DNA of 64,000 bases from Patescibacteria group bacterium (lineage in GTDB: Bacteria; Patescibacteriota; Patescibacteriia; 2-02-FULL-49-11): contig JBAZQN010000008.1 of NCBI GenBank assembly GCA_041645165.1, positions 2,374 through 66,373 of the forward strand. Direction: 5' to 3'. The notes beneath the pieces were generated by a model. It searched no databases, was not told the DNA's origin, and saw only the letters and a list, made by a program, of their open reading frames with translations. The translations under genes were made by a program, and so were the position numbers. Within the stretch, counting starts at the first letter, position 1. Every line of letters begins with the position of its first letter. Shown one piece after another: positions 1 to 64,000 of the stretch.

Positions 1-896
1 TCTGGACGCTAAAATGGAAGGCGATAAAAGATGTGCGAAAAGGAGATTATCTGACCATTCCCATACCGCAAGGGACTATGAAACGCACCTCAATCACTTT
101 TCCTATAAAAATGAAAGGTGCCAGAAAAGGAACAATCAAAACGTTGAACAAAACGGTTGCACTCACGCCTGAATTTGTCAGGCTCATCGGATACTATTTG
201 GCAGAAGGCTCGGTTGACCGCGGTTTTTACACAAGTTTTTCGTTTAGCATATATGAAACAAACCTTGTACACGACGTCGAATATTGCCTCAAAGAAGTAT
301 TCGGCATTCGTAAAACATACAAGCCGGTTCATAAAACAAACCATGGCATATCAGTAGTTGTTTCGAGCGCAGAAGTGTCGCGCATATTTGCATATTTCGG
401 CAAGGGCGCACAGAATAAGAAACTTCCTTCATGGGCAATCATTCTGCCCCATCGTCTCCAACAGCAGTTGATTACCGCGTATTTCCGCGGAGACGGCAAT
501 TATTATAATAGAAAAAATAAGCATGGACAGAAGGAAATCTGTCGATTCAGCACTATTTCGGAAACGTTGGCATATCAGGTTCGCGATATTTTGCTGCGTC
601 TTGGCATTGTTGCTACAATAAACGCTCGAAAGCGCGCGCATGAGCAAGGGCGGCATACTATGTATACCGTCGGCATAGGAGGTGCATATCTGAAACAGTT
701 TGGGGAAATAGTGGGCTTGCCGCTCAGCTGCTTCATGTACGGTAAAAATCGCGCCAGTCTCTTCGGCAACAATGAGCTCTATGCATTCGTCCCCGTAAAA
801 AATATTAAGAGGAGAATCGTTAGGAAATTTCCTGTTTTTAATTTTAGCGTAAAAAATTTCGAGAGCTATGCTGCAAGCGGCATTGTAGTACATAAT
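1..896 (+). mobile_element. Intein, partial (HINT plus LAGLIDADG endonuclease), inside sufB.
   Basis: Two LAGLIDADG motifs are present. The segment ends ...GIVVHN followed by Cys, then SufB extein sequence resumes. The N-terminal splice junction lies upstream of the window. Confidence 0.7.
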
Positions 897-1604
897 TGCA
901 CCGCGCCAATTTATACCGCCGACTCCCTTCACGCCGCAGTCGTAGAAATCATCGTCAAGCCTCACGCGCGCGTGCGCTACACCACGATACAAAATTGGAG
1001 TAATAATGTGTATAACCTGGTTACCAAGCGGATGCGTGTTGAAGAAAATGCCGTGGGTGAATGGCTCGACTGCAATTTAGGATCAAAGGTTACTATGAAA
1101 TACCCCAGCTGCTTCCTTGTAGGGCCGCATGCCCACGGGGAAATACTCTCGCTCGCAGTCGCGGGAGAGGCGCAGCATCAGGATGCGGGGGGAAAAATGA
1201 TCCATTGTGCGCCTGACACCACCAGCACGATCATATCAAAATCAGTGAGCCAATCTGGCGGCAGAACTTCGTACCGGGGACTGGTGAGGATTAAAAAGGG
1301 CGCATTGCGCGCACGGTCGAAGGTGGTTTGCGACGCGCTAATTGTTGATGAGCGTTCCAGGTCCGATACGTACCCTAATATGGTTATTGATGAACGCGAG
1401 GTAACCGTCGAGCACGAGGCAAGCGTGTCTAAAATAGGTGAAGAGCAATTGTTTTACCTTCAATCGCGCGGTCTTGACAAGACGGCCGCGGAAGCCATGA
1501 TTGTCAACGGCTTTATTGAACCTGTGGTAAAAGAGCTCCCCATGGAGTACGCCGTTGAGATGAATCGCCTTATTGCGCAGCAAATGGACGGGTCTGTAGG
1601 ATAA
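1..1604 (+). CDS. sufB: Fe-S cluster assembly protein SufB, 5'-truncated by the window edge. It carries an intein with a LAGLIDADG homing-endonuclease domain.
   Basis: The reading frame is open from nt 3. Residues downstream of ...VVHN|C match the SufB C-terminal domain (GEAQHQDAGGKMIHCAPDTTSTIISKS, CDALIVDERSRSDTYP, FYLQSRGL, EPVVKELPMEYAVEMNRL). The upstream part has LAGLIDADG-type blocks (LIGYYLAEGSVD, LITAYFRGDGNYY). The intein C-terminal HN lies at nt 891-896, followed by the +1 Cys at 897-899. Confidence 0.8.
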   Translation, partial: WTLKWKAIKDVRKGDYLTIPIPQGTMKRTSITFPIKMKGARKGTIKTLNKTVALTPEFVRLIGYYLAEGSVDRGFYTSFSFSIYETNLVHDVEYCLKEVFGIRKTYKPVHKTNHGISVVVSSAEVSRIFAYFGKGAQNKKLPSWAIILPHRLQQQLITAYFRGDGNYYNRKNKHGQKEICRFSTISETLAYQVRDILLRLGIVATINARKRAHEQGRHTMYTVGIGGAYLKQFGEIVGLPLSCFMYGKNRASLFGNNELYAFVPVKNIKRRIVRKFPVFNFSVKNFESYAASGIVVHNCTAPIYTADSLHAAVVEIIVKPHARVRYTTIQNWSNNVYNLVTKRMRVEENAVGEWLDCNLGSKVTMKYPSCFLVGPHAHGEILSLAVAGEAQHQDAGGKMIHCAPDTTSTIISKSVSQSGGRTSYRGLVRIKKGALRARSKVVCDALIVDERSRSDTYPNMVIDEREVTVEHEASVSKIGEEQLFYLQSRGLDKTAAEAMIVNGFIEPVVKELPMEYAVEMNRLIAQQMDGSVG

Positions 1605-1789
1605 TCCAGTGAGCAGAGAATTATCCCTATGACCTAGGTGACATAAGGGCGTTTAAAAAAATAACATTTCACTTGTCCCATAGGTTTGTCCTTATTTTGT
1701 TGACGTACGGCGTAGATGGCGGGATATGTTATTTTTTTACGGCACCTAAGCGCATATAGGCATATTATCTTCGGGAATGCTATGGCTAA

Positions 1790-2449
1790 ATGGCTACACT
1801 GTTATATTGTTACTGTGATTGTATGAACCAGGCATTAACATATATTCATCTTACAGAAATTCAAGATGAGCTCACTATTACTGTGCCAGCATATAACAGG
1901 GCATATATTCTTATTTATGGCTTTTGCGATGGTATAAAAAAATTAAGAGTAAATGTGGCGCATGAGGGGGCATACGCATGCATCCTAGGCATGATAATTG
2001 GGCTACGCGGCACTTGCGGCATTTCCACTTTCCAGAATCATAGCGCACCGCATACCACCAGCGATCTTTTGGTAAAAACCATATTATTGGATAATGCCGC
2101 GTTTAATTATGAAGGGACAATACGCATTGAAAAAGCTGCACAAGGGTCGAATGCGTATCAAAGAAATGAAAATATAATGATCAGCCCTTCCGCGCGCGTA
2201 ACTACGCGGCCGTATTTGGAAATTTTGGCTAATGACGTGCGTTGCACCCATGGCGCGACGGTCGGCACTTTTGGAGAGGAAGAATATTTTTATCTGGGAT
2301 CAAGGGGTATTGCGCAGAGGCAAGCCACTTTACTTCTGGCGCAAGGATTTCTGCAAAGTATCATACAGAAGATACCCGAAGAGCTTATTACTGATCGCAT
2401 GAAAACGATAATTAAAGAGCAATTAGCCGTCTTTCAGTATGCCCCGTAA
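1790..2449 (+). CDS. sufD: SufD-like protein (SufBD-family C-terminal domain only; short).
   Basis: Shows SufBD C-terminal signature similarity (TRPYLEILANDVRCTHGATVGTFGEEEYFYLGSRGI...QGFL). Only about 219 aa, so the N-terminal half of a canonical SufD appears missing or the start is mis-set. Confidence 0.55.
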   Translation: MATLLYCYCDCMNQALTYIHLTEIQDELTITVPAYNRAYILIYGFCDGIKKLRVNVAHEGAYACILGMIIGLRGTCGISTFQNHSAPHTTSDLLVKTILLDNAAFNYEGTIRIEKAAQGSNAYQRNENIMISPSARVTTRPYLEILANDVRCTHGATVGTFGEEEYFYLGSRGIAQRQATLLLAQGFLQSIIQKIPEELITDRMKTIIKEQLAVFQYAP

Positions 2450-2638
2450 TACAACATCCAAGAGGGAAGCAAGACCTAAATTTATTGAGAGGTGATTATG
2501 GGGGTGTATAAAGATGTCATGTAAGAATGGTTTAAAGCAGGCTTCCCTAACCGATCGCCACACCCACGATAAACCTTGATATGCATTATTCTATGCCAGT
2601 CGCATTCATTTACCATAATCATCTAACGTCCTCCGTGT

Positions 2639-3934
2639 GTGGCGTTGGATGTTGATATACGGGGTATGAATAATATACTGAGTGATTTTCCGATATTAAA
2701 ACGCACCGTCCATGGGAAACGGCTCGTGTATCTGGATAATGCCGCGAGCACCCAAAAACCTCACGCCGTTATTGATGCGCTTAGCTTTTTTTACGAACAT
2801 ACAAACGCGAACATCCATCGCGGTATCCACACCTTGGCGGAGGAAGCGACCAGGCAATATGAAAAAACAAGGGATGAGGTGGCGCAGTTTTTTGGCGCTT
2901 CCAGCCGCGATGAAATTATTTTTACCAGAAATACCACGGAAGCGCTCAATCTAATAGCGTTTGCGTATGGGCGCACATTCTTGAAGTCGGGTGACGAGAT
3001 AATTGTGTCTATTGCGGAGCATCATGCCAATTTTGTCCCATGGCAGCAATTAGCGCACGAAACTGGCGCAGTCGTGAAAGTGATTGATATTGATAAGGAA
3101 GGGAGGTTATGCATCCATAGCACGAAGAACAAGGAACAAGGAACAAGGAACAAGAGAGAAGTCGAAATCGGTTGTTTAGAATCGTTAATAACAAATCGTA
3201 CGCGCCTTATCGCGCTTTCGCACGCGTCGAACGTTCTGGGGACGCTCCATGATATTGCGGCCGTGGTGGCGCTTGCAAGGCCTCGCGGCATTATCGTTGC
3301 CGTGGATGGCGCGCAAGCAGCGCCTCATATGGAAATAAACGTTAAAAAGCTGGGTGTGGATTTTTATGCCTGCTCTTCGCATAAAATGCTCGGGCCCTTA
3401 GGTGTCGGCGTATTATATGGGCGGAGGGAAATATTGAAGAAATGCCCGCCGTTCCTTACTGGCGGTAATATGATTAAACGAGTAACTCTTGAAAAAACCG
3501 AATGGAATGATCTGCCGTGGAAATTTGAGGCGGGAACCCCGGATATCGCGGGTGTAGTCGCTTTTGGGGCCGCATTGGAATATATCCGCAAGGTGGGATG
3601 GGGGGTCATTGTCCAACATGAGCAGGAATTAGGCGCATACGCGCTCGCACAACTCACACGGCTGCCCGGTCTTACGCTTTATGGCCCGCATTCAATGGAA
3701 CAGCGGTTTGCAGTATTCTCTTTCAATCTTAAGGATATACATGCGCATGACCTAGCCACCATCCTCGACGAGGAAGGCATAGCGATACGTTCAGGGTCAC
3801 ATTGCGCGCATCCCTTGATGGAACGCTTGGGTACTGGTGCGGTGGCACGGGCTAGTTTTTATATTTATAATACTAAAGAAGACGTTGATGCCCTCATCCT
3901 AGGTCTTAAGAAGGCTCAGCAGTTGTTGGGTTGA
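2639..3934 (+). CDS. sufS: Cysteine desulfurase SufS (class V aminotransferase).
   Basis: Motifs HRGIHTLAEEAT, SSHKMLGPLGVGVLYGRRE (PLP-binding Lys) and RSGSHCAHPL (catalytic Cys loop). Located in the suf operon. Confidence 0.85.
   Translation: MALDVDIRGMNNILSDFPILKRTVHGKRLVYLDNAASTQKPHAVIDALSFFYEHTNANIHRGIHTLAEEATRQYEKTRDEVAQFFGASSRDEIIFTRNTTEALNLIAFAYGRTFLKSGDEIIVSIAEHHANFVPWQQLAHETGAVVKVIDIDKEGRLCIHSTKNKEQGTRNKREVEIGCLESLITNRTRLIALSHASNVLGTLHDIAAVVALARPRGIIVAVDGAQAAPHMEINVKKLGVDFYACSSHKMLGPLGVGVLYGRREILKKCPPFLTGGNMIKRVTLEKTEWNDLPWKFEAGTPDIAGVVAFGAALEYIRKVGWGVIVQHEQELGAYALAQLTRLPGLTLYGPHSMEQRFAVFSFNLKDIHAHDLATILDEEGIAIRSGSHCAHPLMERLGTGAVARASFYIYNTKEDVDALILGLKKAQQLLG
3137..3164. repeat. (GAACAAG)x4 heptanucleotide microsatellite inside the sufS CDS.
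   Basis: Direct reading: gaacaaggaacaaggaacaaggaacaag. Encodes NKEQGTRNKEQ in a surface-loop region absent from typical SufS. Confidence 0.9.
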
Positions 3935-3980
3935 TCATTATTCGTAATTAAATTAATATTTATCAACTTGGACAATAAAT

Positions 3981-4760
3981 ATGACAGAAACTAGCAAATT
4001 TGAAAAACTTGGAAAATTAAGCCATAGCGACAGGCAAACGGCTCATTTTGATGGAGAGAAAGTTCAACATTATGAAGAAGTGTACGATTACCGCTCTAAA
4101 ACCTTTAAATGGATGATTGAAATCATTCTACCTTTGTTAAAAAATACTAAATCCATCCTTGATATAGGTACTGGCACTGGTGATTTGGTGAGAGCTATTA
4201 AGACAGAAGGTACTGTTACCGGTTTAGATATTTCTAATGATATGCTAAAAGTAGCAAAAGAAAAAAATCAAGATGGATGTTTTGTGCAAGGAGATGCTTA
4301 TAAATTACCTTTTAATGATAAAACATATGATGCGGTAACCTATAAATATGCCTTGCACCACCTTGATCAGCCCATCAAGGCTCTTACCGAGGCGTTTAGA
4401 GTATTAAAAGATAATGGCTGCATTATTATTGCTGATGTAGCGTCATTTAAAGAGGAAGTCAATCATTTAATTTTTAACAAATTAAATAGCCTTAGAGAAC
4501 CAGCAAATTATGAATATCGAACCATTAAAACTATTGAACAATTATTAAAAGTAGTTAGCTTTAATAATGTAACGGTTGTGCAAAAAGATTTTGATTTAGT
4601 ATTGGAAGATTGGCTTAATAATTTTTATAATCCTCAAGATACTATCAATCTGGTTTTGAATTCATCAGATTCCTTTAAAAATTCAATAAAATTGAAAGAA
4701 TTAAAAGATGGGAAGCATCAAATTACATTATCCTCTTTTATTATTAATGCAGTAAAATAA
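3981..4760 (+). CDS. Class I SAM-dependent methyltransferase. Low-GC (about 30-33%) insert between sufS and sufU.
   Basis: Motif I LDIGTGTGDL, an acidic motif II and Methyltransf_11-like architecture. AT content is much higher than the flanking suf genes. Confidence 0.65.
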   Translation: MTETSKFEKLGKLSHSDRQTAHFDGEKVQHYEEVYDYRSKTFKWMIEIILPLLKNTKSILDIGTGTGDLVRAIKTEGTVTGLDISNDMLKVAKEKNQDGCFVQGDAYKLPFNDKTYDAVTYKYALHHLDQPIKALTEAFRVLKDNGCIIIADVASFKEEVNHLIFNKLNSLREPANYEYRTIKTIEQLLKVVSFNNVTVVQKDFDLVLEDWLNNFYNPQDTINLVLNSSDSFKNSIKLKELKDGKHQITLSSFIINAVK

Positions 4761-4820
4761 ATAATTATATTTTGTATATTTGGATGTTTGTAGTCTATTA
4801 GAAATTACTCAACTTTTAGT

Positions 4821-5429
4821 ATGGCCTCATTATATCGTGAAGAAATTCTGGACCATTATAAGCATCCTCGCAATTTTGGCGTGCTTGATAATCCAACCGT
4901 GACAGTTGATGAAGACAATAGTACCTGCGGTGATCAAATGAAGATCGCGCTAAAGGTACATAATGGAGTGTTGGCTGGAATCCTCTGGTCAGGCAGCGGC
5001 TGTGCGCTTTCTATGGCGGGGGCTTCAATGCTCTCAGAGTATATTAAGGGTAAAAAAATGTATGATATTGAATCAATCACTGAATCTGATATACTGCAAA
5101 TGATGGGCGGAACCATTACGCAAGGGAGGATTAATTGCGCGCTTCTGTGTTTGAGGACACTTCAGAAAGGATTAAAGGTATTGCGCATAAAGCAATCGCA
5201 AAAATCTTCGCCTGTGGTGGTCAATAAAGAAATGAATATTAGCGAACTTGTTGCGCGATGGCCCGAGACTCGCATGGTCCTTTCTGAGTATAATTTGCAT
5301 TGCGTTGGATGCCATGCCTCATCTTTCGACACTCTCGAGGCAGGCGCGAAAGTGCATGGGATGAGTGAGGATGAAATTAATCAAATGATGGATGATCTTA
5401 ATCTAATTATTTCCGATAAAAAACAATAA
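4821..5429 (+). CDS. sufU: SufU/IscU-type Fe-S scaffold fused to a C-terminal DUF1858-like redox-disulfide domain.
   Basis: N-terminal LYREEILDHYKHPRNFG...CGD...GSGCALSMAGASM is the SufU/NifU signature. The C-terminal ~60 aa carries a CVGC motif typical of the DUF1858 / hybrid-cluster-protein-associated domain. Confidence 0.65.
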   Translation: MASLYREEILDHYKHPRNFGVLDNPTVTVDEDNSTCGDQMKIALKVHNGVLAGILWSGSGCALSMAGASMLSEYIKGKKMYDIESITESDILQMMGGTITQGRINCALLCLRTLQKGLKVLRIKQSQKSSPVVVNKEMNISELVARWPETRMVLSEYNLHCVGCHASSFDTLEAGAKVHGMSEDEINQMMDDLNLIISDKKQ

Positions 5430-5430
5430 T

Positions 5431-5652
5431 ATGTCTCCTATAGGAAAAATTGTGGTGGAGCGCGAACTCTGCATCGGTGCGGCGTCATGCGTCGCCATCG
5501 CGCCAGGGGTATTTGAGCTCGATAAGGATAATATCGCCATCATCAAAGATGCGAAGGGCGGCGATGATACGACTATAATGGCGGCGGCAGAATCCTGTCC
5601 CACAAAGGCAATATTCATTTACGATATTGATGGGAAACAGGTATATCCGTAA
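5431..5652 (+). CDS. Small ferredoxin (single Fe-S cluster, CxxAxxC...CP type).
   Basis: 73 aa with CIGAASC...ESCPTKAI, resembling Pyrococcus/Thermotoga-type ferredoxins. Follows sufU directly with a 1-nt gap. Confidence 0.7.
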   Translation: MSPIGKIVVERELCIGAASCVAIAPGVFELDKDNIAIIKDAKGGDDTTIMAAAESCPTKAIFIYDIDGKQVYP

Positions 5653-5674
5653 TAAGGTAAATGTAACAATAAAA

Positions 5675-5693
5675 CCCCCTCACGGGGGTTTTT
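5675..5693. terminator. Bidirectional rho-independent terminator.
   Basis: AAAACCCCCTCACGGGGGTTTTT: a 5-bp GC stem with a 4-nt loop, an A-run on one side and a T-run on the other. It sits between the convergent ferredoxin (+) gene and the pilus-operon (-) gene. Confidence 0.8.
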
Positions 5694-5707
5694 ACGTATA
5701 TGGTATT

Positions 5708-5989
5708 TTATAATGGCATAAACGGGTCACGGAGTTCTGATTCATTTACTTTGTCGTGGACGGTCAATTTGAGGAGACGCTCTTTGATAAGCGTATCCCA
5801 TAATTTCATATTGAGTCGTTCCCGGGCAACGGTCCTTTCGAGTTGCTCCACAGTTTCAACTTGAGCGATAGTAAGATAAAAATTTTTATACAAAAATATC
5901 AATGTAACAACTACAATAATCACCACTATACTAAGATAAGTTATGGGTGCAATGCGCAATATAAGTAAGGAGGGTTTATGGAGGGGCAT
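5708..5989 (-). CDS. Hypothetical single-pass membrane protein with a coiled coil (last gene of the pilus operon; possibly PilP-like).
   Basis: N-terminal hydrophobic helix (ITYLSIVVIIVVVTLIFLY) followed by a charged helical segment. Position after the pilO-like gene. Confidence 0.35.
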   Translation of the reverse strand: MPLHKPSLLILRIAPITYLSIVVIIVVVTLIFLYKNFYLTIAQVETVEQLERTVARERLNMKLWDTLIKERLLKLTVHDKVNESELRDPFMPL

Positions 5990-6001
5990 AACGATTTAAG
6001 G

Positions 6002-6676
6002 TTAAAGCGATGAAGGGCGCCAATAGGTGGCAGCAGTAAGGGAAATTTTTAATAACGGTGCGGTGGGTAAAGAGTTGTCATCGGAAGGGAAATTAATATA
6101 TGAACTGCGGGATGCATTTGCGAGGTAGATAGTAAGAACATTCACATAAGGGTGCATTGCTTCTAATTCATGCAGATATGCAATAAATTGCGCATAGGTG
6201 CCTTCTATATCAAGTCTTAGCAATACTCTTCGTGAGAGAGGTTCAGGGTCTTCTATATCAAGTCTTAGCAATACTCTTCGTGAGAGAGGTTCAGGGGGAG
6301 ATTCTTCTGTAGAAACGTTTTGCGCGGTATCGAGATTTATTATTTGCTGCACGCCTACTTCAGTTGCCGCTGCTTCAAGCGCGGTAATAAATTCAAGCTC
6401 GTTACCTAAGGTAAGGAAAGAGGAGGCTACGAGAGGGATATCCTTTTTTACATTTTCGTATTCAGTCGAGCTTGTGCGAATATTTTGGCCGCGTTGATAA
6501 AGCATTTCCAACGCTTGCCGTTGAGTATGAATGCGTTCATTTAAATTTCGAATATCACGAATGGCAGGAACTATTACTAATATGCCAATAATCGCGGCCA
6601 TAAGCGCGCTTGTCACGATAATAATTATGGGGCGTAAATGGAGCATACTCAGTATATCAACCCAGCAGGAGAGCAA
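6002..6676 (-). CDS. PilO-like type IV pilus assembly protein.
   Basis: Single N-terminal TM, then a coiled-coil region. Position downstream of pilM and the pilN-like gene. Contains an in-frame 48-bp tandem duplication. Confidence 0.5.
   Translation of the reverse strand: MLSCWVDILSMLHLRPIIIIVTSALMAAIIGILVIVPAIRDIRNLNERIHTQRQALEMLYQRGQNIRTSSTEYENVKKDIPLVASSFLTLGNELEFITALEAAATEVGVQQIINLDTAQNVSTEESPPEPLSRRVLLRLDIEDPEPLSRRVLLRLDIEGTYAQFIAYLHELEAMHPYVNVLTIYLANASRSSYINFPSDDNSLPTAPLLKISLTAATYWRPSSL
6203..6298. repeat. Perfect 48-bp tandem duplication (2 copies) inside the pilO-like CDS.
   Basis: TTCTATATCAAGTCTTAGCAATACTCTTCGTGAGAGAGGTTCAGGG(TC/GG) x2; in-frame, encoding a duplicated PEPLSRRVLLRLDIE(D/G) segment. 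Confidence 0.9.
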
Positions 6677-6791
6677 AGCACCCTACTGGGCTTTGCACCC
6701 AACACTGATAAGTGGAATAAATGGTGGTAAGTTTCAATTTAATCATGGATGCGGAGCGACTGATAAGGAGCGGTATAACTGGGCATATAAA

Positions 6792-7355
6792 TTACTCTAA
6801 AGAGGAATTCTGGAGGCGGTTTGTAAGGGATTCGGGATTAATTGTCACAGAAAATTTAAATTTAATATTTTCTTTAAGTAATAAATTTGAAAGCGGGAAT
6901 TGAATTTCCTTAATAAGGGAAGAAGCTTCGAGATTTGCTTTAAATTTAAGAAGGTCATCACGTGTTTTGCTCTTACCATCTATTTGGAGGATACGTTCGT
7001 TTCTTTGCAGATCCATAGTCACTATTTGGTTACCGCGAGGAACGAGTGAAGAAAAAGAAGCAAGCCAGTGAGACCACTCGGTATATTCTTGAGACATGTA
7101 TTCATTACTGTTTAGCTCGTCGTTTAACTCCCTAATCGCTTGCATGATTGGTTGGTTATTGCTGGCGATCACATTTGTCCTTTTCGCGGTTTCATTGAGA
7201 TCATTAGAGAGAATAGATTTGCTTATAGAAAGAAGCATGCCAATCACTGCCACTACGATGAGGGTAATGGCGGTAATATCTTTAAGCAGCAAAAAAACAT
7301 ATTCCTTGAATAATTGTTGCCGGTGCGGTTGGTCGAGAAGATTAAGGGTTATCAT
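6792..7355 (-). CDS. PilN-like type IV pilus assembly protein.
   Basis: Starts with ...LLDQPHRQQL then a TM (ITAITLIVVAVIGMLLSI), as in PilN. Sits immediately downstream of pilM. Confidence 0.55.
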   Translation of the reverse strand: MITLNLLDQPHRQQLFKEYVFLLLKDITAITLIVVAVIGMLLSISKSILSNDLNETAKRTNVIASNNQPIMQAIRELNDELNSNEYMSQEYTEWSHWLASFSSLVPRGNQIVTMDLQRNERILQIDGKSKTRDDLLKFKANLEASSLIKEIQFPLSNLLLKENIKFKFSVTINPESLTNRLQNSSLE

Positions 7356-7369
7356 AAATTAAAAGCGCA

Positions 7370-8506
7370 TTAAAATTTTTCTGCATTATTCCGCAAACCC
7401 AGGCCTATCGCGGTCGCGTACGAAAGTGCTTCATGTTTGGGAAAGCTTGAAGACTTGGAAGCAGCGTTAATATTCACAAGAGGGTTGCCTAATGCCACGG
7501 GTAGAGATAACTGTGTTCCTAAAAATGTTTCAGCCCCCGTTAATTTTGCTCCCCCGCCCGTGAGTAAAATTTTTTGCACCTTATTGCCACGGGGAAAGTG
7601 CGTCTCGTAAAAATGGAGCGCGCGTTCTATTTCTACCGCGCAATTGGTGAGCATGCCTTCGAGTACTCCCGCGACAACCCCTTTGCCTTTTTTCGCATCA
7701 AGCCCACAGATATGTTTAGCCCGTTCTGCTTCTTCAGAGGTGAGTTTTAATCGGTCCGCGATGCGTTGAGTTGCCTCAACCCCTGAAAGCGCAACGCTGG
7801 AAGTAAATTGAATCGCATTCCAGTCTACCATGATAAGGCTCGTGTGTGTCGCTCCGAGATCAACAATCAGTTGTGCTGCGGGAACGGGCGCGGTGGCAGG
7901 TACCGATTCTCTCGTATGGCGGTAAAAACGGAATAGTTTCTGTACGAACTTATTACTAGTCTTTAATTGATTATCACGAGTGAGCGGTGTTATCGCTCTT
8001 AATATGGCCTCGGCCTCAATTTCAAAGGCGATAGGTTTAAGTGAAAGTTCATTAAAAAGGGCAGTGTACGAATACACAATCACTTTAGGAACAGCTCCCA
8101 CGAGAACTAATTTATGATCTTTGAATTCTTTAACTACTTGCCAGTCAATAATAAGTTCATCAAGCGGCAGCGGGATGTGATTTGGCAATTCATTTTCTAC
8201 GCCGTTTGCGATATCAGCTTGCTCGTTTTCCAACTCAATAACTTTGATAAACGTTTTCGATTCAGGAAGGGAGGCCACGACATAGGGAGTGGTGAGGGTA
8301 GTGGATACTTTGTTGAGTATTTCGTGCAATGCACTACGCACTTGTTCTTGCTGTACAATTTCACCTTCCACTATAGCGCCTTGAGGAAAATCACATGATG
8401 CCCAGGAAGAAATTTCCCGTTCATTCCGAATATTATTTTTTATGCACACCAATTTCGCAGATAAGTCAGAAATATCAAGCCCAAATGATTGGAGTAGAGA
8501 GGTGAA
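7370..8506 (-). CDS. pilM: Type IV pilus assembly ATPase-fold protein PilM.
   Basis: Actin-like fold motifs (FGLDISDLSAKLVCI, IVDLGATHTSL, ILLTGGGAKL). The start is probably the Met before FTSLLQSFGLDIS (~8506). The ORF-track start at 8536 would run into the repeat element. Confidence 0.75.
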   Translation of the reverse strand, partial: FTSLLQSFGLDISDLSAKLVCIKNNIRNEREISSWASCDFPQGAIVEGEIVQQEQVRSALHEILNKVSTTLTTPYVVASLPESKTFIKVIELENEQADIANGVENELPNHIPLPLDELIIDWQVVKEFKDHKLVLVGAVPKVIVYSYTALFNELSLKPIAFEIEAEAILRAITPLTRDNQLKTSNKFVQKLFRFYRHTRESVPATAPVPAAQLIVDLGATHTSLIMVDWNAIQFTSSVALSGVEATQRIADRLKLTSEEAERAKHICGLDAKKGKGVVAGVLEGMLTNCAVEIERALHFYETHFPRGNKVQKILLTGGGAKLTGAETFLGTQLSLPVALGNPLVNINAASKSSSFPKHEALSYATAIGLGLRNNAEKF

Positions 8507-8523
8507 CATATTTAATTGAAAAT

Positions 8524-8720
8524 TCCAAATCCTCACCGCTCAGGCGGGATCCCGCATACCTTAGAAAAAAGAATAAATGAGCGGGACAATTTCCAATGAC
8601 CAATTAAATCCCAATCCCAAAAATCCCAATACATTTGGTCATTCATGTTTTTTGAGTATTGATTGGTCATTGGGGTTTGGACATTGGTCATTTGATATTT
8701 GGATTTCTCACTTAACTTCT
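8524..8720 (+). repeat. Composite intergenic repeat element, copy A: ~75-nt conserved core followed by a tandem-repeat palindromic arm region.
   Basis: Core TCCAAATCCTCACCGCTCAGGCGGGATCCCGCATACCTTAGAAAAAAGAATAAATGAGCGGGACAATTTCCAAT, then (AAATCCCAAT)n ... (ATTGG..TTTGGA)n complementary arms. Confidence 0.75.
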
Positions 8721-10171
8721 TCCCATGAGAGTAAGGTGTATTGGTCGGAGGTTAATGGAAATGAGGGGGGCGGCGCATAAAGGAGGCTTGCATCATAGGT
8801 GATATTCCTCGTTTGATAGCCAGTGCCATCGGTATACGCAAAGCCATACCTTTGATTGGTTGCGAGCATGCCCCAAAGGGTTATTACTGACCGTATATAG
8901 GACGATCCGCACGTTATCCAATAATAGTATCGCCCAATTCTGCCATTCTTGGCAACTAACGCGGCATCAATCCGTAAATCATTTTCACTCGCCAATCCCA
9001 CATTTACATTATTTTGCGCAATGAGACCCAAAACCGCAGATCCGTCGTACGCGCCGTAAATAAGGTCATTATTAATGGTGATGCTCGTATTAGTGGAAGG
9101 ATTTTCTGGAAATTTTCCCGAAGCAATAGTAAGCCGCGCACTCGATATTTGCCCGTCAACCCAAATATGATCTTCAAAAAAAAGCACATTCGCGGAAGGA
9201 AACGGATACGTGCCAAGGGTTGTCTGCGCGCTGCCGCCTGTGCCAATACTCCAAGTGCCCCAGCCTGATTGGCTTAATTGGTTCGTGCACCATCTTGGAG
9301 GGGGTTGGAGAGAATTTACGCGCTTTAAAATGAAAGTGTCATTTGATTGCAAAGTGATGTGGTATCCCAAGGCGCCAGAGCTTGAGTAATAACCATTACT
9401 CGCTTGCGCTTGTGCCTTTATATCCGCTAAATCATTAATCATTCCCGTAAAGTCAACTGCGGGAACGGGGAATTGGCGCCCTGCCATAAATATATCAGTC
9501 CGGTTCGGCACCGCAGCGGGCGGGAGGGGGTCTGTGGGCGCGTCATGGGTATGTACGCCAAATTCATTCGCGCCGCTGTGGTCTGGGTCATCATAGGAAG
9601 TGCGCGCGCTTGTGATGAGGTTATGGGCGAGGCCGTCAAAGCGAATGCCGCCGTTTGAATGCGTTGGCCCAAACACTTCCGTGCCTTCTCCGAAACGCAT
9701 GTCCGCATTTGCGGCGATGGCAAATTTTGCCAGAGAAGGAATCGCATAGCGTACGCGTATCACGCGTTCCGCATGCGGCGCTTCGAGCGTAACGCCGCTT
9801 GATTCTACGTTCACCATGGTTGAACCGGTAGGGGGAGGGGTAATAGTGAGGGTAAAGGTGCCGATTTGCTCGCCCGCCCGATTGTTGAATGTATGGACAT
9901 AAGGTCCTGTAGAGCCGGTACCGTCCTGAAAATCATTTGGCGCGTGGGCAAGGTGCCAGCGATAATAGTCAACTCCCGCTTCTGCGATTTCAAACGCCAT
10001 TTCTTTCAAACTTCTTTGCCTTGCGAGGCGGCTTTGGCCTATGGACCACTGCGCTAAACCGCCGATTATGACAATGCCAATGCCCCCAAATACTATAAGG
10101 TGGATCAGCAACGCGCCATGAGCGGCTTGTTTTAAAAATTTAATCAAATAAGTGTGCGTATCCTTAACCAT
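8708..10171 (-). CDS. PilX-N-like minor pilin / pilus-associated protein (no canonical prepilin cleavage motif).
   Basis: N-terminal hydrophobic helix followed by QSRLARQRSLKEMAFEIAEAGVDYY, resembling the PilX_N domain. Large Gly/Ser/Thr-rich extracellular part. Confidence 0.45.
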   Translation of the reverse strand: MVKDTHTYLIKFLKQAAHGALLIHLIVFGGIGIVIIGGLAQWSIGQSRLARQRSLKEMAFEIAEAGVDYYRWHLAHAPNDFQDGTGSTGPYVHTFNNRAGEQIGTFTLTITPPPTGSTMVNVESSGVTLEAPHAERVIRVRYAIPSLAKFAIAANADMRFGEGTEVFGPTHSNGGIRFDGLAHNLITSARTSYDDPDHSGANEFGVHTHDAPTDPLPPAAVPNRTDIFMAGRQFPVPAVDFTGMINDLADIKAQAQASNGYYSSSGALGYHITLQSNDTFILKRVNSLQPPPRWCTNQLSQSGWGTWSIGTGGSAQTTLGTYPFPSANVLFFEDHIWVDGQISSARLTIASGKFPENPSTNTSITINNDLIYGAYDGSAVLGLIAQNNVNVGLASENDLRIDAALVAKNGRIGRYYYWITCGSSYIRSVITLWGMLATNQRYGFAYTDGTGYQTRNITYDASLLYAPPPSFPLTSDQYTLLSWEEVK

Positions 10172-10185
10172 ATTGTTAAGAGGTC

Positions 10186-10815
10186 TTATAAATTATCTTT
10201 CAGATTTCTAAGGTTTATGCCGCTGCGCGTTTGCAATGCTGCGGGAGGACGAGTGAGGTCTTTGTCAACGATAAGAGTTACTGTGAGAAAACGCACCACG
10301 CGCGCATCAACGGGCTGTGAGAGAGGCGCTTCAATCCCGGAATAATTTGTGTTGTAGTAAGAAAATACCGGCGTCGCGCCATTCACGAGGTTGTTAAGAA
10401 TAGTCGTTATGGTTTCATTTGCGCTCGGATACGTGACAGGGCTGCCCACCGGCTCGATGATGCCGCGCCGCAAGGTCGTTCCCGACACAAAGTAACGTAT
10501 CCTCTCTATGCCTGTATCACTGTCAACATTGCTGTAAAAGATTAACGACGAATCTAATACTGATTCAAGCGGGTAGGCGCCGTTGCCCGCGGTGGCGGCG
10601 ACTCTGGCTTCTGCAATAATTTTTTCAATTGCCTGCCTGCTCTCGAATTGCCCTGTCAATTGATTATTTAAAGTAGTATTAAATCTGAAAATATTCCCCT
10701 GAAATAGGCCAACCGCTAGAATTATTAACCCTAATATCGCGATTGCGATAACAGTCTCCAGCAGGGAAAATCCCTGATATCTGCACGAATAGAATCGTCT
10801 CACATAGCGAAGCAT
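10186..10815 (-). CDS. Type IV pseudopilin (prepilin-type N-terminal cleavage/methylation domain).
   Basis: Leader ...YQG|FSLLETVIAIAILGLIILAV matches the class III signal peptide G|F(S/T)L(L/I)E. Confidence 0.75.
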   Translation of the reverse strand: MLRYVRRFYSCRYQGFSLLETVIAIAILGLIILAVGLFQGNIFRFNTTLNNQLTGQFESRQAIEKIIAEARVAATAGNGAYPLESVLDSSLIFYSNVDSDTGIERIRYFVSGTTLRRGIIEPVGSPVTYPSANETITTILNNLVNGATPVFSYYNTNYSGIEAPLSQPVDARVVRFLTVTLIVDKDLTRPPAALQTRSGINLRNLKDNL

Positions 10816-10830
10816 AAAGTGCGTAATGTT

Positions 10831-12609
10831 TTAGGGCGACAATATGACTGAATACGCGTTGTTTCCTGTTATGTTGAGGCTGTCAGTAGACGTGGCATAC
10901 CCATCATGGTTCACCTCCACGGTATAATCATTTGCAGTGAGATTGGAAAAAAATGCCTGGCCCGGCGGCACGCAGCCGTTTACAAATGTAATGCCGATAT
11001 CAGAAACATTCGGCGATACCGTCGGATCAAGAGTGCTTAAGTAAATTTTGTACCTCATATAACGATTATTATTGTGGCTTGCATGCACGGAAGAGATACC
11101 CGGCGTATAAAAGCTGGATGAGGTGCCATCAGGGCCCGAGAAGCTCCATGTCGTATTGTCATTATTCGAGGCAAGCTGCATGCGCACGCTGTTAGCGCCT
11201 GTTTGAGGCAATTGGTCTGTAGGTTTCCAAAAGACTGACACATAATTAGTGCCGTTTCCAGTGTCTAGTGTTGATGAAATGAGTGTTCCGTTTGATTGGT
11301 AATTGCTTCCGCTGTGCGCAAGGAACAGATCGCCCGGCGTGGTAGTGGCATCAATACCGCCGTCATTATCATAATAACGGGTTTCGTCGGTAAACTGTTC
11401 CTGGCTCCCGCCTCCTGACCAATCGGTTTGCCATGCATAGCCGCGATTCGTTATTAAAGTAAGGTCGTAACCGCTGCGGGAAATATGCACTTGGCTATCA
11501 AGCAATGGTAGTTGCGTAGCGTTGTCGAGCACCGTGACGAGCAGCGAGTAAGAGGTATGGCTTTTGAGTACTAGCGTGATAGGCAATACGGCATCAGGCG
11601 ATACTATAACTGGCGATAAAGGGATGGAGCCGGCAAGATCATACCCTGTGTCGGTTAAGGTAAAAGTATACGTATCCCATTCAAGATTGGTCAGTTCGCG
11701 CACGCCATTGCCGTCAGTAAAAAAATTTTCAGAATATTTCAGCAATGTTGGGTTGGTGCCTATAAGTTTTGTCCCCTCGCTATGCAAATCGACAAAAGTA
11801 AGAGGATTGCAGAGTTGGTTTGTGGTCGTAAGGTGGATCGTGCTCACCTTATCAATCGAAAAGCTTACCTGCGTTACTTGTTGAGTAAGCACGGAAGCGT
11901 GCGGCTTTACCGGGTTTGGATTGCCAGGCGCTTCAGGCAGATATGTTTGTTCTGTCGAATACCCGTCTTTGGTGGCCCTGATGGCATACGATTCGTCTGA
12001 AGGCGGCACGTCAATGAGTTGCAATAACCCCTCGTTATTCGTCACATCATCAATCGCTATGGAAGGCGATACGATAGAATTTTCGACATGCACGGACGCT
12101 TGGGGCACGGCATGTCCGTTTGCGTCAAAAACGCGAATAAAAAGTGATCCGTTATTGGTCGAGACTTCTAAATTTTTTGGGGAAATGGTTGTGGTGAAGA
12201 CGAGGGGAGGGTTTCCCGTGCATGAGGCACAACTGACAGAAATTTCAACCAGCTTGTAATCAGCGGGGGCAGTATCATTGGGAGTCCCGCCGATTGTTCC
12301 GTCAAAAGGATCATCCACATTGCGGATCGTGGTATTCACGTTAAAAGAAATGCCATCACGCAGCAATGTCTGGGTTTGCGGTAAGGAACCGGCAGGGATT
12401 CCGCCGGAAGTGCCTACCGATGCGTAGGGTAAATTACGTATAATCTCTATTTGTTCATTCACGAGCGCGGTTGCCGCAACTCGCGCGCGTGAGGCATGGA
12501 TTAATTTGGTTGTTTGCGTGACGACTGAATAGATGCCAATCGCGATGAGAGTGAATACTGCCACGCCGACTATAGTTTCGATAAGAGTAAAGCCGTTCTT
12601 TTTTTTCAC
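10831..12609 (-). CDS. Giant type IV pilin/pseudopilin (about 590 aa mature protein).
   Basis: Prepilin motif KKKNG|FTLIETIVGVAVFTLIAIGIY. The most plausible start is GTG at 12609, giving the leader M-K-K-K-N-G. The ORF track extends the start to 12741 through a repeat element. Thr/Ser/Asn-rich beta-like body. Confidence 0.7.
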   Translation of the reverse strand: MKKKNGFTLIETIVGVAVFTLIAIGIYSVVTQTTKLIHASRARVAATALVNEQIEIIRNLPYASVGTSGGIPAGSLPQTQTLLRDGISFNVNTTIRNVDDPFDGTIGGTPNDTAPADYKLVEISVSCASCTGNPPLVFTTTISPKNLEVSTNNGSLFIRVFDANGHAVPQASVHVENSIVSPSIAIDDVTNNEGLLQLIDVPPSDESYAIRATKDGYSTEQTYLPEAPGNPNPVKPHASVLTQQVTQVSFSIDKVSTIHLTTTNQLCNPLTFVDLHSEGTKLIGTNPTLLKYSENFFTDGNGVRELTNLEWDTYTFTLTDTGYDLAGSIPLSPVIVSPDAVLPITLVLKSHTSYSLLVTVLDNATQLPLLDSQVHISRSGYDLTLITNRGYAWQTDWSGGGSQEQFTDETRYYDNDGGIDATTTPGDLFLAHSGSNYQSNGTLISSTLDTGNGTNYVSVFWKPTDQLPQTGANSVRMQLASNNDNTTWSFSGPDGTSSSFYTPGISSVHASHNNNRYMRYKIYLSTLDPTVSPNVSDIGITFVNGCVPPGQAFFSNLTANDYTVEVNHDGYATSTDSLNITGNNAYSVILSP

Positions 12610-12737
12610 TGTTGAAATTTTCAAATTACAATTTCTAATTTTCAAATAATTTTCAATGTCCCAATTTTCAAACATCTGCGGCTTATGAAATTGTGACATT
12701 GATTGAAAATTGAAAATTGAAAATTGATAATTTTGAT
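12610..12737. repeat. Palindromic tandem-arm element: (AATTTTCAA)x4 ... (TTGAAAATT)x3.
   Basis: The left arm is tandem copies of a 9-10-mer and the right arm is tandem copies of its reverse complement. Lies between pilC and the giant pilin gene. Confidence 0.7.
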
Positions 12738-13835
12738 TCATATCGTCTGGGTGAGTGAATACATCGGCATGATGATAGCGACAGCCATAGCACCCACACC
12801 CGCGCCAAGGATTAAAATCAGCAGCGGTTCTATGATGGAAGGGAGGTTTTTCATTATCTGATCAACTTCCTCTTCATAAAAAAGCGCAAGTTGGGAAAGG
12901 ACATTGTCAAGTGCTCCTGATTCTTCACCCACGCGCGTGAGCTGGCTGACCACCGGCGGGAAAAGGTGGGGATATGATGAAAACACCACATGTACCGGTG
13001 ATCCTTTTTTGAGGCGTTCTGCAAGATCAAGCAGTGCTTCGCGGTAATAGATATTTTTTATTGTGCGGGACGTAATTATTGACGCCTGTACGATGGGAAT
13101 GTCTGTCGTGAGGAGCGATGAAAAGGTACGGCTTATGCGAGCTAAGTTTACTTTATGGATGATAGGACCGAAAATGGGCAAACGAAGTAACAATGTATGT
13201 AGTATATGTGTACCTAAAGCAGTTTTAGCAAAAGCACGGAAGGCGACAATAAGCAACACCAATCCAATAAGTACAAAGGGACCATTTTTCGTAGTGAAGT
13301 TACTCGTGGCGATAAGAATTCTGGTAGGGAGCGGCAGCGTCGCTTTAAATTCTGCAAAAACACTTATAAGTCTCGGGATCACAAATATCATCATGGCAGT
13401 TCCAATGCCGATCATGGCAATTATGACAATAGAAGGGTAGAGCATGGCGCCGCGCACCTTGGAGATAAGTTCGTGGTCTTTTTTCATCTGTTCGGTTACG
13501 TGCTGCAGCACTTCGTCGAGTTTTCCTGAAAGTTCTCCGCTCTCAATCATGCTGACAGTAAGATCAGGAAAAACTGAAGGATGCATCGAGAGTGCCCGTG
13601 CGAATGGCGTTCCTTTCTCTACTTGTTCGTAAATGTTGTGTATTACATAATGGAATCGTTTATGCGTAGATTGATCTGCAAGGGTCCGCAATGCCATAGC
13701 AAGAGAGAGGCCTGCCTTCACCATTACCTGGAGATTTTGTATGAAAAAGATTTTTTCTGTAAGTGAAATCGGATGATGGCGGCTTATCCACGATAAAGTG
13801 TTTTGGGGAGTTTTGTTGTAATTTTGTTCTGGCAT
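12738..13835 (-). CDS. pilC: Type IV pilus inner-membrane platform protein PilC (GspF family).
   Basis: Two T2SSF-like repeats with membrane helices. Located between pilB and the pilin genes. Confidence 0.8.
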   Translation of the reverse strand: MPEQNYNKTPQNTLSWISRHHPISLTEKIFFIQNLQVMVKAGLSLAMALRTLADQSTHKRFHYVIHNIYEQVEKGTPFARALSMHPSVFPDLTVSMIESGELSGKLDEVLQHVTEQMKKDHELISKVRGAMLYPSIVIIAMIGIGTAMMIFVIPRLISVFAEFKATLPLPTRILIATSNFTTKNGPFVLIGLVLLIVAFRAFAKTALGTHILHTLLLRLPIFGPIIHKVNLARISRTFSSLLTTDIPIVQASIITSRTIKNIYYREALLDLAERLKKGSPVHVVFSSYPHLFPPVVSQLTRVGEESGALDNVLSQLALFYEEEVDQIMKNLPSIIEPLLILILGAGVGAMAVAIIMPMYSLTQTI

Positions 13836-13856
13836 GGCGCGTCAAAATTAACAATA

Positions 13857-15590
13857 TCAATCTTTGGCAACACGGAGAAGCTCCTCGATGGTAGTGATGC
13901 CTTGCTTTGCCTTAATAAACCCGTCTTGGAACATGGTGTACATGCCTTCTTTTTTTGCGCATGCGTTTATTTCTTCAGCAGATGCCCGTTTTAAAATAAG
14001 CTCAGTGATCGCAGGTGTTATGGAGAGAACCTCATAAATGCCTATACGCCCTTTATACCCTTCCTGGTTGCATTGTTTACAGCCCTTTCCTTTCCAGAAT
14101 TCCAGCGATTCGAATCGGGTTTTAGGGGAATCAACCAATTTTTCTTTTGCAAATATTTCAATTATCGCGGAAAGGTCAAATTGGTTATTTAATTCTTGCA
14201 CCGTATTGCGATCGAGTTTTATCGGTTGTTTGCAATTTTGACAAATTTTACGCGTAAGCCGCTGCGCGAGCACCAGATTAACAGTTGAGGTAATGAGGAA
14301 AGAAGCGACTTGCATATCCTGCAGTCGTGGAAACGCGGTGGCGGCGTCGTTCGTGTGGAGTGTAGAGAGCACTAAGTGTCCTGTCATAGCTGCATTTACC
14401 GCTATATCTGCAGTTTCTGAATCTCGTATTTCACCGACCATGATGACATTGGGATCTTGGCGCAAAAAAGACCTTAATCCTGCAGCGAAGGTATAGCCTA
14501 TTTTCGGGTTTACCTGGCTCTGGTTCACTCTAGGCATCCGATATTCTATGGGGTCTTCAATGGTAGTGATATTTACATTTGGCGTATTTATAATATTGAG
14601 AATGGTATAGAGTGTTGTCGTTTTTCCGGAACCGGTAGGGCCGGTTATTAATATCATCCCATGGGGTTTGGTGATGTTGAATTTGATTTTATCAAGAGAT
14701 TTTCCGTAAAACCCGAGCTGTTCGAGCGTGAGTATCTGTGCGGATTCGTTTAAGAGCCGCAATACTATTTTTTCACCGTCAAACACGGGAATGACCGAGA
14801 CACGGAATGAAATACGGTATTCATTGGTGCTTATTTTGAATCTGCCATCCTGCGGCATTCGGTGTTCGTCGAGTTTTAAATTAGCAAGAATTTTTATGCG
14901 CGCGACTATGCCTGATTGGGTTTTTTTTGGCAATGTCATGACATCGCGCAATATGCCGTCTACGCGATATCTGACTACCACTTCTTTTTCTGTGGGTTCA
15001 ATATGGATATCAGATGCGCCTTCAAAAATGGCATATTCGAGCAGGGTATCCACAATGCGAATGATGGGAAGGTCCTGCGCGAGCTCTTTTAGTTTTTCGT
15101 GATCTTCATCATTTATTACTTCAGCTTTTGTGATTTCCTCAAATTCAGCCTTTAATGATTTATGGTATTGTTTCAGTATTTCGTGTATGTCGGTAGGCGT
15201 GGTGATGTATATTTCAATATCCAGCCCTGTGCGTTTTTTTATAAATTCAAAAGTTTGAAGATCGTCGGGGTCAAGGGTCGCCACTTTCAATGCGGTATCC
15301 GTGCGGTTGAACGCGACAATGAGATGGGAAGAAGCAATCGGTTCAGGAATGAGATTAAGAATATCTTTTCGGATATTGAGCGCGTTGAGCTTCACATAAG
15401 GATATCCTAAAAGTTCTGCCTGAATTTCAGCCAGCTGATCCTCGGTGATCAATTTTTTTTCAAGCAAAACCTGCTCTAACTGCTTATGGGATGATTCTGC
15501 CTCCTTTAATGCCGCATCCAGTTCTTTTTTTGAAGCAATTTTTCCCTTTATTATCGCTTCAAAGAGATTTTTAGATTGAGAGAGGGGCAT
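13857..15590 (-). CDS. pilB: Type IV pilus assembly ATPase PilB (GspE family).
   Basis: Walker A GPTGSGKTTTLY, Asp/His boxes, a tetracysteine motif (CKQCNQEGYKGRIGIYEV) and an N-terminal GspII_E domain. Confidence 0.9.
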   Translation of the reverse strand: MPLSQSKNLFEAIIKGKIASKKELDAALKEAESSHKQLEQVLLEKKLITEDQLAEIQAELLGYPYVKLNALNIRKDILNLIPEPIASSHLIVAFNRTDTALKVATLDPDDLQTFEFIKKRTGLDIEIYITTPTDIHEILKQYHKSLKAEFEEITKAEVINDEDHEKLKELAQDLPIIRIVDTLLEYAIFEGASDIHIEPTEKEVVVRYRVDGILRDVMTLPKKTQSGIVARIKILANLKLDEHRMPQDGRFKISTNEYRISFRVSVIPVFDGEKIVLRLLNESAQILTLEQLGFYGKSLDKIKFNITKPHGMILITGPTGSGKTTTLYTILNIINTPNVNITTIEDPIEYRMPRVNQSQVNPKIGYTFAAGLRSFLRQDPNVIMVGEIRDSETADIAVNAAMTGHLVLSTLHTNDAATAFPRLQDMQVASFLITSTVNLVLAQRLTRKICQNCKQPIKLDRNTVQELNNQFDLSAIIEIFAKEKLVDSPKTRFESLEFWKGKGCKQCNQEGYKGRIGIYEVLSITPAITELILKRASAEEINACAKKEGMYTMFQDGFIKAKQGITTIEELLRVAKD

Positions 15591-15651
15591 GGGTTTGGTA
15601 TAGACGTTATGTTGTATATATTATACCATAGAATATGACGTTGCGCATGAG

Positions 15652-16038
15652 ATGCTAGTAAAACTCCCATTTATGCCACTTTTCCCCTCATTACGAAAGG
15701 ATTTATACCACCGGCTTCCATGGGTTATATGGAATGTGGCGATTTCGTTTGTTTTAAATGCGGCAACCTGGGTCTATGTGTATTTTACCATTGAGCCATC
15801 GGTAGATCCGATCCCGCTGCATATCACCGTGTATTTCGGAATAGATTTTATAGGCCCTTTTTGGTATTTTTACCTGCTTGCGGCATCAGGCACCCTCATG
15901 ACCATATTCAATGGCGGTGTGGGAAGGATGCTTTATCGCGATGAGCCAAGGCTTGCTGCGGCATTACTTACGTTCACAACGGTAATGAATGCGTTTTTGT
16001 GCGCCATCACGGTTTACCTTTCAACATTTGTGTTATGA
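15652..16038 (+). CDS. Hypothetical integral membrane protein (4 predicted TM).
   Basis: Hydrophobic profile only. Confidence 0.3.
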   Translation: MLVKLPFMPLFPSLRKDLYHRLPWVIWNVAISFVLNAATWVYVYFTIEPSVDPIPLHITVYFGIDFIGPFWYFYLLAASGTLMTIFNGGVGRMLYRDEPRLAAALLTFTTVMNAFLCAITVYLSTFVL

Positions 16039-16724
16039 GCGATCATGAGCCGTATCATTATTTTAATGAAATTTCGATTGGCCACGACTCAAGCGTTATG
16101 ATAGGGCGCAAATATGAGGAAGGTTATGTTTTTACGAGACGGGGGCCGCACATTATGCGACAGGTGCGCTCGGTAAGAGTTTCCATAGGCTCCTTTCAAT
16201 TATCAAGCGAGAATCGTCGGATCTTGAAAAACTATGCTTTCCTTAATCTCCATTATGAAGCACTGCCTTATCCAGGCTATCATTGGACAATTGGAAAAAT
16301 TGCAGTTGATTTTTATAAAAAGAAAACGGGCTCACGCGCCATGAGCGCCCAGAAAATAAAGACCCTATTCACCTCGCCTCATGAAAGCATGAATGGCGTT
16401 TTTATATATCAATGGAAACAAGTAGAACGCCCTCTCGGCTACAGCCTTCTTTTTTCATCTGCGCGTATGCTTCATTATGCGTATCCTTTTTACGACGTGG
16501 CACATGCACGCGCATTAACGCTTCCTTCCTTGGGAATGGCAATGATGCTCAAGGCGATCCTTTGGGCGCAAGAAAAAAATATGGACTATGTATATCTGGG
16601 AAGTATCCACAATGAACGCTCACTCTATAAATTTCAGTTTAAAGGAGTGGAGTGGTTTAATGGTAAAAAATGGCAGCAGGGGAAACCTGAAAAATCCCAA
16701 ATCCAAATTTCAAAGTTCAAATAA
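16035..16724 (+). CDS. Arginyl/leucyl-tRNA--protein transferase-like protein (ATE1/Bpt family, ATE_C-like).
   Basis: C-terminal DYVYLGSIHNERSLYKFQFKGVEWF resembles the ATE_C motif (YLGYYI...YK..F.P.E.L). The start is probably the internal Met at 16035. The last ~11 codons are read from a repeat element. Confidence 0.4.
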   Translation: MSDHEPYHYFNEISIGHDSSVMIGRKYEEGYVFTRRGPHIMRQVRSVRVSIGSFQLSSENRRILKNYAFLNLHYEALPYPGYHWTIGKIAVDFYKKKTGSRAMSAQKIKTLFTSPHESMNGVFIYQWKQVERPLGYSLLFSSARMLHYAYPFYDVAHARALTLPSLGMAMMLKAILWAQEKNMDYVYLGSIHNERSLYKFQFKGVEWFNGKKWQQGKPEKSQIQISKFK

Positions 16725-16810
16725 AATCCAAAATCCCAATGTCAAATTTGATATTGGACATTTGAACTTGAGATTTTATTTGATATTTGGATTTTGACAT
16801 TGGGATTTAA
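16691..16810. repeat. Palindromic tandem-arm element (AAATCCCAAT / ATTGGGATTT type).
   Basis: aaatcccaaatccaaa...atccaaaatcccaatgtcaaatttgatat | atatttggattttgacattgggattt. Long imperfect palindrome. Confidence 0.7.
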
Positions 16811-16847
16811 GCAAATAATGTAGAGAATTTTCGAGAGGATAGTTTTC

Positions 16848-18257
16848 ATGCTTATGATCGCAAAAAGACACATTCATTTTATAGGAATATGCGGCACTGC
16901 CATGGCGCCAGTCGCTAAAATGTTTTGGGATTTGGGATGGCGCGTAACTGGTTCTGACAAAGGCATTTATCCCCCTATATCGGATTATTTAAAACAGAAT
17001 AAGATTGCATATTATGTTGGATTTCATCCTGAGCGGATAGGGAATCCTGATAAGGTAGTGGTGGGGAATTATATCAGCCTTGTAAATCCTGAATTTTCTG
17101 CGATAAGGGAGCGCGGTATTCCTTATCAGTCCTACCCTGAGGCATTACGGGAATACGTAATAAAATCAAACTCAATCGTGGTTGCGGGAAGTTTTGGAAA
17201 AACCACCACGACCGCACTTCTTGCGTGGATTTGGGAATGCGCGGGGAGACGCCCTTCATTCATGGCAGGCGGAATGATGCGCAATTTTCCTAATAGCGTG
17301 CGATCAAATGATTCGTTATGGAGCATTGTAGAAGGTGACGAGTATCCGGCATGCCGATGGAATCCTGTCCCAAAATTTTCATTTTATGACCCGCATTTTT
17401 TAGTGTTAACCGGCGTGCAGTGGGATCACGCAGATATCTATACGACAGAAGAATCCTACATTGAAATGTTTAAAAAGTTGGTTGCATCGATGCCTCCCAA
17501 TGGACTCATCTGCGCGGCTTTGGACCGACCACATATGCGCGATGTTCTCAACAAGGCATCTGCACCGGTGGTATGGTACGGAAGGACTGGGAGCGGTGCA
17601 GATTGGAGCACAGAGGTGTTATATCAAAAAAAAGCAACCAAAATGACATTTTACGGACCTTCAAATGAAACAATAGGCCCGGTGAGTGTGCCTCTTTTGG
17701 GCAGTATTGCATTCGATCACTTTACCGGTGCAGTAGCGCTTGCGCGTGCTTCCGGCATTGATCAAACTGCCATCATGCAAGCGCTCACCTCGTTCCAGGG
17801 AGTATGCAGGCGGCTTGAAGTAAGGGGTGTGGTGAACAAGGTGAGCATAATAGACGACTTCGCCCATTCACCGAGCAAGGCAAAATCTGCTATTGATGCG
17901 GTGAAGCAAACATTTAATCGCGGACGCGTCATAGTCGTTTTTGAACCGAACGTAGGGAATCGGCTTCGTTCGTTAGCGCCCTCATATAGAGATGCGTTTA
18001 ATTCCGCGAATACCGTTATTGTGCCGCGTTTATCAGCAACGAAACACAATGAAAATACAGAGGCAAGGTTGGATGGCGCACAACTTGCGCAAATTATCAG
18101 TTCATCGAATACTCATATAGAGGAAGTCGTTTATATCGATGATGATATTCAGGTTGTCCAAAAGCTGCAAAAAATCGCCCAACCGGGCGACTGCATACTT
18201 TTTCTCGGCTCGCATGGATTCAGAGGGATGATCGAACAGACACTAGAGTGTCTGTAA
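16848..18257 (+). CDS. Mur ligase family protein (Mpl/MurC-like; UDP-N-acetylmuramate-peptide or L-Ala ligase).
   Basis: N-terminal HIHFIGICGTAMAPVA...VTGSD, P-loop VVAGSFGKTTTTAL and a Mur ligase middle/C-terminal domain. The ICGT motif favours Mpl. Confidence 0.7.
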   Translation: MLMIAKRHIHFIGICGTAMAPVAKMFWDLGWRVTGSDKGIYPPISDYLKQNKIAYYVGFHPERIGNPDKVVVGNYISLVNPEFSAIRERGIPYQSYPEALREYVIKSNSIVVAGSFGKTTTTALLAWIWECAGRRPSFMAGGMMRNFPNSVRSNDSLWSIVEGDEYPACRWNPVPKFSFYDPHFLVLTGVQWDHADIYTTEESYIEMFKKLVASMPPNGLICAALDRPHMRDVLNKASAPVVWYGRTGSGADWSTEVLYQKKATKMTFYGPSNETIGPVSVPLLGSIAFDHFTGAVALARASGIDQTAIMQALTSFQGVCRRLEVRGVVNKVSIIDDFAHSPSKAKSAIDAVKQTFNRGRVIVVFEPNVGNRLRSLAPSYRDAFNSANTVIVPRLSATKHNENTEARLDGAQLAQIISSSNTHIEEVVYIDDDIQVVQKLQKIAQPGDCILFLGSHGFRGMIEQTLECL

Positions 18258-18367
18258 TGCCAAAGTTCAAATTTCCAATTTCAAATTGACATGTGACATT
18301 TGTCCCGCTCCTTGAATTTGGTTATCTAAAGTATGCGGGATCCCGCTGAAGCGGGAAATTTTGAGCT
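18258..18367 (-). repeat. Same repeat family, copy B (reverse orientation).
   Basis: Reverse complement reads TCAAAATTTCCCGCTTCAGCGGGATCCCGCATACTTTAGATAACCAAATTCAAGGAGCGGGACAAATGTCAC..., collinear with copy A. Confidence 0.75.
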
Positions 18368-18386
18368 TTGTCATTCCCCGTAGGGG

Positions 18387-18557
18387 CTATTTCTCCTCTT
18401 CCACGATGACCGTAGTAAAATTTCCTTGCGCGTCAATTCCAGTCACTTCTAGTGTCATGCCGCACTGTTCGCATTCAACAACTTCGCCTTTGCTTAAAGC
18501 GCCACGCTCATAATCAAGCTCATTTTTGCATTCAGGGCATGTGGTATGGTAATCCAT
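18387..18557 (-). CDS. LysW-like small zinc-ribbon protein (56 aa; absent from the ORF track because it is under 60 aa).
   Basis: MDYHTTCPECKNELDYERGALSKGEVVECEQCGMTLEVTGIDAQGNFTTVIVEEEK. The CPEC...CEQC spacing and the ...LEV.G.D... pattern resemble the alpha-aminoadipate carrier protein LysW. Acidic C-terminal tail ending in EEEK (LysW ends in Glu). Confidence 0.5.
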   Translation of the reverse strand: MDYHTTCPECKNELDYERGALSKGEVVECEQCGMTLEVTGIDAQGNFTTVIVEEEK

Positions 18558-18638
18558 ATGAAATATTGTTAAATTGTTACATTGCTGTACTGTTAAGCAA
18601 TAACAGTGTAGCCATATTACAGTGTATCAATCAATCCA

Positions 18639-19586
18639 ATGAAATTGCAACCCACCCCCCTTCAGAAATGCATTTTTCCTCTCCTCCCGGAAAACTGTAT
18701 GGGTAGAATAATATATATCAAGCGAGAGGACTTGAATCCTTCCGGTTCCCATAAAGATAGGGCGCTTTTTCCCTATGTCGATAAATTAGTGAAGAAGGGG
18801 GAGGAGGCATTTTGCCTAAGCTCTTCGGGCAACTTTGCCGTTTCTGCCGCGTATTATGCGCACCATCATACACAGGTTCAATTCCATCTTTTTCTTCCTC
18901 CAACGATTTCCCAAGAAAAAAAAGACAGATTAAACGAATACAAGACTGACAACGTAATTATTCACTGGTCAAAATTGGCAAAAAGCGAAGCAGGTCAATT
19001 TAGCCGTAAAACACATATACGTCTATTACGAGGGTCGAAGGACGATTGCTTACTTGAAGGGTACTATGAGTTAGTAAGAGAATTAGTAGAACAGACTAAA
19101 GGTAAAGGAGGGAGTGTTTTTATGGCTGTATCTTCAGGAACAATGTTGGTAGGGTTATGGGAGGGATTTCAAAATAATCCAAAATCCAAAATCTCCCGCC
19201 ATAGCGGGATCTCGCATATCTTAGAGAATCAGATTCAAGGTGCGGGACAAATACCCAATTTTTATATTGTGCAATCGACGAGGGTGCATCCTATCGCGAG
19301 TGAGTTTGATAGCGATTTTACGCCAACAAAATCTTCCATAGCATCAGCCATTGTGGATCGCGTCGCAAATCGTAAAGATCAGGTGGTCAACGCGGTTAAA
19401 GAAAGCCACGGATCGGGATGGATCGTATCTGATGAAGAAATTACAATTGCGATGAAAAAGTTAGCCGGAGTTCTGCATGAAAACGTGAGTCCGGAAAGCG
19501 CCATGTCGCTCGCGGGTTTACAAAAGGCTTGTTCAAAAGGTTTTCATGTAAAGAAACCGATTGTATTAATTTTTACTGGGAAATAG
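18639..19586 (+). CDS. Fold-type II PLP-dependent enzyme (Trp-synthase-beta / Cys-synthase / Thr-synthase superfamily).
   Basis: TPL...IYIKREDLNPSGSHKDRA (PLP-Lys motif) and the glycine loop AVSSGTMLVGL. Contains an in-frame ~69-nt repeat-element insertion after the NNPKSKI segment. Confidence 0.7.
   Translation: MKLQPTPLQKCIFPLLPENCMGRIIYIKREDLNPSGSHKDRALFPYVDKLVKKGEEAFCLSSSGNFAVSAAYYAHHHTQVQFHLFLPPTISQEKKDRLNEYKTDNVIIHWSKLAKSEAGQFSRKTHIRLLRGSKDDCLLEGYYELVRELVEQTKGKGGSVFMAVSSGTMLVGLWEGFQNNPKSKISRHSGISHILENQIQGAGQIPNFYIVQSTRVHPIASEFDSDFTPTKSSIASAIVDRVANRKDQVVNAVKESHGSGWIVSDEEITIAMKKLAGVLHENVSPESAMSLAGLQKACSKGFHVKKPIVLIFTGK
19182..19262 (+). repeat. Same repeat family, copy C, located inside the PLP-enzyme CDS and read in-frame.
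   Basis: TCCAAAATCTCCCGCCATAGCGGGATCTCGCATATCTTAGAGAATCAGATTCAAGGTGCGGGACAAATACCCAAT is collinear with copies A and B. Encodes ...SKISRHSGISHILENQIQGAGQIPN. Confidence 0.7.
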
Positions 19587-19771
19587 TATGCCCAGTTATA
19601 CAATATCCAAGAGGGAGGCTCATACCTTTAGATGGGAAATTAATAGATTTCTAAGAATCAGTTTGAGAGCATCGAAAAACGCTTTCATTGCCTCCCTCAT
19701 CAAACGCCAAACGTGATCTTCAAGCTTTGTTATGAATCAATTCTCCAAGGTCGCATTTATTTCATGGATTT

Positions 19772-21163
19772 ATGCAATGCCAGCCCCGTTTGGCGTTGGA
19801 TATTGATATTCTGGGTATGGCGTTTTTCTATATTACTCGCGACATTGAGCGCGCAGCAGGATTTTTGGGCATACGTAATGATTATTATGTGATTACCTAT
19901 CCAAGTCCGCTGGCAGAGGCAATAAAGCACAAATTTAGTAAGCAAATCATTTTAATAAATCAAGTTACAAGCAACAAGAAACAAGTTACAAAATTGAGAG
20001 TGCGAAGTACGCTCGCATTGATAAGGAGTGAATATGTGCAGGAAAAGGTTCATGAGTTGCCAGATAAAGAGCAACCGAATATTTTAGTGTTTAAAAATTC
20101 TCATCAGATTGAAGAAGAGTGCGAAAAATTAAATTGGAAGCTGCTAAATCCTTCCGCAGAACTTTCTGGGAAGATTGAAAATAAGATTAGTCAATATAGT
20201 TGGCTTAGAGAAGAAAAGAGCGCTTCACTTGAGGTATTGACTCCTATAAGCATTATTGGCGAGGTTGGTCAATTTGAATATGAAGATTTAATGCGCCAGT
20301 TTGGAAAAGATTTTATTATGCAATATAACATCGGCCATACTGGGTCTGGAACGAAACGTATTATCAATGAACAATTGTGGAAAAATGAGGTTGTAAGGTT
20401 TCCCAAACGTATAGTAAAGATTTCGGAGTATATTAAGGGTAGGATGTATACTATCAATGCATGTGTGATAGGGGATAATAATGTAGTATGTGGAGGCACT
20501 AGCGAACAGATCACAGGTTTGAAGGAGCTCACAGGCAATCAGCTAGCGACAGTTGGGAATGATTGGAACAGCGTGAGCGAAGAGACGCATAATAAGGTAA
20601 AAAAAATTGCCGTGGAAATAGGCAAATATATGATGCAGAACGGATGGAGGGGATTATTTGGCATTGACGTGATCATTGATGCGGCCGCAGACCGGGCATA
20701 TCTTATAGAAATAAACGCACGGCAGCCGGCATCGGTTAGCTTAGAGTCGCAATTACAAAATGAAAACGACGAAATAAATATTATGGAATGGCATGTAAAT
20801 ACGTTATGTGGTAATAACGCCCCCCAACCCCCTCTTATATTAAGAGGGAGAGATTGGAGAGTTACAGGATCTCAATTATTTTTCCGCAATATTGAAAATC
20901 ATCCAGTTTCGTTGCAAAATGAATTTTTGCCGGGTCGCTACAAGGCAGACAAACAAGGACATGAGTTTATTGAAAAAGCAACAAGTGTGGCTGAAACGCA
21001 AAAAGGTGAAATATTTGCTTTTTCGGTTTCTCAAAATGAAAAGGTAAAACCAGGCGGAGAACTCTTGAGAATACAGTCAAAACAAGGTATAGTTGACACG
21101 TTTGGTAAAAATTATCTCGATGTTATGAGAAGTATTCGTAAAGAAATACAGATTGAAATATGA
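19772..21163 (+). CDS. ATP-grasp family ligase.
   Basis: GWRGLFGIDVIIDAAADRAYLIEINARQ is the ATP-grasp C-terminal signature. The upstream central domain carries a Lys-rich ATP-binding region. The start codon is uncertain (the ORF track gives the longest version). Confidence 0.65.
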   Translation: MQCQPRLALDIDILGMAFFYITRDIERAAGFLGIRNDYYVITYPSPLAEAIKHKFSKQIILINQVTSNKKQVTKLRVRSTLALIRSEYVQEKVHELPDKEQPNILVFKNSHQIEEECEKLNWKLLNPSAELSGKIENKISQYSWLREEKSASLEVLTPISIIGEVGQFEYEDLMRQFGKDFIMQYNIGHTGSGTKRIINEQLWKNEVVRFPKRIVKISEYIKGRMYTINACVIGDNNVVCGGTSEQITGLKELTGNQLATVGNDWNSVSEETHNKVKKIAVEIGKYMMQNGWRGLFGIDVIIDAAADRAYLIEINARQPASVSLESQLQNENDEINIMEWHVNTLCGNNAPQPPLILRGRDWRVTGSQLFFRNIENHPVSLQNEFLPGRYKADKQGHEFIEKATSVAETQKGEIFAFSVSQNEKVKPGGELLRIQSKQGIVDTFGKNYLDVMRSIRKEIQIEI

Positions 21164-21912
21164 TCTTCACATTGCCAGAATTCTGCCAAAATGTAATGAA
21201 CGCCTATGAATCTCTTGATTTCGGTCTTAGGCGTCATGTGAGGTGTCCTTATTACATGAATGCAGGGGTTCGGAAACGCGCAGCATCTGCGGTCGAATCG
21301 GGAAAGGGATCGCCGGAAGAGATTATAAAAGAAGTGAAATCATGCGCGCTGATTAAGAAAATTGATTTAGCCAAACTTTCAGGAAATGAAATTAGGCAAT
21401 TGATGGTTGACGAACGCATAGGCATTGATTGTTCGGGATTGGTCTCCCATATTCTTGATCCATGGGTAAAGGAAGCATCCCATACCACACTTGGACAGTC
21501 ATTGCTGCGCACGCAATATTCATTAAAAAGAAAATTATTATTACATTTTCGCCCTTTTCAGAATATTGACGTCACATTGCTTACCTCCCTGGAAAATGCG
21601 CATGGTGTTTTGCTCACTGATATTAAGCCTGGCGATTTGATACGCACGCGCGGGGGGAAACACGTGCTTCTTATTTATGAAGTTGAAAAAGACCAAGAGC
21701 GTATCATTTCCTTTTCCTTTGTTCATTCAAGCGACCGTTTTGGAGATAACTCGGGAATACAGCGAGGAAAAGTTCTCTTTACGAATTCCAGGGGTGAGCT
21801 TCATGAACAACAATGGCAGGAATCATTGCCAGACCAGAAACCTGCGTTAGAAGGTTGGCTTGAAGAAAGAGAAAAAAACGGGATTTTTAGACTGAAATGC
21901 GTGGCTTTATGA
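21160..21912 (+). CDS. Papain-fold (NlpC/P60- or CHAP-like) cysteine peptidase/amidase.
   Basis: IGIDCSGLVSHIL (catalytic Cys context) and a downstream GDLIRTRGGKHVLLIYEV (His). Overlaps the ATP-grasp stop by 4 nt and mraY by 16 nt (operon). Confidence 0.45.
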   Translation: MIFTLPEFCQNVMNAYESLDFGLRRHVRCPYYMNAGVRKRAASAVESGKGSPEEIIKEVKSCALIKKIDLAKLSGNEIRQLMVDERIGIDCSGLVSHILDPWVKEASHTTLGQSLLRTQYSLKRKLLLHFRPFQNIDVTLLTSLENAHGVLLTDIKPGDLIRTRGGKHVLLIYEVEKDQERIISFSFVHSSDRFGDNSGIQRGKVLFTNSRGELHEQQWQESLPDQKPALEGWLEEREKNGIFRLKCVAL

Positions 21913-23027
21913 CATCTTTGAATATTATTGTAATAAGTTTAGGTTATCTCATTCTTGCCTGCGTCGTCGCGTTTGCGTGGGCGCCGTTGTTAACCACGAT
22001 CCTGTACCGTTGGAAAATATTGCGTACAGGCGACCACAGGTTTGCCATCCCGCTTCCCGGACGCCAAGCAAAACACGGGACTCCTATCATGGGAGGATTA
22101 TTGGTGGTGGTCACCGTGGCGGCGTTAAGCTTCTTATTTAATTGGAACCAGCGTTTCACGTGGGTTCCTATTGGCGTGATGCTTCTCTCTAGCGCGCTGG
22201 GAGGCATTGATGACATATTGAATATTTATGGAAGCAAACGGCTCATGCGATCCCTTGAGCATACGATGACTCTCGCGCGCGTCCATCGTGATTGGTGGAT
22301 GAGATGGTATTACCGCCTTTCCATCCCATGGGTTGCCTATAAGCGTTTCTTTTTTCACATGGGCTCTTATCCGGGGAAGGGGATACAAGCGCATGAAAAA
22401 ATATTGTTTCAATTCATTGCAGGTGCGATTACTGCATGGTGGATCTACGCAAAGCTTGGTCCTGAATGGAAAGCCATTTGGTTGCCATGGAGCGGAGAGC
22501 TTTCATTGGGGATACTTCTCGTTCCCCTCATCATTCTTACGGTTATGGCAACGGCTAATGCGGTTAATATTGCCGATGGGCTTGACGGTTTGGCGGGAGG
22601 TACGCTGCTCACTGCGTTTGGCGGCTTGCTTATGCTCTCATGGATACAAGGGAACGTGGCATTCGCCATCCTCAATGCCACGGTGATAGGAAGCCTCTTT
22701 ACGTATACCTATTTTAATATCAAACCTGCGCGGTTCCAGATGGGTGACGTGGGATCATTGGGCCTTGGTGCGCTGTTGGCAGTTATGAGTATCGCGCAAA
22801 ACCGCATTGCGGTGCTGCCGTTGTTCGGATTTATTTTTTTTATAGAGCTCGCAAGTGTTATTATCCAATCAATTGGCAAGCGCATTCTCAACAAACGGAT
22901 ATTTATTCTTGCCCCTCTCCATCATCATTTTGAAGCACGCGGCTGGAGCGAAGAAAAAATTGTGATGCGCGCATGGGTGCTGAATGCCATCGCAGTTATG
23001 ATCGGGATATGGGTAGCGTTACATTGA
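21897..23027 (+). CDS. mraY: Phospho-N-acetylmuramoyl-pentapeptide transferase MraY.
   Basis: NAVNIADGLDGLAGG, FQMGDVGSLGLGALLA and HHHFE are GT4 MraY/WecA motifs. About 10 TM helices. Ends with tandem stops TGA-TAA. Confidence 0.85.
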   Translation: MRGFMTSLNIIVISLGYLILACVVAFAWAPLLTTILYRWKILRTGDHRFAIPLPGRQAKHGTPIMGGLLVVVTVAALSFLFNWNQRFTWVPIGVMLLSSALGGIDDILNIYGSKRLMRSLEHTMTLARVHRDWWMRWYYRLSIPWVAYKRFFFHMGSYPGKGIQAHEKILFQFIAGAITAWWIYAKLGPEWKAIWLPWSGELSLGILLVPLIILTVMATANAVNIADGLDGLAGGTLLTAFGGLLMLSWIQGNVAFAILNATVIGSLFTYTYFNIKPARFQMGDVGSLGLGALLAVMSIAQNRIAVLPLFGFIFFIELASVIIQSIGKRILNKRIFILAPLHHHFEARGWSEEKIVMRAWVLNAIAVMIGIWVALH

Positions 23028-23029
23028 TA

Positions 23030-23133
23030 AATTCCAAATCCCAATATCCAATTCCCAATAAAGCTCCAAGCCCCAATTTCCAAAATTGATTATTTGACAT
23101 TTGGATTTTGAAATTGGGATTTATTCACGAAAT
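23030..23133. repeat. Palindromic tandem-arm element (AAATCCCAAT / ATTGGGATTT type) between mraY and ftsW.
   Basis: ccaaatcccaatatccaattcccaat...ccaaaattgattatttgacatttggattttgaaattgggattt. The 3' end is nearly identical to the 16691-16810 element. Confidence 0.7.
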
Positions 23134-24237
23134 ATGCCTCTCTCCTCAACCGTGCATGCCGTTGATTACAAACTCCTAGGACTTATATTATTACTGACCA
23201 TTTTTGGCCTCGTGATGCTCGCCTCTGCTTCAAACGTGCTTGGTTTTGAACGTTTTGGCGATACTTACTATTTCACCAAACAGCAGCTTTTACATGTAGG
23301 TGTTGGGTTGATCGCGATGCTGGTAAGCATAAAAATTTCACCTGCGCTATGGCAAAAATTGGCTTTCCCCGCATTTGCGGTGACGTTAGTATTGCTCGTA
23401 TTAGTGTTCATCCCCGGTATTGGCATCACCATAAATAATGCAAAAAGCTGGATCAATGTCGGCGTGAGTACCTTACAGCCGTCAGAAATTGCCAAACTTA
23501 CGTTTCTCCTCTACATATGCGTCTGGTTTAAAAAACGTAAAACACATCTTACCAGCACGCTCTACGGCCTTTTGCCTTTTTTGACCCTTCTGGGGCTGCT
23601 TGCAGGATTGGTGTTCCTGCAACCAGATCCAGGCACGGTAGCAATAATCATTATTATGTCACTCGGAGTATTTTATGGCGCAGGAGCCAAATATACCCAT
23701 ATATTTTCTCTTACAATTATTGCAGTTATGCTTATTGGTTCTGCTATCCTTATTTCACCTTATCGTAAAGACAGGGTTGCGGTGTTTTTAAACCCTGAGA
23801 GAGACCCTACCGGCGTTGGGTACCACGTAAATCAATCCATGATTGCGATTGGCTCCGGCGGTTGGTGGGGTTTGGGATTAGGAAAATCTCGCCAAAAATT
23901 CAGCTATTTGCCGGAATCAGCAGGCGACTCGATTTTTGCGGTTATTGGTGAAGAAGGCGGATTTATCGTATCTGTGGGATTGATAATTCTTTTAGGGATA
24001 TTGATCTATAGACTATTTGATATAGCATCAAGGGTGCCGGATGAATTTAGCCGTTACTTTGTGTTGGGCGTTATTTTTTGGATTGGGGTCCAGTCATTTG
24101 TAAATATGGCCGCGATGATAGGAATTGTTCCGCTCACCGGTCTTCCTTTGCCCCTGGTGAGTTTTGGGGGGACCGCGGTACTCAGTACACTTACTGCGTT
24201 GGGTGTTTGTCTAAGCATATCTCGCACTACTGCATAA
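23101..24237 (+). CDS. ftsW: SEDS-family peptidoglycan polymerase FtsW/RodA.
   Basis: GSGGWWGLGLGKSRQKFSYLPESAGDSIFAVIGEEGGF is the SEDS signature. The real start is probably around 23134 (MPLSSTV...). Confidence 0.85.
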   Translation: MDFEIGIYSRNMPLSSTVHAVDYKLLGLILLLTIFGLVMLASASNVLGFERFGDTYYFTKQQLLHVGVGLIAMLVSIKISPALWQKLAFPAFAVTLVLLVLVFIPGIGITINNAKSWINVGVSTLQPSEIAKLTFLLYICVWFKKRKTHLTSTLYGLLPFLTLLGLLAGLVFLQPDPGTVAIIIIMSLGVFYGAGAKYTHIFSLTIIAVMLIGSAILISPYRKDRVAVFLNPERDPTGVGYHVNQSMIAIGSGGWWGLGLGKSRQKFSYLPESAGDSIFAVIGEEGGFIVSVGLIILLGILIYRLFDIASRVPDEFSRYFVLGVIFWIGVQSFVNMAAMIGIVPLTGLPLPLVSFGGTAVLSTLTALGVCLSISRTTA

Positions 24238-24244
24238 TAATATT

Positions 24245-25324
24245 ATGAAGATACGTCCAATTATTTTTTCAGGAGGAGGAACCCTTGGATCAGTCATGCC
24301 GTTGGTCAGCGTTATCGAACAATTCAAAAAGCGCTATTCAAATGAAATATGTTGGTGCGGCACGTATAAAGGGCCTGAGCGAAACGTGCTTCGTTCGCTG
24401 TCAATCCATTATACGCCTTTTTTAGGCGGTAAATTCCGCAGGTATATTTCATGGAAAACATTCATTGATCCGCTCTTCATAGTAATGGGGTTTTTCCAAT
24501 CGGTGTTTTTTTTCTTATTCAAAAAACCTGTTGCGATAGTTTCTGCGGGAAGCTTTATTTCAGTGCCCCTCCTGTGGGTAGCGTGGTTTTTTCAAATCCC
24601 CACCATTGCATTACAGCTTGACGTTAAGCTTGGTTTGGCGAATCGTCTGGTACTCCCATTCCTTTCGCAATTTGGGTCTCTGTTCCCTTTGCCCCAACAT
24701 TCCGTCCCCATAGCATGCCCTGTGCGGAGTGCCATTCTCGCACTATCCAGTGAGAGGGATAAAATGAAAAAGGAAGCCCTGCTCCGATTTTCATTTGCCA
24801 CAAAGCCCACCATTCTCGTCTTAGGCGGAGGAATTGGCGCTGAACCGCTGAACGCACTTGTGCAGGAATCAATCCATAGCCTCCTTCTCACGTTTAACGT
24901 TTTACACAGTACAGGAACATCAATTAGCCAGAAGGGTAAGCAATTATCCGGATATCGAGCACAGCCATTTTTTGGCGATGATCTGATCTTTGCTTACGCG
25001 GCCGCAGACATAATTATCAGCCGTGCGGGCATGGGCACCATTACTGAAGCCGCCGCTCTCAAAGCGCCGCTCATCCTTATACCGCTTCCACATTCTCCAC
25101 AGGAGCACAATGCTGTACTGCTTGCCAAGTCCGGCGCTGCAGTGGTCCTGCATCAAAATAATTTGACATCTTCCATGTTTATTAATACCCTCACGAAACT
25201 ATTAGCTGATCAAGTTTCCCTTAATGCGCTAGGTGCTTCTCTTCACAGAGCTATTCCGGTCGATGACGGTTCATCGGTGATTTCACTGATAAATAATTGT
25301 TCACCAAAACTTATAACACGATAA
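24245..25324 (+). CDS. murG: UDP-GlcNAc:undecaprenyl-PP-MurNAc-pentapeptide GlcNAc transferase MurG.
   Basis: GGGTLGSVMPL N-terminal G-loop and the C-terminal GT28 domain (RAGMGTITEAAALKAPLILIPLPHS). Confidence 0.85.
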   Translation: MKIRPIIFSGGGTLGSVMPLVSVIEQFKKRYSNEICWCGTYKGPERNVLRSLSIHYTPFLGGKFRRYISWKTFIDPLFIVMGFFQSVFFFLFKKPVAIVSAGSFISVPLLWVAWFFQIPTIALQLDVKLGLANRLVLPFLSQFGSLFPLPQHSVPIACPVRSAILALSSERDKMKKEALLRFSFATKPTILVLGGGIGAEPLNALVQESIHSLLLTFNVLHSTGTSISQKGKQLSGYRAQPFFGDDLIFAYAAADIIISRAGMGTITEAAALKAPLILIPLPHSPQEHNAVLLAKSGAAVVLHQNNLTSSMFINTLTKLLADQVSLNALGASLHRAIPVDDGSSVISLINNCSPKLITR

Positions 25325-25441
25325 TTCACAATATTGGAACTTCAATCTTTCGCGTTATTCTGCGTCATCATCAGCGTTCTTCCGCATCTATGAGGCATAG
25401 AAGCAGATGCACGCAGAAGTAAACTAAAGTATGTAATTTAT

Positions 25442-26854
25442 ATGGTAATGCATAAAAAACAAGTTGATTTTTCTAAAGTGTCCAACATATATTTTATCGG
25501 CATAGGCGACGAATTTTGTGCTGCAATAGCCGAATGTCTGCATCATTGGGGGAAAAAAGTCAGCGGTTCCGATACAGTGGCAAACGCGCGCACTGCGCAT
25601 CTTTCCCAAATAGGAATAATGTGCCATATTAGTCCGTCACAATCCTTTGTCCCCGTACACACTGATATGGTCATTTTTTCACCGCGTGCGCATACGCACC
25701 CTGATGTCCTTAACGCCAAGCACTGGGGATTGCCTTTACACACTCCCTATGAATGTATCGGATTCATGAGTACGATCCGCACCACCATAGCAGTATCCGG
25801 CTGCCATGGCAAAACTACGGTGGCGGCTTACATAGGTTCGCTGCTTGAAAAAGCGGGTCGCGACCCAAGCGTCGTGGTAAGGACCGATGTTGACGCCTGG
25901 AAAAGCAATGTGCGCACCGGTTTCGGCAGTTATTTTGTGGTAGAAGCCGATGAGAATAAGAAGCATTTCCTTTCGCTCGTTCCCTCGATAGCGTTGTTCC
26001 TGAACATAGAACCGGATCATTTGGACTATTTTGAAAATATACAAAATATCATCAATGCATACCACGCCTTTGCGAAAAATGTAAAACGCGATGGCGCGGT
26101 TATCGCCAATGGCGATGATGAAAATATCATAGCTGCACTTAAAAAAGTTAATAACCGCATTATTTGGTTTGGCCGGCGTGAAGGCGTCGACGTGCGAGCG
26201 TTGAACGTGCAGTCGACGCGAGGACGCACTTCTTTTTCCGTGCACATCAAAAAGGGTGAGCACGATGAAGAATACCATATGGAACTGCCAGGCGAACACC
26301 AGCTTACTAATGCGCTTGCCGTTATTGCCACCGCTCATTATCTGGAGATTCCTTTTAATCTTGCACGTGAAATACTCCTTTCCTACCATGGCGCCAATAG
26401 GCATGTAAGCCTTATAGGAAAGGCAAATGGCATCGATGTTATAGATGACGCAGCAGATTATCCATCAACCATTAAAACTGTTCTTAAAGGCATTAAAGAA
26501 CAATACCCGGATAAGCCTCTTTGGTGCATATTCCAAGCCTATGGCAAAAAACGCACAGACTTTATGCAGGATGAGCTCGCACAAGCTTTTACCCATGCAG
26601 ACCATGTGATTCTTCGCCCTGTGAAAATGAACGATGAGGAAAGAGGCGGGGTTTCGTCTTCTCATAACCTAATCCACGCGGTCAAGGCGTATCATCCATT
26701 GGTAACCGACGGTCAAAATGACTATACATTGGCAAAAATTCTGGCTCAAATTCCTTCTAGTGCCGTATTGGTAACCATGGGCGCAGAACCGGTGAGAAGC
26801 GTAGGCGAGCATTTCTTAAAGCTTAGGCAGAAAAAACACAGTGTAGATACTTGA
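25442..26854 (+). CDS. murC: UDP-N-acetylmuramate--L-alanine ligase MurC (Mur ligase family).
   Basis: IYFIGIGDEF...SGSD N-terminal domain and P-loop AVSGCHGKTTVAAY. Position after murG. Confidence 0.75.
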   Translation: MVMHKKQVDFSKVSNIYFIGIGDEFCAAIAECLHHWGKKVSGSDTVANARTAHLSQIGIMCHISPSQSFVPVHTDMVIFSPRAHTHPDVLNAKHWGLPLHTPYECIGFMSTIRTTIAVSGCHGKTTVAAYIGSLLEKAGRDPSVVVRTDVDAWKSNVRTGFGSYFVVEADENKKHFLSLVPSIALFLNIEPDHLDYFENIQNIINAYHAFAKNVKRDGAVIANGDDENIIAALKKVNNRIIWFGRREGVDVRALNVQSTRGRTSFSVHIKKGEHDEEYHMELPGEHQLTNALAVIATAHYLEIPFNLAREILLSYHGANRHVSLIGKANGIDVIDDAADYPSTIKTVLKGIKEQYPDKPLWCIFQAYGKKRTDFMQDELAQAFTHADHVILRPVKMNDEERGGVSSSHNLIHAVKAYHPLVTDGQNDYTLAKILAQIPSSAVLVTMGAEPVRSVGEHFLKLRQKKHSVDT

Positions 26855-26891
26855 ATATCGCATTAAAAGGTGTACACTATTTATTATTAAC

Positions 26892-28301
26892 TTGTCGAAT
26901 CATAACTTATACGATATGAAAAAAAGAAATTTGCGGAAATTTTGGAAATTGGGGAATGCCGACTATGCCACGAAGCATTTTGACGTGAATAAAGATGGCG
27001 AGCTTATCGTGCGCGAGGGTAACTATCAATATAATGTCAAAGATTTGTGCGATCGTTTTGGCACATCATTGGAGCTGTTATTTCCCCACGTGATTGAAGA
27101 GCGTCTTAACGAAACATTTGACGCGTTCCATGCGGCGATGCGAGCGCAGCGCTATCGGGGAAAATTTTTTTTCCATTACCCTATGAAGGCGAACCAAACG
27201 AAAGAATTTATACTTCCCGCTGTTTCAGAAGGCGCCCATCTTGAAACGAGCTCGGCGAATGAGCTCTGGATTGTCAAACGTATGTGGGAACAGGAGCAAT
27301 TTTCCACTAAAATAAAGGTATTGTGCAACGGTCCGAAAACCAATAAATATTTATCTTTGATTGAGGAATTGAAGCTCAAGAATTTGGATATTGTTCCCAT
27401 CGTAGAAAATTATTGGGAGTTTGAATATCTCCGTAGCTACCGCGGCGATATTGGCATCCGATGGGCACCTACCACCCGTATACGCTCACATTGGGACAAG
27501 CCGACCGATCAATTCGGTTTTCCCACTAAGGATTTGATCGGGCTTGGGAAGATAAGAAATCTCAAATTAATGAGTTACCACGCTGCCTCACAGGTAACGA
27601 GCGCACAAGATTTGATTACGCTTGCACGCGAGGCAATGGGGGTATACCTGCGGGTGAAGAAGAATAATCCAATGCTCGATGCGCTGAATATTGGAGGAGG
27701 GTTTGCCGTGCCGTATGAAAAGAAGAAAAAAATATACACTGTACAACAAGTAGCTCCGCGTATCGTACGGACGATTAAGTCTGCCGCAGAGCGCGGTGGG
27801 GTGCCACATCCGGATATCATTGTCGAGTGGGGACGGTATCTTATGGCACCAGCACAAATCACTGTTTATAAAATCATCGCCGAGAAAGAGATAGCCATCA
27901 ACGGTCATTCCAGGGATTCAAAACACTGGTACTTTATTGACGGAAGCATTATGAATGATTTACCGGATACCTGGGGAGTAAACCAGCGTTGGCATGTAAT
28001 TCCGATTAATTATATGGATGCAGTAAAATTATCACGCGTCTGGCTATCCGGATCAAGCTGTGATTCGGACGATAAGTACACCAATGGCGGTGAATGCGTT
28101 CGTTTACCGCGCCTGCAGGATCTGCGAGAAGGTGAGCCATTGTATGTAGCGGTGCTTGATACGGGAGCCTACCAGGATGCACTGGCGAGCCTTCATTGTA
28201 TGCTTTCAAGCCCTGAAAAACTCGTAATCCAAAACGGGGTTATCACTGTTGCGTGCAAACGCGATACGCCAGAAGAAGTGGGGATGAAATTTGGGTGGTA
28301 G
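26892..28301 (+). CDS. Fold-type III PLP-dependent decarboxylase (Orn/DAP/Arg decarboxylase family); arginine decarboxylase suspected from context.
   Basis: HYPMKANQ (PLP-Lys, cf. YAVKAN), NIGGGF and SGSSCDSDD (cf. the CGPTCDSxD substrate loop). Neighbours are agmatine-pathway genes. Confidence 0.6.
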   Translation: MSNHNLYDMKKRNLRKFWKLGNADYATKHFDVNKDGELIVREGNYQYNVKDLCDRFGTSLELLFPHVIEERLNETFDAFHAAMRAQRYRGKFFFHYPMKANQTKEFILPAVSEGAHLETSSANELWIVKRMWEQEQFSTKIKVLCNGPKTNKYLSLIEELKLKNLDIVPIVENYWEFEYLRSYRGDIGIRWAPTTRIRSHWDKPTDQFGFPTKDLIGLGKIRNLKLMSYHAASQVTSAQDLITLAREAMGVYLRVKKNNPMLDALNIGGGFAVPYEKKKKIYTVQQVAPRIVRTIKSAAERGGVPHPDIIVEWGRYLMAPAQITVYKIIAEKEIAINGHSRDSKHWYFIDGSIMNDLPDTWGVNQRWHVIPINYMDAVKLSRVWLSGSSCDSDDKYTNGGECVRLPRLQDLREGEPLYVAVLDTGAYQDALASLHCMLSSPEKLVIQNGVITVACKRDTPEEVGMKFGW

Positions 28302-28357
28302 TGCGCTCGGTTTTCATACCATCATGGCGTGTCATAAAAAAGAACAGTAGAGGAAAT

Positions 28358-29014
28358 TTATGAAGTTATGGACTTAATAACCGAAAAAGCTTGGTCTACA
28401 TCAGTATTCATGAAAAACATGTTTAATTCCCAGCCAATTGATATGACTTCGATGACACCTATTCCATTCCAGGCCAATGCTTTCAGTATTAAATAATACA
28501 CATCTGGTGGAGAAGTAAGGGTCATTTTTGTTGATAGTTTTATGGTGATTGAGGATAGATCTTTTACTTTTACTACATTCTTCTGATTTTTTAAGATTTT
28601 TTCTACATCTTTTTCTAATTCACTGCTTACGATAATAGTCGCTTCAGTAAGCCCTACTGATATATTGAAAAATGTATCTTTTTTATTCTCTGTCTTTTTC
28701 AGAATCTCTTGGTGTATATTGATAACACTCGGAGAATTGAGAAACATAAATTCGACAAGATTTGAGCGTACGGTAATGTTCTTTGAATCCTTCAATACTT
28801 CTACATTGGAAGTTGGCGGCTTTAATTTTCTTTTGATTCGGTGGAGGGCCATAGCTACCGCCTCCTCGGAAATTTCTTCGAGCAGTTTTTTCTCTATTTG
28901 AGGGCGCAGTTGCCTCGCTACTCCGGAAATATTTACCATATCTGCATACAGCACCTCCGACAAAAAGGGCGAACGGTCGATAAGGTCTTGTACAACTTGG
29001 GAAATGGTTGTCAT
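28358..29014 (-). CDS. Hypothetical protein (possible tandem ACT-like regulatory domains).
   Basis: No firm motif. A beta-alpha-beta-beta-alpha-beta pattern is suggested by alternating hydrophobic stretches. Confidence 0.25.
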   Translation of the reverse strand: MTTISQVVQDLIDRSPFLSEVLYADMVNISGVARQLRPQIEKKLLEEISEEAVAMALHRIKRKLKPPTSNVEVLKDSKNITVRSNLVEFMFLNSPSVINIHQEILKKTENKKDTFFNISVGLTEATIIVSSELEKDVEKILKNQKNVVKVKDLSSITIKLSTKMTLTSPPDVYYLILKALAWNGIGVIEVISIGWELNMFFMNTDVDQAFSVIKSITS

Positions 29015-29134
29015 GTTGGAATTATAACAATGTGTGATAATTTTGTCAATATTGTTATAAAATTTGCTTAATATAGTGAATCCTTATAAACTGTGCGTAG
29101 TTCTTTAAAATATGTTTAATTTAAGGAGATTTTC

Positions 29135-29737
29135 ATGGAAGGTTTCAGAGCGATCGTAGGCCCACTAGCGGGCGCGTTAGCAGCATTCGCAATCGCCCGA
29201 TATATATGGGCGATTTTCCAGACGATGAGGCTACCGTCTGGACAGAGAGTCACGCCGAACCGCGTGACGTGGGGAGTAATCTCTGTTATTGGCTGGACCT
29301 TTCTAGCCAATAACGTAGCTATGGGGGCGACCTACACTCTGTGGCTACCCATGGTGTACGCCATGGGACCAACAATAGTCGCTCTGATCTCAATCCGACA
29401 TGGGGTTGGAGGGCGAGATAAGAATGACATCGTTGCCGGAACCATCGCAGTATTAAGCCTTATACTGTGGTGGTGGCTAGGCCTTTCGGCGGGATTCGCC
29501 GCCAACTTGATGGCCGACATTGCGGCGATCTACCCGACCATCAGGAAGGCCTACCGTCAACCCGGAACGGAAGACCGCACAGCATGGGTGTGCACAACCA
29601 TTGGCTGCGTGATCAACCTGATGGCGGTTCCTGCTCCCTGGTCGGGAGTAGGTGCCTACGCTGCCTATCAGGTGGTCGCAAACGGGACCATCGCGGTTCT
29701 CGCGTTGCGACGCAAAAACGTGAAAAATACCAGCTAA
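29135..29737 (+). CDS. Hypothetical polytopic membrane protein; GC-rich (high-50s %) compositional outlier.
   Basis: About 6 hydrophobic helices. GC is clearly above the window average. Confidence 0.4.
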   Translation: MEGFRAIVGPLAGALAAFAIARYIWAIFQTMRLPSGQRVTPNRVTWGVISVIGWTFLANNVAMGATYTLWLPMVYAMGPTIVALISIRHGVGGRDKNDIVAGTIAVLSLILWWWLGLSAGFAANLMADIAAIYPTIRKAYRQPGTEDRTAWVCTTIGCVINLMAVPAPWSGVGAYAAYQVVANGTIAVLALRRKNVKNTS

Positions 29738-29859
29738 GTCTTTTAGACCTCGCTGGTATTACATTTTCAGGTAAGCAATTTTCCCCTAGATTTTGAAATT
29801 GATGAAGATTTTTGTTATACTGAGACTATCATTTGTTTAAACAATAATACAGAGGCCAT

Positions 29860-31119
29860 ATGAGATTAGGCGAATATCCAGCGCAAGATGTGAGAGATAT
29901 TCTTCTGCGTGCTCAGCAGGGGACTGAAGTCGTACTCACCCCTGATTCGAGATCATTAGTAGATTTTCACGCTCTCCTCATAAAAAAATTTAGACCCGGT
30001 GAAGTTGAGCCTCTTGAAGTTTTTCAGGATGAGATGAGCCGCAATCAAAATCAGGATTCAAATGTGCGCTTTATCGGTGTTGTAGCAAGAGATCCTTTAA
30101 ATAACGAGGTAATAAGCGGCGCGTATGGTTCTGTGCAAGACGGTATTTTGGCAATACGTTTTACTTTAACTGAAGGAGACGAGTATCTTGGTACCCCTGC
30201 TACTGAACAAGCGGAAAAACAAGGATACCAAGGCTTCAGTGCATATCGTAGTACTGGAGTAAGTCAGTGGGTGGATGAGCTTCTTGTAGAAGTAGCACGG
30301 GAGCAACAGAAACTAATGAATCCTGAAAAGGATTTAGTTGCGTTGGTGTGTGAAGCGGTACCAAAATCTCAACATTATTGGAATAAGTTAGAAATAGAGC
30401 CGGGTAATGGGATGAGAAGACTGTACAAGCCAGAGTCAGGAGAAGAAGTGCATTATGAATTGCCTCCACTTGCTTGGAATAAAGATGGTACGCCTGCTCA
30501 GGAAGGTATTACTGAGCATCTTCAAATCGCAGTAAAAGGCCACCAAGACAGTGTTCTCGTGTCAGAATTAGAAAAAATTCTGAAAGATTGGTGGAAAGCG
30601 TGGTATATTCGCCCACGAGACCAGTTTGAGAGCAATGAGGCGTGGGAGCTTCACAAAAGAACAGTCTGGAATATTCTTGAAAATAATATTATTGCTCCAA
30701 TACGCGACGCCGGAGAATTAAAATTAATAGCAAATGCAATTACAAGAAGCGAGCTCCCAAAATCAAGGCGTATTAATAGTTTAGATAAAGTTGTAGTTGG
30801 CGAAATTCTCTCAATCTCAAATCACCCGTATGCAAAAAGAATTCGAATTGCTCGAGTTAATGTCGGTGAGGAGACATTGCAAATAATATTTGGCGGACCC
30901 AATATTGGGAAAGTGGGTGACAAGGTGGCTGTGGCCTTGCCGGGAACTATGACTGACCATGGCAAATTAAAACCACAACATTTCCGACAAGAAGCTTCCG
31001 AAGCAATGATATGTTCTGCGGTTGAATTAGGATTTGTTGAAGGGGGTCCTGATGAGATTTTGATTCTTTCACATGATTCAAAGCCTGGTGCGTCCATATC
31101 AAAGCCGGAAAATGGATAA
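29860..31119 (+). CDS. Hypothetical protein with a C-terminal tRNA-binding OB-fold domain (CsaA/Trbp111/EMAPII-like).
   Basis: C-terminal VVVGEILSISNHPYAKRIRIARVNVGEETLQIIFGGPNIGKVGDKVAVALPGT matches the tRNA_bind domain found in MetRS/PheT/CsaA. The N-terminal ~300 aa has no recognisable family. Confidence 0.5.
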   Translation: MRLGEYPAQDVRDILLRAQQGTEVVLTPDSRSLVDFHALLIKKFRPGEVEPLEVFQDEMSRNQNQDSNVRFIGVVARDPLNNEVISGAYGSVQDGILAIRFTLTEGDEYLGTPATEQAEKQGYQGFSAYRSTGVSQWVDELLVEVAREQQKLMNPEKDLVALVCEAVPKSQHYWNKLEIEPGNGMRRLYKPESGEEVHYELPPLAWNKDGTPAQEGITEHLQIAVKGHQDSVLVSELEKILKDWWKAWYIRPRDQFESNEAWELHKRTVWNILENNIIAPIRDAGELKLIANAITRSELPKSRRINSLDKVVVGEILSISNHPYAKRIRIARVNVGEETLQIIFGGPNIGKVGDKVAVALPGTMTDHGKLKPQHFRQEASEAMICSAVELGFVEGGPDEILILSHDSKPGASISKPENG

Positions 31120-31191
31120 GAAACCCTAAAATAATGTTATGTCTATTTCTCTTGACCTTTCACCACCGCAATATTCCGACAGAAGTGGATT

Positions 31192-32337
31192 GTGATCACA
31201 AGCGATTTAATTCTAAACTTATGCTATATGAATAAAGCAAAACTCAATAAACTATCTCATGGGCTCAAACAGTTGATTATCCAGGAATCAGGTGCTGGAA
31301 AAGTCGCTAAAGGCACATTAAGCGATTATATAAAACGAAGCAAAACGCCGGTAGTGGCATTAGCCGAGCGAACCTTAAATCATTGCAACGCAGGCGCCAC
31401 GCTCCAGGCTGCCCAATGGTTGAAGCAACATGTGGAAAATGGAGGCAAAATAGTAGTAACAATTGCAGGCGCACTTAGTTCATTTCAAATCGGCGTTATG
31501 CTCGCGGAGCTTATCCGGAAAGATAAAGTGCATCTTATATCAGCCACCGCCGCCAATCACGAAGAGTCTTATTATCGCTATGTCGCGCATTCGCACTATG
31601 CGTATATTCCTCGTTATACGGAATTAACCCCAGAGCAGGAAGCAGAATTGCGCGATGCGGGATTGCGGCGCATTACCGACACGTTTCTTCCGGAAGACGA
31701 GAGCGTCCGCATCATGGAGCCGCATTTGGTGAAAATGTGGAAAGAAGCGCAGGCGAAGGGCGAGCGTTATTTCCCCCACGAATATTTCCGTCGGTTGTTT
31801 GAGAAAAATCTTATTAAACCCGATACAGGCGCGAACCCTGACGATTGCTGGGCGTATGCGGCGTATAAAAAAAATATTCCCATTGTTATTCCGGGATTCG
31901 AAGATTCCACCATGGGTAATATTTTTGCGAGTTATACTTATGGCGGTAAATACCGTTTGAACAAAGATCCGCTTTTTGACCCCCACATCATCAAGACCGG
32001 CCTTGAATACTTTACCTGGCTCTACGAATGGTACATGGCGACTGCCAAAAAAAGCTCTCTCGCGTTTCTTCAGTTAGGCGGAGGCATTGCGGCTGATTTC
32101 CCCATCTGTGTCGTGCCGTCATTGATACATGACCTTCAGCTGCACGGGAAAGTCCGCCCCTGGGCGGGATTTATTGAAATTGGCTCTTCCCCAATGTCCT
32201 ACGGTTCGTACTCCGGCGCCGGTGGCAAGGAGAAAATCACCTGGGACAAACTTACTCCTGAAAGTTATTATCAGATCATCCAGAGCGACGCCACGGTCGT
32301 CTTCCCCTGGATTGCCGCAGTCTTGCTGGATTTATAG
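31192..32337 (+). CDS. Deoxyhypusine synthase-like (DHS-like) protein.
   Basis: Blocks align by eye to eukaryotic DHS: VVTIAGALSS...ISATAANHEES (cf. VTTAGGVEED), IPIVIPGFEDSTMGNIFASYTY (cf. [22 protein letters not shown]), LGGGIAADF (cf. LGGGVVKHH), GSYSGAGGKEKITWDKL (cf. GSDSGARPDEAVSWGKI). Confidence 0.6.
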   Translation: MITSDLILNLCYMNKAKLNKLSHGLKQLIIQESGAGKVAKGTLSDYIKRSKTPVVALAERTLNHCNAGATLQAAQWLKQHVENGGKIVVTIAGALSSFQIGVMLAELIRKDKVHLISATAANHEESYYRYVAHSHYAYIPRYTELTPEQEAELRDAGLRRITDTFLPEDESVRIMEPHLVKMWKEAQAKGERYFPHEYFRRLFEKNLIKPDTGANPDDCWAYAAYKKNIPIVIPGFEDSTMGNIFASYTYGGKYRLNKDPLFDPHIIKTGLEYFTWLYEWYMATAKKSSLAFLQLGGGIAADFPICVVPSLIHDLQLHGKVRPWAGFIEIGSSPMSYGSYSGAGGKEKITWDKLTPESYYQIIQSDATVVFPWIAAVLLDL

Positions 32338-32422
32338 ACTTTGAATTACCCAAAGTAATGCACTTATTTGTATAAAATACCAATTCGACTCAGCTCACTA
32401 TGACATGAATCGCGAAACGTAA

Positions 32423-32758
32423 ATGACATCAGAAATCGCTTTAAAATTTATTTTCTTTGGCTTAATCGTCCTAGCGGTTGCTCTCGAAGTGACCGGTGAT
32501 ATTTTTTTCAAAAAATGGTCTATTGACAGTAGAAACGTTTTACTTTATTTTGGCCTTTTGATTTATTTTATTGGAACCATTTTTTGGGCGATTTCGCTGA
32601 AATATGAATATTTATCAAAAGCAATCTCTGTATTTACTGTTTTGAATTTAGTTATTGTTGCTCTTGTGGGCGTTCTCTATTTCAAAGAAGATTTGTCTTT
32701 GATAAATAAAATTGGAATCGGGTTAGGAATTTTGAGTGTTGTTCTTATTGAAATTTAA
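32423..32758 (+). CDS. SMR-family (EmrE/MdtI/MdtJ-like) small multidrug/spermidine exporter; low GC.
   Basis: 111 aa with 4 TM helices and a conserved Glu in TM1 (LAVALEVTGDIFFKKW). Confidence 0.6.
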   Translation: MTSEIALKFIFFGLIVLAVALEVTGDIFFKKWSIDSRNVLLYFGLLIYFIGTIFWAISLKYEYLSKAISVFTVLNLVIVALVGVLYFKEDLSLINKIGIGLGILSVVLIEI

Positions 32759-32768
32759 TGTGACAAAC

Positions 32769-33623
32769 ATGAGCAGTCAAAAAATTAAAATAGGCCTTGT
32801 GCAGATGCGCTGCAGTGAAAATAGCGTTAAAAATCTGGCTCATGCGATCGAGGAGATTAAGAAAACAGCGGACAGTGGCGCACAAATAGTATGTTTGCCA
32901 GAATTTTTTTTATCGAAATATTTTTGCCAAGGGCCGAAAGATGATAAAAATTTCAAACTAGCGGAACCGATTCCCGGACCGACCACTGAAGTGCTGGGGA
33001 AGCTCGCGCTTCAATATAAAATAGTCATACTCTGCTCATTGTTTGAACAAGCTGACAGAGGCAAATATTTTAATTCCATTGCGGTTATTGATACGCAAGG
33101 CAAAATCGCTGGTGTTTACCATAAAATGCACATTCCTTCAATCCCGTCGGGGCTTTACTCGGAGGATTATTATTTTCATAAAGGCGATAAAGGAGTCATC
33201 GTAGTTGATACGCCTTACGGTAAAATCGCGCCGTTGATTTGTTACGACCAATGGTTTCCCGAACTTGCGCGCATTGCAGCGGTGAAGGGAGCTCAAATCA
33301 TTTTTTATCCGACTGCCATTGGATGGCCGCACGATAATCCAAAATGGAAAAGACAAGCCGAACATGAAGCCTGGCAGATAATCCAACGCAGCCATGCAAT
33401 TGCCAATAATGTGTTTGTAGCGGCGGTCAATAGAATTGGCGTAGAGGGGGATCTGAAATTTTGGGGAACGTCGTTTGTAAGCGACCCGTATGGAAGAGTG
33501 ATTACTATGGCCGCAACAGACAAAGAAGAAAATGTGGTAGTGGAATGTGACTTAACTTTAATAGACAAAATGAGAAAAGATTGGCCCTTTTTGAAGGAAA
33601 GGAGAATTATGTGTGAAATTTAA
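32769..33623 (+). CDS. aguB: Carbon-nitrogen hydrolase; N-carbamoylputrescine amidase (AguB)-like.
   Basis: IKIGLVQMRCSENSVKNL...GAQIVCLPEFFLSKYFCQ closely resembles AguB N-termini. CN-hydrolase Glu/Lys/Cys (ICYDQWFPE) triad context. Confidence 0.7.
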   Translation: MSSQKIKIGLVQMRCSENSVKNLAHAIEEIKKTADSGAQIVCLPEFFLSKYFCQGPKDDKNFKLAEPIPGPTTEVLGKLALQYKIVILCSLFEQADRGKYFNSIAVIDTQGKIAGVYHKMHIPSIPSGLYSEDYYFHKGDKGVIVVDTPYGKIAPLICYDQWFPELARIAAVKGAQIIFYPTAIGWPHDNPKWKRQAEHEAWQIIQRSHAIANNVFVAAVNRIGVEGDLKFWGTSFVSDPYGRVITMAATDKEENVVVECDLTLIDKMRKDWPFLKERRIMCEI

Positions 33624-33696
33624 TTGTCAAATAAAGGTACATTATTTTCACGATCGTGAAAATAATTGCTCTTGTTAAAAATAACTCAATACCGAT

Positions 33697-34710
33697 ATGA
33701 GATATTTTATGCCGGCGGAATGGGAGCCTCATAAGGGTACGTGGATTGCCTGGCCGCATAACCGCGATCATTGGCCCGGTAAGTTCGATTCCATCCCTGG
33801 AGTTTTCGCTGAAATAATACAAAAACTTACAAAAAGTGAGAAAGTTTTTTTATTGGTGAACGACGATGCAATGGAACAAGAAGCTCGCCGTATATTAAAT
33901 GAAAAGAATACTTTAATGTCGCAGGTTGAATTTGTACAGATTCCCACGAATACCTCTTGGACGCGCGATTACGGTCCAATTTTTATCCGCGATACGCAGG
34001 GTAAATTAAGCGTTATGGATTGGATCTTTACTTCATGGGGAAATAAATATCCGCCGTTCGATCTTGATGATATAGTCCCGAAAAAAATATGTCAGCAATT
34101 CGAATTTTCGCTTATAGAGCCGGGCATAGTACTGGAAGGCGGGTCCATAGACGTAAACGGGAAGGGATCGTTATTGACTACCGAACAATGCCTTTTAAAT
34201 AAAAATCGCAATCCGCAGCTCAACCGCACTCAAATTGAAGTTAATTTAAAAAAATATCTCGGCGCTTCGAATATTTTGTGGCTAAAGCGGGGGATTGCGG
34301 GAGACGATACGGATGGACACATAGATGATTCAGCGCGATTTACAGATCCGTCGACTATTGTATGCGCCGTGGCGGAAAGCACAGATGATCCCGATTATGA
34401 TGTATTGCGGCATAATTATGAAGATTTAAATAAATTTCGTGATCAAGATGGAGAACCTTTTAGAGTAATTCCATTTCCAACCCCTGACCCCGTGATATAT
34501 GAAGGTCAAAGGCTTCCGGCGAGTTACATAAATTTTTACATCGCAAATAAGAGTGTACTTTTACCTACCTTTAGGTGTAAAAAAGATCAAGAAGCGCAGC
34601 GTATACTTCAAGAGCTTTTCTCCACTCGTTCCGTTATTGGTATAGATTGTACTGATCTTATCTGGGGTCTGGGGGCCATACATTGTTCAACGCAGCAGCA
34701 GCCTTTATGA
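33697..34710 (+). CDS. aguA: Agmatine deiminase (AguA; PAD_porph family).
   Basis: MPAEWEPHKGTWIAWPHN N-terminal hallmark and the C-terminal GLGAIHCSTQQQP catalytic Cys motif. Confidence 0.85.
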   Translation: MRYFMPAEWEPHKGTWIAWPHNRDHWPGKFDSIPGVFAEIIQKLTKSEKVFLLVNDDAMEQEARRILNEKNTLMSQVEFVQIPTNTSWTRDYGPIFIRDTQGKLSVMDWIFTSWGNKYPPFDLDDIVPKKICQQFEFSLIEPGIVLEGGSIDVNGKGSLLTTEQCLLNKNRNPQLNRTQIEVNLKKYLGASNILWLKRGIAGDDTDGHIDDSARFTDPSTIVCAVAESTDDPDYDVLRHNYEDLNKFRDQDGEPFRVIPFPTPDPVIYEGQRLPASYINFYIANKSVLLPTFRCKKDQEAQRILQELFSTRSVIGIDCTDLIWGLGAIHCSTQQQPL

Positions 34711-34861
34711 GCCATTTTGTCTGAAACGGCTCGAATGAATAGCTTAAATAATGAAATATAAATTACCTATCGTACATGGCGGTTTTTTTGTTTTTATGGT
34801 ACTCTGTGAGTGAAATTATTGATTAATGAGCCATTTGGCGCGAAATGGCTTGATTATAAAT

Positions 34862-37624
34862 ATGTCACTATTAACTAAAATTTTTGGCGACCCAAACGAG
34901 CGTTTTATTAAGGAAGTAACCCCACAGGTTGAACGGATTAATTCGCTTGAAGCAGAAAATAAAAAGCTCTCTGACGACGCGCTGAAGGCAAAGACGCAGG
35001 AATTTAAGGGCCGCGTTGAACAGGGCACCACGCTTGATGATTTATTACCAGAAGCCTTCGCCGCCGTGCGGGAAGCGGCGGGACGCACTATCGAACAACG
35101 CCATTTTGACGTGCAGCTCATTGGAGGCATGGCGCTTCACCGTGGCATGATCGCGGAAATGAGGACAGGAGAAGGAAAAACATTGACTGCCACGCTGCCT
35201 TTATATCTCAATGCGCTCGCAGGGAAAGGCGCTCATTTGGTCACAGTCAACGATTATCTTGCGCGTCTGCATGCGTCTTGGATGGGAAGGGTATATCATG
35301 CGCTTGGTCTTACCGTAGGCTGCACACAGCAGCAGTTAGTGTCGTATATTTATGATCCGGAAGCAAAAAAACAGGAAATCCCGAAAGACGGATCTGATGC
35401 CGAGGAAAAAGAAATTGCACGATATACCGTTGACATGGATTTTCTACGTCCCGTCACCCGTAAAGAGGCTTATGCGGCGGATATCACCTATGGCACGAAT
35501 AATGAATTCGGATTCGATTACCTGCGGGATAACATGGTAGGGGATCTTGCGGAAATGGCGCAGAGAGAATTGTGCTATGCCATTGTCGACGAGGTGGACT
35601 CTATCCTTATTGATGAGGCGCGCACGCCTCTTATTATTTCCGCTCCCGCGGAGGAGTCCGGTGATTTATATTATAAATTTGCCGATCTGGTTACGACGCT
35701 TTCCGAAGGCCCTGATTATAACGTGGATGAAAAAATGCGCACTGCAACGCTTACCGAGGAAGGCGTTCATAAAATGGAACGCGCGCTTAATATCACCAAT
35801 CTGTACGCGGAAGGAGGCTTAAATCTCGTGCATCATCTGGAGCAGGCGCTCCGTGCGCATGCGCTCTTTAAGCGCGACCGTGATTATGTGGTAAAAGACA
35901 ATGAAGTCATCATTGTGGATGAATTCACCGGCCGGCTCATGTTTGGGCGCCGTTATTCAGAAGGGCTCCATCAGGCCATTGAGGCAAAGGAAAAAGTGGA
36001 GATACAGCGCGAATCGCGTACGCTTGCCACGGTGACCTTCCAAAACTATTTTAGGCTTTATAAAAAACTCGCGGGCATGACAGGCACTGCAGTGACAGAA
36101 GCGGAAGAATTCCATAAAATATATAACCTTGATGTGGTATCGATCCCTACCCACCGCCCGATGATCCGCAAAGATTTGCCAGACCGGATTTACAAATCGG
36201 CAAATGGTAAATGGCAGTCAATAGTACAGGAGGTTAAAGTGCGCCATGAATCTGGACAACCAATTCTCATTGGCACGGTCTCCATTGAAAAAAACGAGCA
36301 TTTGTCGCATTTGCTTTCACTCGAGGGCATTCCTCATAACGTATTAAATGCTAAACGCCATGAAGAAGAGGCAAGATTCATCGCGCAAGCGGGAAAACGC
36401 GGTAGCGTGACGGTCGCTACAAATATGGCAGGGCGCGGCGTAGACATTATTTTGGGCGGCAACCCGCCGGCGGCAGATGAGGCGGCGCTCATTAAAAGCT
36501 TGGGAGGACTCCATGTGATCGGCACTGAGCGGCATGAAGCGCGGCGTATTGATAACCAACTGCGCGGACGTGCGGGACGCCAAGGCGATCCGGGATCGAG
36601 CCAATTTTTCCTTTCCATGGAAGACGACCTTATGCGCATTTTCGGTTCAGACCGCATGAAAGGGCTGATGGAGCGCATGGGTATGCCTGAGGACATGCCC
36701 ATTGAGAACCGCATGGTCTCCAAATCAATCGAATCAGCACAGAGGAAGGTGGAGGGACATAATTTCGACATCCGTAAACATTTAGTGGAATATGACGACA
36801 TTATCAATAAACACCGCGAAGTTATTTATAAAAAAAGAAGGGAAATACTCAACACTACCCAATCGCCTGACCCTTCCGCAATATCAAAAATACTGCTGAA
36901 TATGATCGAAGAAGAAATAAGCGCCGTGGTACTGTTTCATACCTCCGCACAAGCGACAGACGAATGGAATCTTGATGAGATTTATGAAACGGTTGATAGC
37001 ATTGTGCCCTTGCCGTTACAATCAAGGATTAAGATAGATGAGATACATGACGTTAAAAGTGAAAAAATGGGCGATGCGCCAAAACGAACGGCCATTGTGG
37101 GCTACCTCATGGGGTATGTTGAATCGCATTTTAAGGAATTAGAGACAAGCATAAATATCGCACTAAAATCTCCTGTATTCATAAATATCGAACGGGGCAT
37201 TCTCTTGCGCGCGATTGACACGCTTTGGATCGAGCATTTGGATGCCATGGATCACTTACGTACCGGTATTGGCCTGCGCGGGTATGGCCAGCGTGATCCT
37301 TTGGTGGAATATAAGCGGGAGTCATACCGTATGTTTACTGAATTGCTCACCGCCATTAGAAAAGAAGTGGTGTACTCTATTTTCAAAATCGGCGCTGCCC
37401 AGCGATTTGCGCAAAGCACGCTAGCGCGCGAACAGCCAATGATACTTTCAGGGCCTGCAAAAGAAATGGAACGGGCGCGCGCGGCCTCACAAGCGCAAAA
37501 CGCCGCCATATCAAAAACCACTTCATTTAATGGCAAAAAGGTGGGACGCAACGATCCCTGCCCATGCGGAGCAAAAAAACTAGATGGTACTCCGATAAAG
37601 TATAAGCACTGCCATGGGAAGTAG
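34862..37624 (+). CDS. secA: Preprotein translocase ATPase SecA.
   Basis: Start MSLLTKIFGDPNERFIKE, DEAD motor motifs (MRTGEGKTLTATLP, VDEVDSILIDEARTPLIIS) and a C-terminal Zn finger CPCGAKK...HCHGK. Confidence 0.95.
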   Translation: MSLLTKIFGDPNERFIKEVTPQVERINSLEAENKKLSDDALKAKTQEFKGRVEQGTTLDDLLPEAFAAVREAAGRTIEQRHFDVQLIGGMALHRGMIAEMRTGEGKTLTATLPLYLNALAGKGAHLVTVNDYLARLHASWMGRVYHALGLTVGCTQQQLVSYIYDPEAKKQEIPKDGSDAEEKEIARYTVDMDFLRPVTRKEAYAADITYGTNNEFGFDYLRDNMVGDLAEMAQRELCYAIVDEVDSILIDEARTPLIISAPAEESGDLYYKFADLVTTLSEGPDYNVDEKMRTATLTEEGVHKMERALNITNLYAEGGLNLVHHLEQALRAHALFKRDRDYVVKDNEVIIVDEFTGRLMFGRRYSEGLHQAIEAKEKVEIQRESRTLATVTFQNYFRLYKKLAGMTGTAVTEAEEFHKIYNLDVVSIPTHRPMIRKDLPDRIYKSANGKWQSIVQEVKVRHESGQPILIGTVSIEKNEHLSHLLSLEGIPHNVLNAKRHEEEARFIAQAGKRGSVTVATNMAGRGVDIILGGNPPAADEAALIKSLGGLHVIGTERHEARRIDNQLRGRAGRQGDPGSSQFFLSMEDDLMRIFGSDRMKGLMERMGMPEDMPIENRMVSKSIESAQRKVEGHNFDIRKHLVEYDDIINKHREVIYKKRREILNTTQSPDPSAISKILLNMIEEEISAVVLFHTSAQATDEWNLDEIYETVDSIVPLPLQSRIKIDEIHDVKSEKMGDAPKRTAIVGYLMGYVESHFKELETSINIALKSPVFINIERGILLRAIDTLWIEHLDAMDHLRTGIGLRGYGQRDPLVEYKRESYRMFTELLTAIRKEVVYSIFKIGAAQRFAQSTLAREQPMILSGPAKEMERARAASQAQNAAISKTTSFNGKKVGRNDPCPCGAKKLDGTPIKYKHCHGK

Positions 37625-38093
37625 AAGTATCACAAAACTACTAACACTCTGTATAATTCATCAGCATCCGAAAATATTGCTTGCAATGAAAAAGCGTGGA
37701 TTTGGAGCAGGAAGATGGAATGGTTTTGGTGGTAAGGTTTCTGCGGGGGAAACGATAAAAGATGCGGCGAGAAGAGAAATGCGAGAAGAAGCTGGGATAG
37801 AAACTAAAAACATGGATAAGGTTGGAATTTTAGAGTTTGAATACAGGGGTAACCCTGAAATTCTAGAAGTTCATATTTTTAAATCGGATAATTTTTCAGG
37901 AGTACCAGTTGAAACGGAAGAAATGAAACCGCAATGGTTTCACTTTGATGAGATTCCATTCAATGAAATGTGGCCAGATGATATACATTGGATGCCATTA
38001 TTATTGAGCGGAAAGAAATTCAAAGGAAAATTTCTTTTCGGAGAATCCGATAATATTCTTGAGCAAGAATTAATGGAGGTTAAAGAGATATAA
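37614..38093 (+). CDS. NUDIX hydrolase (MutT-like).
   Basis: Nudix box GGKVSAGETIKDAARREMREEAGI. Confidence 0.8.
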   Translation: MGSRSITKLLTLCIIHQHPKILLAMKKRGFGAGRWNGFGGKVSAGETIKDAARREMREEAGIETKNMDKVGILEFEYRGNPEILEVHIFKSDNFSGVPVETEEMKPQWFHFDEIPFNEMWPDDIHWMPLLLSGKKFKGKFLFGESDNILEQELMEVKEI

Positions 38094-38103
38094 TTCCTTA
38101 GAG

Positions 38104-38670
38104 ATGACTAAAGAATTACCAAAAAAATTTTATCAAAAAGGTGCAATTGAATTAGCTCCAAAATTTCTTGGAAAGTACTTGGTGCACAAGACAACTAAAG
38201 GAATCATTTCAGGTATGATCACGGATGTTGAAGCTTATCCTGCATATATAGACAAAGTATCGCATGGGAACATCAGGACGAAAAGAACTGAGGTAATGTA
38301 TCGTGAGGGTGGTTATGGCTATGTATATAAGATTTACGGTATCCATTATCAATTTGCAATAGTAGTAAATCAAAAAGATATTCCTGAAGTAGTCTTCATA
38401 AGAGCGGTGAAACCAGAAGAAGGGATTGATATGATGAGAAAGAATTTCGGCAAAGAGGTTGACACGACGACCCTTACGAAATCCCCGGGAAATCTATGTA
38501 AATCATTCGGAATTACTGATGCTTTTTATGGCATTGATTTAACTGGCGATATACTTTGGCTGGAAGATCGAAATGTGGTTATAGACAAAAAGGATATTTT
38601 GACCGATCAGAGAGTTGGGATAAATAAAAAACTTCAAGGGAGTGAAAAGAAGTTTAGATTTTTCCTGTAA
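38104..38670 (+). CDS. mpg: DNA-3-methyladenine glycosylase (Mpg/AAG family).
   Basis: FYQKGAIELAPKFLGKYLV...ITDVEAY...MYREGGYGYVY.IYGIHYQF pattern is typical of PF02245. Confidence 0.7.
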   Translation: MTKELPKKFYQKGAIELAPKFLGKYLVHKTTKGIISGMITDVEAYPAYIDKVSHGNIRTKRTEVMYREGGYGYVYKIYGIHYQFAIVVNQKDIPEVVFIRAVKPEEGIDMMRKNFGKEVDTTTLTKSPGNLCKSFGITDAFYGIDLTGDILWLEDRNVVIDKKDILTDQRVGINKKLQGSEKKFRFFL

Positions 38671-38693
38671 AAAAAGATATTTCGATATGTCTA

Positions 38694-39014
38694 TATTTCG
38701 AAATGTCGAAATTCTCGTATATGGCTACGATACAAAAGTTTGAAGATTTGATTTGCTGGCAACGGGCTCGAGGATTGGCGAATTTCATATTTGATATAAC
38801 GGACAACGTTTCTTTTAAAGATTTCGACTTGAAACGACAAATCCGCCGAGCAGCAATTTCGCCGATGTCCAACATTGCAGAAGGTTTTGATCGCGGCACA
38901 CAGGCTGAATTCATTGACGCACTTTTTATTGCCAAAGGCGAGACAGGAGAAGTGGGGAGTCAATTGTATATTGCCCACGATTGAAGATATATCGACATTT
39001 CGACATTTCAAAAT
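38694..39014. repeat. Inverted repeat pair flanking the 5' two-thirds of the four-helix-bundle gene.
   Basis: Left ATATTTCGAAATGTCGAAAT (38694-38713, contains the ATG at 38703) versus right ATTTCGACATTTCAAAAT (38997-39014, immediately after the in-frame TGA). About 17/20 complementary. Confidence 0.6.
38721..38984 (+). pseudogene. Four-helix-bundle protein (TIGR02436 / '23S rRNA intervening-sequence protein' family) interrupted by an in-frame TGA. The conserved C-terminal third continues in the same frame to 39188.
   Basis: FEDLICWQRARGLANFIF...LKRQIRRAAISPMSNIAEGFDRGTQAEFIDALFIAKGE...LYIAHD-TGA-RYIDISTFQNGLRLTDECSRLIQSFADKV. The post-TGA peptide matches the family C-terminus (...YI..eey..L.e.ceev.kmLngLIksl). 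Confidence 0.6.
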
Positions 39015-39215
39015 GGTCTTCGTCTGACGGACGAGTGTTCGCGCTTGATCCAAAGTTTCGCCGACAAGGTGAAGGGCGGCTCTTGTCGAGGTATGCAATT
39101 CAAACGTGTTCTCCCGCCTGATCCGGGCAAAGCAATTTTGAAACACTATAATCCAGAACTTTTTAAGAAATGGTATCCAGATGAAACATGATGAATATTT
39201 TTAAATGCTGTAAAT

Positions 39216-39644
39216 ATGAAAAATAAGATTCCTCAATGGATTGTGGTATCGGCTTGCATTACTGATACACAAGGCCGTATTTTCATGCAACGCCGTTTTG
39301 ATCCTCAAATACCTCTTGCTCATGGCAAATGGGAGTTTCCGGGAGGAAAGATTGAATCTGGAGAAAACCCCACTAAGGCCCTTAAGAGAGAATGCAAAGA
39401 AGAAATTGGTTGTGATATTACGATAAAACGCCTTATTCCGTATGTGTGGACCAATATTTGGAAAGAACGACACGGTAAACAAATACAAGCATTTCTTCTC
39501 TGCTATCATTGCTCCATAAAAAAAGGCAAACCACACCCTACAAATCCAGAAGTTTCGGAAATCCGCTGGTGTTCCCAAAAAGAAATAAAGAAATTAAAAG
39601 TGCTTCCCGGTACTCATGAATTTATTCAGCATGCGCATTTATAA
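39216..39644 (+). CDS. NUDIX hydrolase (NudG/MutT-like).
   Basis: Nudix box GGKIESGENPTKALKRECKEEIG. Confidence 0.8.
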   Translation: MKNKIPQWIVVSACITDTQGRIFMQRRFDPQIPLAHGKWEFPGGKIESGENPTKALKRECKEEIGCDITIKRLIPYVWTNIWKERHGKQIQAFLLCYHCSIKKGKPHPTNPEVSEIRWCSQKEIKKLKVLPGTHEFIQHAHL

Positions 39645-40968
39645 AGTCATCATTTTCATAATCGTTTTTGCAACACCTTTCACACTTCATGCCGAGGATG
39701 TACAGCAGCCCTTGCAGGCTGTTTTTGTTTCAAGTTCATCATTGAGTGCACTGCAGCGAATTACAGTACCCATACCCGAAGGATTGGGAAATGAATGGGA
39801 TGTAACTGCAATTGATCGCACTCTATTTTTTACCGCTACCCATGGCAATATTTACGCCTGGAGTCTTGATGAAAAGACGTTTAGCACGTTTCCGACCTAT
39901 GGGAAAGGATTCGATAATCCAATAGCCTATACCGCTTGCCGAAAACAAAACAGCACCTTTATTGCGGTAGTGCCGAGTTATGGGAATGCCCATGTGCTTA
40001 CCTTCGCACCCTCGGGAAGACTGTTGAATCCCGGTTTCTTTTTTGCGTCAAAGCCAAAATCGTATCGCACTATAACATGCGTTGATATAAATAATGATCA
40101 GAATGATGAATTAGTGATAGGGGAGAGGATAGGCAGCGCACTCACCATCACTATTTTGAATTTTATTGATGGAAAGCCAATTCAAACATTTAATATCAAC
40201 GATTGGGGACCGTTTGATTTTGAACTTAATCGTATTGATTTAGGAGGCGACGGCATTGATGAAATTCTTATCGGAAGCGGGGGATTGCGAGATCCTGAAA
40301 TTCGGATTTATCGCAGTGACGGTTCATTGATAAATTCTCTCATGGCGTTTCCAAATGAATTTAAGGGCGGCATCTACGTGCAAAGCGGCGATTTGGATTA
40401 TGACGGGAAAGAAGAATTAATCGTTGGATCGGGCCCGGGAAGCGGGCAGCTCCGCGTACTGGATGGATTTGGCAATGAAAAGATGACGAATAAATTCTTC
40501 CCCTTAGGAGCAAATTTTCGGGGCGGTGTAATTCCATTAAAGGTGAATGATGAAATCATAGCTTTGCAGTCATCACGGCTCATAGAGGATAGTTCACTTT
40601 CTAAATCCATATCTATTAACACTACAGACCAAACATTATCTGTGCTTGCGTATGGCTACTTATTTGCCTCTTTTCCCATCTCTACAGGCACATGGGATTA
40701 TCCCACTCCTCTTGGGAATCACAAGGTAATCAATAAAATCCCACGCGCGTATTCGCGCCGTTGGGGGCTTTTCATGCCGTGGTGGATGGCAATCGTGCCA
40801 TCCGGCACCTATGGCATCCACGAGCTGCCAGAGTGGCCTAATGGAACAAAAGAGGGCGAAGACCACCTTGGGAGCCGCCGTTCCCACGGCTGTATACGGG
40901 TGGGGGTAGGAGTTGCAAAAGCGCTCTACGATTGGACTCCAATTGGCACTCCCATTATAGTTAAATAA
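39616..40968 (+). CDS. Secreted L,D-transpeptidase (YkuD domain) with N-terminal FG-GAP/VCBS-like repeats.
   Basis: Signal peptide. Repeats DGIDEILIGSGG / DYDGKEELIVGSGPG. C-terminal catalytic motif YGIHE...GSRRSHGCIRV. Confidence 0.75.
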   Translation: MNLFSMRIYKVIIFIIVFATPFTLHAEDVQQPLQAVFVSSSSLSALQRITVPIPEGLGNEWDVTAIDRTLFFTATHGNIYAWSLDEKTFSTFPTYGKGFDNPIAYTACRKQNSTFIAVVPSYGNAHVLTFAPSGRLLNPGFFFASKPKSYRTITCVDINNDQNDELVIGERIGSALTITILNFIDGKPIQTFNINDWGPFDFELNRIDLGGDGIDEILIGSGGLRDPEIRIYRSDGSLINSLMAFPNEFKGGIYVQSGDLDYDGKEELIVGSGPGSGQLRVLDGFGNEKMTNKFFPLGANFRGGVIPLKVNDEIIALQSSRLIEDSSLSKSISINTTDQTLSVLAYGYLFASFPISTGTWDYPTPLGNHKVINKIPRAYSRRWGLFMPWWMAIVPSGTYGIHELPEWPNGTKEGEDHLGSRRSHGCIRVGVGVAKALYDWTPIGTPIIVK

Positions 40969-41024
40969 TAAATTGAGGTGCCGTAACTATTCAATGTTCC
41001 AAAATAAACGAATTATGGACACCA

Positions 41025-41047
41025 CCCCTTGTCCCCTCCTTAGCAAG
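41025..41047. promoter_or_regulatory. Perfect 9-bp stem hairpin (CCCCTCCTT-agc-AAGGAGGGG) in the leader ~50 nt upstream of secD.
   Basis: Direct reading. The 3' arm contains an AAGGAGG Shine-Dalgarno-like sequence, so the hairpin could sequester an SD or act as a terminator for the upstream gene. Confidence 0.4.
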
Positions 41048-41139
41048 GAGGGGATGGGGAGGTCTCCTTTGGAAAAAGGTGAACTCTAGGTACTTTTTTG
41101 ACTTTTTTAGAGATTTTGATACAATGCGTAAGGATTTCT

Positions 41140-42858
41140 ATGACTAATAAACAAAGGCTTTGGATGTATGTAGGGCTCATCATAGCGCTCTTTTTAATTG
41201 CACTTATTTTTGCCGCGCCTAAACTCCCCACTGCGGTTCCCGCGGCTTCTTTTTTTGCTAAATTTCCTTATAAATTAGGCTTGGATCTCAAGGGAGGCGC
41301 CCACCTTATTTACCAAGCAGACACCTCGCAAGTGCCCTTTGCAGACAAACAATCCGCAATCAACGGCGTCCGCGATGTAATCGAACGGCGGGTCAATGCG
41401 TTCGGCATTTCAGAACCTCTGGTGCAAACTAACCAATCAGGCGATGAATACCGCGTCATTGTGGAGCTTGCAGGCGTATTTAATGTTGATGAGGCGATAA
41501 AACTTATCGGAGAAACTCCGTTGCTTGAATTTAAAACGCAAAACCCCGTAGCGGATGCACCGCTTACTGAAGAACAAAAGCAACAGCTTATAAAAGATAA
41601 TGAAACAGTCCTGAAGAGCGCTCAAGAAGTACTCGTGCAATCACATGCACCCAATGCTGATTTTAGCGCATTGGCAAAACAATATTCAGAAGACCCTGGA
41701 TCCAAAGAGCAGGGAGGGGATTTAGGATGGGCAAAAAAGGGAGTATTTGTGCCTGAATTCGATAAGGCGATTTTTGAAACCCTTAAAGCAGGGGAAACCA
41801 CCAAAGAATTAGTGCAAACCCAATTCGGCTACCATATTATCAAAAAGATTGAAGAGCGCGAGGTGGAAGGCGCGGCGAAAGGTGAACCGGAAAAGGAAGT
41901 CCATGCCGCGCATATACTCCTCCGCACCATCGCTGAACAAGATATCTCATCTCAAGTTGACCCGTGGGTTAATACCGCGCTCTCGGGAAAACAACTTAAG
42001 CGCGCCAGTGTTCAATTCAACTCACAAACAGGGGAACCGAATGTCAATCTGGAATTCAATGATGAGGGATCGAAACTTTTTGCGGAGCTCACCGGCGCCA
42101 ACATCGGCAAACCTATTGCTATATTTCTTGACGGGCAGGCAATTTCAGTGCCTACGGTTCAGGAAAAAATTGAAGGCGGCAGCGCAGTCATCACCGGGAG
42201 GTTTAATATAAAAGAAGCCCGCACGCTCGCAGAACGCCTCAATGCGGGCGCGCTGCCCGTCCCCATTCATTTGATTGCGCAAACCACCGTAGGCCCCACC
42301 CTCGGTTCTTTGTCTTTAAACCAGAGCCTGCGCGCAGGTATGATAGGAATACTTATCGTAATGTTATTCATGATATTGTACTATCGTTTACCCGGCATCA
42401 TCGCTTCGTTCGCGTTATTGCTCTATGCGAGCATCGTACTTGTTCTTTTTAAACTCATACCCGTGACACTCACGCTCGCAGGCATAGCCGGCTTTATCCT
42501 TTCAGTGGGCATGGCAGTTGACGCGAATATCCTTATTTTTGAGCGTCTCAAAGAAGAGCTAAAAGCGGGAAGGGACCTGCCCACGGCCGTTGAAGAAGGC
42601 TTTAAACGCGCGTGGACCTCCATCCGAGATTCGAATTTTTCGTCTCTCATCACCTGTGCGGTCCTTATGTGGTTTGGCAGCTCTGTCATCAAAGGTTTTG
42701 CAGTTACCCTGATCATCGGTATTCTTTCATCCATGTTTACCGCCATTACCGTAAGCAGAACCATTTTAAAGGCAATCGCCTTAACCGGAGCGAAGAGGCA
42801 TTTATGGATGTTTGGTTACCACCGCATTGAGACTAAGAGTGGCGATATGAAAATGTAA
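41140..42858 (+). CDS. secD: Protein-export membrane protein SecD with an embedded PpiC/parvulin-type PPIase domain.
   Basis: SecD blocks (LGLDLKGGAHLIYQAD; ...GKPIAIFLDGQAISVPTVQEKIEGGSAVITG; 6 C-terminal TM). The inserted ~90 aa carry ...FSALAKQYSEDPGSKEQGGDLGWAKKGVFVPEFDKAIFETLKAGE...FGYHIIKKIE, the parvulin signature. Confidence 0.75.
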   Translation: MTNKQRLWMYVGLIIALFLIALIFAAPKLPTAVPAASFFAKFPYKLGLDLKGGAHLIYQADTSQVPFADKQSAINGVRDVIERRVNAFGISEPLVQTNQSGDEYRVIVELAGVFNVDEAIKLIGETPLLEFKTQNPVADAPLTEEQKQQLIKDNETVLKSAQEVLVQSHAPNADFSALAKQYSEDPGSKEQGGDLGWAKKGVFVPEFDKAIFETLKAGETTKELVQTQFGYHIIKKIEEREVEGAAKGEPEKEVHAAHILLRTIAEQDISSQVDPWVNTALSGKQLKRASVQFNSQTGEPNVNLEFNDEGSKLFAELTGANIGKPIAIFLDGQAISVPTVQEKIEGGSAVITGRFNIKEARTLAERLNAGALPVPIHLIAQTTVGPTLGSLSLNQSLRAGMIGILIVMLFMILYYRLPGIIASFALLLYASIVLVLFKLIPVTLTLAGIAGFILSVGMAVDANILIFERLKEELKAGRDLPTAVEEGFKRAWTSIRDSNFSSLITCAVLMWFGSSVIKGFAVTLIIGILSSMFTAITVSRTILKAIALTGAKRHLWMFGYHRIETKSGDMKM

Positions 42859-42981
42859 AGATATGATTTTTCTGAGTCGTTTCAGTGTATATTTCAGTGT
42901 ACTTCCAGTGTGAAAAGGCTCACTCACAGAAAAATCTGAATCCTAAACGGAAAACACTGAAGTCGCAAATTTCTTAAATAA

Positions 42982-43920
42982 ATGACTATGCTTGCTATAA
43001 TCCCTAATAGAAAATACAATCTTGGATTCTCAGCGCTGCTCATAGTGCTGTCCGCTACGGCATTATTTGTGTGGGGATTAAAATTTGGCATTGATTTTAC
43101 CGGCGGTGCCATGGTAGAGCTTGAGTCTACATTAATAAATCCGCCTGCATCGTATGAAATTCAACAGAAGCTCATAAGTGATGGATTTGATGTTGCTTCA
43201 ATCCAAATGAGCAATCAAAATACGTATCTCATACGGTTAGGCATCATGGATGAAGGCGAACACCAGCGATTTACAAAGAGCATGGAGGAGAATTTTAATT
43301 CGCTGCAAAAAAGCGAGGGAGCTGACAAGGCCTATATTGAAAAGCGTTTTGAATCAATCGGTCCGACCATCAGTAATGAATTCCGACAAAAATCATATTT
43401 GGCAATCATTATTGCGCTTCTCGCAATCATCGCGTATATCGGATACTCCTTCAGGAAGGTTTCAAAGCCCGTGGCGAGCTGGAAATACGGGGTATGCGCG
43501 GTGATCGCGCTCATGCACGATGTTGCCATCCCCACAGGCATTTTTGCAGTGCTTGGACATTATGCGGGCTGGGAAGTGGATCTGCTATTCATCACGGCGC
43601 TGCTTACCGTCTTAGGGTTCTCTGTACACGATACTATCGTCGTATATGACAGGATCAGGGAAAATTTGCTAAAGATCGGAGGTCGAAATTTCGCGGAAAT
43701 AGCGAACATAAGCGTCAATCAAACCCTCGCCCGATCCATCAATACTTCCTTGGTGACTATTATCGTGCTTGCGGCTCTTTTTGTGCTTGGCGGCGAGACC
43801 ACAAGGCATTTCGTGCTTGTGCTTATCACCGGCATCGTATTCGGCACCTATTCTTCCATATTTATCGCTTCGCCTCTTTTGGTTATCTGGAACAATATAA
43901 GTCAAAAAAATAAAAAATAG
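42982..43920 (+). CDS. secF: Protein-export membrane protein SecF.
   Basis: LKFGIDFTGGAMVEL start and 6 TM helices of the SecDF family. Position after secD. Confidence 0.85.
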   Translation: MTMLAIIPNRKYNLGFSALLIVLSATALFVWGLKFGIDFTGGAMVELESTLINPPASYEIQQKLISDGFDVASIQMSNQNTYLIRLGIMDEGEHQRFTKSMEENFNSLQKSEGADKAYIEKRFESIGPTISNEFRQKSYLAIIIALLAIIAYIGYSFRKVSKPVASWKYGVCAVIALMHDVAIPTGIFAVLGHYAGWEVDLLFITALLTVLGFSVHDTIVVYDRIRENLLKIGGRNFAEIANISVNQTLARSINTSLVTIIVLAALFVLGGETTRHFVLVLITGIVFGTYSSIFIASPLLVIWNNISQKNKK

Positions 43921-43962
43921 TGCGATTGAGCACTACAACATACCAAGAAGATGCGTTGATTT

Positions 43963-44880
43963 TTATTCTGCGATTCCTCTCCATGCAATGCGTTGCGCAT
44001 TGCCGCCGACAGGATAGCAGGTGACCAGAGTAAGGGTAGGCGTATCACTAATGGCAAATAATCTTTTATCATCAGGATACACAACCATGGATTCAGTGAG
44101 AATATAGCGGACGAACCGCTTTTTTTTATTCTGGTAGGTATACGTAAATTCCACCGCATCTCCTTTTTTAAGATCAGGAAGATCCTTGAAGATATCAGTA
44201 TACGGGCCTTGCTGCCATACATAGTCTGAAGAATGCCCTGTGATAAAGCTGTTTCCGCGCTCACCCGGGCTGGCAGTCCCGGGATAATGGATAGCACCTC
44301 TTTTGAGATCTTGCTCTATGCGTTTAACATCATCAGATTCAGACCAAACCACAGGAGCGAGTACCCTAAGCGAGGGGATGGATATCGTAAGCGCGGGCCT
44401 CCCTTTCCCCGTGGGATCAAATCCATTTTCCACCTCAAGCCCGTCAGGAAATGTGTCTCCATCGCTGTCGGCAATGTCACTCCCTGTGCCTATAATTTGT
44501 TCTAATGCGTCACTCAAGCCGTCACTATCCTTGTCAGAGACCTTTGTGTTTTTCACTGCAAATTCAGCAGGAAGAGAACCAGCGCCCAATGGATTTTGAT
44601 TGCGTAAAATCTCATCGCCGTCATGCGTCCCATCAGCGTCAGAGTCGGGCAAATAAGTATTAGTGCCATAAAGTCGCTCTTCAGGATCCGATAAGCCGTC
44701 ATGATCACTGTCGCTCATGAATGATTCCACCCTTTCAAATGATCCTACATACGCGCGCACCGTTGACCAATTCATGATGAAAGTGGCGATGAGTCCGGTA
44801 AAGAGGGAACAGAAGATCGCAAATGTCGTTCGCGACATTTGCGGAAGTGGCAATGATGGCGTCTGTTTTAACGTTAACAT
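43963..44880 (-). CDS. Sortase-family transpeptidase with N-terminal TM and Asp-rich calcium-binding-like repeats.
   Basis: C-terminal catalytic TLTLVTCYP (TLxTC) preceded by His and Arg contexts. Four DxDxDG-type repeats (SDSDHDGLSD, DSDADGTHDGDE, DKDSDGLSD, DSDGDTFPDG). Confidence 0.65.
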   Translation of the reverse strand: MLTLKQTPSLPLPQMSRTTFAIFCSLFTGLIATFIMNWSTVRAYVGSFERVESFMSDSDHDGLSDPEERLYGTNTYLPDSDADGTHDGDEILRNQNPLGAGSLPAEFAVKNTKVSDKDSDGLSDALEQIIGTGSDIADSDGDTFPDGLEVENGFDPTGKGRPALTISIPSLRVLAPVVWSESDDVKRIEQDLKRGAIHYPGTASPGERGNSFITGHSSDYVWQQGPYTDIFKDLPDLKKGDAVEFTYTYQNKKKRFVRYILTESMVVYPDDKRLFAISDTPTLTLVTCYPVGGNAQRIAWRGIAE

Positions 44881-44890
44881 GCCTGTATAT

Positions 44891-46243
44891 TTAGACTAAC
44901 GAATTATTTTTAGTCTTGTAGAGGAAACCCAGCACACCGGCGAATATGCTGAATACCAGGATAGAGAGAAGCGCTGAAGGGCCTGTCCTTGGCGATTCTT
45001 GAATAGCTGCTCTGACACGGGGCGTACCGGAAAGGATAGTAGTAATAATCTCCGTGCTATCGATTTGATAATTCTTAGCGCTTGCACTCACGGTAAGCGC
45101 GACAGGCGTTTGATAGGGAGCATTTGAGGTCACTTGAAATACTGGATTCCATGTCCTCACTTCCCCATTATCGAGCTGATCGATTTCCCAATAAAGCGTA
45201 TTTTTTTCTTTAATCCCGCCTTGAGAATCAAGAATGTCAAAATATAAAGGGTCAAAATGAAGTGACACTAAAATACCTTCTGCGCGCGACCCTGAATAAT
45301 TAGTTACTATGATCTCGCTATTGACCCTTTCGCCACGATAAGCAGTATGCGAAGTTACTCGATATTCATTTTCGTCACTCACGAGCATGCGAACTGACAA
45401 TGAGTCATTCCCCTCAATGGCATCAAGCAGTGTTGTGCTGGTAAGGTAATCAAACCTCGTGGCATTATCCGCAGTAATAGTGACCATATTCGTCAGCTTG
45501 TCCAGTGTGGATGATCCGCGCACCCTCACCGTAACCGTCTGAATGGCTTTTTGTCCCGGATAAAAATTTCCCACACTCCAGCGCACTTCACCGGCCTGCA
45601 CCGAACCGCCTGTGCTTGTCTGAATAATATCAGCATTTTGTTCGTCAAAATCGTCTGTAAGGATCGTATTGCGTGCTATGGTATTTCCATCATTCCGGTA
45701 GGAGATGGTATAGGCAATTAAATCACCCTGCCTTACTGTATCCTTGTCTGCGCTTACGGTGGCAACCAGCACCGGCTTAGCCTGCGCAGATATATTAACA
45801 GTAGGTGTGGTAAGTGATGACACATTATCCGCGCTTAATCGCGCGAAGGCTGAAATAGTCGTAGTGCCGCTGGGCAACTGCTCTTTTATGGTGAACCAAA
45901 ACACTCTCACTTCTGTGGTTTTTTGCGTTAAACGCTCCTGAGTATATATAACCGTTCCCAAACTTTGCACCGCACTGCCAATATCATGGGGAGTAAGCAG
46001 GTGCTCGTCATAGTCCAAAATAATGCGTATGTTGTCAGCGTTTTCAAACGCGGTATTTGCATAGGTAACAGTATAACCAATTATATCACCCGGCGATGCT
46101 TCATTTTTTGTCACTGAGAGCCCCAGAGAAAGAATCGCATTCGCTGATGCGTTCGATACGAATAAAGTACTAGTGAATGCGGTTGAAATTACGGCAAACA
46201 TAGCTGCGTAAGAGAATGCCTTGTGAATAGGTATTAATTTCAT
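44891..46243 (-). CDS. Cell-surface protein with signal peptide and C-terminal sorting signal (likely substrate of the adjacent sortase).
   Basis: N-terminal signal peptide (...FVSNASA). C-terminal ...QESPRTGPSALLSILVFSIFAGVLGFLYKTKNN: xPxTG-like motif, then a hydrophobic helix and a basic tail. Repetitive beta-rich body. Confidence 0.6.
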   Translation of the reverse strand: MKLIPIHKAFSYAAMFAVISTAFTSTLFVSNASANAILSLGLSVTKNEASPGDIIGYTVTYANTAFENADNIRIILDYDEHLLTPHDIGSAVQSLGTVIYTQERLTQKTTEVRVFWFTIKEQLPSGTTTISAFARLSADNVSSLTTPTVNISAQAKPVLVATVSADKDTVRQGDLIAYTISYRNDGNTIARNTILTDDFDEQNADIIQTSTGGSVQAGEVRWSVGNFYPGQKAIQTVTVRVRGSSTLDKLTNMVTITADNATRFDYLTSTTLLDAIEGNDSLSVRMLVSDENEYRVTSHTAYRGERVNSEIIVTNYSGSRAEGILVSLHFDPLYFDILDSQGGIKEKNTLYWEIDQLDNGEVRTWNPVFQVTSNAPYQTPVALTVSASAKNYQIDSTEIITTILSGTPRVRAAIQESPRTGPSALLSILVFSIFAGVLGFLYKTKNNSLV

Positions 46244-46498
46244 AATAAATGGTTAAGGTTATAAAACAGAGTATTATTACTGATATTTCAATATTTGTCA
46301 ATATGGACGCAAGTTGACAAAAAGTTAATAATATGCTACTTTTGAACTTAGAATCCAAGGTAAGGATAGGGATATTTATGAGATAGCAGAAGTATATCTG
46401 CGTTGACCTGCGTTCGGCCGCATAACGCACTGTACTACTATTCTTAAAACCAGGTTGTTACGGTCGATTATCCGTTATATATTCTACGTTCATAATAT

Positions 46499-47698
46499 AT
46501 GAATTCGATTCTTGAAAAAGTTCTCCTTTCTCAAGAGATTACAGAGCGGCAGAAGTTGAGCCCTGTAGATATCTGCACCCAGTTATTAAAACTGCTTACC
46601 AATCGCGAGGCAGATGTGCTTCGTTTGCGTTTTGGCCTAGACGGAAATGGCACACATACGCTTGAGATTATCGGCAAAAGGTACACAATTACAAGGGAAC
46701 GCGTACGGCAGATTGAGCATCAAAGCATCCAAAAACTTAAACAATCCAAACAGTTCCAGGAAATTTCAGAAGGCATTTCCACGCTTGTTACACATAACCT
46801 TACGCAGCACGGCGGCATGCGCCGCCAAGACGTGCTTCTTAATGACTTACTCTCGCTCTCGGGCGATTCGTCTGTTAACCGCAACTGCTTATCATTTATC
46901 ATCGAACAGCTTTTAAATACGGCCATTGAAGAAATAAAATCTGAAGCAATTCTGCCAAGCTGGAAACTGAAAGAATTTTCCTCGCAGCTTTTCACGGAAA
47001 CAATTGCATCTATCGAATCATTGTTGGAATCAAAAGGACAGCCGGTCAGCTTTGATGCGTTGCTTAATGAATTTTTGCGCAGCAATTTTTATCAGGAACA
47101 TGCGCAGGAGTACCAATCATTTGTACTCTTCTCATCATCCCCCGAACAAGATGAGCGCTCGATGGTTGAGCGCGTGCTTAATACCTACCTTGAATGCTCC
47201 ACCTCAGTGCTGCAAAATCCCTTCAATGAATGGGGAATGTCCCGCTGGCATAGCATTAAGCCAAAAAGAATGAGTGATAAAATTTATCTCGTGCTTAAGA
47301 AATACGGCAAGCCAATGCATTTTACCGAGATCACGGAGCAAATTAATAAGACTCGCTTCGACCACAAAGTGGCGCATGCGCCAACCGTACATAATGAACT
47401 TATTCTCGACAAGCGTTTTGTTCTTGTCGGAAGAGGAATATACGCGCTTCAAGAATGGGGATATAAGCCGGGCGTAGTTGCTGATGTGATCGCTTCCATC
47501 CTGAGTCGTGCGCCAAACCCTTTAAGCCGTGAGGAAATTATCGATGAAGTGCTCAAACAACGGTTTGTGAAAAAAGGCACCATTTTACTTGCATTGACGT
47601 CACATGATACTTTTTTACACCTTCCGGACGGTCGTTTTATGTTCAAAAAAATTGTCTCTCAAGCTCCGGAAACCGTCCACACAGAACAAAATAAATAA
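46499..47698 (+). CDS. Hypothetical protein with an N-terminal sigma-70 region-4-like HTH.
   Basis: EADVLRLRFGLDGNGTHTLEIIGKRYTITRERVRQIEHQSIQKLK matches sigma70_r4. The rest has no recognised family. Confidence 0.5.
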   Translation: MNSILEKVLLSQEITERQKLSPVDICTQLLKLLTNREADVLRLRFGLDGNGTHTLEIIGKRYTITRERVRQIEHQSIQKLKQSKQFQEISEGISTLVTHNLTQHGGMRRQDVLLNDLLSLSGDSSVNRNCLSFIIEQLLNTAIEEIKSEAILPSWKLKEFSSQLFTETIASIESLLESKGQPVSFDALLNEFLRSNFYQEHAQEYQSFVLFSSSPEQDERSMVERVLNTYLECSTSVLQNPFNEWGMSRWHSIKPKRMSDKIYLVLKKYGKPMHFTEITEQINKTRFDHKVAHAPTVHNELILDKRFVLVGRGIYALQEWGYKPGVVADVIASILSRAPNPLSREEIIDEVLKQRFVKKGTILLALTSHDTFLHLPDGRFMFKKIVSQAPETVHTEQNK

Positions 47699-47707
47699 AC
47701 ATTCGTT

Positions 47708-49096
47708 GTGGATATCACTATCAATCTCGCGCCTTTTTTCGATGCGGCCGCAAATAACCCACTCACGGTAGGGTGGTTTCTTCTTATCCACGGGGGATGG
47801 ATGCCTGTTCTTGTGGTAATATTGAGCACATTTTGGCATGTACGATTGCGTAATATCAGAGCAGCATACCTCCATCATCTTAACTATACAATTTTTGCAA
47901 TCGATGTTCCGAAGTTAAACGAACAATCTACCAGAGCAGTAGAGCAAATATTCGCGCAATTAGCAGGAGCGTTCTCCGGCGTTAACCTGATTGAGAAATA
48001 TATCCAGGGCAAAAATCAGGAAAGTTTCTCATTTGAAATAGTTTCTCTCGGAGGCTATATCCAATTTTTAGTGCGTACCCCAACCCATTTTCGCGATCTC
48101 ATTGAGGCGGCAATTTATGCACAATATCCTGATGCAGAAATTACCGAGGTGGAAGACTACACAGGCATGATTCCCCGGCAATACCCCTCTGATGAATTTA
48201 ATTTATGGGGCACTGAGCTCAAGCTTAACCGTAAAAGCGTGTATCCCATTCGAACCTATCCGCTCTTCGAGCACACCCTTACACAAAAATTTGCCGACCC
48301 AATGGCTGCGCTCCTGGAAATTATGAGCCATATGCACCCAGGTGAAAATATTTGGATCCAATGGGTAATTACGCCCATTGGAGACGGGTGGAAAGAAAAA
48401 GGCATCAATGAAGCGAAAAAATTGATTGGCGCACATGTAAAACAGGCGCCCACGCTTACTGCACGGGCGCTGCAACCGGTTCGCATAGTAACTGGAGGGG
48501 CAAGCGAAGTGCTCCTCCATGGATTGGGTATTTCTCCATATCATGTTGAAGGTGCGGCAGCGAAAGACATGCCAAGTCACATACAATATCTGTCTCCTGG
48601 AGAACGCGCGATCGTTGAGGCCATTGAAGCAAAAATTTCTAAAGTCGGTTTCCACGCTAAATGCCGCATTATTTATGTCGCGAAAAAAGAAATATTCGAT
48701 AAAGCGCGCGGTGTTGCGGGTATTTTGGGCGCCTTTAGCCAATTTAGCGCATTGAATCTCAACAGTTTTGAACCCGCAGGCAAGGTGACCACAAAAGCAA
48801 ATTATTTCTTCACTAAACGCAGAATCGCCAAACGCCAAAAAAAAATAGCGCGCGCATTCCGCCAACGAAGCAAAGAATTAGGATGGGGTCATGGCATGAT
48901 ATTGAATACCGAGGAATTGGCAACGGTGTGGCATTTCCCCGTTGCAGAGGTGAAAGCCCCGTTAGTGAAGATGACTGAAGCGAAAAAAGGAGAGCCCCCG
49001 GCTGAGTTGCCGATAGAAATTATGGAGCCTGCCGCAAGTGATGCACAGACATCCAAAATACAAGAAGCGGAAACGCCGGAAAATTTACCCGTATAA
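47708..49096 (+). CDS. Hypothetical membrane-anchored protein (possible partner or N-terminal module of the downstream coupling-protein-like ATPase).
   Basis: N-terminal TM (VGWFLLIHGGWMPVLVVILSTFW). Otherwise unassigned. Confidence 0.3.
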   Translation: MDITINLAPFFDAAANNPLTVGWFLLIHGGWMPVLVVILSTFWHVRLRNIRAAYLHHLNYTIFAIDVPKLNEQSTRAVEQIFAQLAGAFSGVNLIEKYIQGKNQESFSFEIVSLGGYIQFLVRTPTHFRDLIEAAIYAQYPDAEITEVEDYTGMIPRQYPSDEFNLWGTELKLNRKSVYPIRTYPLFEHTLTQKFADPMAALLEIMSHMHPGENIWIQWVITPIGDGWKEKGINEAKKLIGAHVKQAPTLTARALQPVRIVTGGASEVLLHGLGISPYHVEGAAAKDMPSHIQYLSPGERAIVEAIEAKISKVGFHAKCRIIYVAKKEIFDKARGVAGILGAFSQFSALNLNSFEPAGKVTTKANYFFTKRRIAKRQKKIARAFRQRSKELGWGHGMILNTEELATVWHFPVAEVKAPLVKMTEAKKGEPPAELPIEIMEPAASDAQTSKIQEAETPENLPV

Positions 49097-49200
49097 TCCA
49101 AAATTTAAAGTCCAAAAATCAAAATGCGAGATCAAAATGCAAAAATTTTTGATTATTAATTTTCATTTTTAGATTTTAGGTTTTACATTTTGCATTTTTA
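49085..49200. repeat. Palindromic A-rich / T-rich arm element (CAAAATGCAAAAA / TTTTTGCATTTTG type).
   Basis: tccaaaatttaaagtccaaaaatcaaaatgcgagatcaaaatgcaaaaattttt...ttttacattttgcatttttac. Confidence 0.55.
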
Positions 49201-49221
49201 CTGAATAAGAGAGGGTTCAAC

Positions 49222-51207
49222 ATGAATAACACTATGACTGATCAAATTTCCCAAAACAATGACATCTGCTACTTTGCGATGACTAATTTTCGCGGCCAAA
49301 ATCGCAAATTTGGCATACGCACTGATGACCGCCGCAAACACATGTACCTCATTGGTAAAACCGGCATGGGGAAATCAACGACCCTCGAGAATATGATCAT
49401 ACAGGATATACGCGAAGGAAGGGGAGTGGGAGTAGTGGATCCTCATGGCGATTTGGTTGAAAAAATATTGGACTATATCCCCCCGCACCGCATCAACGAT
49501 GTCATATATTTTAATCCCGCTGACATTGATTACCCTATTGCATTCAATATTCTTGAAAACGTAGATCCCCGCTATAAGCACCTTGTCGCGTCCGGACTTA
49601 TGGGAGTATTCACAAAAATTTGGGCAAATGTTTGGTCAGCACGAATGGAATATATCATGAATAATTGCATCCTCGCCCTGCTTGATTCTCCCGGCAATAC
49701 CCTTCTAGGGATCAACCGCATATTAGTTGATAAGGAATACCGGCATAAAATTGTAAGCCGCATTTTAGATCCTGTCGTGCGGTCGTTCTGGGTGAATGAA
49801 TACGCGAATTACAACGACCGATTCCGCACTGAAGCAATCGCGCCAATCCAAAATAAGGTTGGGCAATTTCTTTCGACCGCAATTGTGAGAAATATTGTCG
49901 GGCAGACGCAATCGACCATAGATATGCGGGAAATCATGGATACCAAAAAAATCCTCATCCTCAATCTTGCGAAAGGACGCATAGGCGAGGACAATTCGTC
50001 GCTTTTGGGCGCGATGATGATTACCAAGCTGCAGCTTGCAGTCATGAGCAGGGTAGATATTCCTGAAAAAGAAAGGAATGATTTCTTCCTTTATGTGGAT
50101 GAATTTCAAAATTTTGCGACGACCTCATTTTCAGACATCCTCTCTGAAGCAAGAAAATATCGCCTCTCGCTCATTATGGCGCACCAATACATAGAACAAC
50201 TTGAGGAAGAGGTGGCTGCGGCGGTATTTGGCAACGTCGGCACTATCGCCTGTTTCCGCGTGGGCGCCACCGATGCGGAAGAGCTGGTAAAGGAATTTAC
50301 CCCTTATTTCACTGAAGAAGATTTGGTAAATCTCACTAAATATGACATTTATCTGCGGCTTATGATCAACGGCGTGGCGTCAAGGCCATTTTCGGCCACG
50401 TCGCTCCCGCCGCTTCGCACCGATGAAATGACAGGGAATCGTGAAAAAGTAATCGCGGTGTCAAGAGAGCGGTATACGAAACCGCGAGAGGAAGTTGAAG
50501 AGAAAATTATCAGATGGACCGGTATAGAAGATATGTATTCCACCACTGCTGAATTGGATAATATCGCTGGTATTGCCGAGGATGAGCAGCGGTATCGCGA
50601 ACTTCCCGCAGCTCCTCTACCTACTGAAAAACCGACAAATGAACCTGCCGTTTCTCAAGGGCCAGAACCAAAAAATGCCACATGTGACAATTGCGGTCGC
50701 GGTACGCTTATCACATTTACCCCGGATGAAAAACGCAACGTATTTTGCAAAAGCTGTCTGAAAAAATTTCGTCAGGGCCTTATCGACATCACCACTTTAA
50801 AAAAACGCAATATCCCTGAAGTGTATGATGCTCCTCCTGCGCACACACAAGCCGCTCCCACAGACAATACTGCTCATAAGACACAAAGCGCCCCTGTTTC
50901 CGCAAGCCCTAATTTTGTCATACTGAAACCACCGCCCAAACTCTCTCCATCGCAGCATGATGAGCAAGTGCGAAAGATACCCATACTTCCCGTATCCTAT
51001 CCTAGTGAGTTATCGCTGCGAGACGCCCTTCAAACCGAGCCAATTCCTTTCCATAAATTACGCGGCAATAAATTAAAAAGGCGCCTTACGACAGAAACCA
51101 CGCCCTTTGAAACACAAAAAGAACCCGCTGAATATGCTCCGCCCATGCCTAAACCGCGCCATTATGTCATCAAAGGGATTCCTCCCAAAAAAGTGGTTCC
51201 ATTATAA
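49222..51207 (+). CDS. VirD4/TraD/TraG-like (type IV coupling protein-like; FtsK/HerA superfamily) P-loop ATPase with a C-terminal zinc ribbon and a Pro-rich tail.
   Basis: Walker A LIGKTGMGKST, a downstream VVDPHGDL box, Walker B FLYVDEFQNF and SLIMAHQYIEQL (T4CP-like sensor). C-terminal CDNCGRG...CKSC. Confidence 0.55.
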   Translation: MNNTMTDQISQNNDICYFAMTNFRGQNRKFGIRTDDRRKHMYLIGKTGMGKSTTLENMIIQDIREGRGVGVVDPHGDLVEKILDYIPPHRINDVIYFNPADIDYPIAFNILENVDPRYKHLVASGLMGVFTKIWANVWSARMEYIMNNCILALLDSPGNTLLGINRILVDKEYRHKIVSRILDPVVRSFWVNEYANYNDRFRTEAIAPIQNKVGQFLSTAIVRNIVGQTQSTIDMREIMDTKKILILNLAKGRIGEDNSSLLGAMMITKLQLAVMSRVDIPEKERNDFFLYVDEFQNFATTSFSDILSEARKYRLSLIMAHQYIEQLEEEVAAAVFGNVGTIACFRVGATDAEELVKEFTPYFTEEDLVNLTKYDIYLRLMINGVASRPFSATSLPPLRTDEMTGNREKVIAVSRERYTKPREEVEEKIIRWTGIEDMYSTTAELDNIAGIAEDEQRYRELPAAPLPTEKPTNEPAVSQGPEPKNATCDNCGRGTLITFTPDEKRNVFCKSCLKKFRQGLIDITTLKKRNIPEVYDAPPAHTQAAPTDNTAHKTQSAPVSASPNFVILKPPPKLSPSQHDEQVRKIPILPVSYPSELSLRDALQTEPIPFHKLRGNKLKRRLTTETTPFETQKEPAEYAPPMPKPRHYVIKGIPPKKVVPL

Positions 51208-51241
51208 TAATATTGAGGATATGATATACTATATATAAGTA

Positions 51242-51553
51242 TTGATATATATCTTATTACCTCTTAAATGTATGCCTGAATCACAGACAGAATACCAAAA
51301 TCTACTTACCGAACTAATACAGAAACAAATAGTTATCCTGGGACCCGATATTGCCATAATGAAAGCGCGTAACGTATCAGGATTATCTGTGGCAGGTGAT
51401 GGAACGGTAACTCAAATGAACGGCAATCCTCCCGACCTTATCAATCAGCTTATAGAACAATATGTCTCCCTTTCAGGCCTTATTGTAAAAAAGGCAATGG
51501 AGCCGTTATTGGCAAAATATCCTTCATTAACTATTGGGAAAAACAACTCATAG
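51242..51553 (+). CDS. Hypothetical protein.
   Basis: ORF only. The start is possibly the internal Met (MPESQTEY). Confidence 0.25.
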   Translation: MIYILLPLKCMPESQTEYQNLLTELIQKQIVILGPDIAIMKARNVSGLSVAGDGTVTQMNGNPPDLINQLIEQYVSLSGLIVKKAMEPLLAKYPSLTIGKNNS

Positions 51554-51558
51554 CGTTT

Positions 51559-51882
51559 TTGGATTTTTTAATTTATAGCATATTTTATATGACTTCAACG
51601 CTTTCGCTTATTACATTTATTTTTTGGGTTATTGCAGGAATTACGACTTTTATAGTATGCATAATGAATGCATATAAAACACGGGGAGGAAGGTTTTCGG
51701 CCGCATTTATATCGCTCGGATTCGGTACGCTTCTCCTTGCGACTTCTGCCATAATCGCTACGTTTTTTAATTCCCAGTTTGGGCAGGGTATCACGCAACT
51801 ACTGCACGATGGTGGATTTGTCATCGGATTCATCCTCGTGCTTTCCGCTTCCAATCGCTTCTTAAAGGCAATGACAGGATAA
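51559..51882 (+). CDS. Hypothetical small membrane protein (3 TM).
   Basis: Hydrophobicity. Directly upstream of the histidine kinase. Confidence 0.3.
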   Translation: MDFLIYSIFYMTSTLSLITFIFWVIAGITTFIVCIMNAYKTRGGRFSAAFISLGFGTLLLATSAIIATFFNSQFGQGITQLLHDGGFVIGFILVLSASNRFLKAMTG

Positions 51883-51892
51883 TTTCCCTTCA

Positions 51893-53632
51893 GTGTCCCT
51901 TTGGATTCCCATTCTTTTACTCCTTTTTATTCTTGCTTTAGGCGCGAGTATTTTTGAGTTGCTGGCCTTACGTAAGGCAAGAACATATCTCACAAAACGC
52001 GAATCAGATCTTGAGGCGAAAATTTATGAAATCGCCATACTCAAGGAGCTAGGCGAGAGGATTGGTTATTCGCTCAATACGCGAAAAATTGTTGAGATTA
52101 TTACCGGAAGTCTTGGCCAATTCATCGACTACTCGGCAGTATCTTATCTGCTTATAGAGCCGCAGTTATTGCTTTTCCATTGCAATTTGGAATCATCTGT
52201 TGATGCCACGTTTGTCAGTACCATTCGCGACAGGATGCGCGCGGCGCTCAATGCCCTTACGAATGACGAATATATAAAATTTCGCATTGAGGAGACGGTC
52301 ACCGGCGCCATTATTACAGAATCATTGCACCAACCAGTCCGGTCGTTTTTTAACATCCCGCTCGTTATCCGAAATCGCACGGTAGGCATCATCACCGTCG
52401 CAAGCACAAAATCAGACCTCTACCACGAGGATGAAATGACCCTTCTTTACAAAATAACCTCGCAAGCGTCACAAGCAGTATCGCGTTTGGAGGAAGTGCT
52501 TGCTGTCGAGGAAGAAAAATTAAACGCAATGGTTGCCAGTATGCCAGATGGTCTTCTCATGACAGATCCTGAATTTCGGATAGTGGTCATCAATCCCGCG
52601 CTCCAGCGCACGTTAGGCCTTGAAGGGAATTCAACAGTTTCTATCTTTAACATCATTGACTGTCTGGGCGGTGTGCTTGATATCAGGGGAAAACTGGATG
52701 AAGCGATAAACCTTGATAAACTTATAGTGGCTGAAAATGTTTCATTCCGCCAAAAAACTTATCAAGTCCTTATTTCCCCGGTAAAACCATTGGCTCCGTC
52801 CGATATCCCGGGCAAACAAAACACCTTCGGTTCAGTTGCCCTTTTCCATGATATCACCCACGAAAGGGAGCTTGAAAAAATGCGGGAAGATTTCACTTCC
52901 ATGATGGTGCACGAGCTCCGGTCACCGCTTGACGGCATATGTAAAATAACGGAATTACTGACGTCAAAGCAACGGAAAGGGAAATCATACCATGAATTCA
53001 CCCACATGATCCATCAGAGCGCGTCTGAAATGCTCACGCTGGTATCCACATTACTGGATATTGCAAAAATCGATGCGGGTAAATTTGAAATTCTTCCTGT
53101 GGTAAGCAACACTCGGACGCTGCTGGAGGAAAAGCTGAAATTTTATCGACCGCTTGCCGCTGACCGCCATATACAAATGAGCGACTCTCTCGATCCTGCA
53201 CTTCCTGACATCTTGTTAGACCCCCATCGTATTGGCCAAGTGATTAATAACCTTCTTTCTAACGCGATAAAGTTTTCACCTGTCGCGGGAACGATACATG
53301 TGAGCGCCTTTCGCCATGCCTCGGGTGGAAATATTAATCAAGAAGGAAAAACCGCAGATCCCTTATGGCATGCTATCTCGACGCCACTTCCGCTCACAGA
53401 TGCGCTCGTGGTCGCGGTATCAGATATGGGCATTGGCATTACGCACGATGAAATACCGCAATTATTTACTAAATTCCAGAGATTGAGTGCAGGCAAACTT
53501 TCCCAAAAAGGCACAGGACTGGGCCTGGTCATTGCGCGTGGCATTATCGAGGCGCATCATGGTATAATGACACTAGGATCCACAGAAAGCAAGGGCACGA
53601 CTTTTGTCTTTACCATACCTTTATCACATTAA
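51893..53632 (+). CDS. Sensor histidine kinase (TM, GAF/PAS-like, HisKA, HATPase_c).
   Basis: H-box MVHELRSPLDGI. N/G boxes (NLLSNAIKFS, SDMGIGI, GTGLGL). Confidence 0.85.
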   Translation: MSLWIPILLLLFILALGASIFELLALRKARTYLTKRESDLEAKIYEIAILKELGERIGYSLNTRKIVEIITGSLGQFIDYSAVSYLLIEPQLLLFHCNLESSVDATFVSTIRDRMRAALNALTNDEYIKFRIEETVTGAIITESLHQPVRSFFNIPLVIRNRTVGIITVASTKSDLYHEDEMTLLYKITSQASQAVSRLEEVLAVEEEKLNAMVASMPDGLLMTDPEFRIVVINPALQRTLGLEGNSTVSIFNIIDCLGGVLDIRGKLDEAINLDKLIVAENVSFRQKTYQVLISPVKPLAPSDIPGKQNTFGSVALFHDITHERELEKMREDFTSMMVHELRSPLDGICKITELLTSKQRKGKSYHEFTHMIHQSASEMLTLVSTLLDIAKIDAGKFEILPVVSNTRTLLEEKLKFYRPLAADRHIQMSDSLDPALPDILLDPHRIGQVINNLLSNAIKFSPVAGTIHVSAFRHASGGNINQEGKTADPLWHAISTPLPLTDALVVAVSDMGIGITHDEIPQLFTKFQRLSAGKLSQKGTGLGLVIARGIIEAHHGIMTLGSTESKGTTFVFTIPLSH

Positions 53633-53655
53633 TAATTAACCCTCATTCATCACGT

Positions 53656-54039
53656 ATGCCTAAATTACAAACAATTTTAGTTATCGAAGACGAACAAACA
53701 ATATTAAAAGCTATTTCCATTGCACTAGAGGAAGCGGGATTTAAAGTGCTGTCGGCAATTGACGGGGAAACCGGCGAACAAATGGCGGTCACACACGCGC
53801 CAGATCTTATACTTCTCGATATTATACTTCCGCGTAAAAATGGATTGGACGTGCTTAAAGGCCTGAAAGGCAACGAGGCGACAAACGCAATTCCTGTCAT
53901 CCTCCTTACCAACCTTTCAGATACTGAAACAGTAAGCCAAGGCGTAGCGCTGGGCGCGCGAGGATATCTAGTGAAAGCAAACTACAGCCTTGACGAGGTA
54001 GTGACGAAAGTAAAAGATGTGTTGAAAAAGAGTAAGTAA
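53656..54039 (+). CDS. Single-domain response regulator (CheY-like receiver).
   Basis: ILVIEDE...DLILLDIILPRKNGLDV (phospho-Asp context) and a conserved Thr/Lys downstream. Confidence 0.85.
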   Translation: MPKLQTILVIEDEQTILKAISIALEEAGFKVLSAIDGETGEQMAVTHAPDLILLDIILPRKNGLDVLKGLKGNEATNAIPVILLTNLSDTETVSQGVALGARGYLVKANYSLDEVVTKVKDVLKKSK

Positions 54040-54063
54040 TCCTTCCATAATCAACTAGTTTTT

Positions 54064-54100
54064 TACACCGGTGTAACGTTCATCGGTGTTTTTTGTATGC
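54064..54100 (+). terminator. Rho-independent terminator after the two-component pair.
   Basis: ACACCGgtgtaacgttcatCGGTGT hairpin followed by TTTTTTG. Confidence 0.6.
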
Positions 54101-54141
54101 TATACTGAGAACGTAGAACAATACAGTAGAAAGGTATTCAC

Positions 54142-54285
54142 GCGGATTCACGCAAATAGCCGGCCGTATGTAGCGTCGGAGCTTGTCTCCGACCAATCAA
54201 TAGCTGTGATCCGTTGGTGGTTGGTGGCAGATGAACTGCCACGCTACAATTGATACCGTAACGGGACCGGACGCGGATTAACGCG
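54142..54285 (+). ncRNA. Candidate structured RNA element (three hairpins closed by a 7-bp helix) flanked by direct repeats ACGCGGATT(C/A)ACGC, in a 276-bp non-coding gap.
   Basis: GTAGCGT / ACGCTAC closing helix. Internal hairpins CGGAG-cttgt-CTCCG, ACCAA-(17 nt)-TTGGT and GGCAG-atgaa-CTGCC. Not a canonical tRNA (wrong loop sizes). Confidence 0.3.
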
Positions 54286-54315
54286 GATATTCTTCTACTA
54301 TCTCATACTGTAATC

Positions 54316-55917
54316 ATGATTCATAAAAAACAAGCGATTATTTACGGGTGCGTGGTATTGCTTGCGTTTGCATTGCGCGCGTATTCTCCTACTCCTATAG
54401 ACCTGATAGGCGATGACGCAACGTATGCGTTTCGAAGCGTAGGATATTTTGACCATATGGCATCACAGCTGCAAACCACACCTTACCAGTGGTTTGAAGC
54501 AGTACCCTGGTGGGCAAAACTTTCATTCCATGACCATCCGCCCGTCGCATTTCTTGCTTTCCATATTATTTTTGGCATTTTCGGAATGACCACGCTGGTG
54601 GCACACAGCATTCCGATTCTCTTAGGCACCTTGAGCGTGGCGCTTTGCATTGCGGTCGGCGCAAGGTTAAGTTCGCCGCGCGTAGGAATTATTGCAGGAT
54701 TCCTTTTTGCGGTCACCAGCCTGTCAATATGGATATCCCGCGTCTTGTATTTGGAAACTATACTGATCCCTTTATTGTTATTCACTATCTATTGCGCGCT
54801 TCGCGCGCGTCTATCGCCTTCATGGTGGATTATTACAGGATTCTCATTTGGTTTATCCATAGCTACCAAATATACTGCAATATTTCTTTTACCCGCGTTG
54901 TGTTATCTCGCGTATCCTTTGTGGCATACGAAAAAACAGATCAGGTTCGGCATTTTTGTGGCAATAGCTGCCCTCACCCCCGTCATAATCTATAACATTT
55001 TTCTCTACCAGACGCGAGGTCATTTTGATTATCAGCTTACACGCCTTTTCCGCATAACGACGCAAGATTGGCCCCGATTAGCCGTCACTTCAAGTCCTGC
55101 GTCTTTAATCAGTATTTTTTCCAGCATCCAAGACGCGGTTTCGTGGCCAGCTGCCATTCTTTTCCTTCTCGCCGCATGGTGGTCCTTTTTCCGTTGGATA
55201 CGGAATAAAAATAATGAACAAGGCGTTATTGCGCTCTTGCTTCTTTTTTTTAACCTAGAAATTATTTTTTTAGGAAATGCAGTTCGTTTCTTAAGCCCTA
55301 TAATTCCGTTTCTTTGCCTTAGCGCAGGAATACTTTTGGATGATATATGGAAAGGTGCGTTAGGTTTTACAAAAATCGCACTTCTCGCCGGAGCATCTTT
55401 TGCAGTAATTGCAATGTGCGCATATAGCATTAATACTCATTTCTTGGCACAACCTTGGGGGCGTGCGGGCCTTGCGTTCTCCTCGACCAGAGGAGAAAAT
55501 TATGGATATGAACAATTAGACCAATACTTGCTTACTCTCTACCAAGAACGAGATTCAGTTGATGATTTATGGGACGTCGCAGCGGTTGAAAAAACATTGT
55601 ATATATTTGATTCTAATATAAATTACTTCCCCAAAATGTGGTATGTCCAGAGACGCGTGACGTACCAGGGCATACCCTTCACTTCATCACTTGAATTCCG
55701 CAAACTTATTCAGGAAAACGGTGAAAGTTATTTCCCTCAAAAAGGCTATACCTATTATGTGCTTATTCATGCGCTGTCGGGAACGTTAATGGTTCCTGCA
55801 GACATTCGAAATAAAGTCGCCGATCAGATGGCCCTCACTCTAGAGGAACAAAGTATGCAAAACGTGACGATACAAAGAAGCGATGGGGAGCCTGCATTCC
55901 GCGTCTACTTTTTTTAA
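54316..55917 (+). CDS. GT-C membrane glycosyltransferase (ArnT/PMT, GT39/GT83-like).
   Basis: About 11 TM helices with an N-terminal loop motif (DDATYAF...DHPP). A periplasmic C-terminal domain. Confidence 0.55.
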   Translation: MIHKKQAIIYGCVVLLAFALRAYSPTPIDLIGDDATYAFRSVGYFDHMASQLQTTPYQWFEAVPWWAKLSFHDHPPVAFLAFHIIFGIFGMTTLVAHSIPILLGTLSVALCIAVGARLSSPRVGIIAGFLFAVTSLSIWISRVLYLETILIPLLLFTIYCALRARLSPSWWIITGFSFGLSIATKYTAIFLLPALCYLAYPLWHTKKQIRFGIFVAIAALTPVIIYNIFLYQTRGHFDYQLTRLFRITTQDWPRLAVTSSPASLISIFSSIQDAVSWPAAILFLLAAWWSFFRWIRNKNNEQGVIALLLLFFNLEIIFLGNAVRFLSPIIPFLCLSAGILLDDIWKGALGFTKIALLAGASFAVIAMCAYSINTHFLAQPWGRAGLAFSSTRGENYGYEQLDQYLLTLYQERDSVDDLWDVAAVEKTLYIFDSNINYFPKMWYVQRRVTYQGIPFTSSLEFRKLIQENGESYFPQKGYTYYVLIHALSGTLMVPADIRNKVADQMALTLEEQSMQNVTIQRSDGEPAFRVYFF

Positions 55918-55928
55918 TTAAACATGAC

Positions 55929-57014
55929 ATGAAAAATAAAATAATAGTTGGGCTGTCCGGGGGGGTAGACTCTGCGGTTGCCGCATTACTCTTAAAATTA
56001 TCAGGCTACGCGGTCAAGGGTATTTTTATGAGGAATTGGACTGAAACGACCCCTTCGTGCAATTGGGAATGGGATTATGAATCCGCAAAAATGGCCGCAC
56101 AGCATCTCGCTATCCCGCTGGAACTCTGGGATTTTGAACAGGAATATCGTACGCAGGTATTCGAGCCTGCGCTCGCGTCCTTTTCTGAAGGCTTCACGCC
56201 CAATCCTGACATTGTCTGCAATAAACTAATTAAATTTGGAATATTTTCTGACCGCGCGCGTAATGAAGGCGCTGCCTGGATCGCCACGGGCCACTATGCC
56301 AGAATTAAACTGCGAATAGGAAAAATAGGTTCTACCCTGTCCCTGCTGTCCGGGAGAGATACCACTAAAGACCAAAGTTATTTCTTGAGCACGCTTACTC
56401 AACCGCAGCTTGCTCAATGCCTGTTTCCACTGGGTAATCTTACAAAACGCACAGTGCGCGCTATCGCGCAAAGCGCCAAACTGCCGAATGCCGATAGAAA
56501 AGACAGCTACGGAATCTGCTTTATTGGCGAACAGCCATTAAAAACTTTCCTGCGCTCACGCGTGCAAAGCAAACCCGGTCCTATCCAAACTGCGGAAGGG
56601 GAGACACTCGGCGCTCATGAGGGACTTGCCTTTTATACTATAGGGCAGCGGAAAGGCACCCAAATTGGCGGTAAAGGCCCGTTCTATGTGGTAGCGAAGG
56701 ATATCGCACATAATAAGCTTATAGTCGCACACGGACCGAATCATCCCTCACTTTTTACCCAAAGCCTTACCTTGCCTGAAGTGCATTGGATTGAAGGCCC
56801 TCCATCATTTCCTTTCTCCTGTTTCATCCGGCATCGTCATCTCCAACCGCTGCAAGCGGCTACCATAACCTATGATATAAATAGCAATATTATGATACAA
56901 TTCAATCAGCCTCAACGCGCCGTCACCCCCGGTCAATTTTTAGCCATATACGGCCAGGATAAAGAAACATGTTTCGGCGGAGGCACTATCGTAGAAATTT
57001 CGCAATATGAATAA
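55929..57014 (+). CDS. mnmA: tRNA-specific 2-thiouridylase MnmA.
   Basis: PP-loop IIVGLSGGVDSAVAA and catalytic Cys contexts (CNWEWDY..., YGICFIGE). Confidence 0.85.
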   Translation: MKNKIIVGLSGGVDSAVAALLLKLSGYAVKGIFMRNWTETTPSCNWEWDYESAKMAAQHLAIPLELWDFEQEYRTQVFEPALASFSEGFTPNPDIVCNKLIKFGIFSDRARNEGAAWIATGHYARIKLRIGKIGSTLSLLSGRDTTKDQSYFLSTLTQPQLAQCLFPLGNLTKRTVRAIAQSAKLPNADRKDSYGICFIGEQPLKTFLRSRVQSKPGPIQTAEGETLGAHEGLAFYTIGQRKGTQIGGKGPFYVVAKDIAHNKLIVAHGPNHPSLFTQSLTLPEVHWIEGPPSFPFSCFIRHRHLQPLQAATITYDINSNIMIQFNQPQRAVTPGQFLAIYGQDKETCFGGGTIVEISQYE

Positions 57015-57276
57015 AGTGATAATAACATTTTACGGACGCGTACAAGGGGTTGGTCTTCGCGTGTTTATCGCACAATGCGCTGGCGAACATAATGTCACAG
57101 GCACTGTGCAGAATAAGCCTGACGGGACAGTGCAAGCGGAACTCTGGGGCGATAAAGATCAATTAGCAAAATATATTGAAATATCTGCGCGCGGTTCACG
57201 CTTCTCCCGCATTGAAAATATCACGACCGTCTGGGGTGTAGCTGATCACGCACCTAATAATTTTAGAATCCTATGA
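57007..57276 (+). CDS. acyP: Acylphosphatase.
   Basis: VIITFYGRVQGVGLRVF...GTVQNKPDGTVQAELWG signature. Confidence 0.8.
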   Translation: MNKVIITFYGRVQGVGLRVFIAQCAGEHNVTGTVQNKPDGTVQAELWGDKDQLAKYIEISARGSRFSRIENITTVWGVADHAPNNFRIL

Positions 57277-58766
57277 GATACGGCACGAACAGGGTAGTAG
57301 AAATTTTACCTGGCGCACTTACCTGGACCACCCTTATCGCAGTGGTCACTTTATCTTTTGTCAAACCTGTTTGGGTAATCGTATTTGTCATTTTATTTGA
57401 TTTATATTGGCTGATACGCGTCTTGTATTTCGTCACATGGCTTTTTGTATCATGGATGCGGTATAGGCAAGAGGTAAAAATATCTTGGTTAGACAAACTG
57501 AAGACAATTCCTTTATGGCACGATCTGTGGCATATCGTATTCCTCCCCACTTATAAAGACACAGAAGAGGTGCTCGAAACCACATTCCGCGCCCTTGATG
57601 AAAGCAATTACCCTCATGACCGCATTATTATCGTATTGGCGGGCGAAGAGCGTGACCAAGAGCGATTTGAACACATTTCCCAATCAATCATACATCGTTA
57701 TGAAAACCGGTTTGCCCAAATCATCACCACGCTCCATCCTTCAGATCTTCCTGATGAGATTCCCGGGAAGGGATCGAACCTCTACTGGGCGGGAAAGCGC
57801 ACACAAGAATTTATTGATGCAAAACAAATTCCATATGACCGTATTGTAGTATCAGCTTTTGATATAGACACTGTCGTACATCCGCAATATTTTGCCAGAT
57901 TGAGTTATGCATTTCTCACGCACCCCACTCCATTAAGAACAAGCTATCAGCCTCTCGCGCTTTTTAATAATAACATCTGGGACACTCCATCCTTCAGCCG
58001 GGTAGTCGCAAATTCAACTACCTTTTGGCTTATGACGGAACTCGCGCGCCCTGAGCGCCTGCTCACCTTTTCCTCGCATGCGATGCCGTGGCAAGCCCTT
58101 GTAGACGTGGGATTTTGGCAAAAAGACATTGTCAATGAAGATGCGCGCATTTCCATGCAATGTCTCGTGCACTACCATGGCGACTACCGCGTGACGCCAC
58201 TTTATATACCGGTATCTATGGATACCTGTTACGGTGGAAGCGTATTAAAAACTATTACCAACCAATATAAACAAATGAGGCGCTGGGCATGGTCTGTGGA
58301 ACATCTGCCCTATTTGGTTTCCAGTTTTAAAAACGATTCTCTCACGCCGTTAAGAATAAAATTTAAATATATCTGGATCATTGGGGAGGGGACCTACTCG
58401 TGGGCCACCGCGGCAATGCTCATTACCCTAAGTCGACTCCCTTTATGGGTAGCAGCCCACGTATCATCCACTTCGCTCCTTGTGCAAAATGCGCCCTTTG
58501 TACTTGAATGGCTTATGCGTCTGGCGATGCTTGGCATTGCGGTCAGCGCATTCGTGAGTGTAAGTATGCTTCCTCCTGCGCCTCGCCATAAAACATACAA
58601 AATTCTTACTATGGTGGCGCAGTGGTTTCTTTTGCCAATTACCCTTCTCGTATTTGGTTCCATCCCCGCCATAGATGCGCAAACCCGCCTTATGTTCGGC
58701 AAATACCTAGGTTTCTGGTCAACAGAAAAAGTGAGAACAAAAAATCGTGTACCACACGTGTCATAG
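57273..58766 (+). CDS. Membrane GT2 family glycosyltransferase (processive, cellulose/chitin-synthase-like).
   Basis: DID / DED motifs and QYKQMRRWAWS (QxxRW) flanked by TM helices. Confidence 0.65.
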   Translation: MRYGTNRVVEILPGALTWTTLIAVVTLSFVKPVWVIVFVILFDLYWLIRVLYFVTWLFVSWMRYRQEVKISWLDKLKTIPLWHDLWHIVFLPTYKDTEEVLETTFRALDESNYPHDRIIIVLAGEERDQERFEHISQSIIHRYENRFAQIITTLHPSDLPDEIPGKGSNLYWAGKRTQEFIDAKQIPYDRIVVSAFDIDTVVHPQYFARLSYAFLTHPTPLRTSYQPLALFNNNIWDTPSFSRVVANSTTFWLMTELARPERLLTFSSHAMPWQALVDVGFWQKDIVNEDARISMQCLVHYHGDYRVTPLYIPVSMDTCYGGSVLKTITNQYKQMRRWAWSVEHLPYLVSSFKNDSLTPLRIKFKYIWIIGEGTYSWATAAMLITLSRLPLWVAAHVSSTSLLVQNAPFVLEWLMRLAMLGIAVSAFVSVSMLPPAPRHKTYKILTMVAQWFLLPITLLVFGSIPAIDAQTRLMFGKYLGFWSTEKVRTKNRVPHVS

Positions 58767-58919
58767 TGAGCCGAGTCGAGTGGTGAGCTTGTCGAACCAT
58801 CCGTTTGCGCTTTTCTTCACGGGTGGTAGGATAAAGGTATCATTGCGGAGGGATTATTTCTACCCTCATGCGCTCTTCAATCCTTAAACGCATCGCTTCC
58901 ATTCTCATTGACATAACCG

Positions 58920-59117
58920 ATGTGTGGGTGTTGCTCGCCTATGTCCCTCAAGCATGTTGCCCGCCATGCCCGTGTGAGCGGTCTTAAAGGCGTCGTCGCG
59001 GAGACGGAAGCCGAGAACATCCCTGCGCAGAGACTCTACAAGAGATGCAGTTTTCAGCGGATCAAAAATCCGAGGTTTGAAGGGCATACTTACCGGCTTA
59101 AGTTTCAACGGGGCTAA
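58920..59117 (+). pseudogene. Remnant of a GNAT N-acetyltransferase (C-terminal fragment only).
   Basis: ...VVAETEAENIPAQRLYKRCSFQRI is a GNAT motif C/D fragment. No N-terminal acetyl-CoA binding region. Confidence 0.45.
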
Positions 59118-59180
59118 AATCCTCAGTAATTTCCTTCGTAGACGAAATGAGACGTCACCATTGGTGAAAGGAGATAAGGT

Positions 59181-60167
59181 ATGAATATTGATCATGTATC
59201 ATCGGCGGTCGCCGAGCATTTTGGTGGTTTGTGGGAAATCACGGCTCAGCAACGAACGCTTAATGGCGTGATATTTTTCCTCCGCAGCGGCAGTCGTGAG
59301 ATGGTGGCGAAAGCGCCCGCTCTTCGTTTGTTCGCGCAGACGCCGATAGCCGATCGTATTCAAACAGCATATCGCATAAATCAAGATGCGGCTCGTTACC
59401 GCGAGCTCCTAAAAAAATATAATGTTCCTTTAGCCCATGAATTTAAGGCGATAATCTTGCCGGGAGGGGAAGCGTTGCATGTCGTTTCACACGAAGGACC
59501 CAACTGTTTGGCAATTCTTGAGAGTCAGCCTACCCTCGAGATTGTACGTACTGTCATCCGAGGCATCCTGGAAGCCGTTATGGGAGTGCTGCATCAACCT
59601 GATCCTCCTGAAGTGGGGATCGACTTGAAGCTCGATAATTTTACCAAGAACGGAGGGATATTTTATGTCGATCAATTCCCGCCGTTGTATTATGACGCCG
59701 CGCGTGGCGCGTACATTGTGCATGAACCGCAGCCGGAAGATCCCAATGAAGTAGCAAGACAGGTTCAACGCAAATTCACCGTAAACGGTAATTTGCGCAG
59801 ATTCCGGTCTTTTATTCTTAAGGTTTCCCGCGTTTTTGAAAATGTATGGCTTGAAGAGGTCGAGCGAGTGCTGGATCCGTCGCTCTGGCGGGAAGTGCGG
59901 GCATTCTTCGAAAATCTCCCCGGTCAACAATTACGCCCGCCAGTGCGGCGGGCTGATTTCTTGATGGCGATGGAGTCGTTGAAGCCTGACGATTATGACG
60001 GGATGCGCGATGTTGCGCTTCGGGTCGTTCCAGGTGGTTCACAACGAAAGGAGTTGCTGGACCAGGTCTTTCTTGCCGCTCGTTTCCGCGGACCTGACGG
60101 AAACCAGTTAGATGACCCAAAGTCATCTGTCATCAGGCTTCTCGTTCCTTTTTGCCGCAGCAGGTAG
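59181..60167 (+). CDS. Hypothetical protein-kinase-like-fold (APH/choline-kinase-like) enzyme.
   Basis: Catalytic-loop-like GIDLKLDNF and a downstream DQF. No Gly-rich P-loop seen. Confidence 0.3.
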   Translation: MNIDHVSSAVAEHFGGLWEITAQQRTLNGVIFFLRSGSREMVAKAPALRLFAQTPIADRIQTAYRINQDAARYRELLKKYNVPLAHEFKAIILPGGEALHVVSHEGPNCLAILESQPTLEIVRTVIRGILEAVMGVLHQPDPPEVGIDLKLDNFTKNGGIFYVDQFPPLYYDAARGAYIVHEPQPEDPNEVARQVQRKFTVNGNLRRFRSFILKVSRVFENVWLEEVERVLDPSLWREVRAFFENLPGQQLRPPVRRADFLMAMESLKPDDYDGMRDVALRVVPGGSQRKELLDQVFLAARFRGPDGNQLDDPKSSVIRLLVPFCRSR

Positions 60168-60170
60168 GTA

Positions 60171-60857
60171 TCAATTGTGAATATGTTTGATACCAAATTC
60201 TGGCACCACTATCGTATCGTCGAATTGCAGAATGAATTGAACCGCTTTTGCTACCTCCTCCGGATCGATGGCGTTGCGCATATTTTTTTCAATACCCGCT
60301 TTCTGGAAGAGGCGCGTGTTCAGCTTGCCGGGATAGACTCCGGTTACGCGAATATTGTGTTCTGCAAGTTCTGCCTGGATTGACTTCGTGAAACCAGTGA
60401 TCGCCCATTTGGAAGCAAAGTACACGGACATATTGGGTTTCGCGTACAAACCGGCTTGAGAAATAATGTTTACTATGGTTCCGCTCCTTCGTTTTTTCAT
60501 AAAGGGGATAACCGCTTTGGTCAAATATATCGTGCCCAAAGTATTTACTTCTATCGTTTTTTTGATATCCCGAAGGCTGTGGTCTTCCAAATTGCCTTGC
60601 GCCCAAACACCTGCGCAATTGATCAGGTAGTCTATGCGTTTATATTTTTTTAGAATGTTGCGTACGGCGCGTTGTACGCTGGGATACGCAGTGACATCGC
60701 CTATTTCATAGGCACATCCCAATTCTTGCGCAGTTGTGCGGAGTTTTTCTTTATGGGGTGACATGATGACTACCATGGAGGCGTCCCCCGTCAATTTGCG
60801 CGCGATTGCTTTACCCAGACCATCACTCCCGCCGGATATCACGATGACGTTTTTCAT
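60171..60857 (-). CDS. Short-chain dehydrogenase/reductase (SDR).
   Basis: VIVISGGSDGLGKAIA (TGxxxGxG-like) and the YASK catalytic motif (SVYFASKWA). Confidence 0.8.
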   Translation of the reverse strand: MKNVIVISGGSDGLGKAIARKLTGDASMVVIMSPHKEKLRTTAQELGCAYEIGDVTAYPSVQRAVRNILKKYKRIDYLINCAGVWAQGNLEDHSLRDIKKTIEVNTLGTIYLTKAVIPFMKKRRSGTIVNIISQAGLYAKPNMSVYFASKWAITGFTKSIQAELAEHNIRVTGVYPGKLNTRLFQKAGIEKNMRNAIDPEEVAKAVQFILQFDDTIVVPEFGIKHIHN

Positions 60858-61067
60858 AATGTCGCATTATTGTGAGTATTCACACGCTAAACCAAGTGTA
60901 AGCGATTCGGTGTATAAAAGCAATTTTCTTTTACCCATCACGTTCCCGCATAGCGTTATACATCGGCTAGTGTTGCGGGGAGCATTTTGGGGAATGCGTT
61001 GACAGAGTGAAATCGTATGGTAAGATGACAAACTATTTTTGTCGCCCCAACTTTACTTCGCGACCAT

Positions 61068-62612
61068 ATGGACATCGATCAGAGTAACTCCTCGACACGT
61101 GAGCCGGTCATAGTTTTTGATATCGGAGGGACATGGTTTCGAAGCGGGATCCTTCTTTCTAATAGTCGATTGATCGATGTTACAAAAACTCCGGCAGTCA
61201 ATTACAGAACTCATCCGAATCAGAAAGTATCCGAGCTACAAACTTCGCTCATGGTGTATCTCACGAAGGAAGCTCGTCGTTTAAGATCCGATTTTTCGGG
61301 AACGCGTTTGCGGACGGTGGGAGTTTCTATGGGTGCGGCGTTGAACGCCCACACAGGTCTCATTTTGAATTCTGGCCCACTCTGGGGGCCGGAATGTAAA
61401 CCATTTGATCTTAAGAGGAATCTCGCGAAGAGAGACCCTTCATTTAATTGGCTTATTCTGAACGATATTTCCGCTGCACTTATAAGGCATGTCGCGGATA
61501 TAAATTGTGAGCAGTATAAGAAAGTATCTCTCGTCACAGTGAGTACGGGGATCGGCGCACGCGCTATTGACGTGCGTACGCATGTTATGCCGCTTGATCC
61601 GCGTCACGGCATACAAGGAGAAATCGGTCACATTCCGATCGAATTTACCTTTCGTGGCGCACGCATTGAACGCGTATGCGACTGCGGCGGGCGCAACCAT
61701 CTTAACGCATTTTGTTCAGGGAGGGGGATTGAATCGCTGTTGGAGACTCTGCCCAGGAAATACCCGAATGCATCCAGGAGAATCACTCCCTCTCGCTTCT
61801 TGAAGGGAAAAACGCCGTTATCATTTTCCTCTTTCGCCCATGCAGTGAAACGGGAGGATGAATGGGCGAGGGAATTGCTCGATGCAGTAACGCTTCCGCT
61901 CGCAAGGTTACTCGTCACGGCTTTTACCTTTGATCCTGAGATGAGCGTTGTATTTGTGACCGGAGGTGTGGTTGATACTTTGGGCGAACATTATCGACGA
62001 AGCCTCCTTAAGAACCTCAATGCCATAGGACTCTATCAAATCACCGGACGCGAGCCTTCGTTTTTTGGAAAACGAGTACGCACCGGAATACACGATGACC
62101 GTTCCGGGTTGATTGGCGCCGGTCTCTATGCGCGCATGCACGACATTGCTGCACATCCTGATGCGCGTGACCATAAACAATGGACTGTTTCCGCTCAATC
62201 ACCCGTTCGTTACGACGTGAGAGAGGTGGACGGTCTTTTCGTCTCAGATCAATCGCCGTTATTTGCCTATCGGGGACCGAAAGCGAATCACTCAACCCGC
62301 AGATTTGTGGTAGTCGATCGCAGGGTACATCAATACTACGGCGCAGATATGAAACGGTTTTTCTCCCGACATGGCTTCCAGGCTCACCTCATGATTATGT
62401 CCATATCCGAACGACAAAAAACGATGGCGACCGTTTTGAAAATTGTGGCATCGTTCAGTACATTCGGACTTTCCCGCCGTAGCGAACCAGTGATCGCAGT
62501 TGGTGGGGGTGTTCTCCTCGATATCGTCGGTCTTGCCGCGAGTCTCTATAAGAGAGGCGTGCCCTATATTCGCGTTCCTACTACGCTCTCTCATTGGTGG
62601 ACGCGGGCGTAG
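61068..62612 (+). CDS. ROK-family sugar kinase domain fused to the N-terminal part of a DHQS-like sugar-phosphate cyclase. The 5' part of a frameshifted fusion gene.
   Basis: ROK features: VIVFDIGGTWFRSGIL and Zn motif CDCGGRNHLNAFCSG. The C-terminus ...VIAVGGGVLLDIVGLAASLYKRGVPYIRVPTTL is the DHQS NAD-binding block. The frame breaks at ~62590. Confidence 0.6.
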   Translation: MDIDQSNSSTREPVIVFDIGGTWFRSGILLSNSRLIDVTKTPAVNYRTHPNQKVSELQTSLMVYLTKEARRLRSDFSGTRLRTVGVSMGAALNAHTGLILNSGPLWGPECKPFDLKRNLAKRDPSFNWLILNDISAALIRHVADINCEQYKKVSLVTVSTGIGARAIDVRTHVMPLDPRHGIQGEIGHIPIEFTFRGARIERVCDCGGRNHLNAFCSGRGIESLLETLPRKYPNASRRITPSRFLKGKTPLSFSSFAHAVKREDEWARELLDAVTLPLARLLVTAFTFDPEMSVVFVTGGVVDTLGEHYRRSLLKNLNAIGLYQITGREPSFFGKRVRTGIHDDRSGLIGAGLYARMHDIAAHPDARDHKQWTVSAQSPVRYDVREVDGLFVSDQSPLFAYRGPKANHSTRRFVVVDRRVHQYYGADMKRFFSRHGFQAHLMIMSISERQKTMATVLKIVASFSTFGLSRRSEPVIAVGGGVLLDIVGLAASLYKRGVPYIRVPTTLSHWWTRA

Positions 62613-63304
62613 GGGTTAAAATAGGGGTGAATTTTAATGGTCACAAGAGTTGTCTTGGCGATTATTACGTACCTCTTGCCGTTTTTCTTGATGTCGGATT
62701 TTTGAAAACATTGCCCAGGCGTCATATACGTAATGGTGCGGCGGAAATCATTAAGATGGGGGTGATAAAGGATAAGGAGCTTTTTGAATTGCTCGAATCG
62801 CATGGAGAGGAACTTCAGCACAATAGATTTCAGAACAGCGCAATCGCTCGCCACGTCATACGACGTGCCATACAGGGAATACTTGAGGAATTGGAGCCGA
62901 ATCTCCAGGAAGAACGATTGGAACGCCTCGTTGATTTTGGGCATACCTTCAGTCCTCAAATTGAAATGCAAGCATTGCCTGCGCTTCTTCACGGTGAAGC
63001 GGTGGCGATCGATATGGCATTATCCACATGTATCGCGTATGAGCGAAATTTACTTTCTGAGAGCGAGAGAGACCGCATCATACGGCTGATACGTTTGTTC
63101 GGTCTGCCGGTGTTCCACCGCGTATGTACGTCTGCACTGCTCTCGCGCGCGTTACAGAAATCAACGCAGCACCGCGACGGACTGCAACGTTGTCCTCTTC
63201 CGATCCGTATAGGTATGACAACGTTTGTTAATGACATCACGGACGAGGAATTAAAAAATGCATTGAGAATATTAAAAAAGTATGCAAGATCAAGCGATAC
63301 GTGA
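62594..63304 (+). CDS. C-terminal part of the DHQS-like sugar-phosphate cyclase (continuation of the previous CDS in the +1 frame).
   Basis: VDAGVGVKIGVN (cf. VDSSVGGKTGIN), ...GAAEIIKMGVI... and HGEAVAIDMAL (metal-binding His block). Confidence 0.6.
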   Translation: MVDAGVGVKIGVNFNGHKSCLGDYYVPLAVFLDVGFLKTLPRRHIRNGAAEIIKMGVIKDKELFELLESHGEELQHNRFQNSAIARHVIRRAIQGILEELEPNLQEERLERLVDFGHTFSPQIEMQALPALLHGEAVAIDMALSTCIAYERNLLSESERDRIIRLIRLFGLPVFHRVCTSALLSRALQKSTQHRDGLQRCPLPIRIGMTTFVNDITDEELKNALRILKKYARSSDT

Positions 63305-64000
63305 GGCACCCGCGTGGCATGAGGGGCTTATCATCGCCGCAAGCGGAGAAGTGGTATGTGCACGAGTCCCTACGGCAAAGCCGCAAGAGGGAGAGCTATT
63401 AGTTTCAATTCTGCGCGCGGGAGTGTGTGGAACTGACGTGCAGATTCTCAAGGGCGAGCGGCACGATCGTACCAAAATCTTGGGGCATGAGGGATTGGGT
63501 GTGGTGATAGGTGCAGGATCCAAAGCAGATGAATCGTGGATGGGGAAATATGTGGTGTTCAATCCCGTTGATCCATGCGATCAAGAGCGGATTCTTGGGC
63601 ACAGCTACGACGGAATTTTTCAACAGTACTTTCTTGTTTCTCGTGACGCGCGGCGACGGGGGCTGCTCGTTCCCTATGATGTAGAATTACCGTATATATA
63701 CGGTCCCTTGGTCGAGCCGCTTGCTACCGTAGTGTATGCACATTCCCTCGTGGAGAGGAAAGTCAAGCCGAAAGCGGTCGCGGTGGTAGGAGCAGGTCCT
63801 ATAGGTATCATCCATGCGCTCGTTAGTAAGATATGCGACGATGCTTGTATATTCCTTATTAATAGGTCACCCGCACGCCTCCATTGGGCCATCGAGCATA
63901 GGATCATAACTCATGGAGAGGCAATTCAAGACATCGGTCATCTCGCTGAAGAAATGTTGCGTCGCACAGGCGGAATGGGGGTAGATGCGGTGTATTTGTG
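63282..64000 (+). CDS. Zn-dependent medium-chain dehydrogenase/reductase (ADH/sorbitol/threonine-dehydrogenase-like), 3'-truncated by the window edge.
   Basis: The frame from ATG 63282 (not in the ORF track because no stop falls within the window) carries GHEGLGVV (Zn-binding GHE), a Cys-rich structural-Zn region and the Rossmann motif VVGAGPIGII. Confidence 0.6.
   Translation, partial: MQDQAIREAPAWHEGLIIAASGEVVCARVPTAKPQEGELLVSILRAGVCGTDVQILKGERHDRTKILGHEGLGVVIGAGSKADESWMGKYVVFNPVDPCDQERILGHSYDGIFQQYFLVSRDARRRGLLVPYDVELPYIYGPLVEPLATVVYAHSLVERKVKPKAVAVVGAGPIGIIHALVSKICDDACIFLINRSPARLHWAIEHRIITHGEAIQDIGHLAEEMLRRTGGMGVDAVYL

Follow-up and report, generated by a model that had tools for sequence, protein, structure and literature searches.

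An uncultured, Uhrbacteria-like member of the Patescibacteria has a complete 381-aa intein with a homing endonuclease within sufB, its gene for an iron-sulfur scaffold protein. Elements of this kind are already known, whereas the host and the lineage are new. Judging from conserved residues and a structural model, we consider it very likely that the insertion is a canonical class 1 intein with a probably active LAGLIDADG endonuclease, lying in frame in sufB, that splices and homes into empty alleles.

The interrupted sufB gene and its operon

In the window (the whole 64,000-nt stretch of DNA that was analysed), frame 3 of the + strand was open from base 3 to the stop codon at 1602–1604, and this frame represents the 3′ part of the interrupted sufB. 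The 533-aa fragment encoded there matched the Pfam families LAGLIDADG_3 (1e-17, in two stretches) and SUFBD_core (3.3e-73, residues 294–504). The missing 5′ part was recovered from a public contig of 73,362 bp (L001) that was 100% identical to the window and supplied intein residues 1–83 as well as the N-extein, both located outside the window. The full precursor comprises 846 aa: an N-extein of 230 aa, the intein of 381 aa, and a C-extein of 235 aa. Over 3,401 bp that included both junctions, the sufB sequence of L001 was identical to that of a second, independent assembly (SRR8449827); the assemblies compared were an ENA k141 contig and a Logan contig of SRR8449827. The initial annotation had described a SufB frame that enters the window inside an insertion with two LAGLIDADG motifs and that resumes as conserved SufB after VVHN and Cys+1, and all these elements were located as listed below (window coordinates, unless L001 is given).

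L001 2141–2389, upstream of the window: intein residues 1–83, with Cys1 and block B Thr64/His67
3..896, + strand: intein residues 84–381 of 381, with the end of the HINT N-lobe, the endonuclease domain, and the HINT C-lobe (Pfam, AlphaFold model, Foldseek)
141..758, + strand: LAGLIDADG homing-endonuclease domain, about intein residues 130–335, bounds approximate (LAGLIDADG_3, phmmer, model helices)
183..212, + strand: LAGLIDADG motif 1, LIGYYLAEGS, with predicted catalytic Glu151 (conservation in 109 homologues)
468..500, + strand: LAGLIDADG motif 2, LITAYFRGDGN, with predicted catalytic Asp247 (conservation in 109 homologues)
831..896, + strand: splicing blocks F and G, PVFNFSVKNFESYAASGIVVHN, with His380-Asn381 at 891–896 and Phe369 at 858–860
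897..899, + strand: Cys+1 codon TGC, the first C-extein residue and predicted splicing nucleophile (aligned with E. coli SufB Cys254)
897..1604, + strand: SufB C-extein, 235 aa and stop codon (SUFBD_core, 3.3e-73; alignment of the spliced protein to 5AWF_A)

Removal of the intein yields a SufB of 465 aa with the junction ...HYVEG-CTAPIY.... Its alignment to E. coli SufB (5AWF_A, 2.1e-109) extended over the entire length and placed Cys+1 on Cys254, the persulfide acceptor of the E. coli protein (PMC13228346). The intein is inserted between Gly230 and a cysteine at an invariant position, and the supposition that the insertion point would lie at a conserved SufB residue was borne out. The host protein was identified as SufB by its SufBD_N and SUFBD_core domains, by conservation of the residues aligning to E. 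coli R226, N228, C254, C405, and H433/E434, and by its location in a suf operon; a single extein position departed from the 90% consensus. In NCBI, the precursor (MFA4873022.1) is annotated as ‘SufD family Fe-S cluster assembly protein’, and the intein is unmentioned.

Genes for an Rrf2 regulator and SufC were located upstream of the window, in L001. The rest of the operon (1790..5652) consisted of the following genes, the order of which was matched in two related loci (L123 and L125).

1790–2449, + strand: short sufD (Pfam)
2639–3934, + strand: sufS (Pfam)
3981–4760, + strand: inserted methyltransferase gene
4821–5429, + strand: sufU-like gene, NifU_N and DUF1858 (Pfam)
5431–5652, + strand: small ferredoxin gene

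The initial annotation took SUF for the only Fe-S assembly route present, a claim for which a 73-kb contig is too small a basis. No ISC or NIF genes were found among the scanned ORFs of the window, and family searches of these ORFs found no second sufB in the window. The 186-nt spacer between sufB and sufD folded no better than its shuffles (z = −0.07), held no convincing promoter or terminator, and was not repeated elsewhere in the window. Searches with Rfam at gathering thresholds and with ARAGORN detected no RNA elements in the whole window. An antisense ORF opposite the intein (429–992, 187 aa, TTG start) had no Pfam match and was treated as a chance ORF.

Splicing residues and the endonuclease domain

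Alignment with the homologues showed all residues predicted to be required for splicing and DNA cleavage to be present. In the full protein from L001, the intein N-terminus CFAAGTK, beginning with Cys1, directly follows the N-extein ...FVHYVEG. The C-terminus ...GIVVHN (His at 891–893, Asn at 894–896) is followed by Cys+1 (TGC, 897–899) and then by conserved SufB sequence, CTAPIYTADSLH.... Block B reads TENH (T64-E-N-H67). Cys1, Thr64, His67, His380, Asn381, and Cys+1 were invariant in 109/109 full-length homologues, and these splicing residues are likewise conserved in all three intein lineages that occupy the SufB site. The initial annotation had called for an upstream splice site with N-terminal HINT blocks, and these were recovered as Cys1 and Thr64-x-x-His67. 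A free-standing endonuclease ORF was ruled out, as a single unbroken frame joins the N-extein, the intein, and the C-extein and requires neither a start nor a stop signal inside it.

When the whole 381-aa intein was searched against Pfam, Intein_splicing (38.4 bits, gathering cut-off 35.8), Hint_2 (38.6 bits, gathering cut-off 28.4), and LAGLIDADG_3 (7.6e-19) all scored above their gathering cut-offs. A HINT fold is supported by the first two of these matches and by a model with a pLDDT of 96 that matches solved inteins. An Asp of the V-Y-D-L type, common but not universal in block F of inteins, is absent; the residue is Asn363 in this copy, in 109/109 homologues, and in the mycobacterial lineage. 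Since the Asp is not universal, membership in class 1 is still allowed.

Two residues of this copy were unusual. Phe369, in block F beside the invariant Glu370, is Asp in 100/109 homologues and was unique to this copy among the SufB inteins compared, and Cys263 is Phe in 101/109 homologues. These substitutions might conceivably alter the splicing rate. They are also the sole support for the reading that splicing has been lost and that sufB is a decaying pseudogene, which we regard as very improbable: the ORF runs unbroken through 846 codons, none of the catalytic residues is missing, and no second sufB was seen in the window. Moreover, outside a short divergent tract (see below), the exteins were 94% identical at the protein level to those of a functional-looking sister allele, with the one position off the 90% consensus.

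The preferred reading, an intein that splices, can be laid out in steps, which we infer from established intein chemistry. After translation, Cys1 would attack the Gly230–Cys1 peptide bond in an N–S acyl shift assisted by Thr64 and His67 of block B, and the N-extein would be passed to Cys+1 by trans-thioesterification. Asn381 would then cyclise with the help of His380, freeing the intein, and an S–N shift would give the mature 465-aa SufB. Only this spliced SufB could join SufC and SufD and take sulfur from SufS/SufU. In M. tuberculosis, unspliced SufB can bind neither SufC nor SufD (Huet et al. 2006, as summarised in PMC8529194).

The LAGLIDADG endonuclease with its two motifs is probably active, as suggested by residue conservation and modelling. 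Glu151/Gly152 and Asp247/Gly248 were invariant in the 109 homologues, and both catalytic acids are intact; the initial annotation had asked for the integrity of the active-site Asp residues to be checked. Across all three lineages at the site, E151 and G152 were invariant and D247 was at least 90% conserved. Both motifs end in an acid followed by Gly, and phmmer aligned them to the motifs of PI-PkoII (2CW7) and TliVMA (7QSU) with the acids in register. The AlphaFold2 model of the intein had a pLDDT of 96.3 and a pTM of 0.94, with the endonuclease domain at pLDDT >90. In this model, the motif helices span residues 139–151 and 233–247, and the secondary structure of residues 139–320 follows a pseudo-dimeric alpha-beta-beta-alpha-beta-beta-alpha fold.

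The best Foldseek match of the model in PDB was the TliVMA intein (7QSU, E 2.5e-21, TM 0.68/0.71), with PI-SceI, PI-PkoII, PI-PfuI, and I-DmoI among the further top matches. I-DmoI and I-Tsp061I matched at TM 0.66–0.72, normalised by target length. TliVMA (7QSU/7QSS), PI-SceI (1VDE), PI-PkoII (2CW7), and PI-PfuI (1DQ3) share the two-domain fold of HINT and pseudo-dimeric LAGLIDADG with the model (TM 0.5–0.7), whereas their sequence identity to this intein is just 10–17% and their hosts are not SufB but V-ATPase, DNA polymerase, and ribonucleotide reductase.

The intein-less sister allele and the divergent tract

The initial annotation had suspected a bacterium with a reduced genome, and the host proved to be a Patescibacteria MAG (NCBI MFA4873022.1) with Candidatus Uhrbacteria as its closest syntenic relative. 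The Uhrbacteria locus (L123) encodes an intein-less SufB of 465 aa, 94% identical to the spliced SufB in a gap-free alignment. Relative to this sister allele, the 1,143-bp insertion is precise, with the empty site reading ...GTGCACTATGTGGAAGGC|TGTACTGCGCCAATTTATTC.... None of the best 120 SufB extein matches (0/120) contained an intein.

Divergence from the sister allele was concentrated around the insertion point. A 195-nt tract spanning the site was 71.8% identical to the sister allele, compared with 90.1% elsewhere, and third-position mismatches amounted to 63% in the tract versus 25% elsewhere (Fisher p 1e-10 for the excess divergence; 0/300 codon shuffles reached the observed score). Outside the tract, both exteins returned to ~90% nucleotide identity with the sister. 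The tract consists of two parts.

L001 2015–2140, outside the window: divergent tract, upstream 126 nt
897..965, + strand: divergent tract, downstream 69 nt (comparison with the sister allele)

When L125 served as an outgroup to polarise the recombination event, changes inside the tract that were unique to this allele numbered 28 and those unique to L123 numbered 16, no more than a weak lean as to its direction (p = 0.096). Such a tract is as would be expected from homing with co-conversion, and together with the empty site of the sister and the sporadic distribution of the intein it lends indirect support to mobility. Once freed, the intein would serve as a site-specific endonuclease that attacks sufB alleles lacking it and cuts across the junction sequence, with metal ions bound by Glu151 and Asp247 during cleavage. 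Recombinational repair would then copy the intein along with part of the adjoining extein DNA, and homing would be the origin of the difference between this lineage and its intein-less sister. Among 100 loci, no intein-bearing allele was >77% identical in the tract. As neither a close donor nor a close intein relative was sampled, either the event is old or the donor lies outside the sampled alleles. The G+C content of the intein (43.7%) was close to that of the window (44.5%).

It is rather unlikely that the intein splices with an inactive endonuclease, as a fixed vertical passenger next to a tract of some other cause. Endonuclease loss does occur in the family, as mini-inteins of 147–189 aa are found at the same site in four loci (L003, L024, L077, and L094); this copy has no near donor, and its G+C content, matching that of the window, gives no sign of very recent import. 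However, the two catalytic acids and the glycines beside them are intact in this copy and invariant in the 109 homologues, the domain is modelled at high pLDDT (>90), the site is empty in a sister whose protein is 94% identical, and the excess synonymous divergence forms a tract with the insertion point at its centre.

The tract was as distant from the sister allele as from the alleles of other phyla, which could also be read as the mark of an assembly chimera, with a foreign intein-bearing sufB fragment joined into an Uhrbacteria-like contig. This is scarcely credible, as two different assemblies were identical over 3.4 kb and both junctions, the reading frame is exact, and the resumption of ~90% nucleotide identity to the sister outside the tract would require two precise crossovers.

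Intein lineages at the SufB site

The insertion site is identical to that of the mycobacterial SufB intein, as seen at the junctions in the M. gastri, M. ostraviense, and M. asiaticum loci. The M. tuberculosis SufB (Pps1) intein occupies the same point of the same host protein (...YVEG | C...HN | CTAPIY), with an N-extein, intein, and C-extein of 252, 359, and 235 aa (PMC8891592), so that the C-extein has 235 aa in both species. The M. leprae SufB intein is at a different site, called SufB-b (PMC5050341). Cys1, Cys+1, the block B His, the His-Asn pair, and the N-extein His-5 are common to the mycobacterial inteins and to this intein, and both are full-length with a LAGLIDADG endonuclease. Homology to the M. 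gastri and M. ostraviense SufB inteins extended over the whole length (BLAST E ~1e-36, identity 30–32%). Nevertheless, the two form separate clusters with a mean identity of 26%, and their ends differ (CF[TA][KA]G...G[VI][AV]VHN in this cluster, CLPAGE...GFAVHN in the mycobacterial one). This intein (381 aa) is also ~20 residues longer than those of M. gastri, M. ostraviense, and M. asiaticum (359 aa), and it resides in a Patescibacteria MAG rather than in an actinobacterium.

A genome scan for SufB loci covered at least 120 loci. The lineage of this intein was common to Patescibacteria, DPANN archaea, and Chloroflexota. Its cluster includes unpublished SufB inteins from Saccharibacteria (L012, L037, L107, and L112), Aenigmatarchaeota (L064), and Omnitrophota (L057), as well as from Woesearchaeota, Micrarchaeota, and Chloroflexota. 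These relatives have the site and the invariant residues in common with this intein, Asn363 and Glu370 among them, and range from 367 to 401 aa. The best of them among the genome loci listed was ~46% identical to this intein, the nearest intein among the database homologues was ~50% identical, and the host exteins of the closest intein relatives averaged 58–65% identity to this SufB. A viral vector for the intein was considered and rejected, the IMG/VR relatives being only distant (23–31% identity) and mostly located in other host genes. No other inteins were found in the window with phmmer and a profile of 102 SufB inteins searched against all six-frame ORFs.

The occurrence is less unusual than the initial annotation had assumed: more than 100 public clusters of intein-bearing SufB exist in Patescibacteria, DPANN archaea, and other phyla, and more than 100 similar proteins are already present, unremarked, in public databases. 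We found no published account of SufB inteins in Patescibacteria or CPR, and nothing usable on the Fe-S systems of CPR in the literature. Judged by alignment and clustering, the comparison shows that three distinct intein lineages occupy the ‘mycobacterial’ SufB site, in many phyla of both bacteria and archaea.

The likeness to M. tuberculosis SufB bears on a possible benefit to the host. There, a Cys1–Cys+1 disulfide or nitrosylation under oxidative or nitrosative stress has been proposed to gate SufB maturation and Fe-S assembly, and this intein might be kept as such a redox switch, a reading that is compatible with splicing and homing but that we consider doubtful. This intein shares with M. 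tuberculosis SufB its insertion site, its Cys1 and Cys+1, and the N-extein His-5, and Cys+1 is itself the sulfur-accepting Cys. For M. tuberculosis SufB, splicing is reported to be subject to redox inhibition (Topilina et al. 2015, as summarised in PMC8529194). Conversely, the closest relatives have no intein, so the regulation of SufB in the clade does not need one, and the conserved endonuclease residues fit a selfish mobile element, not a domesticated switch.

More speculatively, the codon boundary before the persulfide-acceptor Cys of SufB may be a cross-domain intein hotspot used by at least three old lineages. The lineage described here would be passing between ultra-small Patescibacteria, DPANN archaea, and Chloroflexota living in the same habitats, and the window would be a record of homing, with a co-conversion tract, in an organism dependent on splicing for its Fe-S supply. 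In a stronger version, the Cys1/Cys+1 pair could conceivably also redox-gate SufB maturation in these oxygen-sensitive symbionts.

The general understanding of intein function is unchanged by this locus. Its predicted splicing means that the true product of MFA4873022.1 would be a 465-aa SufB plus a free endonuclease, and that the SUF scaffold seen on the contig would be made only after protein splicing, with the same cysteine serving as splice nucleophile and later accepting sulfur. Together, the 94%-identical syntenic sister with its empty site and the sharply bounded, foreign-looking tract would make the locus a clear-cut case, found in nature, of homing with co-conversion within the Candidate Phyla Radiation.

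Architecture of the SufB precursor

The initial annotation described, within the SufB reading frame entering the window, an insertion with two LAGLIDADG motifs that ends in ...VVHN before Cys+1 and resumed SufB sequence. All of this was confirmed as written in frame 3 of the + strand, which is open from window base 3 to the stop codon at 1602-1604:

183-212, + strand: LAGLIDADG motif 1, LIGYYLAEGS (sequence motif)
468-500, + strand: LAGLIDADG motif 2, LITAYFRGDGN (sequence motif)
891-896, + strand: His-Asn of the intein C-terminus GIVVHN (sequence)
897-899, + strand: Cys+1 codon TGC, followed by conserved SufB sequence (sequence)

In Pfam searches, the 533-aa window fragment matched LAGLIDADG_3 (1e-17, two stretches) and SUFBD_core (3.3e-73, residues 294-504), with an Intein_splicing match below threshold. 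A protein search retrieved a 100% identical 846-aa precursor, P0001 (MFA4873022.1 at NCBI, 'MAG: SufD family Fe-S cluster assembly protein [Patescibacteria group bacterium]'), encoded on L001, a 73,362-bp contig whose base 2388 corresponds to window base 1. The N-terminal splice site expected upstream is present there: a 230-aa N-extein ending in ...FVHYVEG is followed by a 381-aa intein with Cys1 (CFAAGTK) and block B (T64-E-N-H67), and then by a 235-aa C-extein. For the whole 381-aa intein, Hint_2, Intein_splicing and LAGLIDADG_3 all scored above the Pfam gathering scores. A second assembly, from read set SRR8449827, was identical over 3,401 bp, both junctions included.

The insertion point lies at a conserved SufB residue. 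Spliced SufB (465 aa) and E. coli SufB (5AWF_A) aligned over their entire length (2.1e-109), which places Cys+1 at Cys254, where the scaffold initially accepts the persulfide (PMC13228346); positions matching Cys405 and His433/Glu434 were also retained. The intein is inserted precisely at the acceptor cysteine. The published intein of M. tuberculosis SufB (N-extein 252 aa, intein 359 aa, C-extein 235 aa; PMC8891592) occupies the same site, the C-exteins are equally long, and the N-extein His-5 conserved with M. tuberculosis SufB is present in the Patescibacteria precursor.

Conservation was counted over 109 aligned full-length homologues, whose mean identity to P0001 was 58% (N-extein), 44% (intein) and 65% (C-extein). 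Cys1, Thr64, His67, Asn363, Glu370, His380, Asn381 and Cys+1 were invariant, as were the endonuclease motif residues Glu151-Gly152 and Asp247-Gly248; both active-site acids (E151 and D247) are intact here. Departures of the window's intein from near-invariant residues were notable in two places, Phe369 (Asp in 100/109 homologues) and Cys263 (Phe in 101/109). The AlphaFold2 model of the intein, with a 62-row alignment as input, reached a pLDDT of 96.3 and a pTM of 0.94. Its PDB structure matches included the TliVMA intein 7QSU (E 2.5e-21, TM 0.68/0.71), with PI-SceI, PI-PkoII and PI-PfuI among the top matches; the free-standing enzymes I-DmoI and I-Tsp061I matched the endonuclease domain only (TM ~0.7, normalised by target length). 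In a PDB search by sequence alone, both LAGLIDADG motifs aligned with those of PI-PkoII and TliVMA. Complete architecture, catalytic residues and predicted fold together support the original reading of an intein with a LAGLIDADG homing endonuclease inside sufB.

Intein-less relatives and neighbouring genes

The best 120 matches to spliced SufB were all without intein (459-491 aa), in line with a sporadic distribution of the element. The top match, from Candidatus Uhrbacteria bacterium RIFCSPLOWO2_02_FULL_49_11 (OGL87885.1, locus L123), was 94% identical and exactly 465 aa long; a second syntenic locus, L125, was 84% identical. The gene order Rrf2, sufC, sufB, short sufD, sufS, sufU-like, ferredoxin and pilus genes was common to L001, on which the window lies, and both loci. 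Comparison with L123 shows the intein to be an exact insertion of 1,143 bp; its G+C content (43.7%) is close to that of the window (44.5%). The site is spanned by a 195-nt divergent tract (126 nt upstream, 69 nt downstream) with a nucleotide identity to L123 of 71.8%, compared with 90.1% for the spliced gene, and a third-position mismatch of 63% versus 25% (Fisher p 1e-10; an equally extreme value in 0/300 codon shuffles). Between L123 and L125, this stretch of the gene shows no fast evolution. Homing accompanied by co-conversion of the adjacent extein DNA is expected to leave such a pattern. Changes in the tract unique to the window's allele numbered 28, against 16 for L123's (p = 0.096), which gives only a weak indication of whether the event was a gain here or a replacement in the sister. 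No allele resembling the tract was found among the sampled alleles.

The ORFs scanned in the window contained no further Fe-S assembly genes and no further inteins. A gene for a 259-aa class I SAM methyltransferase (Methyltransf_11/UbiE-like; 3981-4760, +) separates sufS from the sufU-like gene and is absent from L123 and L125; G+C is at its lowest for the window (37%) in the 2 kb around it, and the gene looks like an insertion into the suf operon. The sufB-sufD spacer (1605-1789) measures 186 nt versus 14 nt in L123; it matches no Rfam family, shows no sign of folding (z = -0.07) and recurs nowhere else in the window. The sufD-sufS spacer (2450-2638) is also longer than in L123. [quoted passage not shown] Because the protein has this short form in both relatives too (217 and 207 aa), this is a clade feature and not a truncation. 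The SufU-like gene (4821-5429, +) fuses NifU_N to a C-terminal DUF1858, as in L123 and L125.

Further along the + strand, 3-dehydroquinate synthase is divided between two overlapping ORFs, 61068-62612 (N-terminal ROK-family domain and the start of DHQ_synthase) and 62594-63304 (remaining DHQ_synthase and DHQS_C), which could reflect a frameshift, a sequencing error or an unusual fusion. In a SecD homologue (41098-42858), the first SecD domain and the P1 head are separated by an inserted PPIC-type peptidyl-prolyl isomerase domain. A polyamine-type cluster (26892-34710) comprises Orn/Arg decarboxylase, deoxyhypusine-synthase-like, carbon-nitrogen hydrolase and agmatine deiminase (PAD_porph) genes.

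Inteins at the same site across genomes

Scanning one genome per GTDB species with a degenerate DNA pattern (...HN|CTAPxY...LHxAVVE) yielded at least 120 SufB intein loci. Among the matches listed, bacterial hosts were Mycobacterium (gastri, ostraviense, asiaticum), other Actinomycetota, Chloroflexota, Cyanobacteria, Planctomycetota, Armatimonadota, Omnitrophota, Gammaproteobacteria and Patescibacteria; archaeal hosts were Thermoplasmata, Micrarchaeota, Woesearchaeota, Aenigmatarchaeota, Nanoarchaeia and Marsarchaeota. The junctions read ...[VIL]EG|C...HN|CTAP in 101/101 readable cases among these matches, and their 98 full-length inteins clustered into three lineages, 24-33% identical to each other and with an invariant core of residues in common:

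Largest lineage: 61 inteins, 355-365 aa, all mycobacterial copies among others
Lineage of the window's intein: 30 inteins, 367-401 aa, from Saccharibacteria and other Patescibacteria, DPANN archaea, Chloroflexota and Omnitrophota
Smallest lineage: 7 inteins, 366-374 aa, mainly Actinomycetota

The M. gastri and M. ostraviense SufB inteins showed 30-32% identity to the window's intein over the full length. Four genomes among the matches listed had mini-inteins (147-189 aa) at this site. These (L003, L024, L077 and L094; one Solirubrobacterales, three Micrarchaeota) are without the endonuclease domain, and their N-terminal ~100 residues are 33-43% identical to the window's intein. Wider relatives numbered 8,820 representatives at E <= 1e-3, many in multi-intein proteins.

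In ten loci (L016, L039, L058, L061, L066, L071, L099, L100, L106 and L109), including a Patescibacteria (L058) and Mycobacterium spp., SufB lay in open stretches of 1,170-1,650 codons, measured from stop codon to stop codon and possibly including upstream in-frame read-through; their length suggests that one SufB holds two inteins or more. Contig L134 (IMGVR_UViG_3300020057_000035, 111,848 bp; match 3001-4077), classed as viral by IMG/VR, encodes a SufB whose 359-aa intein occupies the site seen in the window (HYLEG|CLIAGE...GFVVHN|CSSPVY); either the contig is cellular and was misfiled, or the sufB is carried by a virus. A 'partial' 462-aa Gaiellaceae SufB (P0087) starts with a C-extein fragment (EGCTAPVY...), followed by mid-SufB and a second EGCTAPIY, and looks like a duplication or assembly artefact.

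Proposed working of the element

By established intein biochemistry, a four-step splicing reaction would yield mature SufB. Splicing would be needed before SufBC2D assembly, a requirement attributed to Huet et al. 2006 in PMC8529194. The freed intein, acting as LAGLIDADG enzymes do, would cut empty sufB alleles. A redox-gating role, like that proposed for the M. tuberculosis SufB intein (Topilina et al. 2015, as cited in PMC8529194), is possible. Such gating is not needed, because close relatives of the host are without the intein. Our literature search found no paper on SufB inteins in Patescibacteria, and more than 100 intein-bearing SufB sequences, from Patescibacteria, DPANN and other phyla, are already public. 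The element is a well-known kind of intein, in a new host group and of a distinct lineage.

Follow-up and report, generated by a model that had tools for sequence, protein, structure and literature searches.

A 54-nt palindromic element within heptanucleotide arrays of a Patescibacteria genome, with one copy in frame in a PLP enzyme gene

The stretch of Patescibacteria DNA analysed here (the window, 64 kb) carries three related copies of a 54-nt element, A, B and C, all within 11 kb. Copies A and B lie between genes and copy C lies inside the gene for a PLP enzyme. These copies, the repeats beside them and a second kind of mobile repeat in the window are located as follows.

2442–2664 and 19591–19815: true MITE, 223/225 nt, with 20-nt terminal inverted repeats and a TATG duplication
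8534–8586, + strand: copy A, 53-nt core CACCGC-TCAG-GCGGGA-TCCCGC-N25-GCGGGA; intergenic; orthologous site in the relative L016 empty
8587–8700: heptamer arrays beside copy A, of CCAAT/CCCAAT type and then inverted ATTGGTC-type units (8662–8692, ATTGGTC × 4.4)
18261–18302: heptamer array on one side of copy B, of CAAATTT/GACATTT type (repeat at 18261–18287)
18303–18356, − strand: copy B, 54-nt core between convergent MurC-like and LysW genes; site in the relative L002 empty
18357–18375: heptamer-type flank on the other side of copy B, AATTTTG AGCTTTG TCATT
18639–19586, + strand: host gene of copy C, fold-type II PLP enzyme (PF00291), threonine-synthase-like, 315 aa
19173–19193, + strand: in-frame heptamer array 5' of copy C, 21 nt, AATAATC CAAAATC CAAAATC, read as N-N-P-K-S-K-I
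19194–19247, + strand: copy C, 54-nt core forming codons 186–203 (SRHSGISHILENQIQGAG) of the PLP enzyme, sense strand
19248–19259, + strand: heptamer-type flank 3' of copy C, 12 nt, CAAATACCCAAT, read as Q-I-P-N

The unit common to the copies is 53–54 nt long, with the layout TCCCGC-N4-GCGGGA-TCCCGC-N25/26-GCGGGA, or a-N4-a'-a-N25/26-a' (a = TCCCGC, a' = GCGGGA), and its terminal repeat is solely the 6-bp inverted pair TCCCGC/GCGGGA. The 22-mer GCGGGATCYCGCATAYYTTAGA, with up to three mismatches allowed, has exactly three matches in the window, at 8544 (+), 18346 (−) and 19204 (+), as compared with 0.01 expected by chance from shuffles, while an independent repeat finder matched B to C (73 nt, 81%) and A to B (33 nt, 85%). 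The alignment of the three is collinear, each carrying the two palindromes as well as the blocks TTAGA and GCGGGACAA. A preliminary description of this DNA had reported three collinear copies of a ~75-nt core. The relationship between the copies, which is above chance, stands; the length of the core does not, and the CCAAT tail and CCAAAATC head that had been counted in it are both present in relatives' empty sites and are thus parts of the heptamer arrays.

Two further copies are known, one in L006 (GCA_040960375.1), which is the orthologue of copy C, and one in L001 (MGER01000047.1), giving five copies from four independent sites in three genomes. The core is 54 nt, or 18 codons, in four of the five, copy A having 53 nt. 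A non-palindromic 26-nt segment, ATAC-TTAGA...TTCAAGG, is common to the copies at all four independent sites in the three genomes, which argues for a common origin. No further copy was found in the other ~59 kb read of the same genome (about 70 kb read altogether), and the clustering of the window copies within 11 kb fits local copying as much as it fits transposition.

Copy A lies 25 nt from the start codon of PilM (379 aa, P0125; start at 8509) and is antisense to both of its neighbours, the upstream gene ending at 8708. Copy B lies between the stop codons of the MurC-like gene (18257) and LysW (18387), whereas copy C is translated in frame within the PLP enzyme ORF as ...KISRHSGISHILENQIQGAGQIPN.... 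Gene coordinates and translation therefore agree with the earlier placing of A and B in intergenic DNA and of C in a reading frame, and the picture of a palindromic repeat family, dispersed and with a single genuine copy in frame, is upheld.

CAAAAT/CAAAT units flank all five copies, and the empty sites in relatives are themselves heptamer arrays; the array at 18261–18302 is kept in L002, whose site is empty. On the 5' side of copy C the array can be read as AATCCAA × 2.6 at 19176–19193. The preliminary description had missed that every copy sits inside such an array and that the loop of the PLP enzyme (PALP loop) is itself colonized by arrays of this type. They are common across the window, and CCAAAAT-like heptanucleotide arrays occupy many intergenic regions of this Uhrbacteria-related Patescibacteria lineage. 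The arrays differ by whole units between relatives and so are recombinationally or replicatively active. They also occur in frame in other genes, in SufS, where there is a 7-aa (three-unit) length difference from L019, and in an ATP-grasp gene, where the array forms a 10-aa insert.

At the site of copy B, L002 reads TCAAAATC^CAAATGTCA, with flanks near-identical to those of the window, and at the site of copy A, L016 reads AAATCC^CAAATCCCAATGACC, again with conserved flanks. Both comparisons show just the TCCCGC-to-GCGGGA stretch as additional DNA, and the junction of the element at its sites is ...AAATC^CAAAT.... Neither A (as compared with L016) nor B (as compared with L002) is accompanied by a target-site duplication, with at most one ambiguous C. 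As judged from the aligned sequences, these filled and empty sites show an element gained or lost as a precise, discrete block. Copies A and B are missing from all relatives read (L002/L016, L006/L018, L012/L019), B being missing from L006 and L012 as well as from L002, so that insertion in the window lineage is a more parsimonious reading than its alternative, repeated precise loss of both copies in the relatives. Copy C is present in the window and in L006, and is missing from L002, L012, L013, L014, L020 and L021. With A and B missing from every relative read, this distribution indicates that the insertion events differ in age.

The host of copy C is, as reported earlier, a fold-type II PLP enzyme, although not a cysteine-synthase-like one, since the nearest solved structures are threonine synthases. 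Its AlphaFold model has a mean pLDDT of 87, while residues 183–202, between helix 168–179 and strand 207–213, fall below 50; the claim that the insert occupies a surface loop thus holds in the model, in which the loop is predicted to be disordered. Most orthologues of the enzyme do not have the inserted segment, as the preliminary description had proposed, and presence and absence meet at a similar distance: a relative at 83% protein identity has the insert and one at 81% does not. The core in L006 matches copy C at 48 of 54 positions. Between the window and the relative at 83% protein identity, nucleotide identity is 88.5% for the insert and 84.7% for the rest of the gene, and 6 of the 11 codon changes in the insert alter the amino acid. 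The insert has therefore diverged at about the gene's own rate, and copy C is not recent, contrary to the recent activity suggested earlier. Two protein-database searches, one word-indexed over 5.8 billion proteins and the other run exhaustively with HMMER over 1.84 billion representatives, detected the insert peptide in no protein outside this PALP lineage.

Across the eight lineages read, the PALP loop contains heptamer-type repeats in six and a hairpin-forming or palindromic insert in six, the inserts falling into at least four kinds. L020 and L021 have only a heptamer array in the loop; L012 has a different palindrome there, surrounded by heptamers. Judging from these sequences, heptamers probably came to the loop first and acted as a landing pad.

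Among known small repeats, two kinds resemble the element most. SDR1–8 of Nostoc and other heterocystous cyanobacteria, reportedly described by Elhai et al. in 2008 (Genome Res 18:1484) as embedded in STRR heptamer arrays, are said to be 21–27 nt long and confined to a subgroup of cyanobacteria. Like SDRs, the element is very small, hairpin-forming, dispersed and without a transposase of its own; all five copies are embedded in tandem heptanucleotide repeats, with presence and absence between related genomes, and the window heptamers (ATTGGTC, CCCAAT) resemble the SDR-hosting STRR units. Unlike SDRs, which were compared by description only, it is 53–54 nt long with a doubled a/a' layout, its host belongs to the Patescibacteria/CPR rather than the cyanobacteria, and five copies are known. 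REP/REPIN elements are mobilized by RAYT (Y1/HUH) transposases (PMC3116915). The element has in common with them a short, GC-rich, imperfect palindrome, a non-autonomous and dispersed nature, gain or loss with no obvious target-site duplication, and hairpin ends that suit recognition in single-stranded DNA. It differs in its tiny observed copy number, in having no RAYT in the 64 kb and no GTAG/CTAC head, and in the direct order of its two hairpin units within 54 nt, where a REPIN is an inverted doublet. REP/REPINs being palindromes of 20–40 nt or inverted doublets, extragenic and high in copy number, an element with three copies per 64 kb, one of them intragenic, does not match that description. 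The element had also been treated as a MITE. It is indeed non-autonomous, short, non-coding, multi-copy and insertion-polymorphic between relatives, but unlike classical bacterial MITEs (taken as described in PMC10969869), of which the 223/225-nt element of this window is an example, it has neither a target-site duplication, at either empty site, nor long terminal inverted repeats. Its terminal repeat is of 6 bp only, the window contains no IS with whose ends that repeat might be matched, and for want of a duplication the element does not pass as a classical MITE.

We consider the element most likely to be a small palindromic insertion element that is non-autonomous and behaves most like cyanobacterial SDRs and REPs. 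That it is a discrete insertion element which targets heptamer arrays, with copy C as a tolerated passenger, appears probable. The element would insert inside CCAAAAT-like arrays, at the junction given above, and would be mobilized in trans by an enzyme whose gene lies elsewhere in the genome. Precise gain and loss of a block with hairpin-forming ends point to such an enzyme, and as the ~62 ORFs of the 64-kb window include no transposase, RAYT or Y1 gene, it is one that we purely infer. The likeliest kind would be a recogniser of hairpins in single-stranded DNA, like those of REP/RAYT and IS200/IS605-type systems; that a specific enzyme of this kind moves the element is a tentative proposal, rather more doubtful than the targeting of arrays. 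A point against it is that the element has hairpins flush with its ends, whereas those of IS608-type elements are subterminal and have adjacent guide sequences. An in-frame heptamer array would have colonized the PLP enzyme loop and the element would have landed in it later, making copy C a by-product, inherited since before the split between the window and L006 and tolerated because it adds 18 codons, leaves the frame open and lies in a disordered loop. The account as a whole, of a 53–54-nt non-autonomous insertion element in heptamer arrays, moved by a hairpin-recognizing enzyme in trans and with the coding copy as a by-product, is one that we favour with moderate confidence.

The same data could arise with no dedicated enzyme, if the element were copied from array to array by ectopic homologous recombination, gene conversion or replication template switching, with the flanking heptamers as the homology. 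Such copying would account for the presence of every copy in a heptamer array; donor and recipient junctions are identical (AAATC^CAAAT), so that a conversion tract would be traceless, and the lack of target-site duplications at A and B and of a transposase in the window, the clustering of three copies within 11 kb and the change of arrays by whole units between relatives all fit. Nevertheless, the same 53–54-nt block is extra in both comparisons of empty and filled sites, the adjoining heptamers stay the recipient's own (GTCACATGTC at site B matches GTCAAATGTC in L002), and the flanking homology is short and imperfect. Homology of that kind is a poor substrate for RecA-type recombination, and we judge copying between arrays to be somewhat unlikely.

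A functional cis-acting motif under selection, either a terminator, a processing site or, on the perfect 12-bp palindrome GCGGGATCCCGC, a binding site for a dimeric protein, is suggested by stem sequences that are nearly invariant across three genomes, by a folding z of −4.0 for copy B, and by the strand opposite the element, which has a T-rich heptamer run after hairpin 1, passes a simple terminator pattern in copy C and, for A and B, is the upstream gene's sense strand. We regard it as quite improbable. Copies A and B do not pass the terminator pattern, which leaves one copy of three; orientation is inconsistent, A being antisense to its neighbours, the L001 copy in sense orientation and upstream of its gene, and C intragenic; A and B are missing at otherwise conserved sites of close relatives, and hairpin 2 is decaying in the coding copies, with a mismatch in L006 (TCACGC). 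The stems show no covariation and fit two folds equally, either two side-by-side hairpins or a closing stem around an internal GCGG-GAUC-CCGC hairpin. In Rfam 15, among whose families RPEs are not included, the whole window gives no match at any family's gathering score, and the copies are free of overlapping matches even at E ≤ 10. The RNA-level function raised earlier is thus not borne out, and nothing indicates that the peptide or RNA of copy C does anything. Less probable still is an RPE-like, gene-adapted element whose conserved open frame encodes a peptide meant for proteins, so that in-frame insertion is normal. RPEs are about 100–150 bp long and fall into ten families; a genome has dozens of them inserted in frame, and their peptides are conserved (PMC10969869). 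The element is like them in being a palindromic repeat found both between genes and in frame in a housekeeping enzyme, at a fold-compatible position; the frame ISR.SGIPHTL.N.IQGAGQ is open in all five copies, intergenic ones included, and four have a core of exactly 18 codons. Unlike RPEs, again compared by description only, it is 54 nt long, belongs to an unrelated phylum and has a single in-frame event. The RPE-like behaviour described earlier is therefore weak: one of four independent sites is coding, and both database searches confine the peptide to one PALP lineage, where it is modelled as disordered and over half of its codon changes are non-synonymous. Copy A has 53 nt, and an 18-codon frame is open by chance in an estimated ~40% of cases, (61/64)^18. 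Chance resemblance or an assembly artefact we reject, given three matches against 0.01 expected, the presence of the element in the independently assembled genomes of L006 and L001, and an identical insert-bearing PALP protein in separate NCBI, JGI, ENA and Logan records.

A wider reading would make heptamer arrays and GC-rich palindromes a transposase-free, self-propagating system, common by convergence or transfer to CPR and heterocystous cyanobacteria, which would routinely enter coding loops in frame in this CPR clade and be a general source of protein-loop diversity. It has its basis in the heptamer-type repeats found in the PALP loop of six of the eight lineages, in the palindromic or hairpin-forming inserts, of at least four unrelated kinds, found there in six, and in the in-frame arrays of SufS and ATP-grasp, and we think it unlikely.

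Full-text searches of a literature collection found neither heptamer arrays nor small palindromic repeats described for Patescibacteria/CPR; the element is real, and is similar to small repeat elements known from other bacteria. On present sequence data its family appears small and rare, with no demonstrated function. Patescibacteria genomes measure ~1 Mb and are usually considered streamlined. Such inserts give enzymes extra disordered segments and can throw off boundaries drawn from homology, a hazard for annotation, and the PALP loop suggests a route of loop growth in which a heptamer array enters in whole-codon multiples and a palindromic unit then lands in it. At least three kinds of small repeat occur in one 64-kb window, the 54-nt element, the true MITE and the heptamer arrays, with more palindrome families in relatives, which shows that selfish or repeat-driven DNA turnover continues in such genomes too. 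A second palindrome family seen in relatives, GTAGCGACAGGTCGCGACCTGTCGCTAC, is more REP-like in look.

Within the window the conserved 22-mer GCGGGATCYCGCATAYYTTAGA is matched three times with up to three mismatches (8544 on the + strand, 18346 on the − strand and 19204 on the + strand), as compared with 0.01 matches expected from dinucleotide-preserving shuffles. The three copies can be aligned collinearly, and a separate repeat search recovered the B–C pair over 73 nt at 81% and the A–B pair over 33 nt at 85%, in agreement with the three related palindromic copies of the preliminary description. Every copy has the core layout TCCCGC-N4-GCGGGA-TCCCGC-N25/26-GCGGGA. Gene positions and translation of the PALP ORF, which encodes a threonine-synthase-like fold-type II PLP enzyme (PF00291), confirm that A and B are intergenic and that C is in-frame within the enzyme gene.

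Copies of the palindromic element in the window
8534–8586: copy A, 53 nt, intergenic, first arm decayed to CACCGC
18303–18356, reverse strand: copy B, 54 nt, intergenic, between convergent MurC-like and LysW genes
19194–19247: copy C, 54 nt, translated in-frame in PALP ORF 18639–19586

The annotated start of the PilM protein (P0125, 379 aa) lies at 8509, near copy A; the protein that hosts copy C is MFA4873041.1.

Syntenic contigs were compared at ~81–84% (loci L002–L005 and L016/L017), ~83% (GCA_040960375.1; L006 and L018) and ~55–73% (GCA_040757655.1; L012 and L019) protein identity. In L002, the flanks of site B are near-identical and the element is absent; the empty site reads ...TCAAAATC^CAAATGTCA..., with the TCCCGC-to-GCGGGA stretch of the window located at the caret. 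Site A in L016 reads ...AAATCC^CAAATCCCAATGACC..., the core being the sole extra sequence in the window. No target-site duplication was found at A or B in these comparisons of empty and filled sites. The unit that is present or absent in relatives is 53–54 nt, shorter than the ~75 nt originally described; the CCAAT tail and the CCAAAATC head already occur in empty sites and are thus part of the target, not of the element. Since copies A and B are missing in all three relatives compared, their insertion in the window lineage is the more parsimonious reading. Where copy A would lie, GCA_040960375.1 (L018, ~1566–1590) has a simple hairpin of 7 bp among heptamers, TCCCGCC-CAG-GGCGGGA, whose arms match those of the 54-nt element in sequence and which may be a minimal module related to it.

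The family is real, small and rare. An exact search for the 22-mer in 185,579 species genomes gave one match, Candidatus Uhrbacteria RIFCSPLOWO2_02_FULL_49_11, in which a fifth copy (L001), ~87% identical to B as counted by hand, lies in an intergenic heptamer array. An nhmmer profile of the copies revealed no extra or degenerate copies in L002–L005, L012–L014, the remainder of the window or, outside the window, the ~6 kb of this genome that L015 covers; L016–L021 were covered by a hairpin pattern scan only. Pattern scans of metagenomes and viral contigs are uninformative on the distribution of the element, their internal gap having been set to 25–40 nt as compared with the true 22–24 nt; a pattern whose gap covers the true spacing is GCGGGATCNCGCATAN{20,26}GCGGGAC. 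Five metagenome pattern matches (L007–L011) were rejected as one unrelated GC-rich coding gene, and the viral contigs gave no match. Inspection by eye led us to drop a tRNA origin, the 2-nt loop in GCGGG-AT-CCCGC being incompatible with a T-arm, and a CRISPR-repeat origin, the array being absent.

All copies of the element are located within arrays of tandem heptanucleotides. Tandem Repeats Finder and direct reading identified, in many intergenic regions of the window, inverted pairs of such arrays, CCAAAAT-like units being followed by ATTTTGG-like units. Heptamer arrays also occur within genes, in whole-codon multiples.

Examples of heptamer arrays in the window
8600–8700: intergenic
12615–12732: intergenic
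16691–16808: intergenic
18261–18287: intergenic
23030–23122: intergenic
49100–49200: intergenic
3127–3154: (GAACAAG)n run in the SufS-like gene, 7 aa (3 units) different from L019
19961–19991: (CAAGTAA)n run in the ATP-grasp gene, 10 aa longer than in three orthologues

The inverted pairs are able to form long hairpins, and their units resemble cyanobacterial STRR repeats. Sub-threshold Rfam look-alikes of miRNA precursors at the long heptamer hairpins were dismissed as generic hairpin matches.

The AlphaFold model of the PLP enzyme (mean pLDDT 87.4, pTM 0.86) has a sole long low-confidence stretch, residues 183–202, between strand 207–213 and helix 168–179, which comes after the SSGT phosphate loop. 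This supports the proposed surface-loop placement of the insert. The enzyme was first aligned by eye to cysteine-synthase-like proteins, but among solved structures its fold is closest to threonine synthases (24–25% identity). Copy C corresponds exactly to codons 186–203, with 21 nt of heptamer-type sequence before it and 12 nt after it.

The PLP-enzyme loop as read in the DNA of eight lineages
L020: bare (GGATTCA/GATTCCA)n heptamer array
L021: bare (TGACAAA)n heptamer array
L012: AATCCAA heptamers flanking a different near-palindrome, CTTGTCTCGAGCCAAG
L013: heptamer-like units (CATAACC CCCATAA), then nested C5/G5 hairpins
L002 and L014: 28–30-nt GTAG...CTAC palindrome
Window and L006: heptamers and the 54-nt element

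The PLP-enzyme segment is thus not common to the orthologues: copy C is present in L006, with 48 of the 54 core positions identical, and absent from the L002, L012, L013, L014, L020 and L021 orthologues. The in-frame insertion is genuine. The window and L006 share 88.5% nucleotide identity over the insert, compared with 84.7% over the remainder of the gene, and 6 of the 11 codon changes in the insert are non-synonymous; it behaves as a passenger that evolves along with its host gene. Copy C goes back to one old insertion, which earlier heptamer colonisation of the disordered loop explains. In the simplest history, a heptamer array would have colonised this tolerant loop, and palindromic units would then have landed in the array, as between genes. 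Another PALP loop, in L013 (808–951), contains an in-frame composite palindromic insert, GATCCCCGG-CTTGA-CCGGGGATC, an AT-rich spacer and GGATTCCCGCCTGCACGGGAATGA, reading ...LDSRLHGND....

The palindrome in L002 and L014 belongs to a second family, GTAG(C/T/G)GACAGGTCGCGACCTGTC(G/A/C)CTAC, of 28–30 nt with REP-like GTAG/CTAC ends, which is absent from the window. Arm changes between its copies preserve the palindrome. Two lineages (L002 and L014) carry it in-frame in the PALP loop that holds copy C in the window, and it lies inside other ORFs in L001 and L013.

Copies of the GTAG...CTAC family
L002–L005: ~6553–6581
L014: ~5732–5761
L001: ~4200–4227
L013: 1–28

Folding of the 54-nt element gives two hairpins per copy (Z-scores: A, −1.7; B, −4.0; C, −2.5). 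There is no evidence for selected RNA structure, since the stems of the five copies are invariant in sequence and contain no compensatory pairs, and a second fold has an equal score, making the two indistinguishable. In the whole window no Rfam family reached its gathering score, and over the copies there was no match even at E ≤ 10, so that the RNA-level function initially entertained finds no support. Among the copies, only the antisense strand of C passed the terminator scan, and the promoter scan found none at any copy. A functional cis-element is unlikely, given that orientation is inconsistent, that copies are missing in close relatives at conserved sites and that hairpin 2 is decaying in the coding copies.

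The small dispersed repeats (SDRs) of Nostoc, which Elhai and colleagues are said to have described in 2008, reportedly lie in STRR heptamer arrays. By this description, SDRs are the closest to our element in behaviour, both being located in heptamer arrays, although the element is twice their size and comes from a different phylum. With REP/REPIN sequences (PMC3116915) it has palindromy and the absence of duplication in common, but no RAYT was seen among the window ORFs and the layout differs. The suggestion that the element is a classical MITE fails at sites A and B, neither of which is duplicated, whereas a true MITE in the same window, an internal control for this comparison, shows a TATG duplication together with terminal inverted repeats of 20 nt, CCCCGTAATACAACATCCAA.

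Copies of the true MITE (223/225 nt)
2442–2664: between the SufD and SufS genes
19591–19815: between the PALP stop and the ATP-grasp start, a junction at which L002 and L006 lack the MITE

Within each copy of this MITE, the two terminal repeats co-vary. As for Rickettsia palindromic elements (RPEs; PMC10969869), the common ground is only the outcome, an in-frame and fold-compatible insertion. As there is just one coding event, an RPE-like lifestyle adapted to genes is unlikely: a database-wide search with a concatenated multi-frame peptide query returned only P0001 and P0002, that is, the PALP lineage, and an exhaustive 32-aa phmmer search gave no further in-frame copies. The PALP reading frame is open in all five copies, which over 18 codons is not surprising.

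The element is a discrete 53–54-nt block with hairpin-forming ends, gained or lost precisely at the same heptamer-unit position, without duplication and at different times. We infer that an enzyme encoded at another locus of the genome may mobilise it in trans, most plausibly one that would recognise single-stranded-DNA hairpins in the style of REP/RAYT or IS200/IS605. The main rival, in which recombination or template switching would copy the block from one array to another without a dedicated enzyme, fits the array specificity, the missing target-site duplication, the occurrence of three copies within 11 kb and the absence of transposase in the window, where no transposase Pfam domain was found in ~62 ORFs. 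Such copying is harder to reconcile with boundaries that are identical and sharp and with retention of the recipient's own flanks. Phenomena of this general kind have already been described in other bacteria. The novelty lies in the host phylum, in the doubled-hairpin architecture of 54 nt and in the heptamer-array/palindrome parallel here and in cyanobacteria.

The window belongs to a 73,362-bp contig of a MAG. Its gene content (type IV pilus, mur/fts cluster, SUF) fits CPR bacteria, and of the PilM homologues with a lineage name, the one with the best score (54% identity) belongs to Candidatus Uhrbacteria. A conserved trio (18387–21163), made up of a LysW-like carrier, the threonine-synthase-like PLP enzyme and an ATP-grasp protein, lies within the mur/fts cell-wall cluster and suggests an amino-group-carrier-protein pathway, possibly for cell-wall amino acid supply. 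The SufB ORF (33–1601) has a LAGLIDADG_3 domain within its SUFBD core, probably an intein or homing endonuclease, and the L019 orthologue is shorter (465 aa). At 61068–63304, a 3-dehydroquinate synthase (DHQS) domain is split over two overlapping ORFs (ROK plus the N-terminal part of DHQS, then the remaining DHQS), owing either to a frameshift or to an uncommon arrangement of fusion and splitting; the gene calls in L015 are identical. A perfect 48-nt tandem duplication (6202–6296; 2.0 copies, 100% identical) lies within the minus-strand ORF 6002–6676.

What the first reader, a model, noticed from the sequence alone, without database searches (positions are those of the whole stretch)
12610..49200. 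Family of intergenic 'tandem-arm palindromes': the left arm is a tandem oligomer and the right arm is the tandem reverse complement
At least five intergenic loci share an unusual architecture:
- 8604-8720
- 12610-12737
- 16691-16810
- 23030-23133
- 49085-49200

In each, one half is A/C-rich tandem 8-10-mers (AAATCCCAAT, AATTTTCAA, CAAAATGCA) and the other half is the G/T-rich tandem reverse complement. Each therefore predicts a long imperfect hairpin with strong strand asymmetry.

Two of the loci end with almost the same 30-mer (TTTGGATTTTGA(A/C)ATTGGGATTTA). They sit at operon boundaries (pilM/pilX-like, pilC/pilin, Bpt/mur ligase, mraY/ftsW, membrane protein/VirD4-like gene), and several run into annotated start or stop codons.

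They are not CRISPR arrays, since there are no unique spacers. Possible roles are terminators or attenuators, replication-related cruciforms, or MITE-like elements.
Basis: seen in the sequence. Interest (0 to 1): 0.65.

Follow-up and report, generated by a model that had tools for sequence, protein, structure and literature searches.

The report
Heptamer-built hairpin repeats between operon genes
In this uncultivated Patescibacteria (Uhrbacteria-like) genome, the gaps between co-transcribed genes are filled by a family of 90-130-base palindromes built from 7-base units. The family is dispersed and its copies get swapped for other palindromes, much like REP, MITE or cyanobacterial STRR repeats, and it has not been described for this group of bacteria.

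Summary
**Observation: real.** All five loci are long imperfect palindromes with a G-poor 5' half and a C-poor 3' half. Nothing comparable appears in composition-preserving shuffles. I found a sixth at 18256-18375. The repeat unit is 7 nt, not 8-10.

**Family.** Thirteen copies from five genomes align on a phased skeleton, (NNNNCAA)n on the left and (TTGNNNN)n on the right.

**Host and setting.** The host is a CPR bacterium (Candidatus Uhrbacteria-like). The elements sit inside operons, and their hairpin base abuts the upstream stop codon and the downstream start codon.

**Comparison with four relatives:**
- Junctions keep a heptamer repeat, usually palindromic, but its sequence is often replaced outright.
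- Near-identical copies occur at non-orthologous junctions that are gene overlaps in this window.
- Small GC-rich palindromes nest inside the elements, and one lies in frame within a gene.
- The 16691 copy is 94% identical to a genome whose flanking genes are 64-77% identical. An equally close relative as L001 (L151) carries a different palindrome at that site.

**What they are not.** They lack the features of canonical terminators, and no sense-strand folding preference was found.

**Best reading.** A lineage-specific, REPIN/MITE/STRR-like palindromic repeat family, tolerated because the hairpin loops the insert out of coupled gene junctions. This is a new variant of a known kind, of moderate interest.

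The parts
8586..8701 (.). Heptamer palindrome. Left arm has AAATCCC/CCAATGA units; right arm is ATTGGTC x4.4. It lies between a 487-aa hypothetical gene (8708-10171, minus strand) and PilM (7370-8536, minus strand).
   Evidence: (I9). Folding is weak (z = -1.6).
8533..8587 (+). Copy 1 of a roughly 54-nt GC-rich palindromic element (TCACCGC...GCGGGATCCCGC...GAGCGGGA), directly abutting the 8604 palindrome.
   Evidence: alignment A5. The core GCGGGATCCCGC is absent from all 149 loci fetched up to that call.
12612..12738 (.). Heptamer palindrome of the AATTTTC / ATTGAAA type. It fills the spacer from the PilC stop codon (12738-12740, minus strand) to the GTG start of the pilin-like gene (12609).
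   Evidence: I3, I4; z = -4.3 and -4.1. A related copy with 86-88% identity lies at L002 8919-9040, at a different junction.
16692..16808 (.). The best-formed copy: 45 predicted pairs, dG -43.7 kcal/mol. The stop codon of the Bpt-like gene (16722-16724) lies inside the left arm. The Mur ligase gene starts 40 nt after the right arm.
   Evidence: I1; z = -7.0; 94% identical to L002 against 64-77% for the flanks.
18258..18375 (.). Left arm 18258-18300, right arm 18357-18375, split by a nested GC-rich element. It lies between the Mur ligase stop and the stop of a LysW-like gene on the minus strand (18387-18557), so these two genes converge.
   Evidence: (z = -4.0). L001 has the uninterrupted short form. 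L152 keeps the left-arm vocabulary immediately after its Mur ligase stop.
18303..18356 (-). Copy 2 of the GC-rich palindromic element, nested in the loop of the 18256 palindrome. It is absent from L001.
23031..23122 (.). Heptamer palindrome between the MraY stop (23025-23027) and the FtsW start (23134). This copy is degenerate; its right arm is shortened.
   Evidence: I6; z = -2.0. The orthologues in L002 and L071 fold well (z = -4.3 and -4.6) using different units.
49085..49200 (.). Heptamer palindrome of the CAAAATG / TTTTACA type. The stop of the upstream 462-aa gene (49094-49096) lies in the left arm. The VirD4/TrwB-like gene starts at 49222 and has its own Shine-Dalgarno sequence.
   Evidence: (z = -3.4). 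The same unit type occupies the 16691 site in L151.
19165..19247 (+). Heptamer units (AATCCAA x2.6) followed by copy 3 of the GC-rich element (19194-19247). The whole block is inserted in frame inside the PALP-enzyme gene (18639-19586).
   Evidence: L001 lacks the block. L002 has a different heptamer-flanked insert at the same place.

Best explanation
These are copies of a lineage-specific family of small, non-coding palindromic repeat elements. Each is made of phased heptamers, (NNNNCAA)n followed by the complementary (TTGNNNN)n. In behaviour they resemble REP/REPIN elements, MITEs and cyanobacterial STRR hairpins.

**Shown:**
- They occupy the stop-to-start junctions of co-directional genes.
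- They share a 7-nt skeleton across genomes.
- Whole elements recur nearly unchanged at non-orthologous junctions.
- At a given junction an element is either kept almost unchanged or replaced outright by another heptamer repeat, usually a palindrome.
- They serve as landing pads for a second, GC-rich mini-palindrome, which can also sit in frame inside a gene.

**Inferred:**
- The elements spread by copying or recombination among heptamer-bearing spacers, not by a cut-and-paste transposase. No target-site duplication and no transposase were seen.
- They persist at junctions whose empty state, in both junctions where it could be seen, is a gene overlap because a palindrome folds out of the mRNA as one 40-55-bp hairpin. 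The hairpin base brings the upstream stop codon and the downstream start codon back within about 10 nt of each other. Operon expression, including translational coupling, would therefore survive the insertion.
- Arm decay would destroy that tolerance. This would explain why old junction elements still pair even though their sequences have changed.
- Such long duplexes would also be natural RNase III substrates, so they probably affect the relative stability of the flanking cistrons.
- A few copies, notably the 16691 type, are conserved far beyond neutral expectation and may have acquired a sequence-specific role.
For: **Family and period**
- Thirteen copies from the window, L001, L002, L071 and L004 align with invariant AA columns every 7 nt in the left arm and TT columns every 7 nt in the right arm.
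- Tandem Repeats Finder gives period 7 in the arms.
- Among non-genic palindromes with repetitive arms in 2.2 Mb of CPR loci, period 7 is the best period in 21 of 41, against 9 of 50 control segments (p = 0.0015).

**Dispersal**
- L001 9749-9968 is a second copy of the 16691 type (92-97% identical). In the window that junction is a 16-nt gene overlap.
- L002 8919-9040 is a 12610-type copy (86-88% identical). In the window and in L001 that junction is an ATGA overlap.
- The 23-mer TTTGGATTTTGAMATTGGGATTT occurs at three different junctions in L001.

**Turnover at fixed junctions**
- The 12610 site carries four different states in four genomes.
- The junction after MraY carries an element in the window, L001, L002, L071, L151 and L004, with differing units.
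- L002 and L071 fold well at that junction (z = -4.3 and -4.6) even though their arm sequences differ.

**Filling the junction**
- Median distance from stop codon to stem is -1 nt; from stem to start codon, 8 nt.
- 16 of 24 heptamer palindromes have both distances at or below 15 nt, against 12 of 48 other palindromes (p = 9e-4).

**Nesting**
-.

**DNA-level symmetry**
- No sense-strand folding preference: 13 against 16, Wilcoxon p = 0.30.

**No known RNA family**
- Rfam gives nothing at gathering threshold. At relaxed threshold the only matches are generic microRNA-precursor hairpin models scoring far below their gathering scores.
Against: - **No mobilising enzyme.** None was found among the 50 larger window ORFs scanned against Pfam.
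- **No clean insertion boundaries.** No target-site duplication and no clean empty-versus-filled boundary could be defined.
- **The 16691 copy looks selected, not selfish.**
  - It is 94% identical between the window and L002. Flanking third codon positions are about 50% identical, and the spacer down to the start codon is 38% identical.
  - The adjacent Mur ligase proteins are only 57% identical.
  - Five of its eight substitutions fall at unpaired positions (p = 0.02), and two more preserve pairing only on the sense strand.
  - Together these points favour host-level selection on an RNA.
- **Exceptions to junction filling.** Some copies (16691, 49085) sit 28-40 nt from a start codon that has its own Shine-Dalgarno sequence, so the stop/start juxtaposition idea does not apply to them.
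- **No direct evidence.** There are no transcript data. Every functional step is inference.
Confidence: 0.5

Rival explanations
1. The hairpins are host-selected RNA elements between cistrons. Transcribed within pil and cell-wall operons, they would act as RNase III processing sites, 3'-end stabilisers or translational-coupling devices that set the relative expression of neighbouring genes. Under this reading the repeat-family appearance is secondary.
For: - The 16691 element is far more conserved than its flanks and its substitutions spare paired positions.
- The vocabulary of the 18256 element is kept immediately after the Mur ligase stop in L152, where the Mur ligase protein is only 57% identical.
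- The hairpin is maintained, with arms changing together, at the junction after MraY in L002 and L071.
- Stop and start codons sit at the base of the helix.
- MraY 3' ends carry a palindrome in 21 of 112 cases, against 159 of 1882 for all gene 3' ends.
Against: - No sense-strand folding advantage across 29 elements.
- L151, an equally close relative as L001 (MraY 94.6% identical), has replaced the 16691, 18256 and 23030 elements with unrelated heptamer palindromes and has almost no spacer at the 12610 site.
- The window itself lacks elements at two junctions where relatives have them.
- The window's 23030 copy is half decayed.
Confidence: 0.25
2. The palindromes arise in place as a mutational by-product. 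Replication slippage expands heptamers in AT-rich spacers, and intrastrand template switching copies one arm onto the other. There would be no mobility and no function.
For: - Direct-only heptamer arrays exist at the same junctions: ATTCTGC x4.5 in L002 and TCCATGT x3 in L151.
- Unit numbers differ between orthologues.
- Period-7 palindromes with unrelated units occur in many CPR genomes.
Against: - Whole 80-117-nt elements recur at 86-97% identity at non-orthologous junctions.
- The same unit vocabulary is shared with a Magasanikbacteria genome whose MraY is only 58% identical.
- Conservation of 94% against a saturated background is not expected for slippage products.
Confidence: 0.1
3. They are unusual, AT-rich, bidirectional transcription terminators or attenuators.
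For: - They lie directly 3' of genes.
- One copy (18256) lies between converging genes.
- The 5' arm is C-rich and G-poor, like a Rho loading site.
Against: - The consensus scan (8000-24000) listed no terminator-like site, meaning a G+C-rich stem followed by a T run, at any of the four element loci it covered; 49085 was outside the scanned range.
- Several copies end 0-11 nt before the next start codon, which leaves no room for a promoter.
- The empty state of these junctions is a gene overlap.
- The genome uses canonical terminators elsewhere (5670-5695; about 54060-54095).
Confidence: 0.07
4. The phased heptads are an array of binding sites for a protein that reads 7-nt units on DNA or RNA, for example a nucleoid protein, a cold-shock or S1-type RNA binder, or the -35-like TTGACA repeats recruiting RNA polymerase. 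Alternatively they function as DNA cruciforms.
For: - AA/TT phasing is invariant at 7 nt.
- The vocabulary is lineage-specific but conserved.
- The right arms are rich in TTGACA- and TTGAAA-like hexamers.
Against: - No properly spaced -10 element is conserved between orthologues (reading).
- The unit sequences differ completely between sub-families within one genome (AAATCCC, AATTTTC, CAAAATG).
- No candidate protein has been identified.
- Polarity is reversed in other CPR genomes.
Confidence: 0.08

Closest known systems
REP / REPIN elements (E. coli, Pseudomonas; REPIN paper PMC3116915; REP super-families PMC3733652)
   Same: - Short extragenic palindromes, present in many copies.
- About 100 nt long when paired as a hairpin.
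- Located between co-transcribed genes.
- No target-site duplication.
- Long persistence at fixed positions.
- Proposed roles in mRNA stabilisation.
   Different: - No GTAG or CGTC head tetranucleotide.
- Arms are tandem heptamers rather than a single conserved 20-40-mer.
- AT-rich.
- No RAYT gene seen in the 64-kb window.
Cyanobacterial STRR heptamer repeats and the small dispersed repeats nested in them (Mazel 1990; Elhai 2008, cited in PMC3116915). The papers themselves could not be read here; details are from my own knowledge.
   Same: - 7-nt tandem units in spacers between genes of one operon.
- Arrays often paired with their complement to give variable but structured spacers.
- Small GC-richer mobile mini-elements nested inside them.
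- One window arm (ATTGGTC x4.4) is a rotation of the STRR unit TTGGTCA.
   Different: - A different phylum (Patescibacteria, with genomes around 1 Mb).
- A different vocabulary (CAA-anchored units).
- Here the palindromic form dominates, and it exactly fills stop-to-start junctions.
MITEs such as Correia/NEMIS elements of Neisseria
   Same: - Size of 100-150 nt.
- Terminal inverted repeats.
- Presence/absence differences between relatives.
- Co-transcribed with neighbouring genes. RNase III processing is known for Correia elements (own knowledge).
   Different: - No target-site duplication and no clean insertion boundaries.
- The whole element is one palindrome.
- A genuine MITE in the same window (2442-2664 and 19591-19815) does show terminal inverted repeats plus a TATG duplication.
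TAACTGA heptamer direct repeats of Beggiatoaceae, Cyanobacteria and Bacteroidetes (PMC4679880)
   Same: - Heptamer period.
- Intergenic location.
- Placed within a few nucleotides of start codons.
- Patchy phylogenetic distribution.
- A post-transcriptional role has been suspected.
   Different: - Those are almost always direct repeats of one fixed heptamer (169 direct sets against one indirect set).
- They are not palindromes.
Rickettsia palindromic elements (own knowledge)
   Same: The nested 54-nt GC-rich palindrome occurs once in frame inside a protein-coding gene (19194-19247).
   Different: - This applies only to the nested element, not to the heptamer palindromes.
- Only three copies were seen.

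Membership tests
REP/REPIN | Imperfect palindrome, present in many copies, extragenic, forming a hairpin of about 100 nt | tested here: met
   Six copies in 64 kb. Four to five copies per 13-21 kb in relatives.
REP/REPIN | Conserved GTAG or CGTC tetranucleotide at one end of the REP unit | tested here: not met
   The ends read AAATCCC...GGGATTT or AAATTTTC...GAAAATT.
REP/REPIN | A cognate RAYT (Y1 transposase) gene flanked by the repeats | tested here: inconclusive
   No transposase domain was found in the 50 larger window ORFs scanned. The rest of the genome is not available.
MITE | Terminal inverted repeats | tested here: met
   Trivially met, because the whole element is a palindrome.
MITE | Target-site duplication flanking the element | tested here: not met
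   No direct repeat is visible at the filled-versus-empty junctions. The 226-nt MITE in the same window has a TATG duplication.
MITE | Presence/absence at orthologous sites, and near-identical copies elsewhere | tested here: met
   L001 9749-9968 and L002 8919-9040 compared with the gene overlaps in the window.
Cyanobacterial STRR | Tandem heptanucleotide units in intergenic DNA | tested here: met
   Tandem Repeats Finder gives period 7, and the alignment shows phased AA/TT columns.
Cyanobacterial STRR | The defined STRR unit sequences, in heterocystous cyanobacteria | tested here: not met
   The host is Patescibacteria. The units are CAA-anchored. Only the ATTGGTC arm coincides with an STRR unit.
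Intrinsic terminator | G+C-rich stem followed by a U tract | tested here: not met
   The consensus scan of 8000-24000 listed no terminator-like site at any of the four element loci in that range; 49085 was outside the scanned range. Arm G+C content is 18-33%.
Integron attC site | RYYYAAC ... GTTRRRY core sites, cassette genes, and an integrase | tested here: not met
   The ends do not match. The flanking genes are syntenic housekeeping genes.
CRISPR array | Direct repeats separated by unique spacers | tested here: not met
   The units are contiguous and are mirrored as a palindrome.
Any Rfam RNA family | A match at the family's gathering score | tested here: not met
   No hits at gathering threshold. 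At the relaxed threshold only microRNA-precursor models matched, at 24-30 bits against gathering scores of 70-102 bits.

The most novel reading that the evidence does not exclude
Heptamer-phased palindromes may be a Patescibacteria-wide 'operon punctuation' system.

- It would be a class of cis elements with lineage-specific 7-nt vocabularies.
- A dedicated trans-acting factor (an enzyme or an RNA/DNA-binding protein with a 7-nt footprint) would read and propagate them.
- Through the hairpin, the elements would keep stop and start codons juxtaposed and control processing between cistrons.

The extreme conservation of the 16691 and 18256 types around the Mur ligase gene would then mark copies that have been recruited as regulators of cell-wall genes.
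Probability: 0.18. Interest if true: 0.7.

Novelty: new variant of a known kind. Interest (0 to 1): 0.5.

Why it matters
Patescibacteria have tiny, gene-dense genomes and are usually treated as nearly free of repeats and poor in regulators. A dispersed repeat family that fills roughly a quarter of the longer co-directional spacers in this window is therefore notable.

- **Repeat dynamics.** Elements turn over by whole-element replacement while the hairpin is kept. This shows active repeat dynamics in streamlined genomes.
- **A testable rule.** The data suggest why only palindromes survive inside tightly coupled operons: the hairpin restores the proximity of stop and start codons.
- **The heptamer question.** The recurrence of a 7-nt period links these elements to the unexplained heptamer repeats of cyanobacteria and giant sulfur bacteria. 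CPR metagenomes offer many independent lineages in which to ask what sets that period.
- **Annotation artefacts.** The elements extend ORF calls. Examples are the 636-aa ORF that reads through the 12610 element and the TTG 'start' of FtsW inside the 23030 element. They also add tails to proteins, such as ...KSQIQISKFK* on the Bpt-like protein.

Tried and rejected
**Detectors that did not work**
- A C-G skew-switch score did not separate the elements from background.
- Pairing G-depleted with C-depleted runs was swamped by AT-rich genomes.
- Local MFE folding (Lfold) returned 229 'hairpins' and was useless as a detector.
- Whole-sequence self-BLAST either missed centre-crossing matches or timed out.

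**Hypotheses rejected**
- DNA-uptake-sequence idea: no over-represented 8-mer outside the elements.
- Promoter idea: TTGACA-like hexamers are abundant in right arms, but no conserved, correctly spaced -10 element exists across orthologues.
- A functional meaning for the 'C-rich arm first' polarity: other CPR genomes have heptamer palindromes of the opposite polarity, such as AAGTATT in L017 and L087. Polarity is therefore inherited within a family.
- Sense-strand RNA selection across the whole class: not detected.

**Uninformative or negative results**
- RNAalifold on the four orthologues after MraY was uninformative, because whole units shift register.
- A viral-contig scan for the shared 23-mer found nothing. 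A search for relatives of the VirD4-like gene in viral contigs also found nothing.
- Literature searches found no description of such repeats in CPR.
- The Elhai 2008 paper could not be retrieved.


Full report

Yes. The five stretches read as described: a G-poor left half made of short A/C/T units and a C-poor right half that is its approximate reverse complement.

- The inverted-repeat finder ranks them at the top of the window. The best are 56-nt arms at 16692-16808 and 39-nt arms at 12629-12726. The 23036/23099 and 8593/8652 pairs rank lower.
- As single strands, three fold far better than dinucleotide shuffles: z = -7.0, -4.3 and -3.4. The 23030 and 8604 copies are weak: z = -2.0 and -1.6.
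- Window-wide, only three centres reach 20 of 24 gapless pairs. None did in 20 shuffles that preserve local composition.
- A gapped detector scores six places at 15 or more; the maximum in shuffles was 14. The remaining place (1628-1764) is an unrelated inverted repeat.

- The tandem period in the arms is 7 or a multiple of 7, not 8-10.
- The elements lie between co-directional genes, that is, inside operons.

**2. Host and neighbours**

A scan with the MraY protein places the window in Patescibacteria. The closest relatives are:

| Locus | Record | MraY identity to window |
|---|---|---|
| L001 / L070 | Candidatus Uhrbacteria RIFCSPLOWO2_02_FULL_49_11 | 94% |
| L151 | GCA_040960315.1 | 94.6% |
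| L002 | Patescibacteria MAG | 82% |
| L071 | metagenome contig | 76% |

The window is part of a 73-kb ENA contig.

The flanking genes are:
- a 487-aa hypothetical gene and PilM;
- PilC and a pilin-like protein;
- a Bpt-like ATE_C protein and a Mur ligase;
- the Mur ligase and a LysW-like zinc ribbon protein;
- MraY and FtsW;
- a 462-aa hypothetical gene and a TrwB/VirD4-like ATPase.

**3. Is it one family?**

Sequence similarity alone links only some copies.
- The 16691 and 23030 elements share a 33-nt end at 94% identity.
- The 12610 and 49085 elements use other units.

A joint alignment tells a different story. Thirteen elements from five genomes share a skeleton, with invariant AA columns every 7 nt on the left and invariant TT columns every 7 nt on the right. 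The family is therefore defined by phased heptads, (NNNNCAA)n / (TTGNNNN)n, with sub-families that differ in the variable positions.

The same vocabulary (AATGTCA, AATTTCC, AAATCCA) occurs in a Magasanikbacteria genome, L004, whose MraY is only 58% identical.

More broadly, in 2.2 Mb of CPR loci:
- Period 7 dominates palindromes with repetitive arms: 21 of 41, against 9 of 50 controls.
- The units are unrelated from genome to genome, and some families have the opposite polarity.
- The 'C-rich arm first' polarity is therefore a family trait, not a functional rule.

**4. Comparative behaviour**

*(a) Junctions keep some element while its sequence turns over.*
- The junction after MraY carries a heptamer palindrome in the window, L001, L002, L071, L151 and L004. 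The units differ between genomes.
- The L002 and L071 versions fold strongly (z = -4.3 and -4.6), while the window's copy has lost part of its right arm.
- The 12610 junction has four different states in four genomes:
  - window: AATTTTC-type palindrome;
  - L001: AAATCCC/AATGTCC palindrome with a nested GC hairpin;
  - L002: ATTCTGC x4.5, direct repeats only;
  - L151: an 11-nt spacer next to TCCATGT x3.

*(b) Whole elements recur at other junctions.*
- L001 has a second 16691-type copy (92-97% identical) upstream of MraY. In the window those two genes overlap by 16 nt.
- L002 has a 12610-type copy (86-88% identical) at a junction that is an ATGA overlap in the window and in L001.

*(c) Extreme conservation of some copies.*
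- The 16691 element is 94% identical between the window and L002.
- By comparison, the flanking coding sequence is 64-77% identical, third codon positions about 50%, and the spacer down to the ATG 38%.
- The adjacent Mur ligase proteins are 57% identical.
- Of eight substitutions among the orthologues, five fall at unpaired positions (p = 0.02), two are wobble changes that keep pairing on the sense strand, and one breaks a terminal pair.
- The 18256-type left arm is likewise retained directly after the Mur ligase stop in L152.
- Against this, L151 is an equally close relative as L001 and has a different, CAAAATG-type palindrome at the 16691 site, and other types at the 18256 and 23030 sites.
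- The pattern is 'nearly unchanged or wholly replaced'.

*(d) Nesting.*
- A 54-nt GC-rich palindrome occurs three times in the window: beside the 8604 element, inside the loop of the 18256 element (absent in L001), and in frame inside the PALP gene (absent in L001).
- L001 and L002 carry other GC-rich inserts inside their own heptamer elements.

**5. Position relative to translation signals**

Across the CPR loci, heptamer palindromes between co-directional genes begin a median of -1 nt from the upstream stop codon and end a median of 8 nt before the next start codon.
- 16 of 24 have both distances at or below 15 nt.
- Only 12 of 48 other palindromes do (p = 9e-4).

In the two cases where the empty state can be seen, it is a gene overlap. 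In the folded RNA, the stop and start codons therefore sit at the base of one helix.

**6. What it is not**

- *Canonical terminators.* The consensus scan of 8000-24000 listed no terminator-like site (G+C-rich stem followed by a T run) at any of the four element loci in that range; 49085 was not scanned. The genome has classical terminators elsewhere, for example AAAACCCCCTCACGGGGGTTTTT at 5670-5695.
- *A known RNA family*.
- *Uptake sequences*.
- *CRISPR or attC.*
- *Classical MITEs.* No target-site duplication is visible. A genuine 226-nt MITE in the same window has terminal inverted repeats and a TATG duplication, and its orthologous site is empty.
- *Strand-specific RNA structures, as a class.* Across 29 elements the sense strand does not fold better than the antisense strand (13 against 16, p = 0.30).

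**7. Best explanation**

A dispersed, replaceable family of heptamer-built palindromic repeats, analogous to REPINs, MITEs and cyanobacterial STRR hairpins with their nested mini-elements.

- *Shown:* the architecture, the phased skeleton, dispersal to non-orthologous junctions, turnover by replacement, nesting, and exact filling of stop-to-start junctions.
- *Inferred:* spread by copying or recombination among heptamer-bearing spacers.
- *Inferred:* tolerance at these junctions (gene overlaps in the two cases where the empty state could be seen) because the hairpin loops the insert out and restores the proximity of stop and start. This would select for continued arm complementarity.
- *Inferred from general knowledge of RNase III:* duplexes of 40-55 bp are likely substrates for that enzyme.

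The strong conservation of the 16691 and 18256 types is not explained by selfish spread alone. It keeps a host-function reading alive; I rate that rival at 0.25.

**8. Novelty**

Literature searches found heptamer repeats described for cyanobacteria and Beggiatoaceae (PMC4679880) and REP/REPIN systems (PMC3116915, PMC3733652). They found nothing for CPR.

I classify this as a new variant of a known kind, of moderate interest. What lifts it above routine:
- the cross-lineage 7-nt phasing;
- the 'hairpin kept, sequence replaced' behaviour;
- the stop/start juxtaposition;
- one copy that is conserved more strongly than the second codon positions of its neighbouring genes.

Noticed in passing
window 2442-2664 and 19591-19815: A bona fide MITE of about 226 nt, present in two copies.
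- Terminal inverted repeats of about 20 nt: CCC(C/A)GT(A/T)ATACAA(C/T)ATCCAA ... TTGGAT(G/A)TTGATAT(A/T)C(G/T)GGG.
- A 4-nt TATG duplication. Its right-hand copy supplies the ATG of the downstream gene (a SufS-like aminotransferase in one case, an ATP-grasp protein in the other).
- The orthologous site is empty in L001 and L002.
- An internal stem shows a compensatory change between the two copies: GAGGGAAGC/GCTTCCCT versus GAGGGAGGC/GCCTCCCT.
- No Rfam match.
   Followed up: partly
window 33-1604: The SufB-like ORF carries a LAGLIDADG homing-endonuclease domain between its SufBD core segments, so it probably contains an intein.
   Followed up: no
window 6202-6296: A perfect tandem duplication of 48 nt (2.0 copies, 100% match) inside the unannotated ORF 6002-6676 on the minus strand, next to the PilN-like gene.
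   Followed up: no
window 42883-42960 and 25340-25430: Other junction hairpins with tandem units of a different kind.
- TTTCAGTGTA x2.5 followed by ACACTGAA, between SecD and SecF.
- TTCTGCGT...ACGCAGAA, between MurG and a Mur ligase.

They may be more distant relatives of the same phenomenon.
   Followed up: no
L152 2059-2309: In a relative whose Mur ligase is 57% identical, the spacer upstream of that gene is a 250-nt GC-rich region with very stable predicted structure (dG -82 kcal/mol) in place of a heptamer palindrome. Its identity is unknown.
   Followed up: no
MraY 3' ends in L003-L149: The 3' end of mraY is a modest hotspot for palindromic spacers across CPR genomes: 21 of 112, against 159 of 1882 for all gene 3' ends (p = 9e-4). 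This holds even though the downstream gene differs between genomes, FtsW in some and a Bpt/FemAB-like gene in others.
   Followed up: partly
window 16689-16724; L001 9740-9782: Two different upstream genes read into the left arm of the 16691-type element in the same frame. Both acquire the same C-terminal tail...(E/K)KSQIQ(I/S)SKFK*, and both stop at the TAA within CAAATAAAATCC.
   Followed up: partly
window 40000-46000: Cumulative GC skew peaks near 42-44 kb and then declines. This coincides with the end of a long run of plus-strand genes. It could be a replication landmark, or it could simply reflect gene orientation.
   Followed up: no
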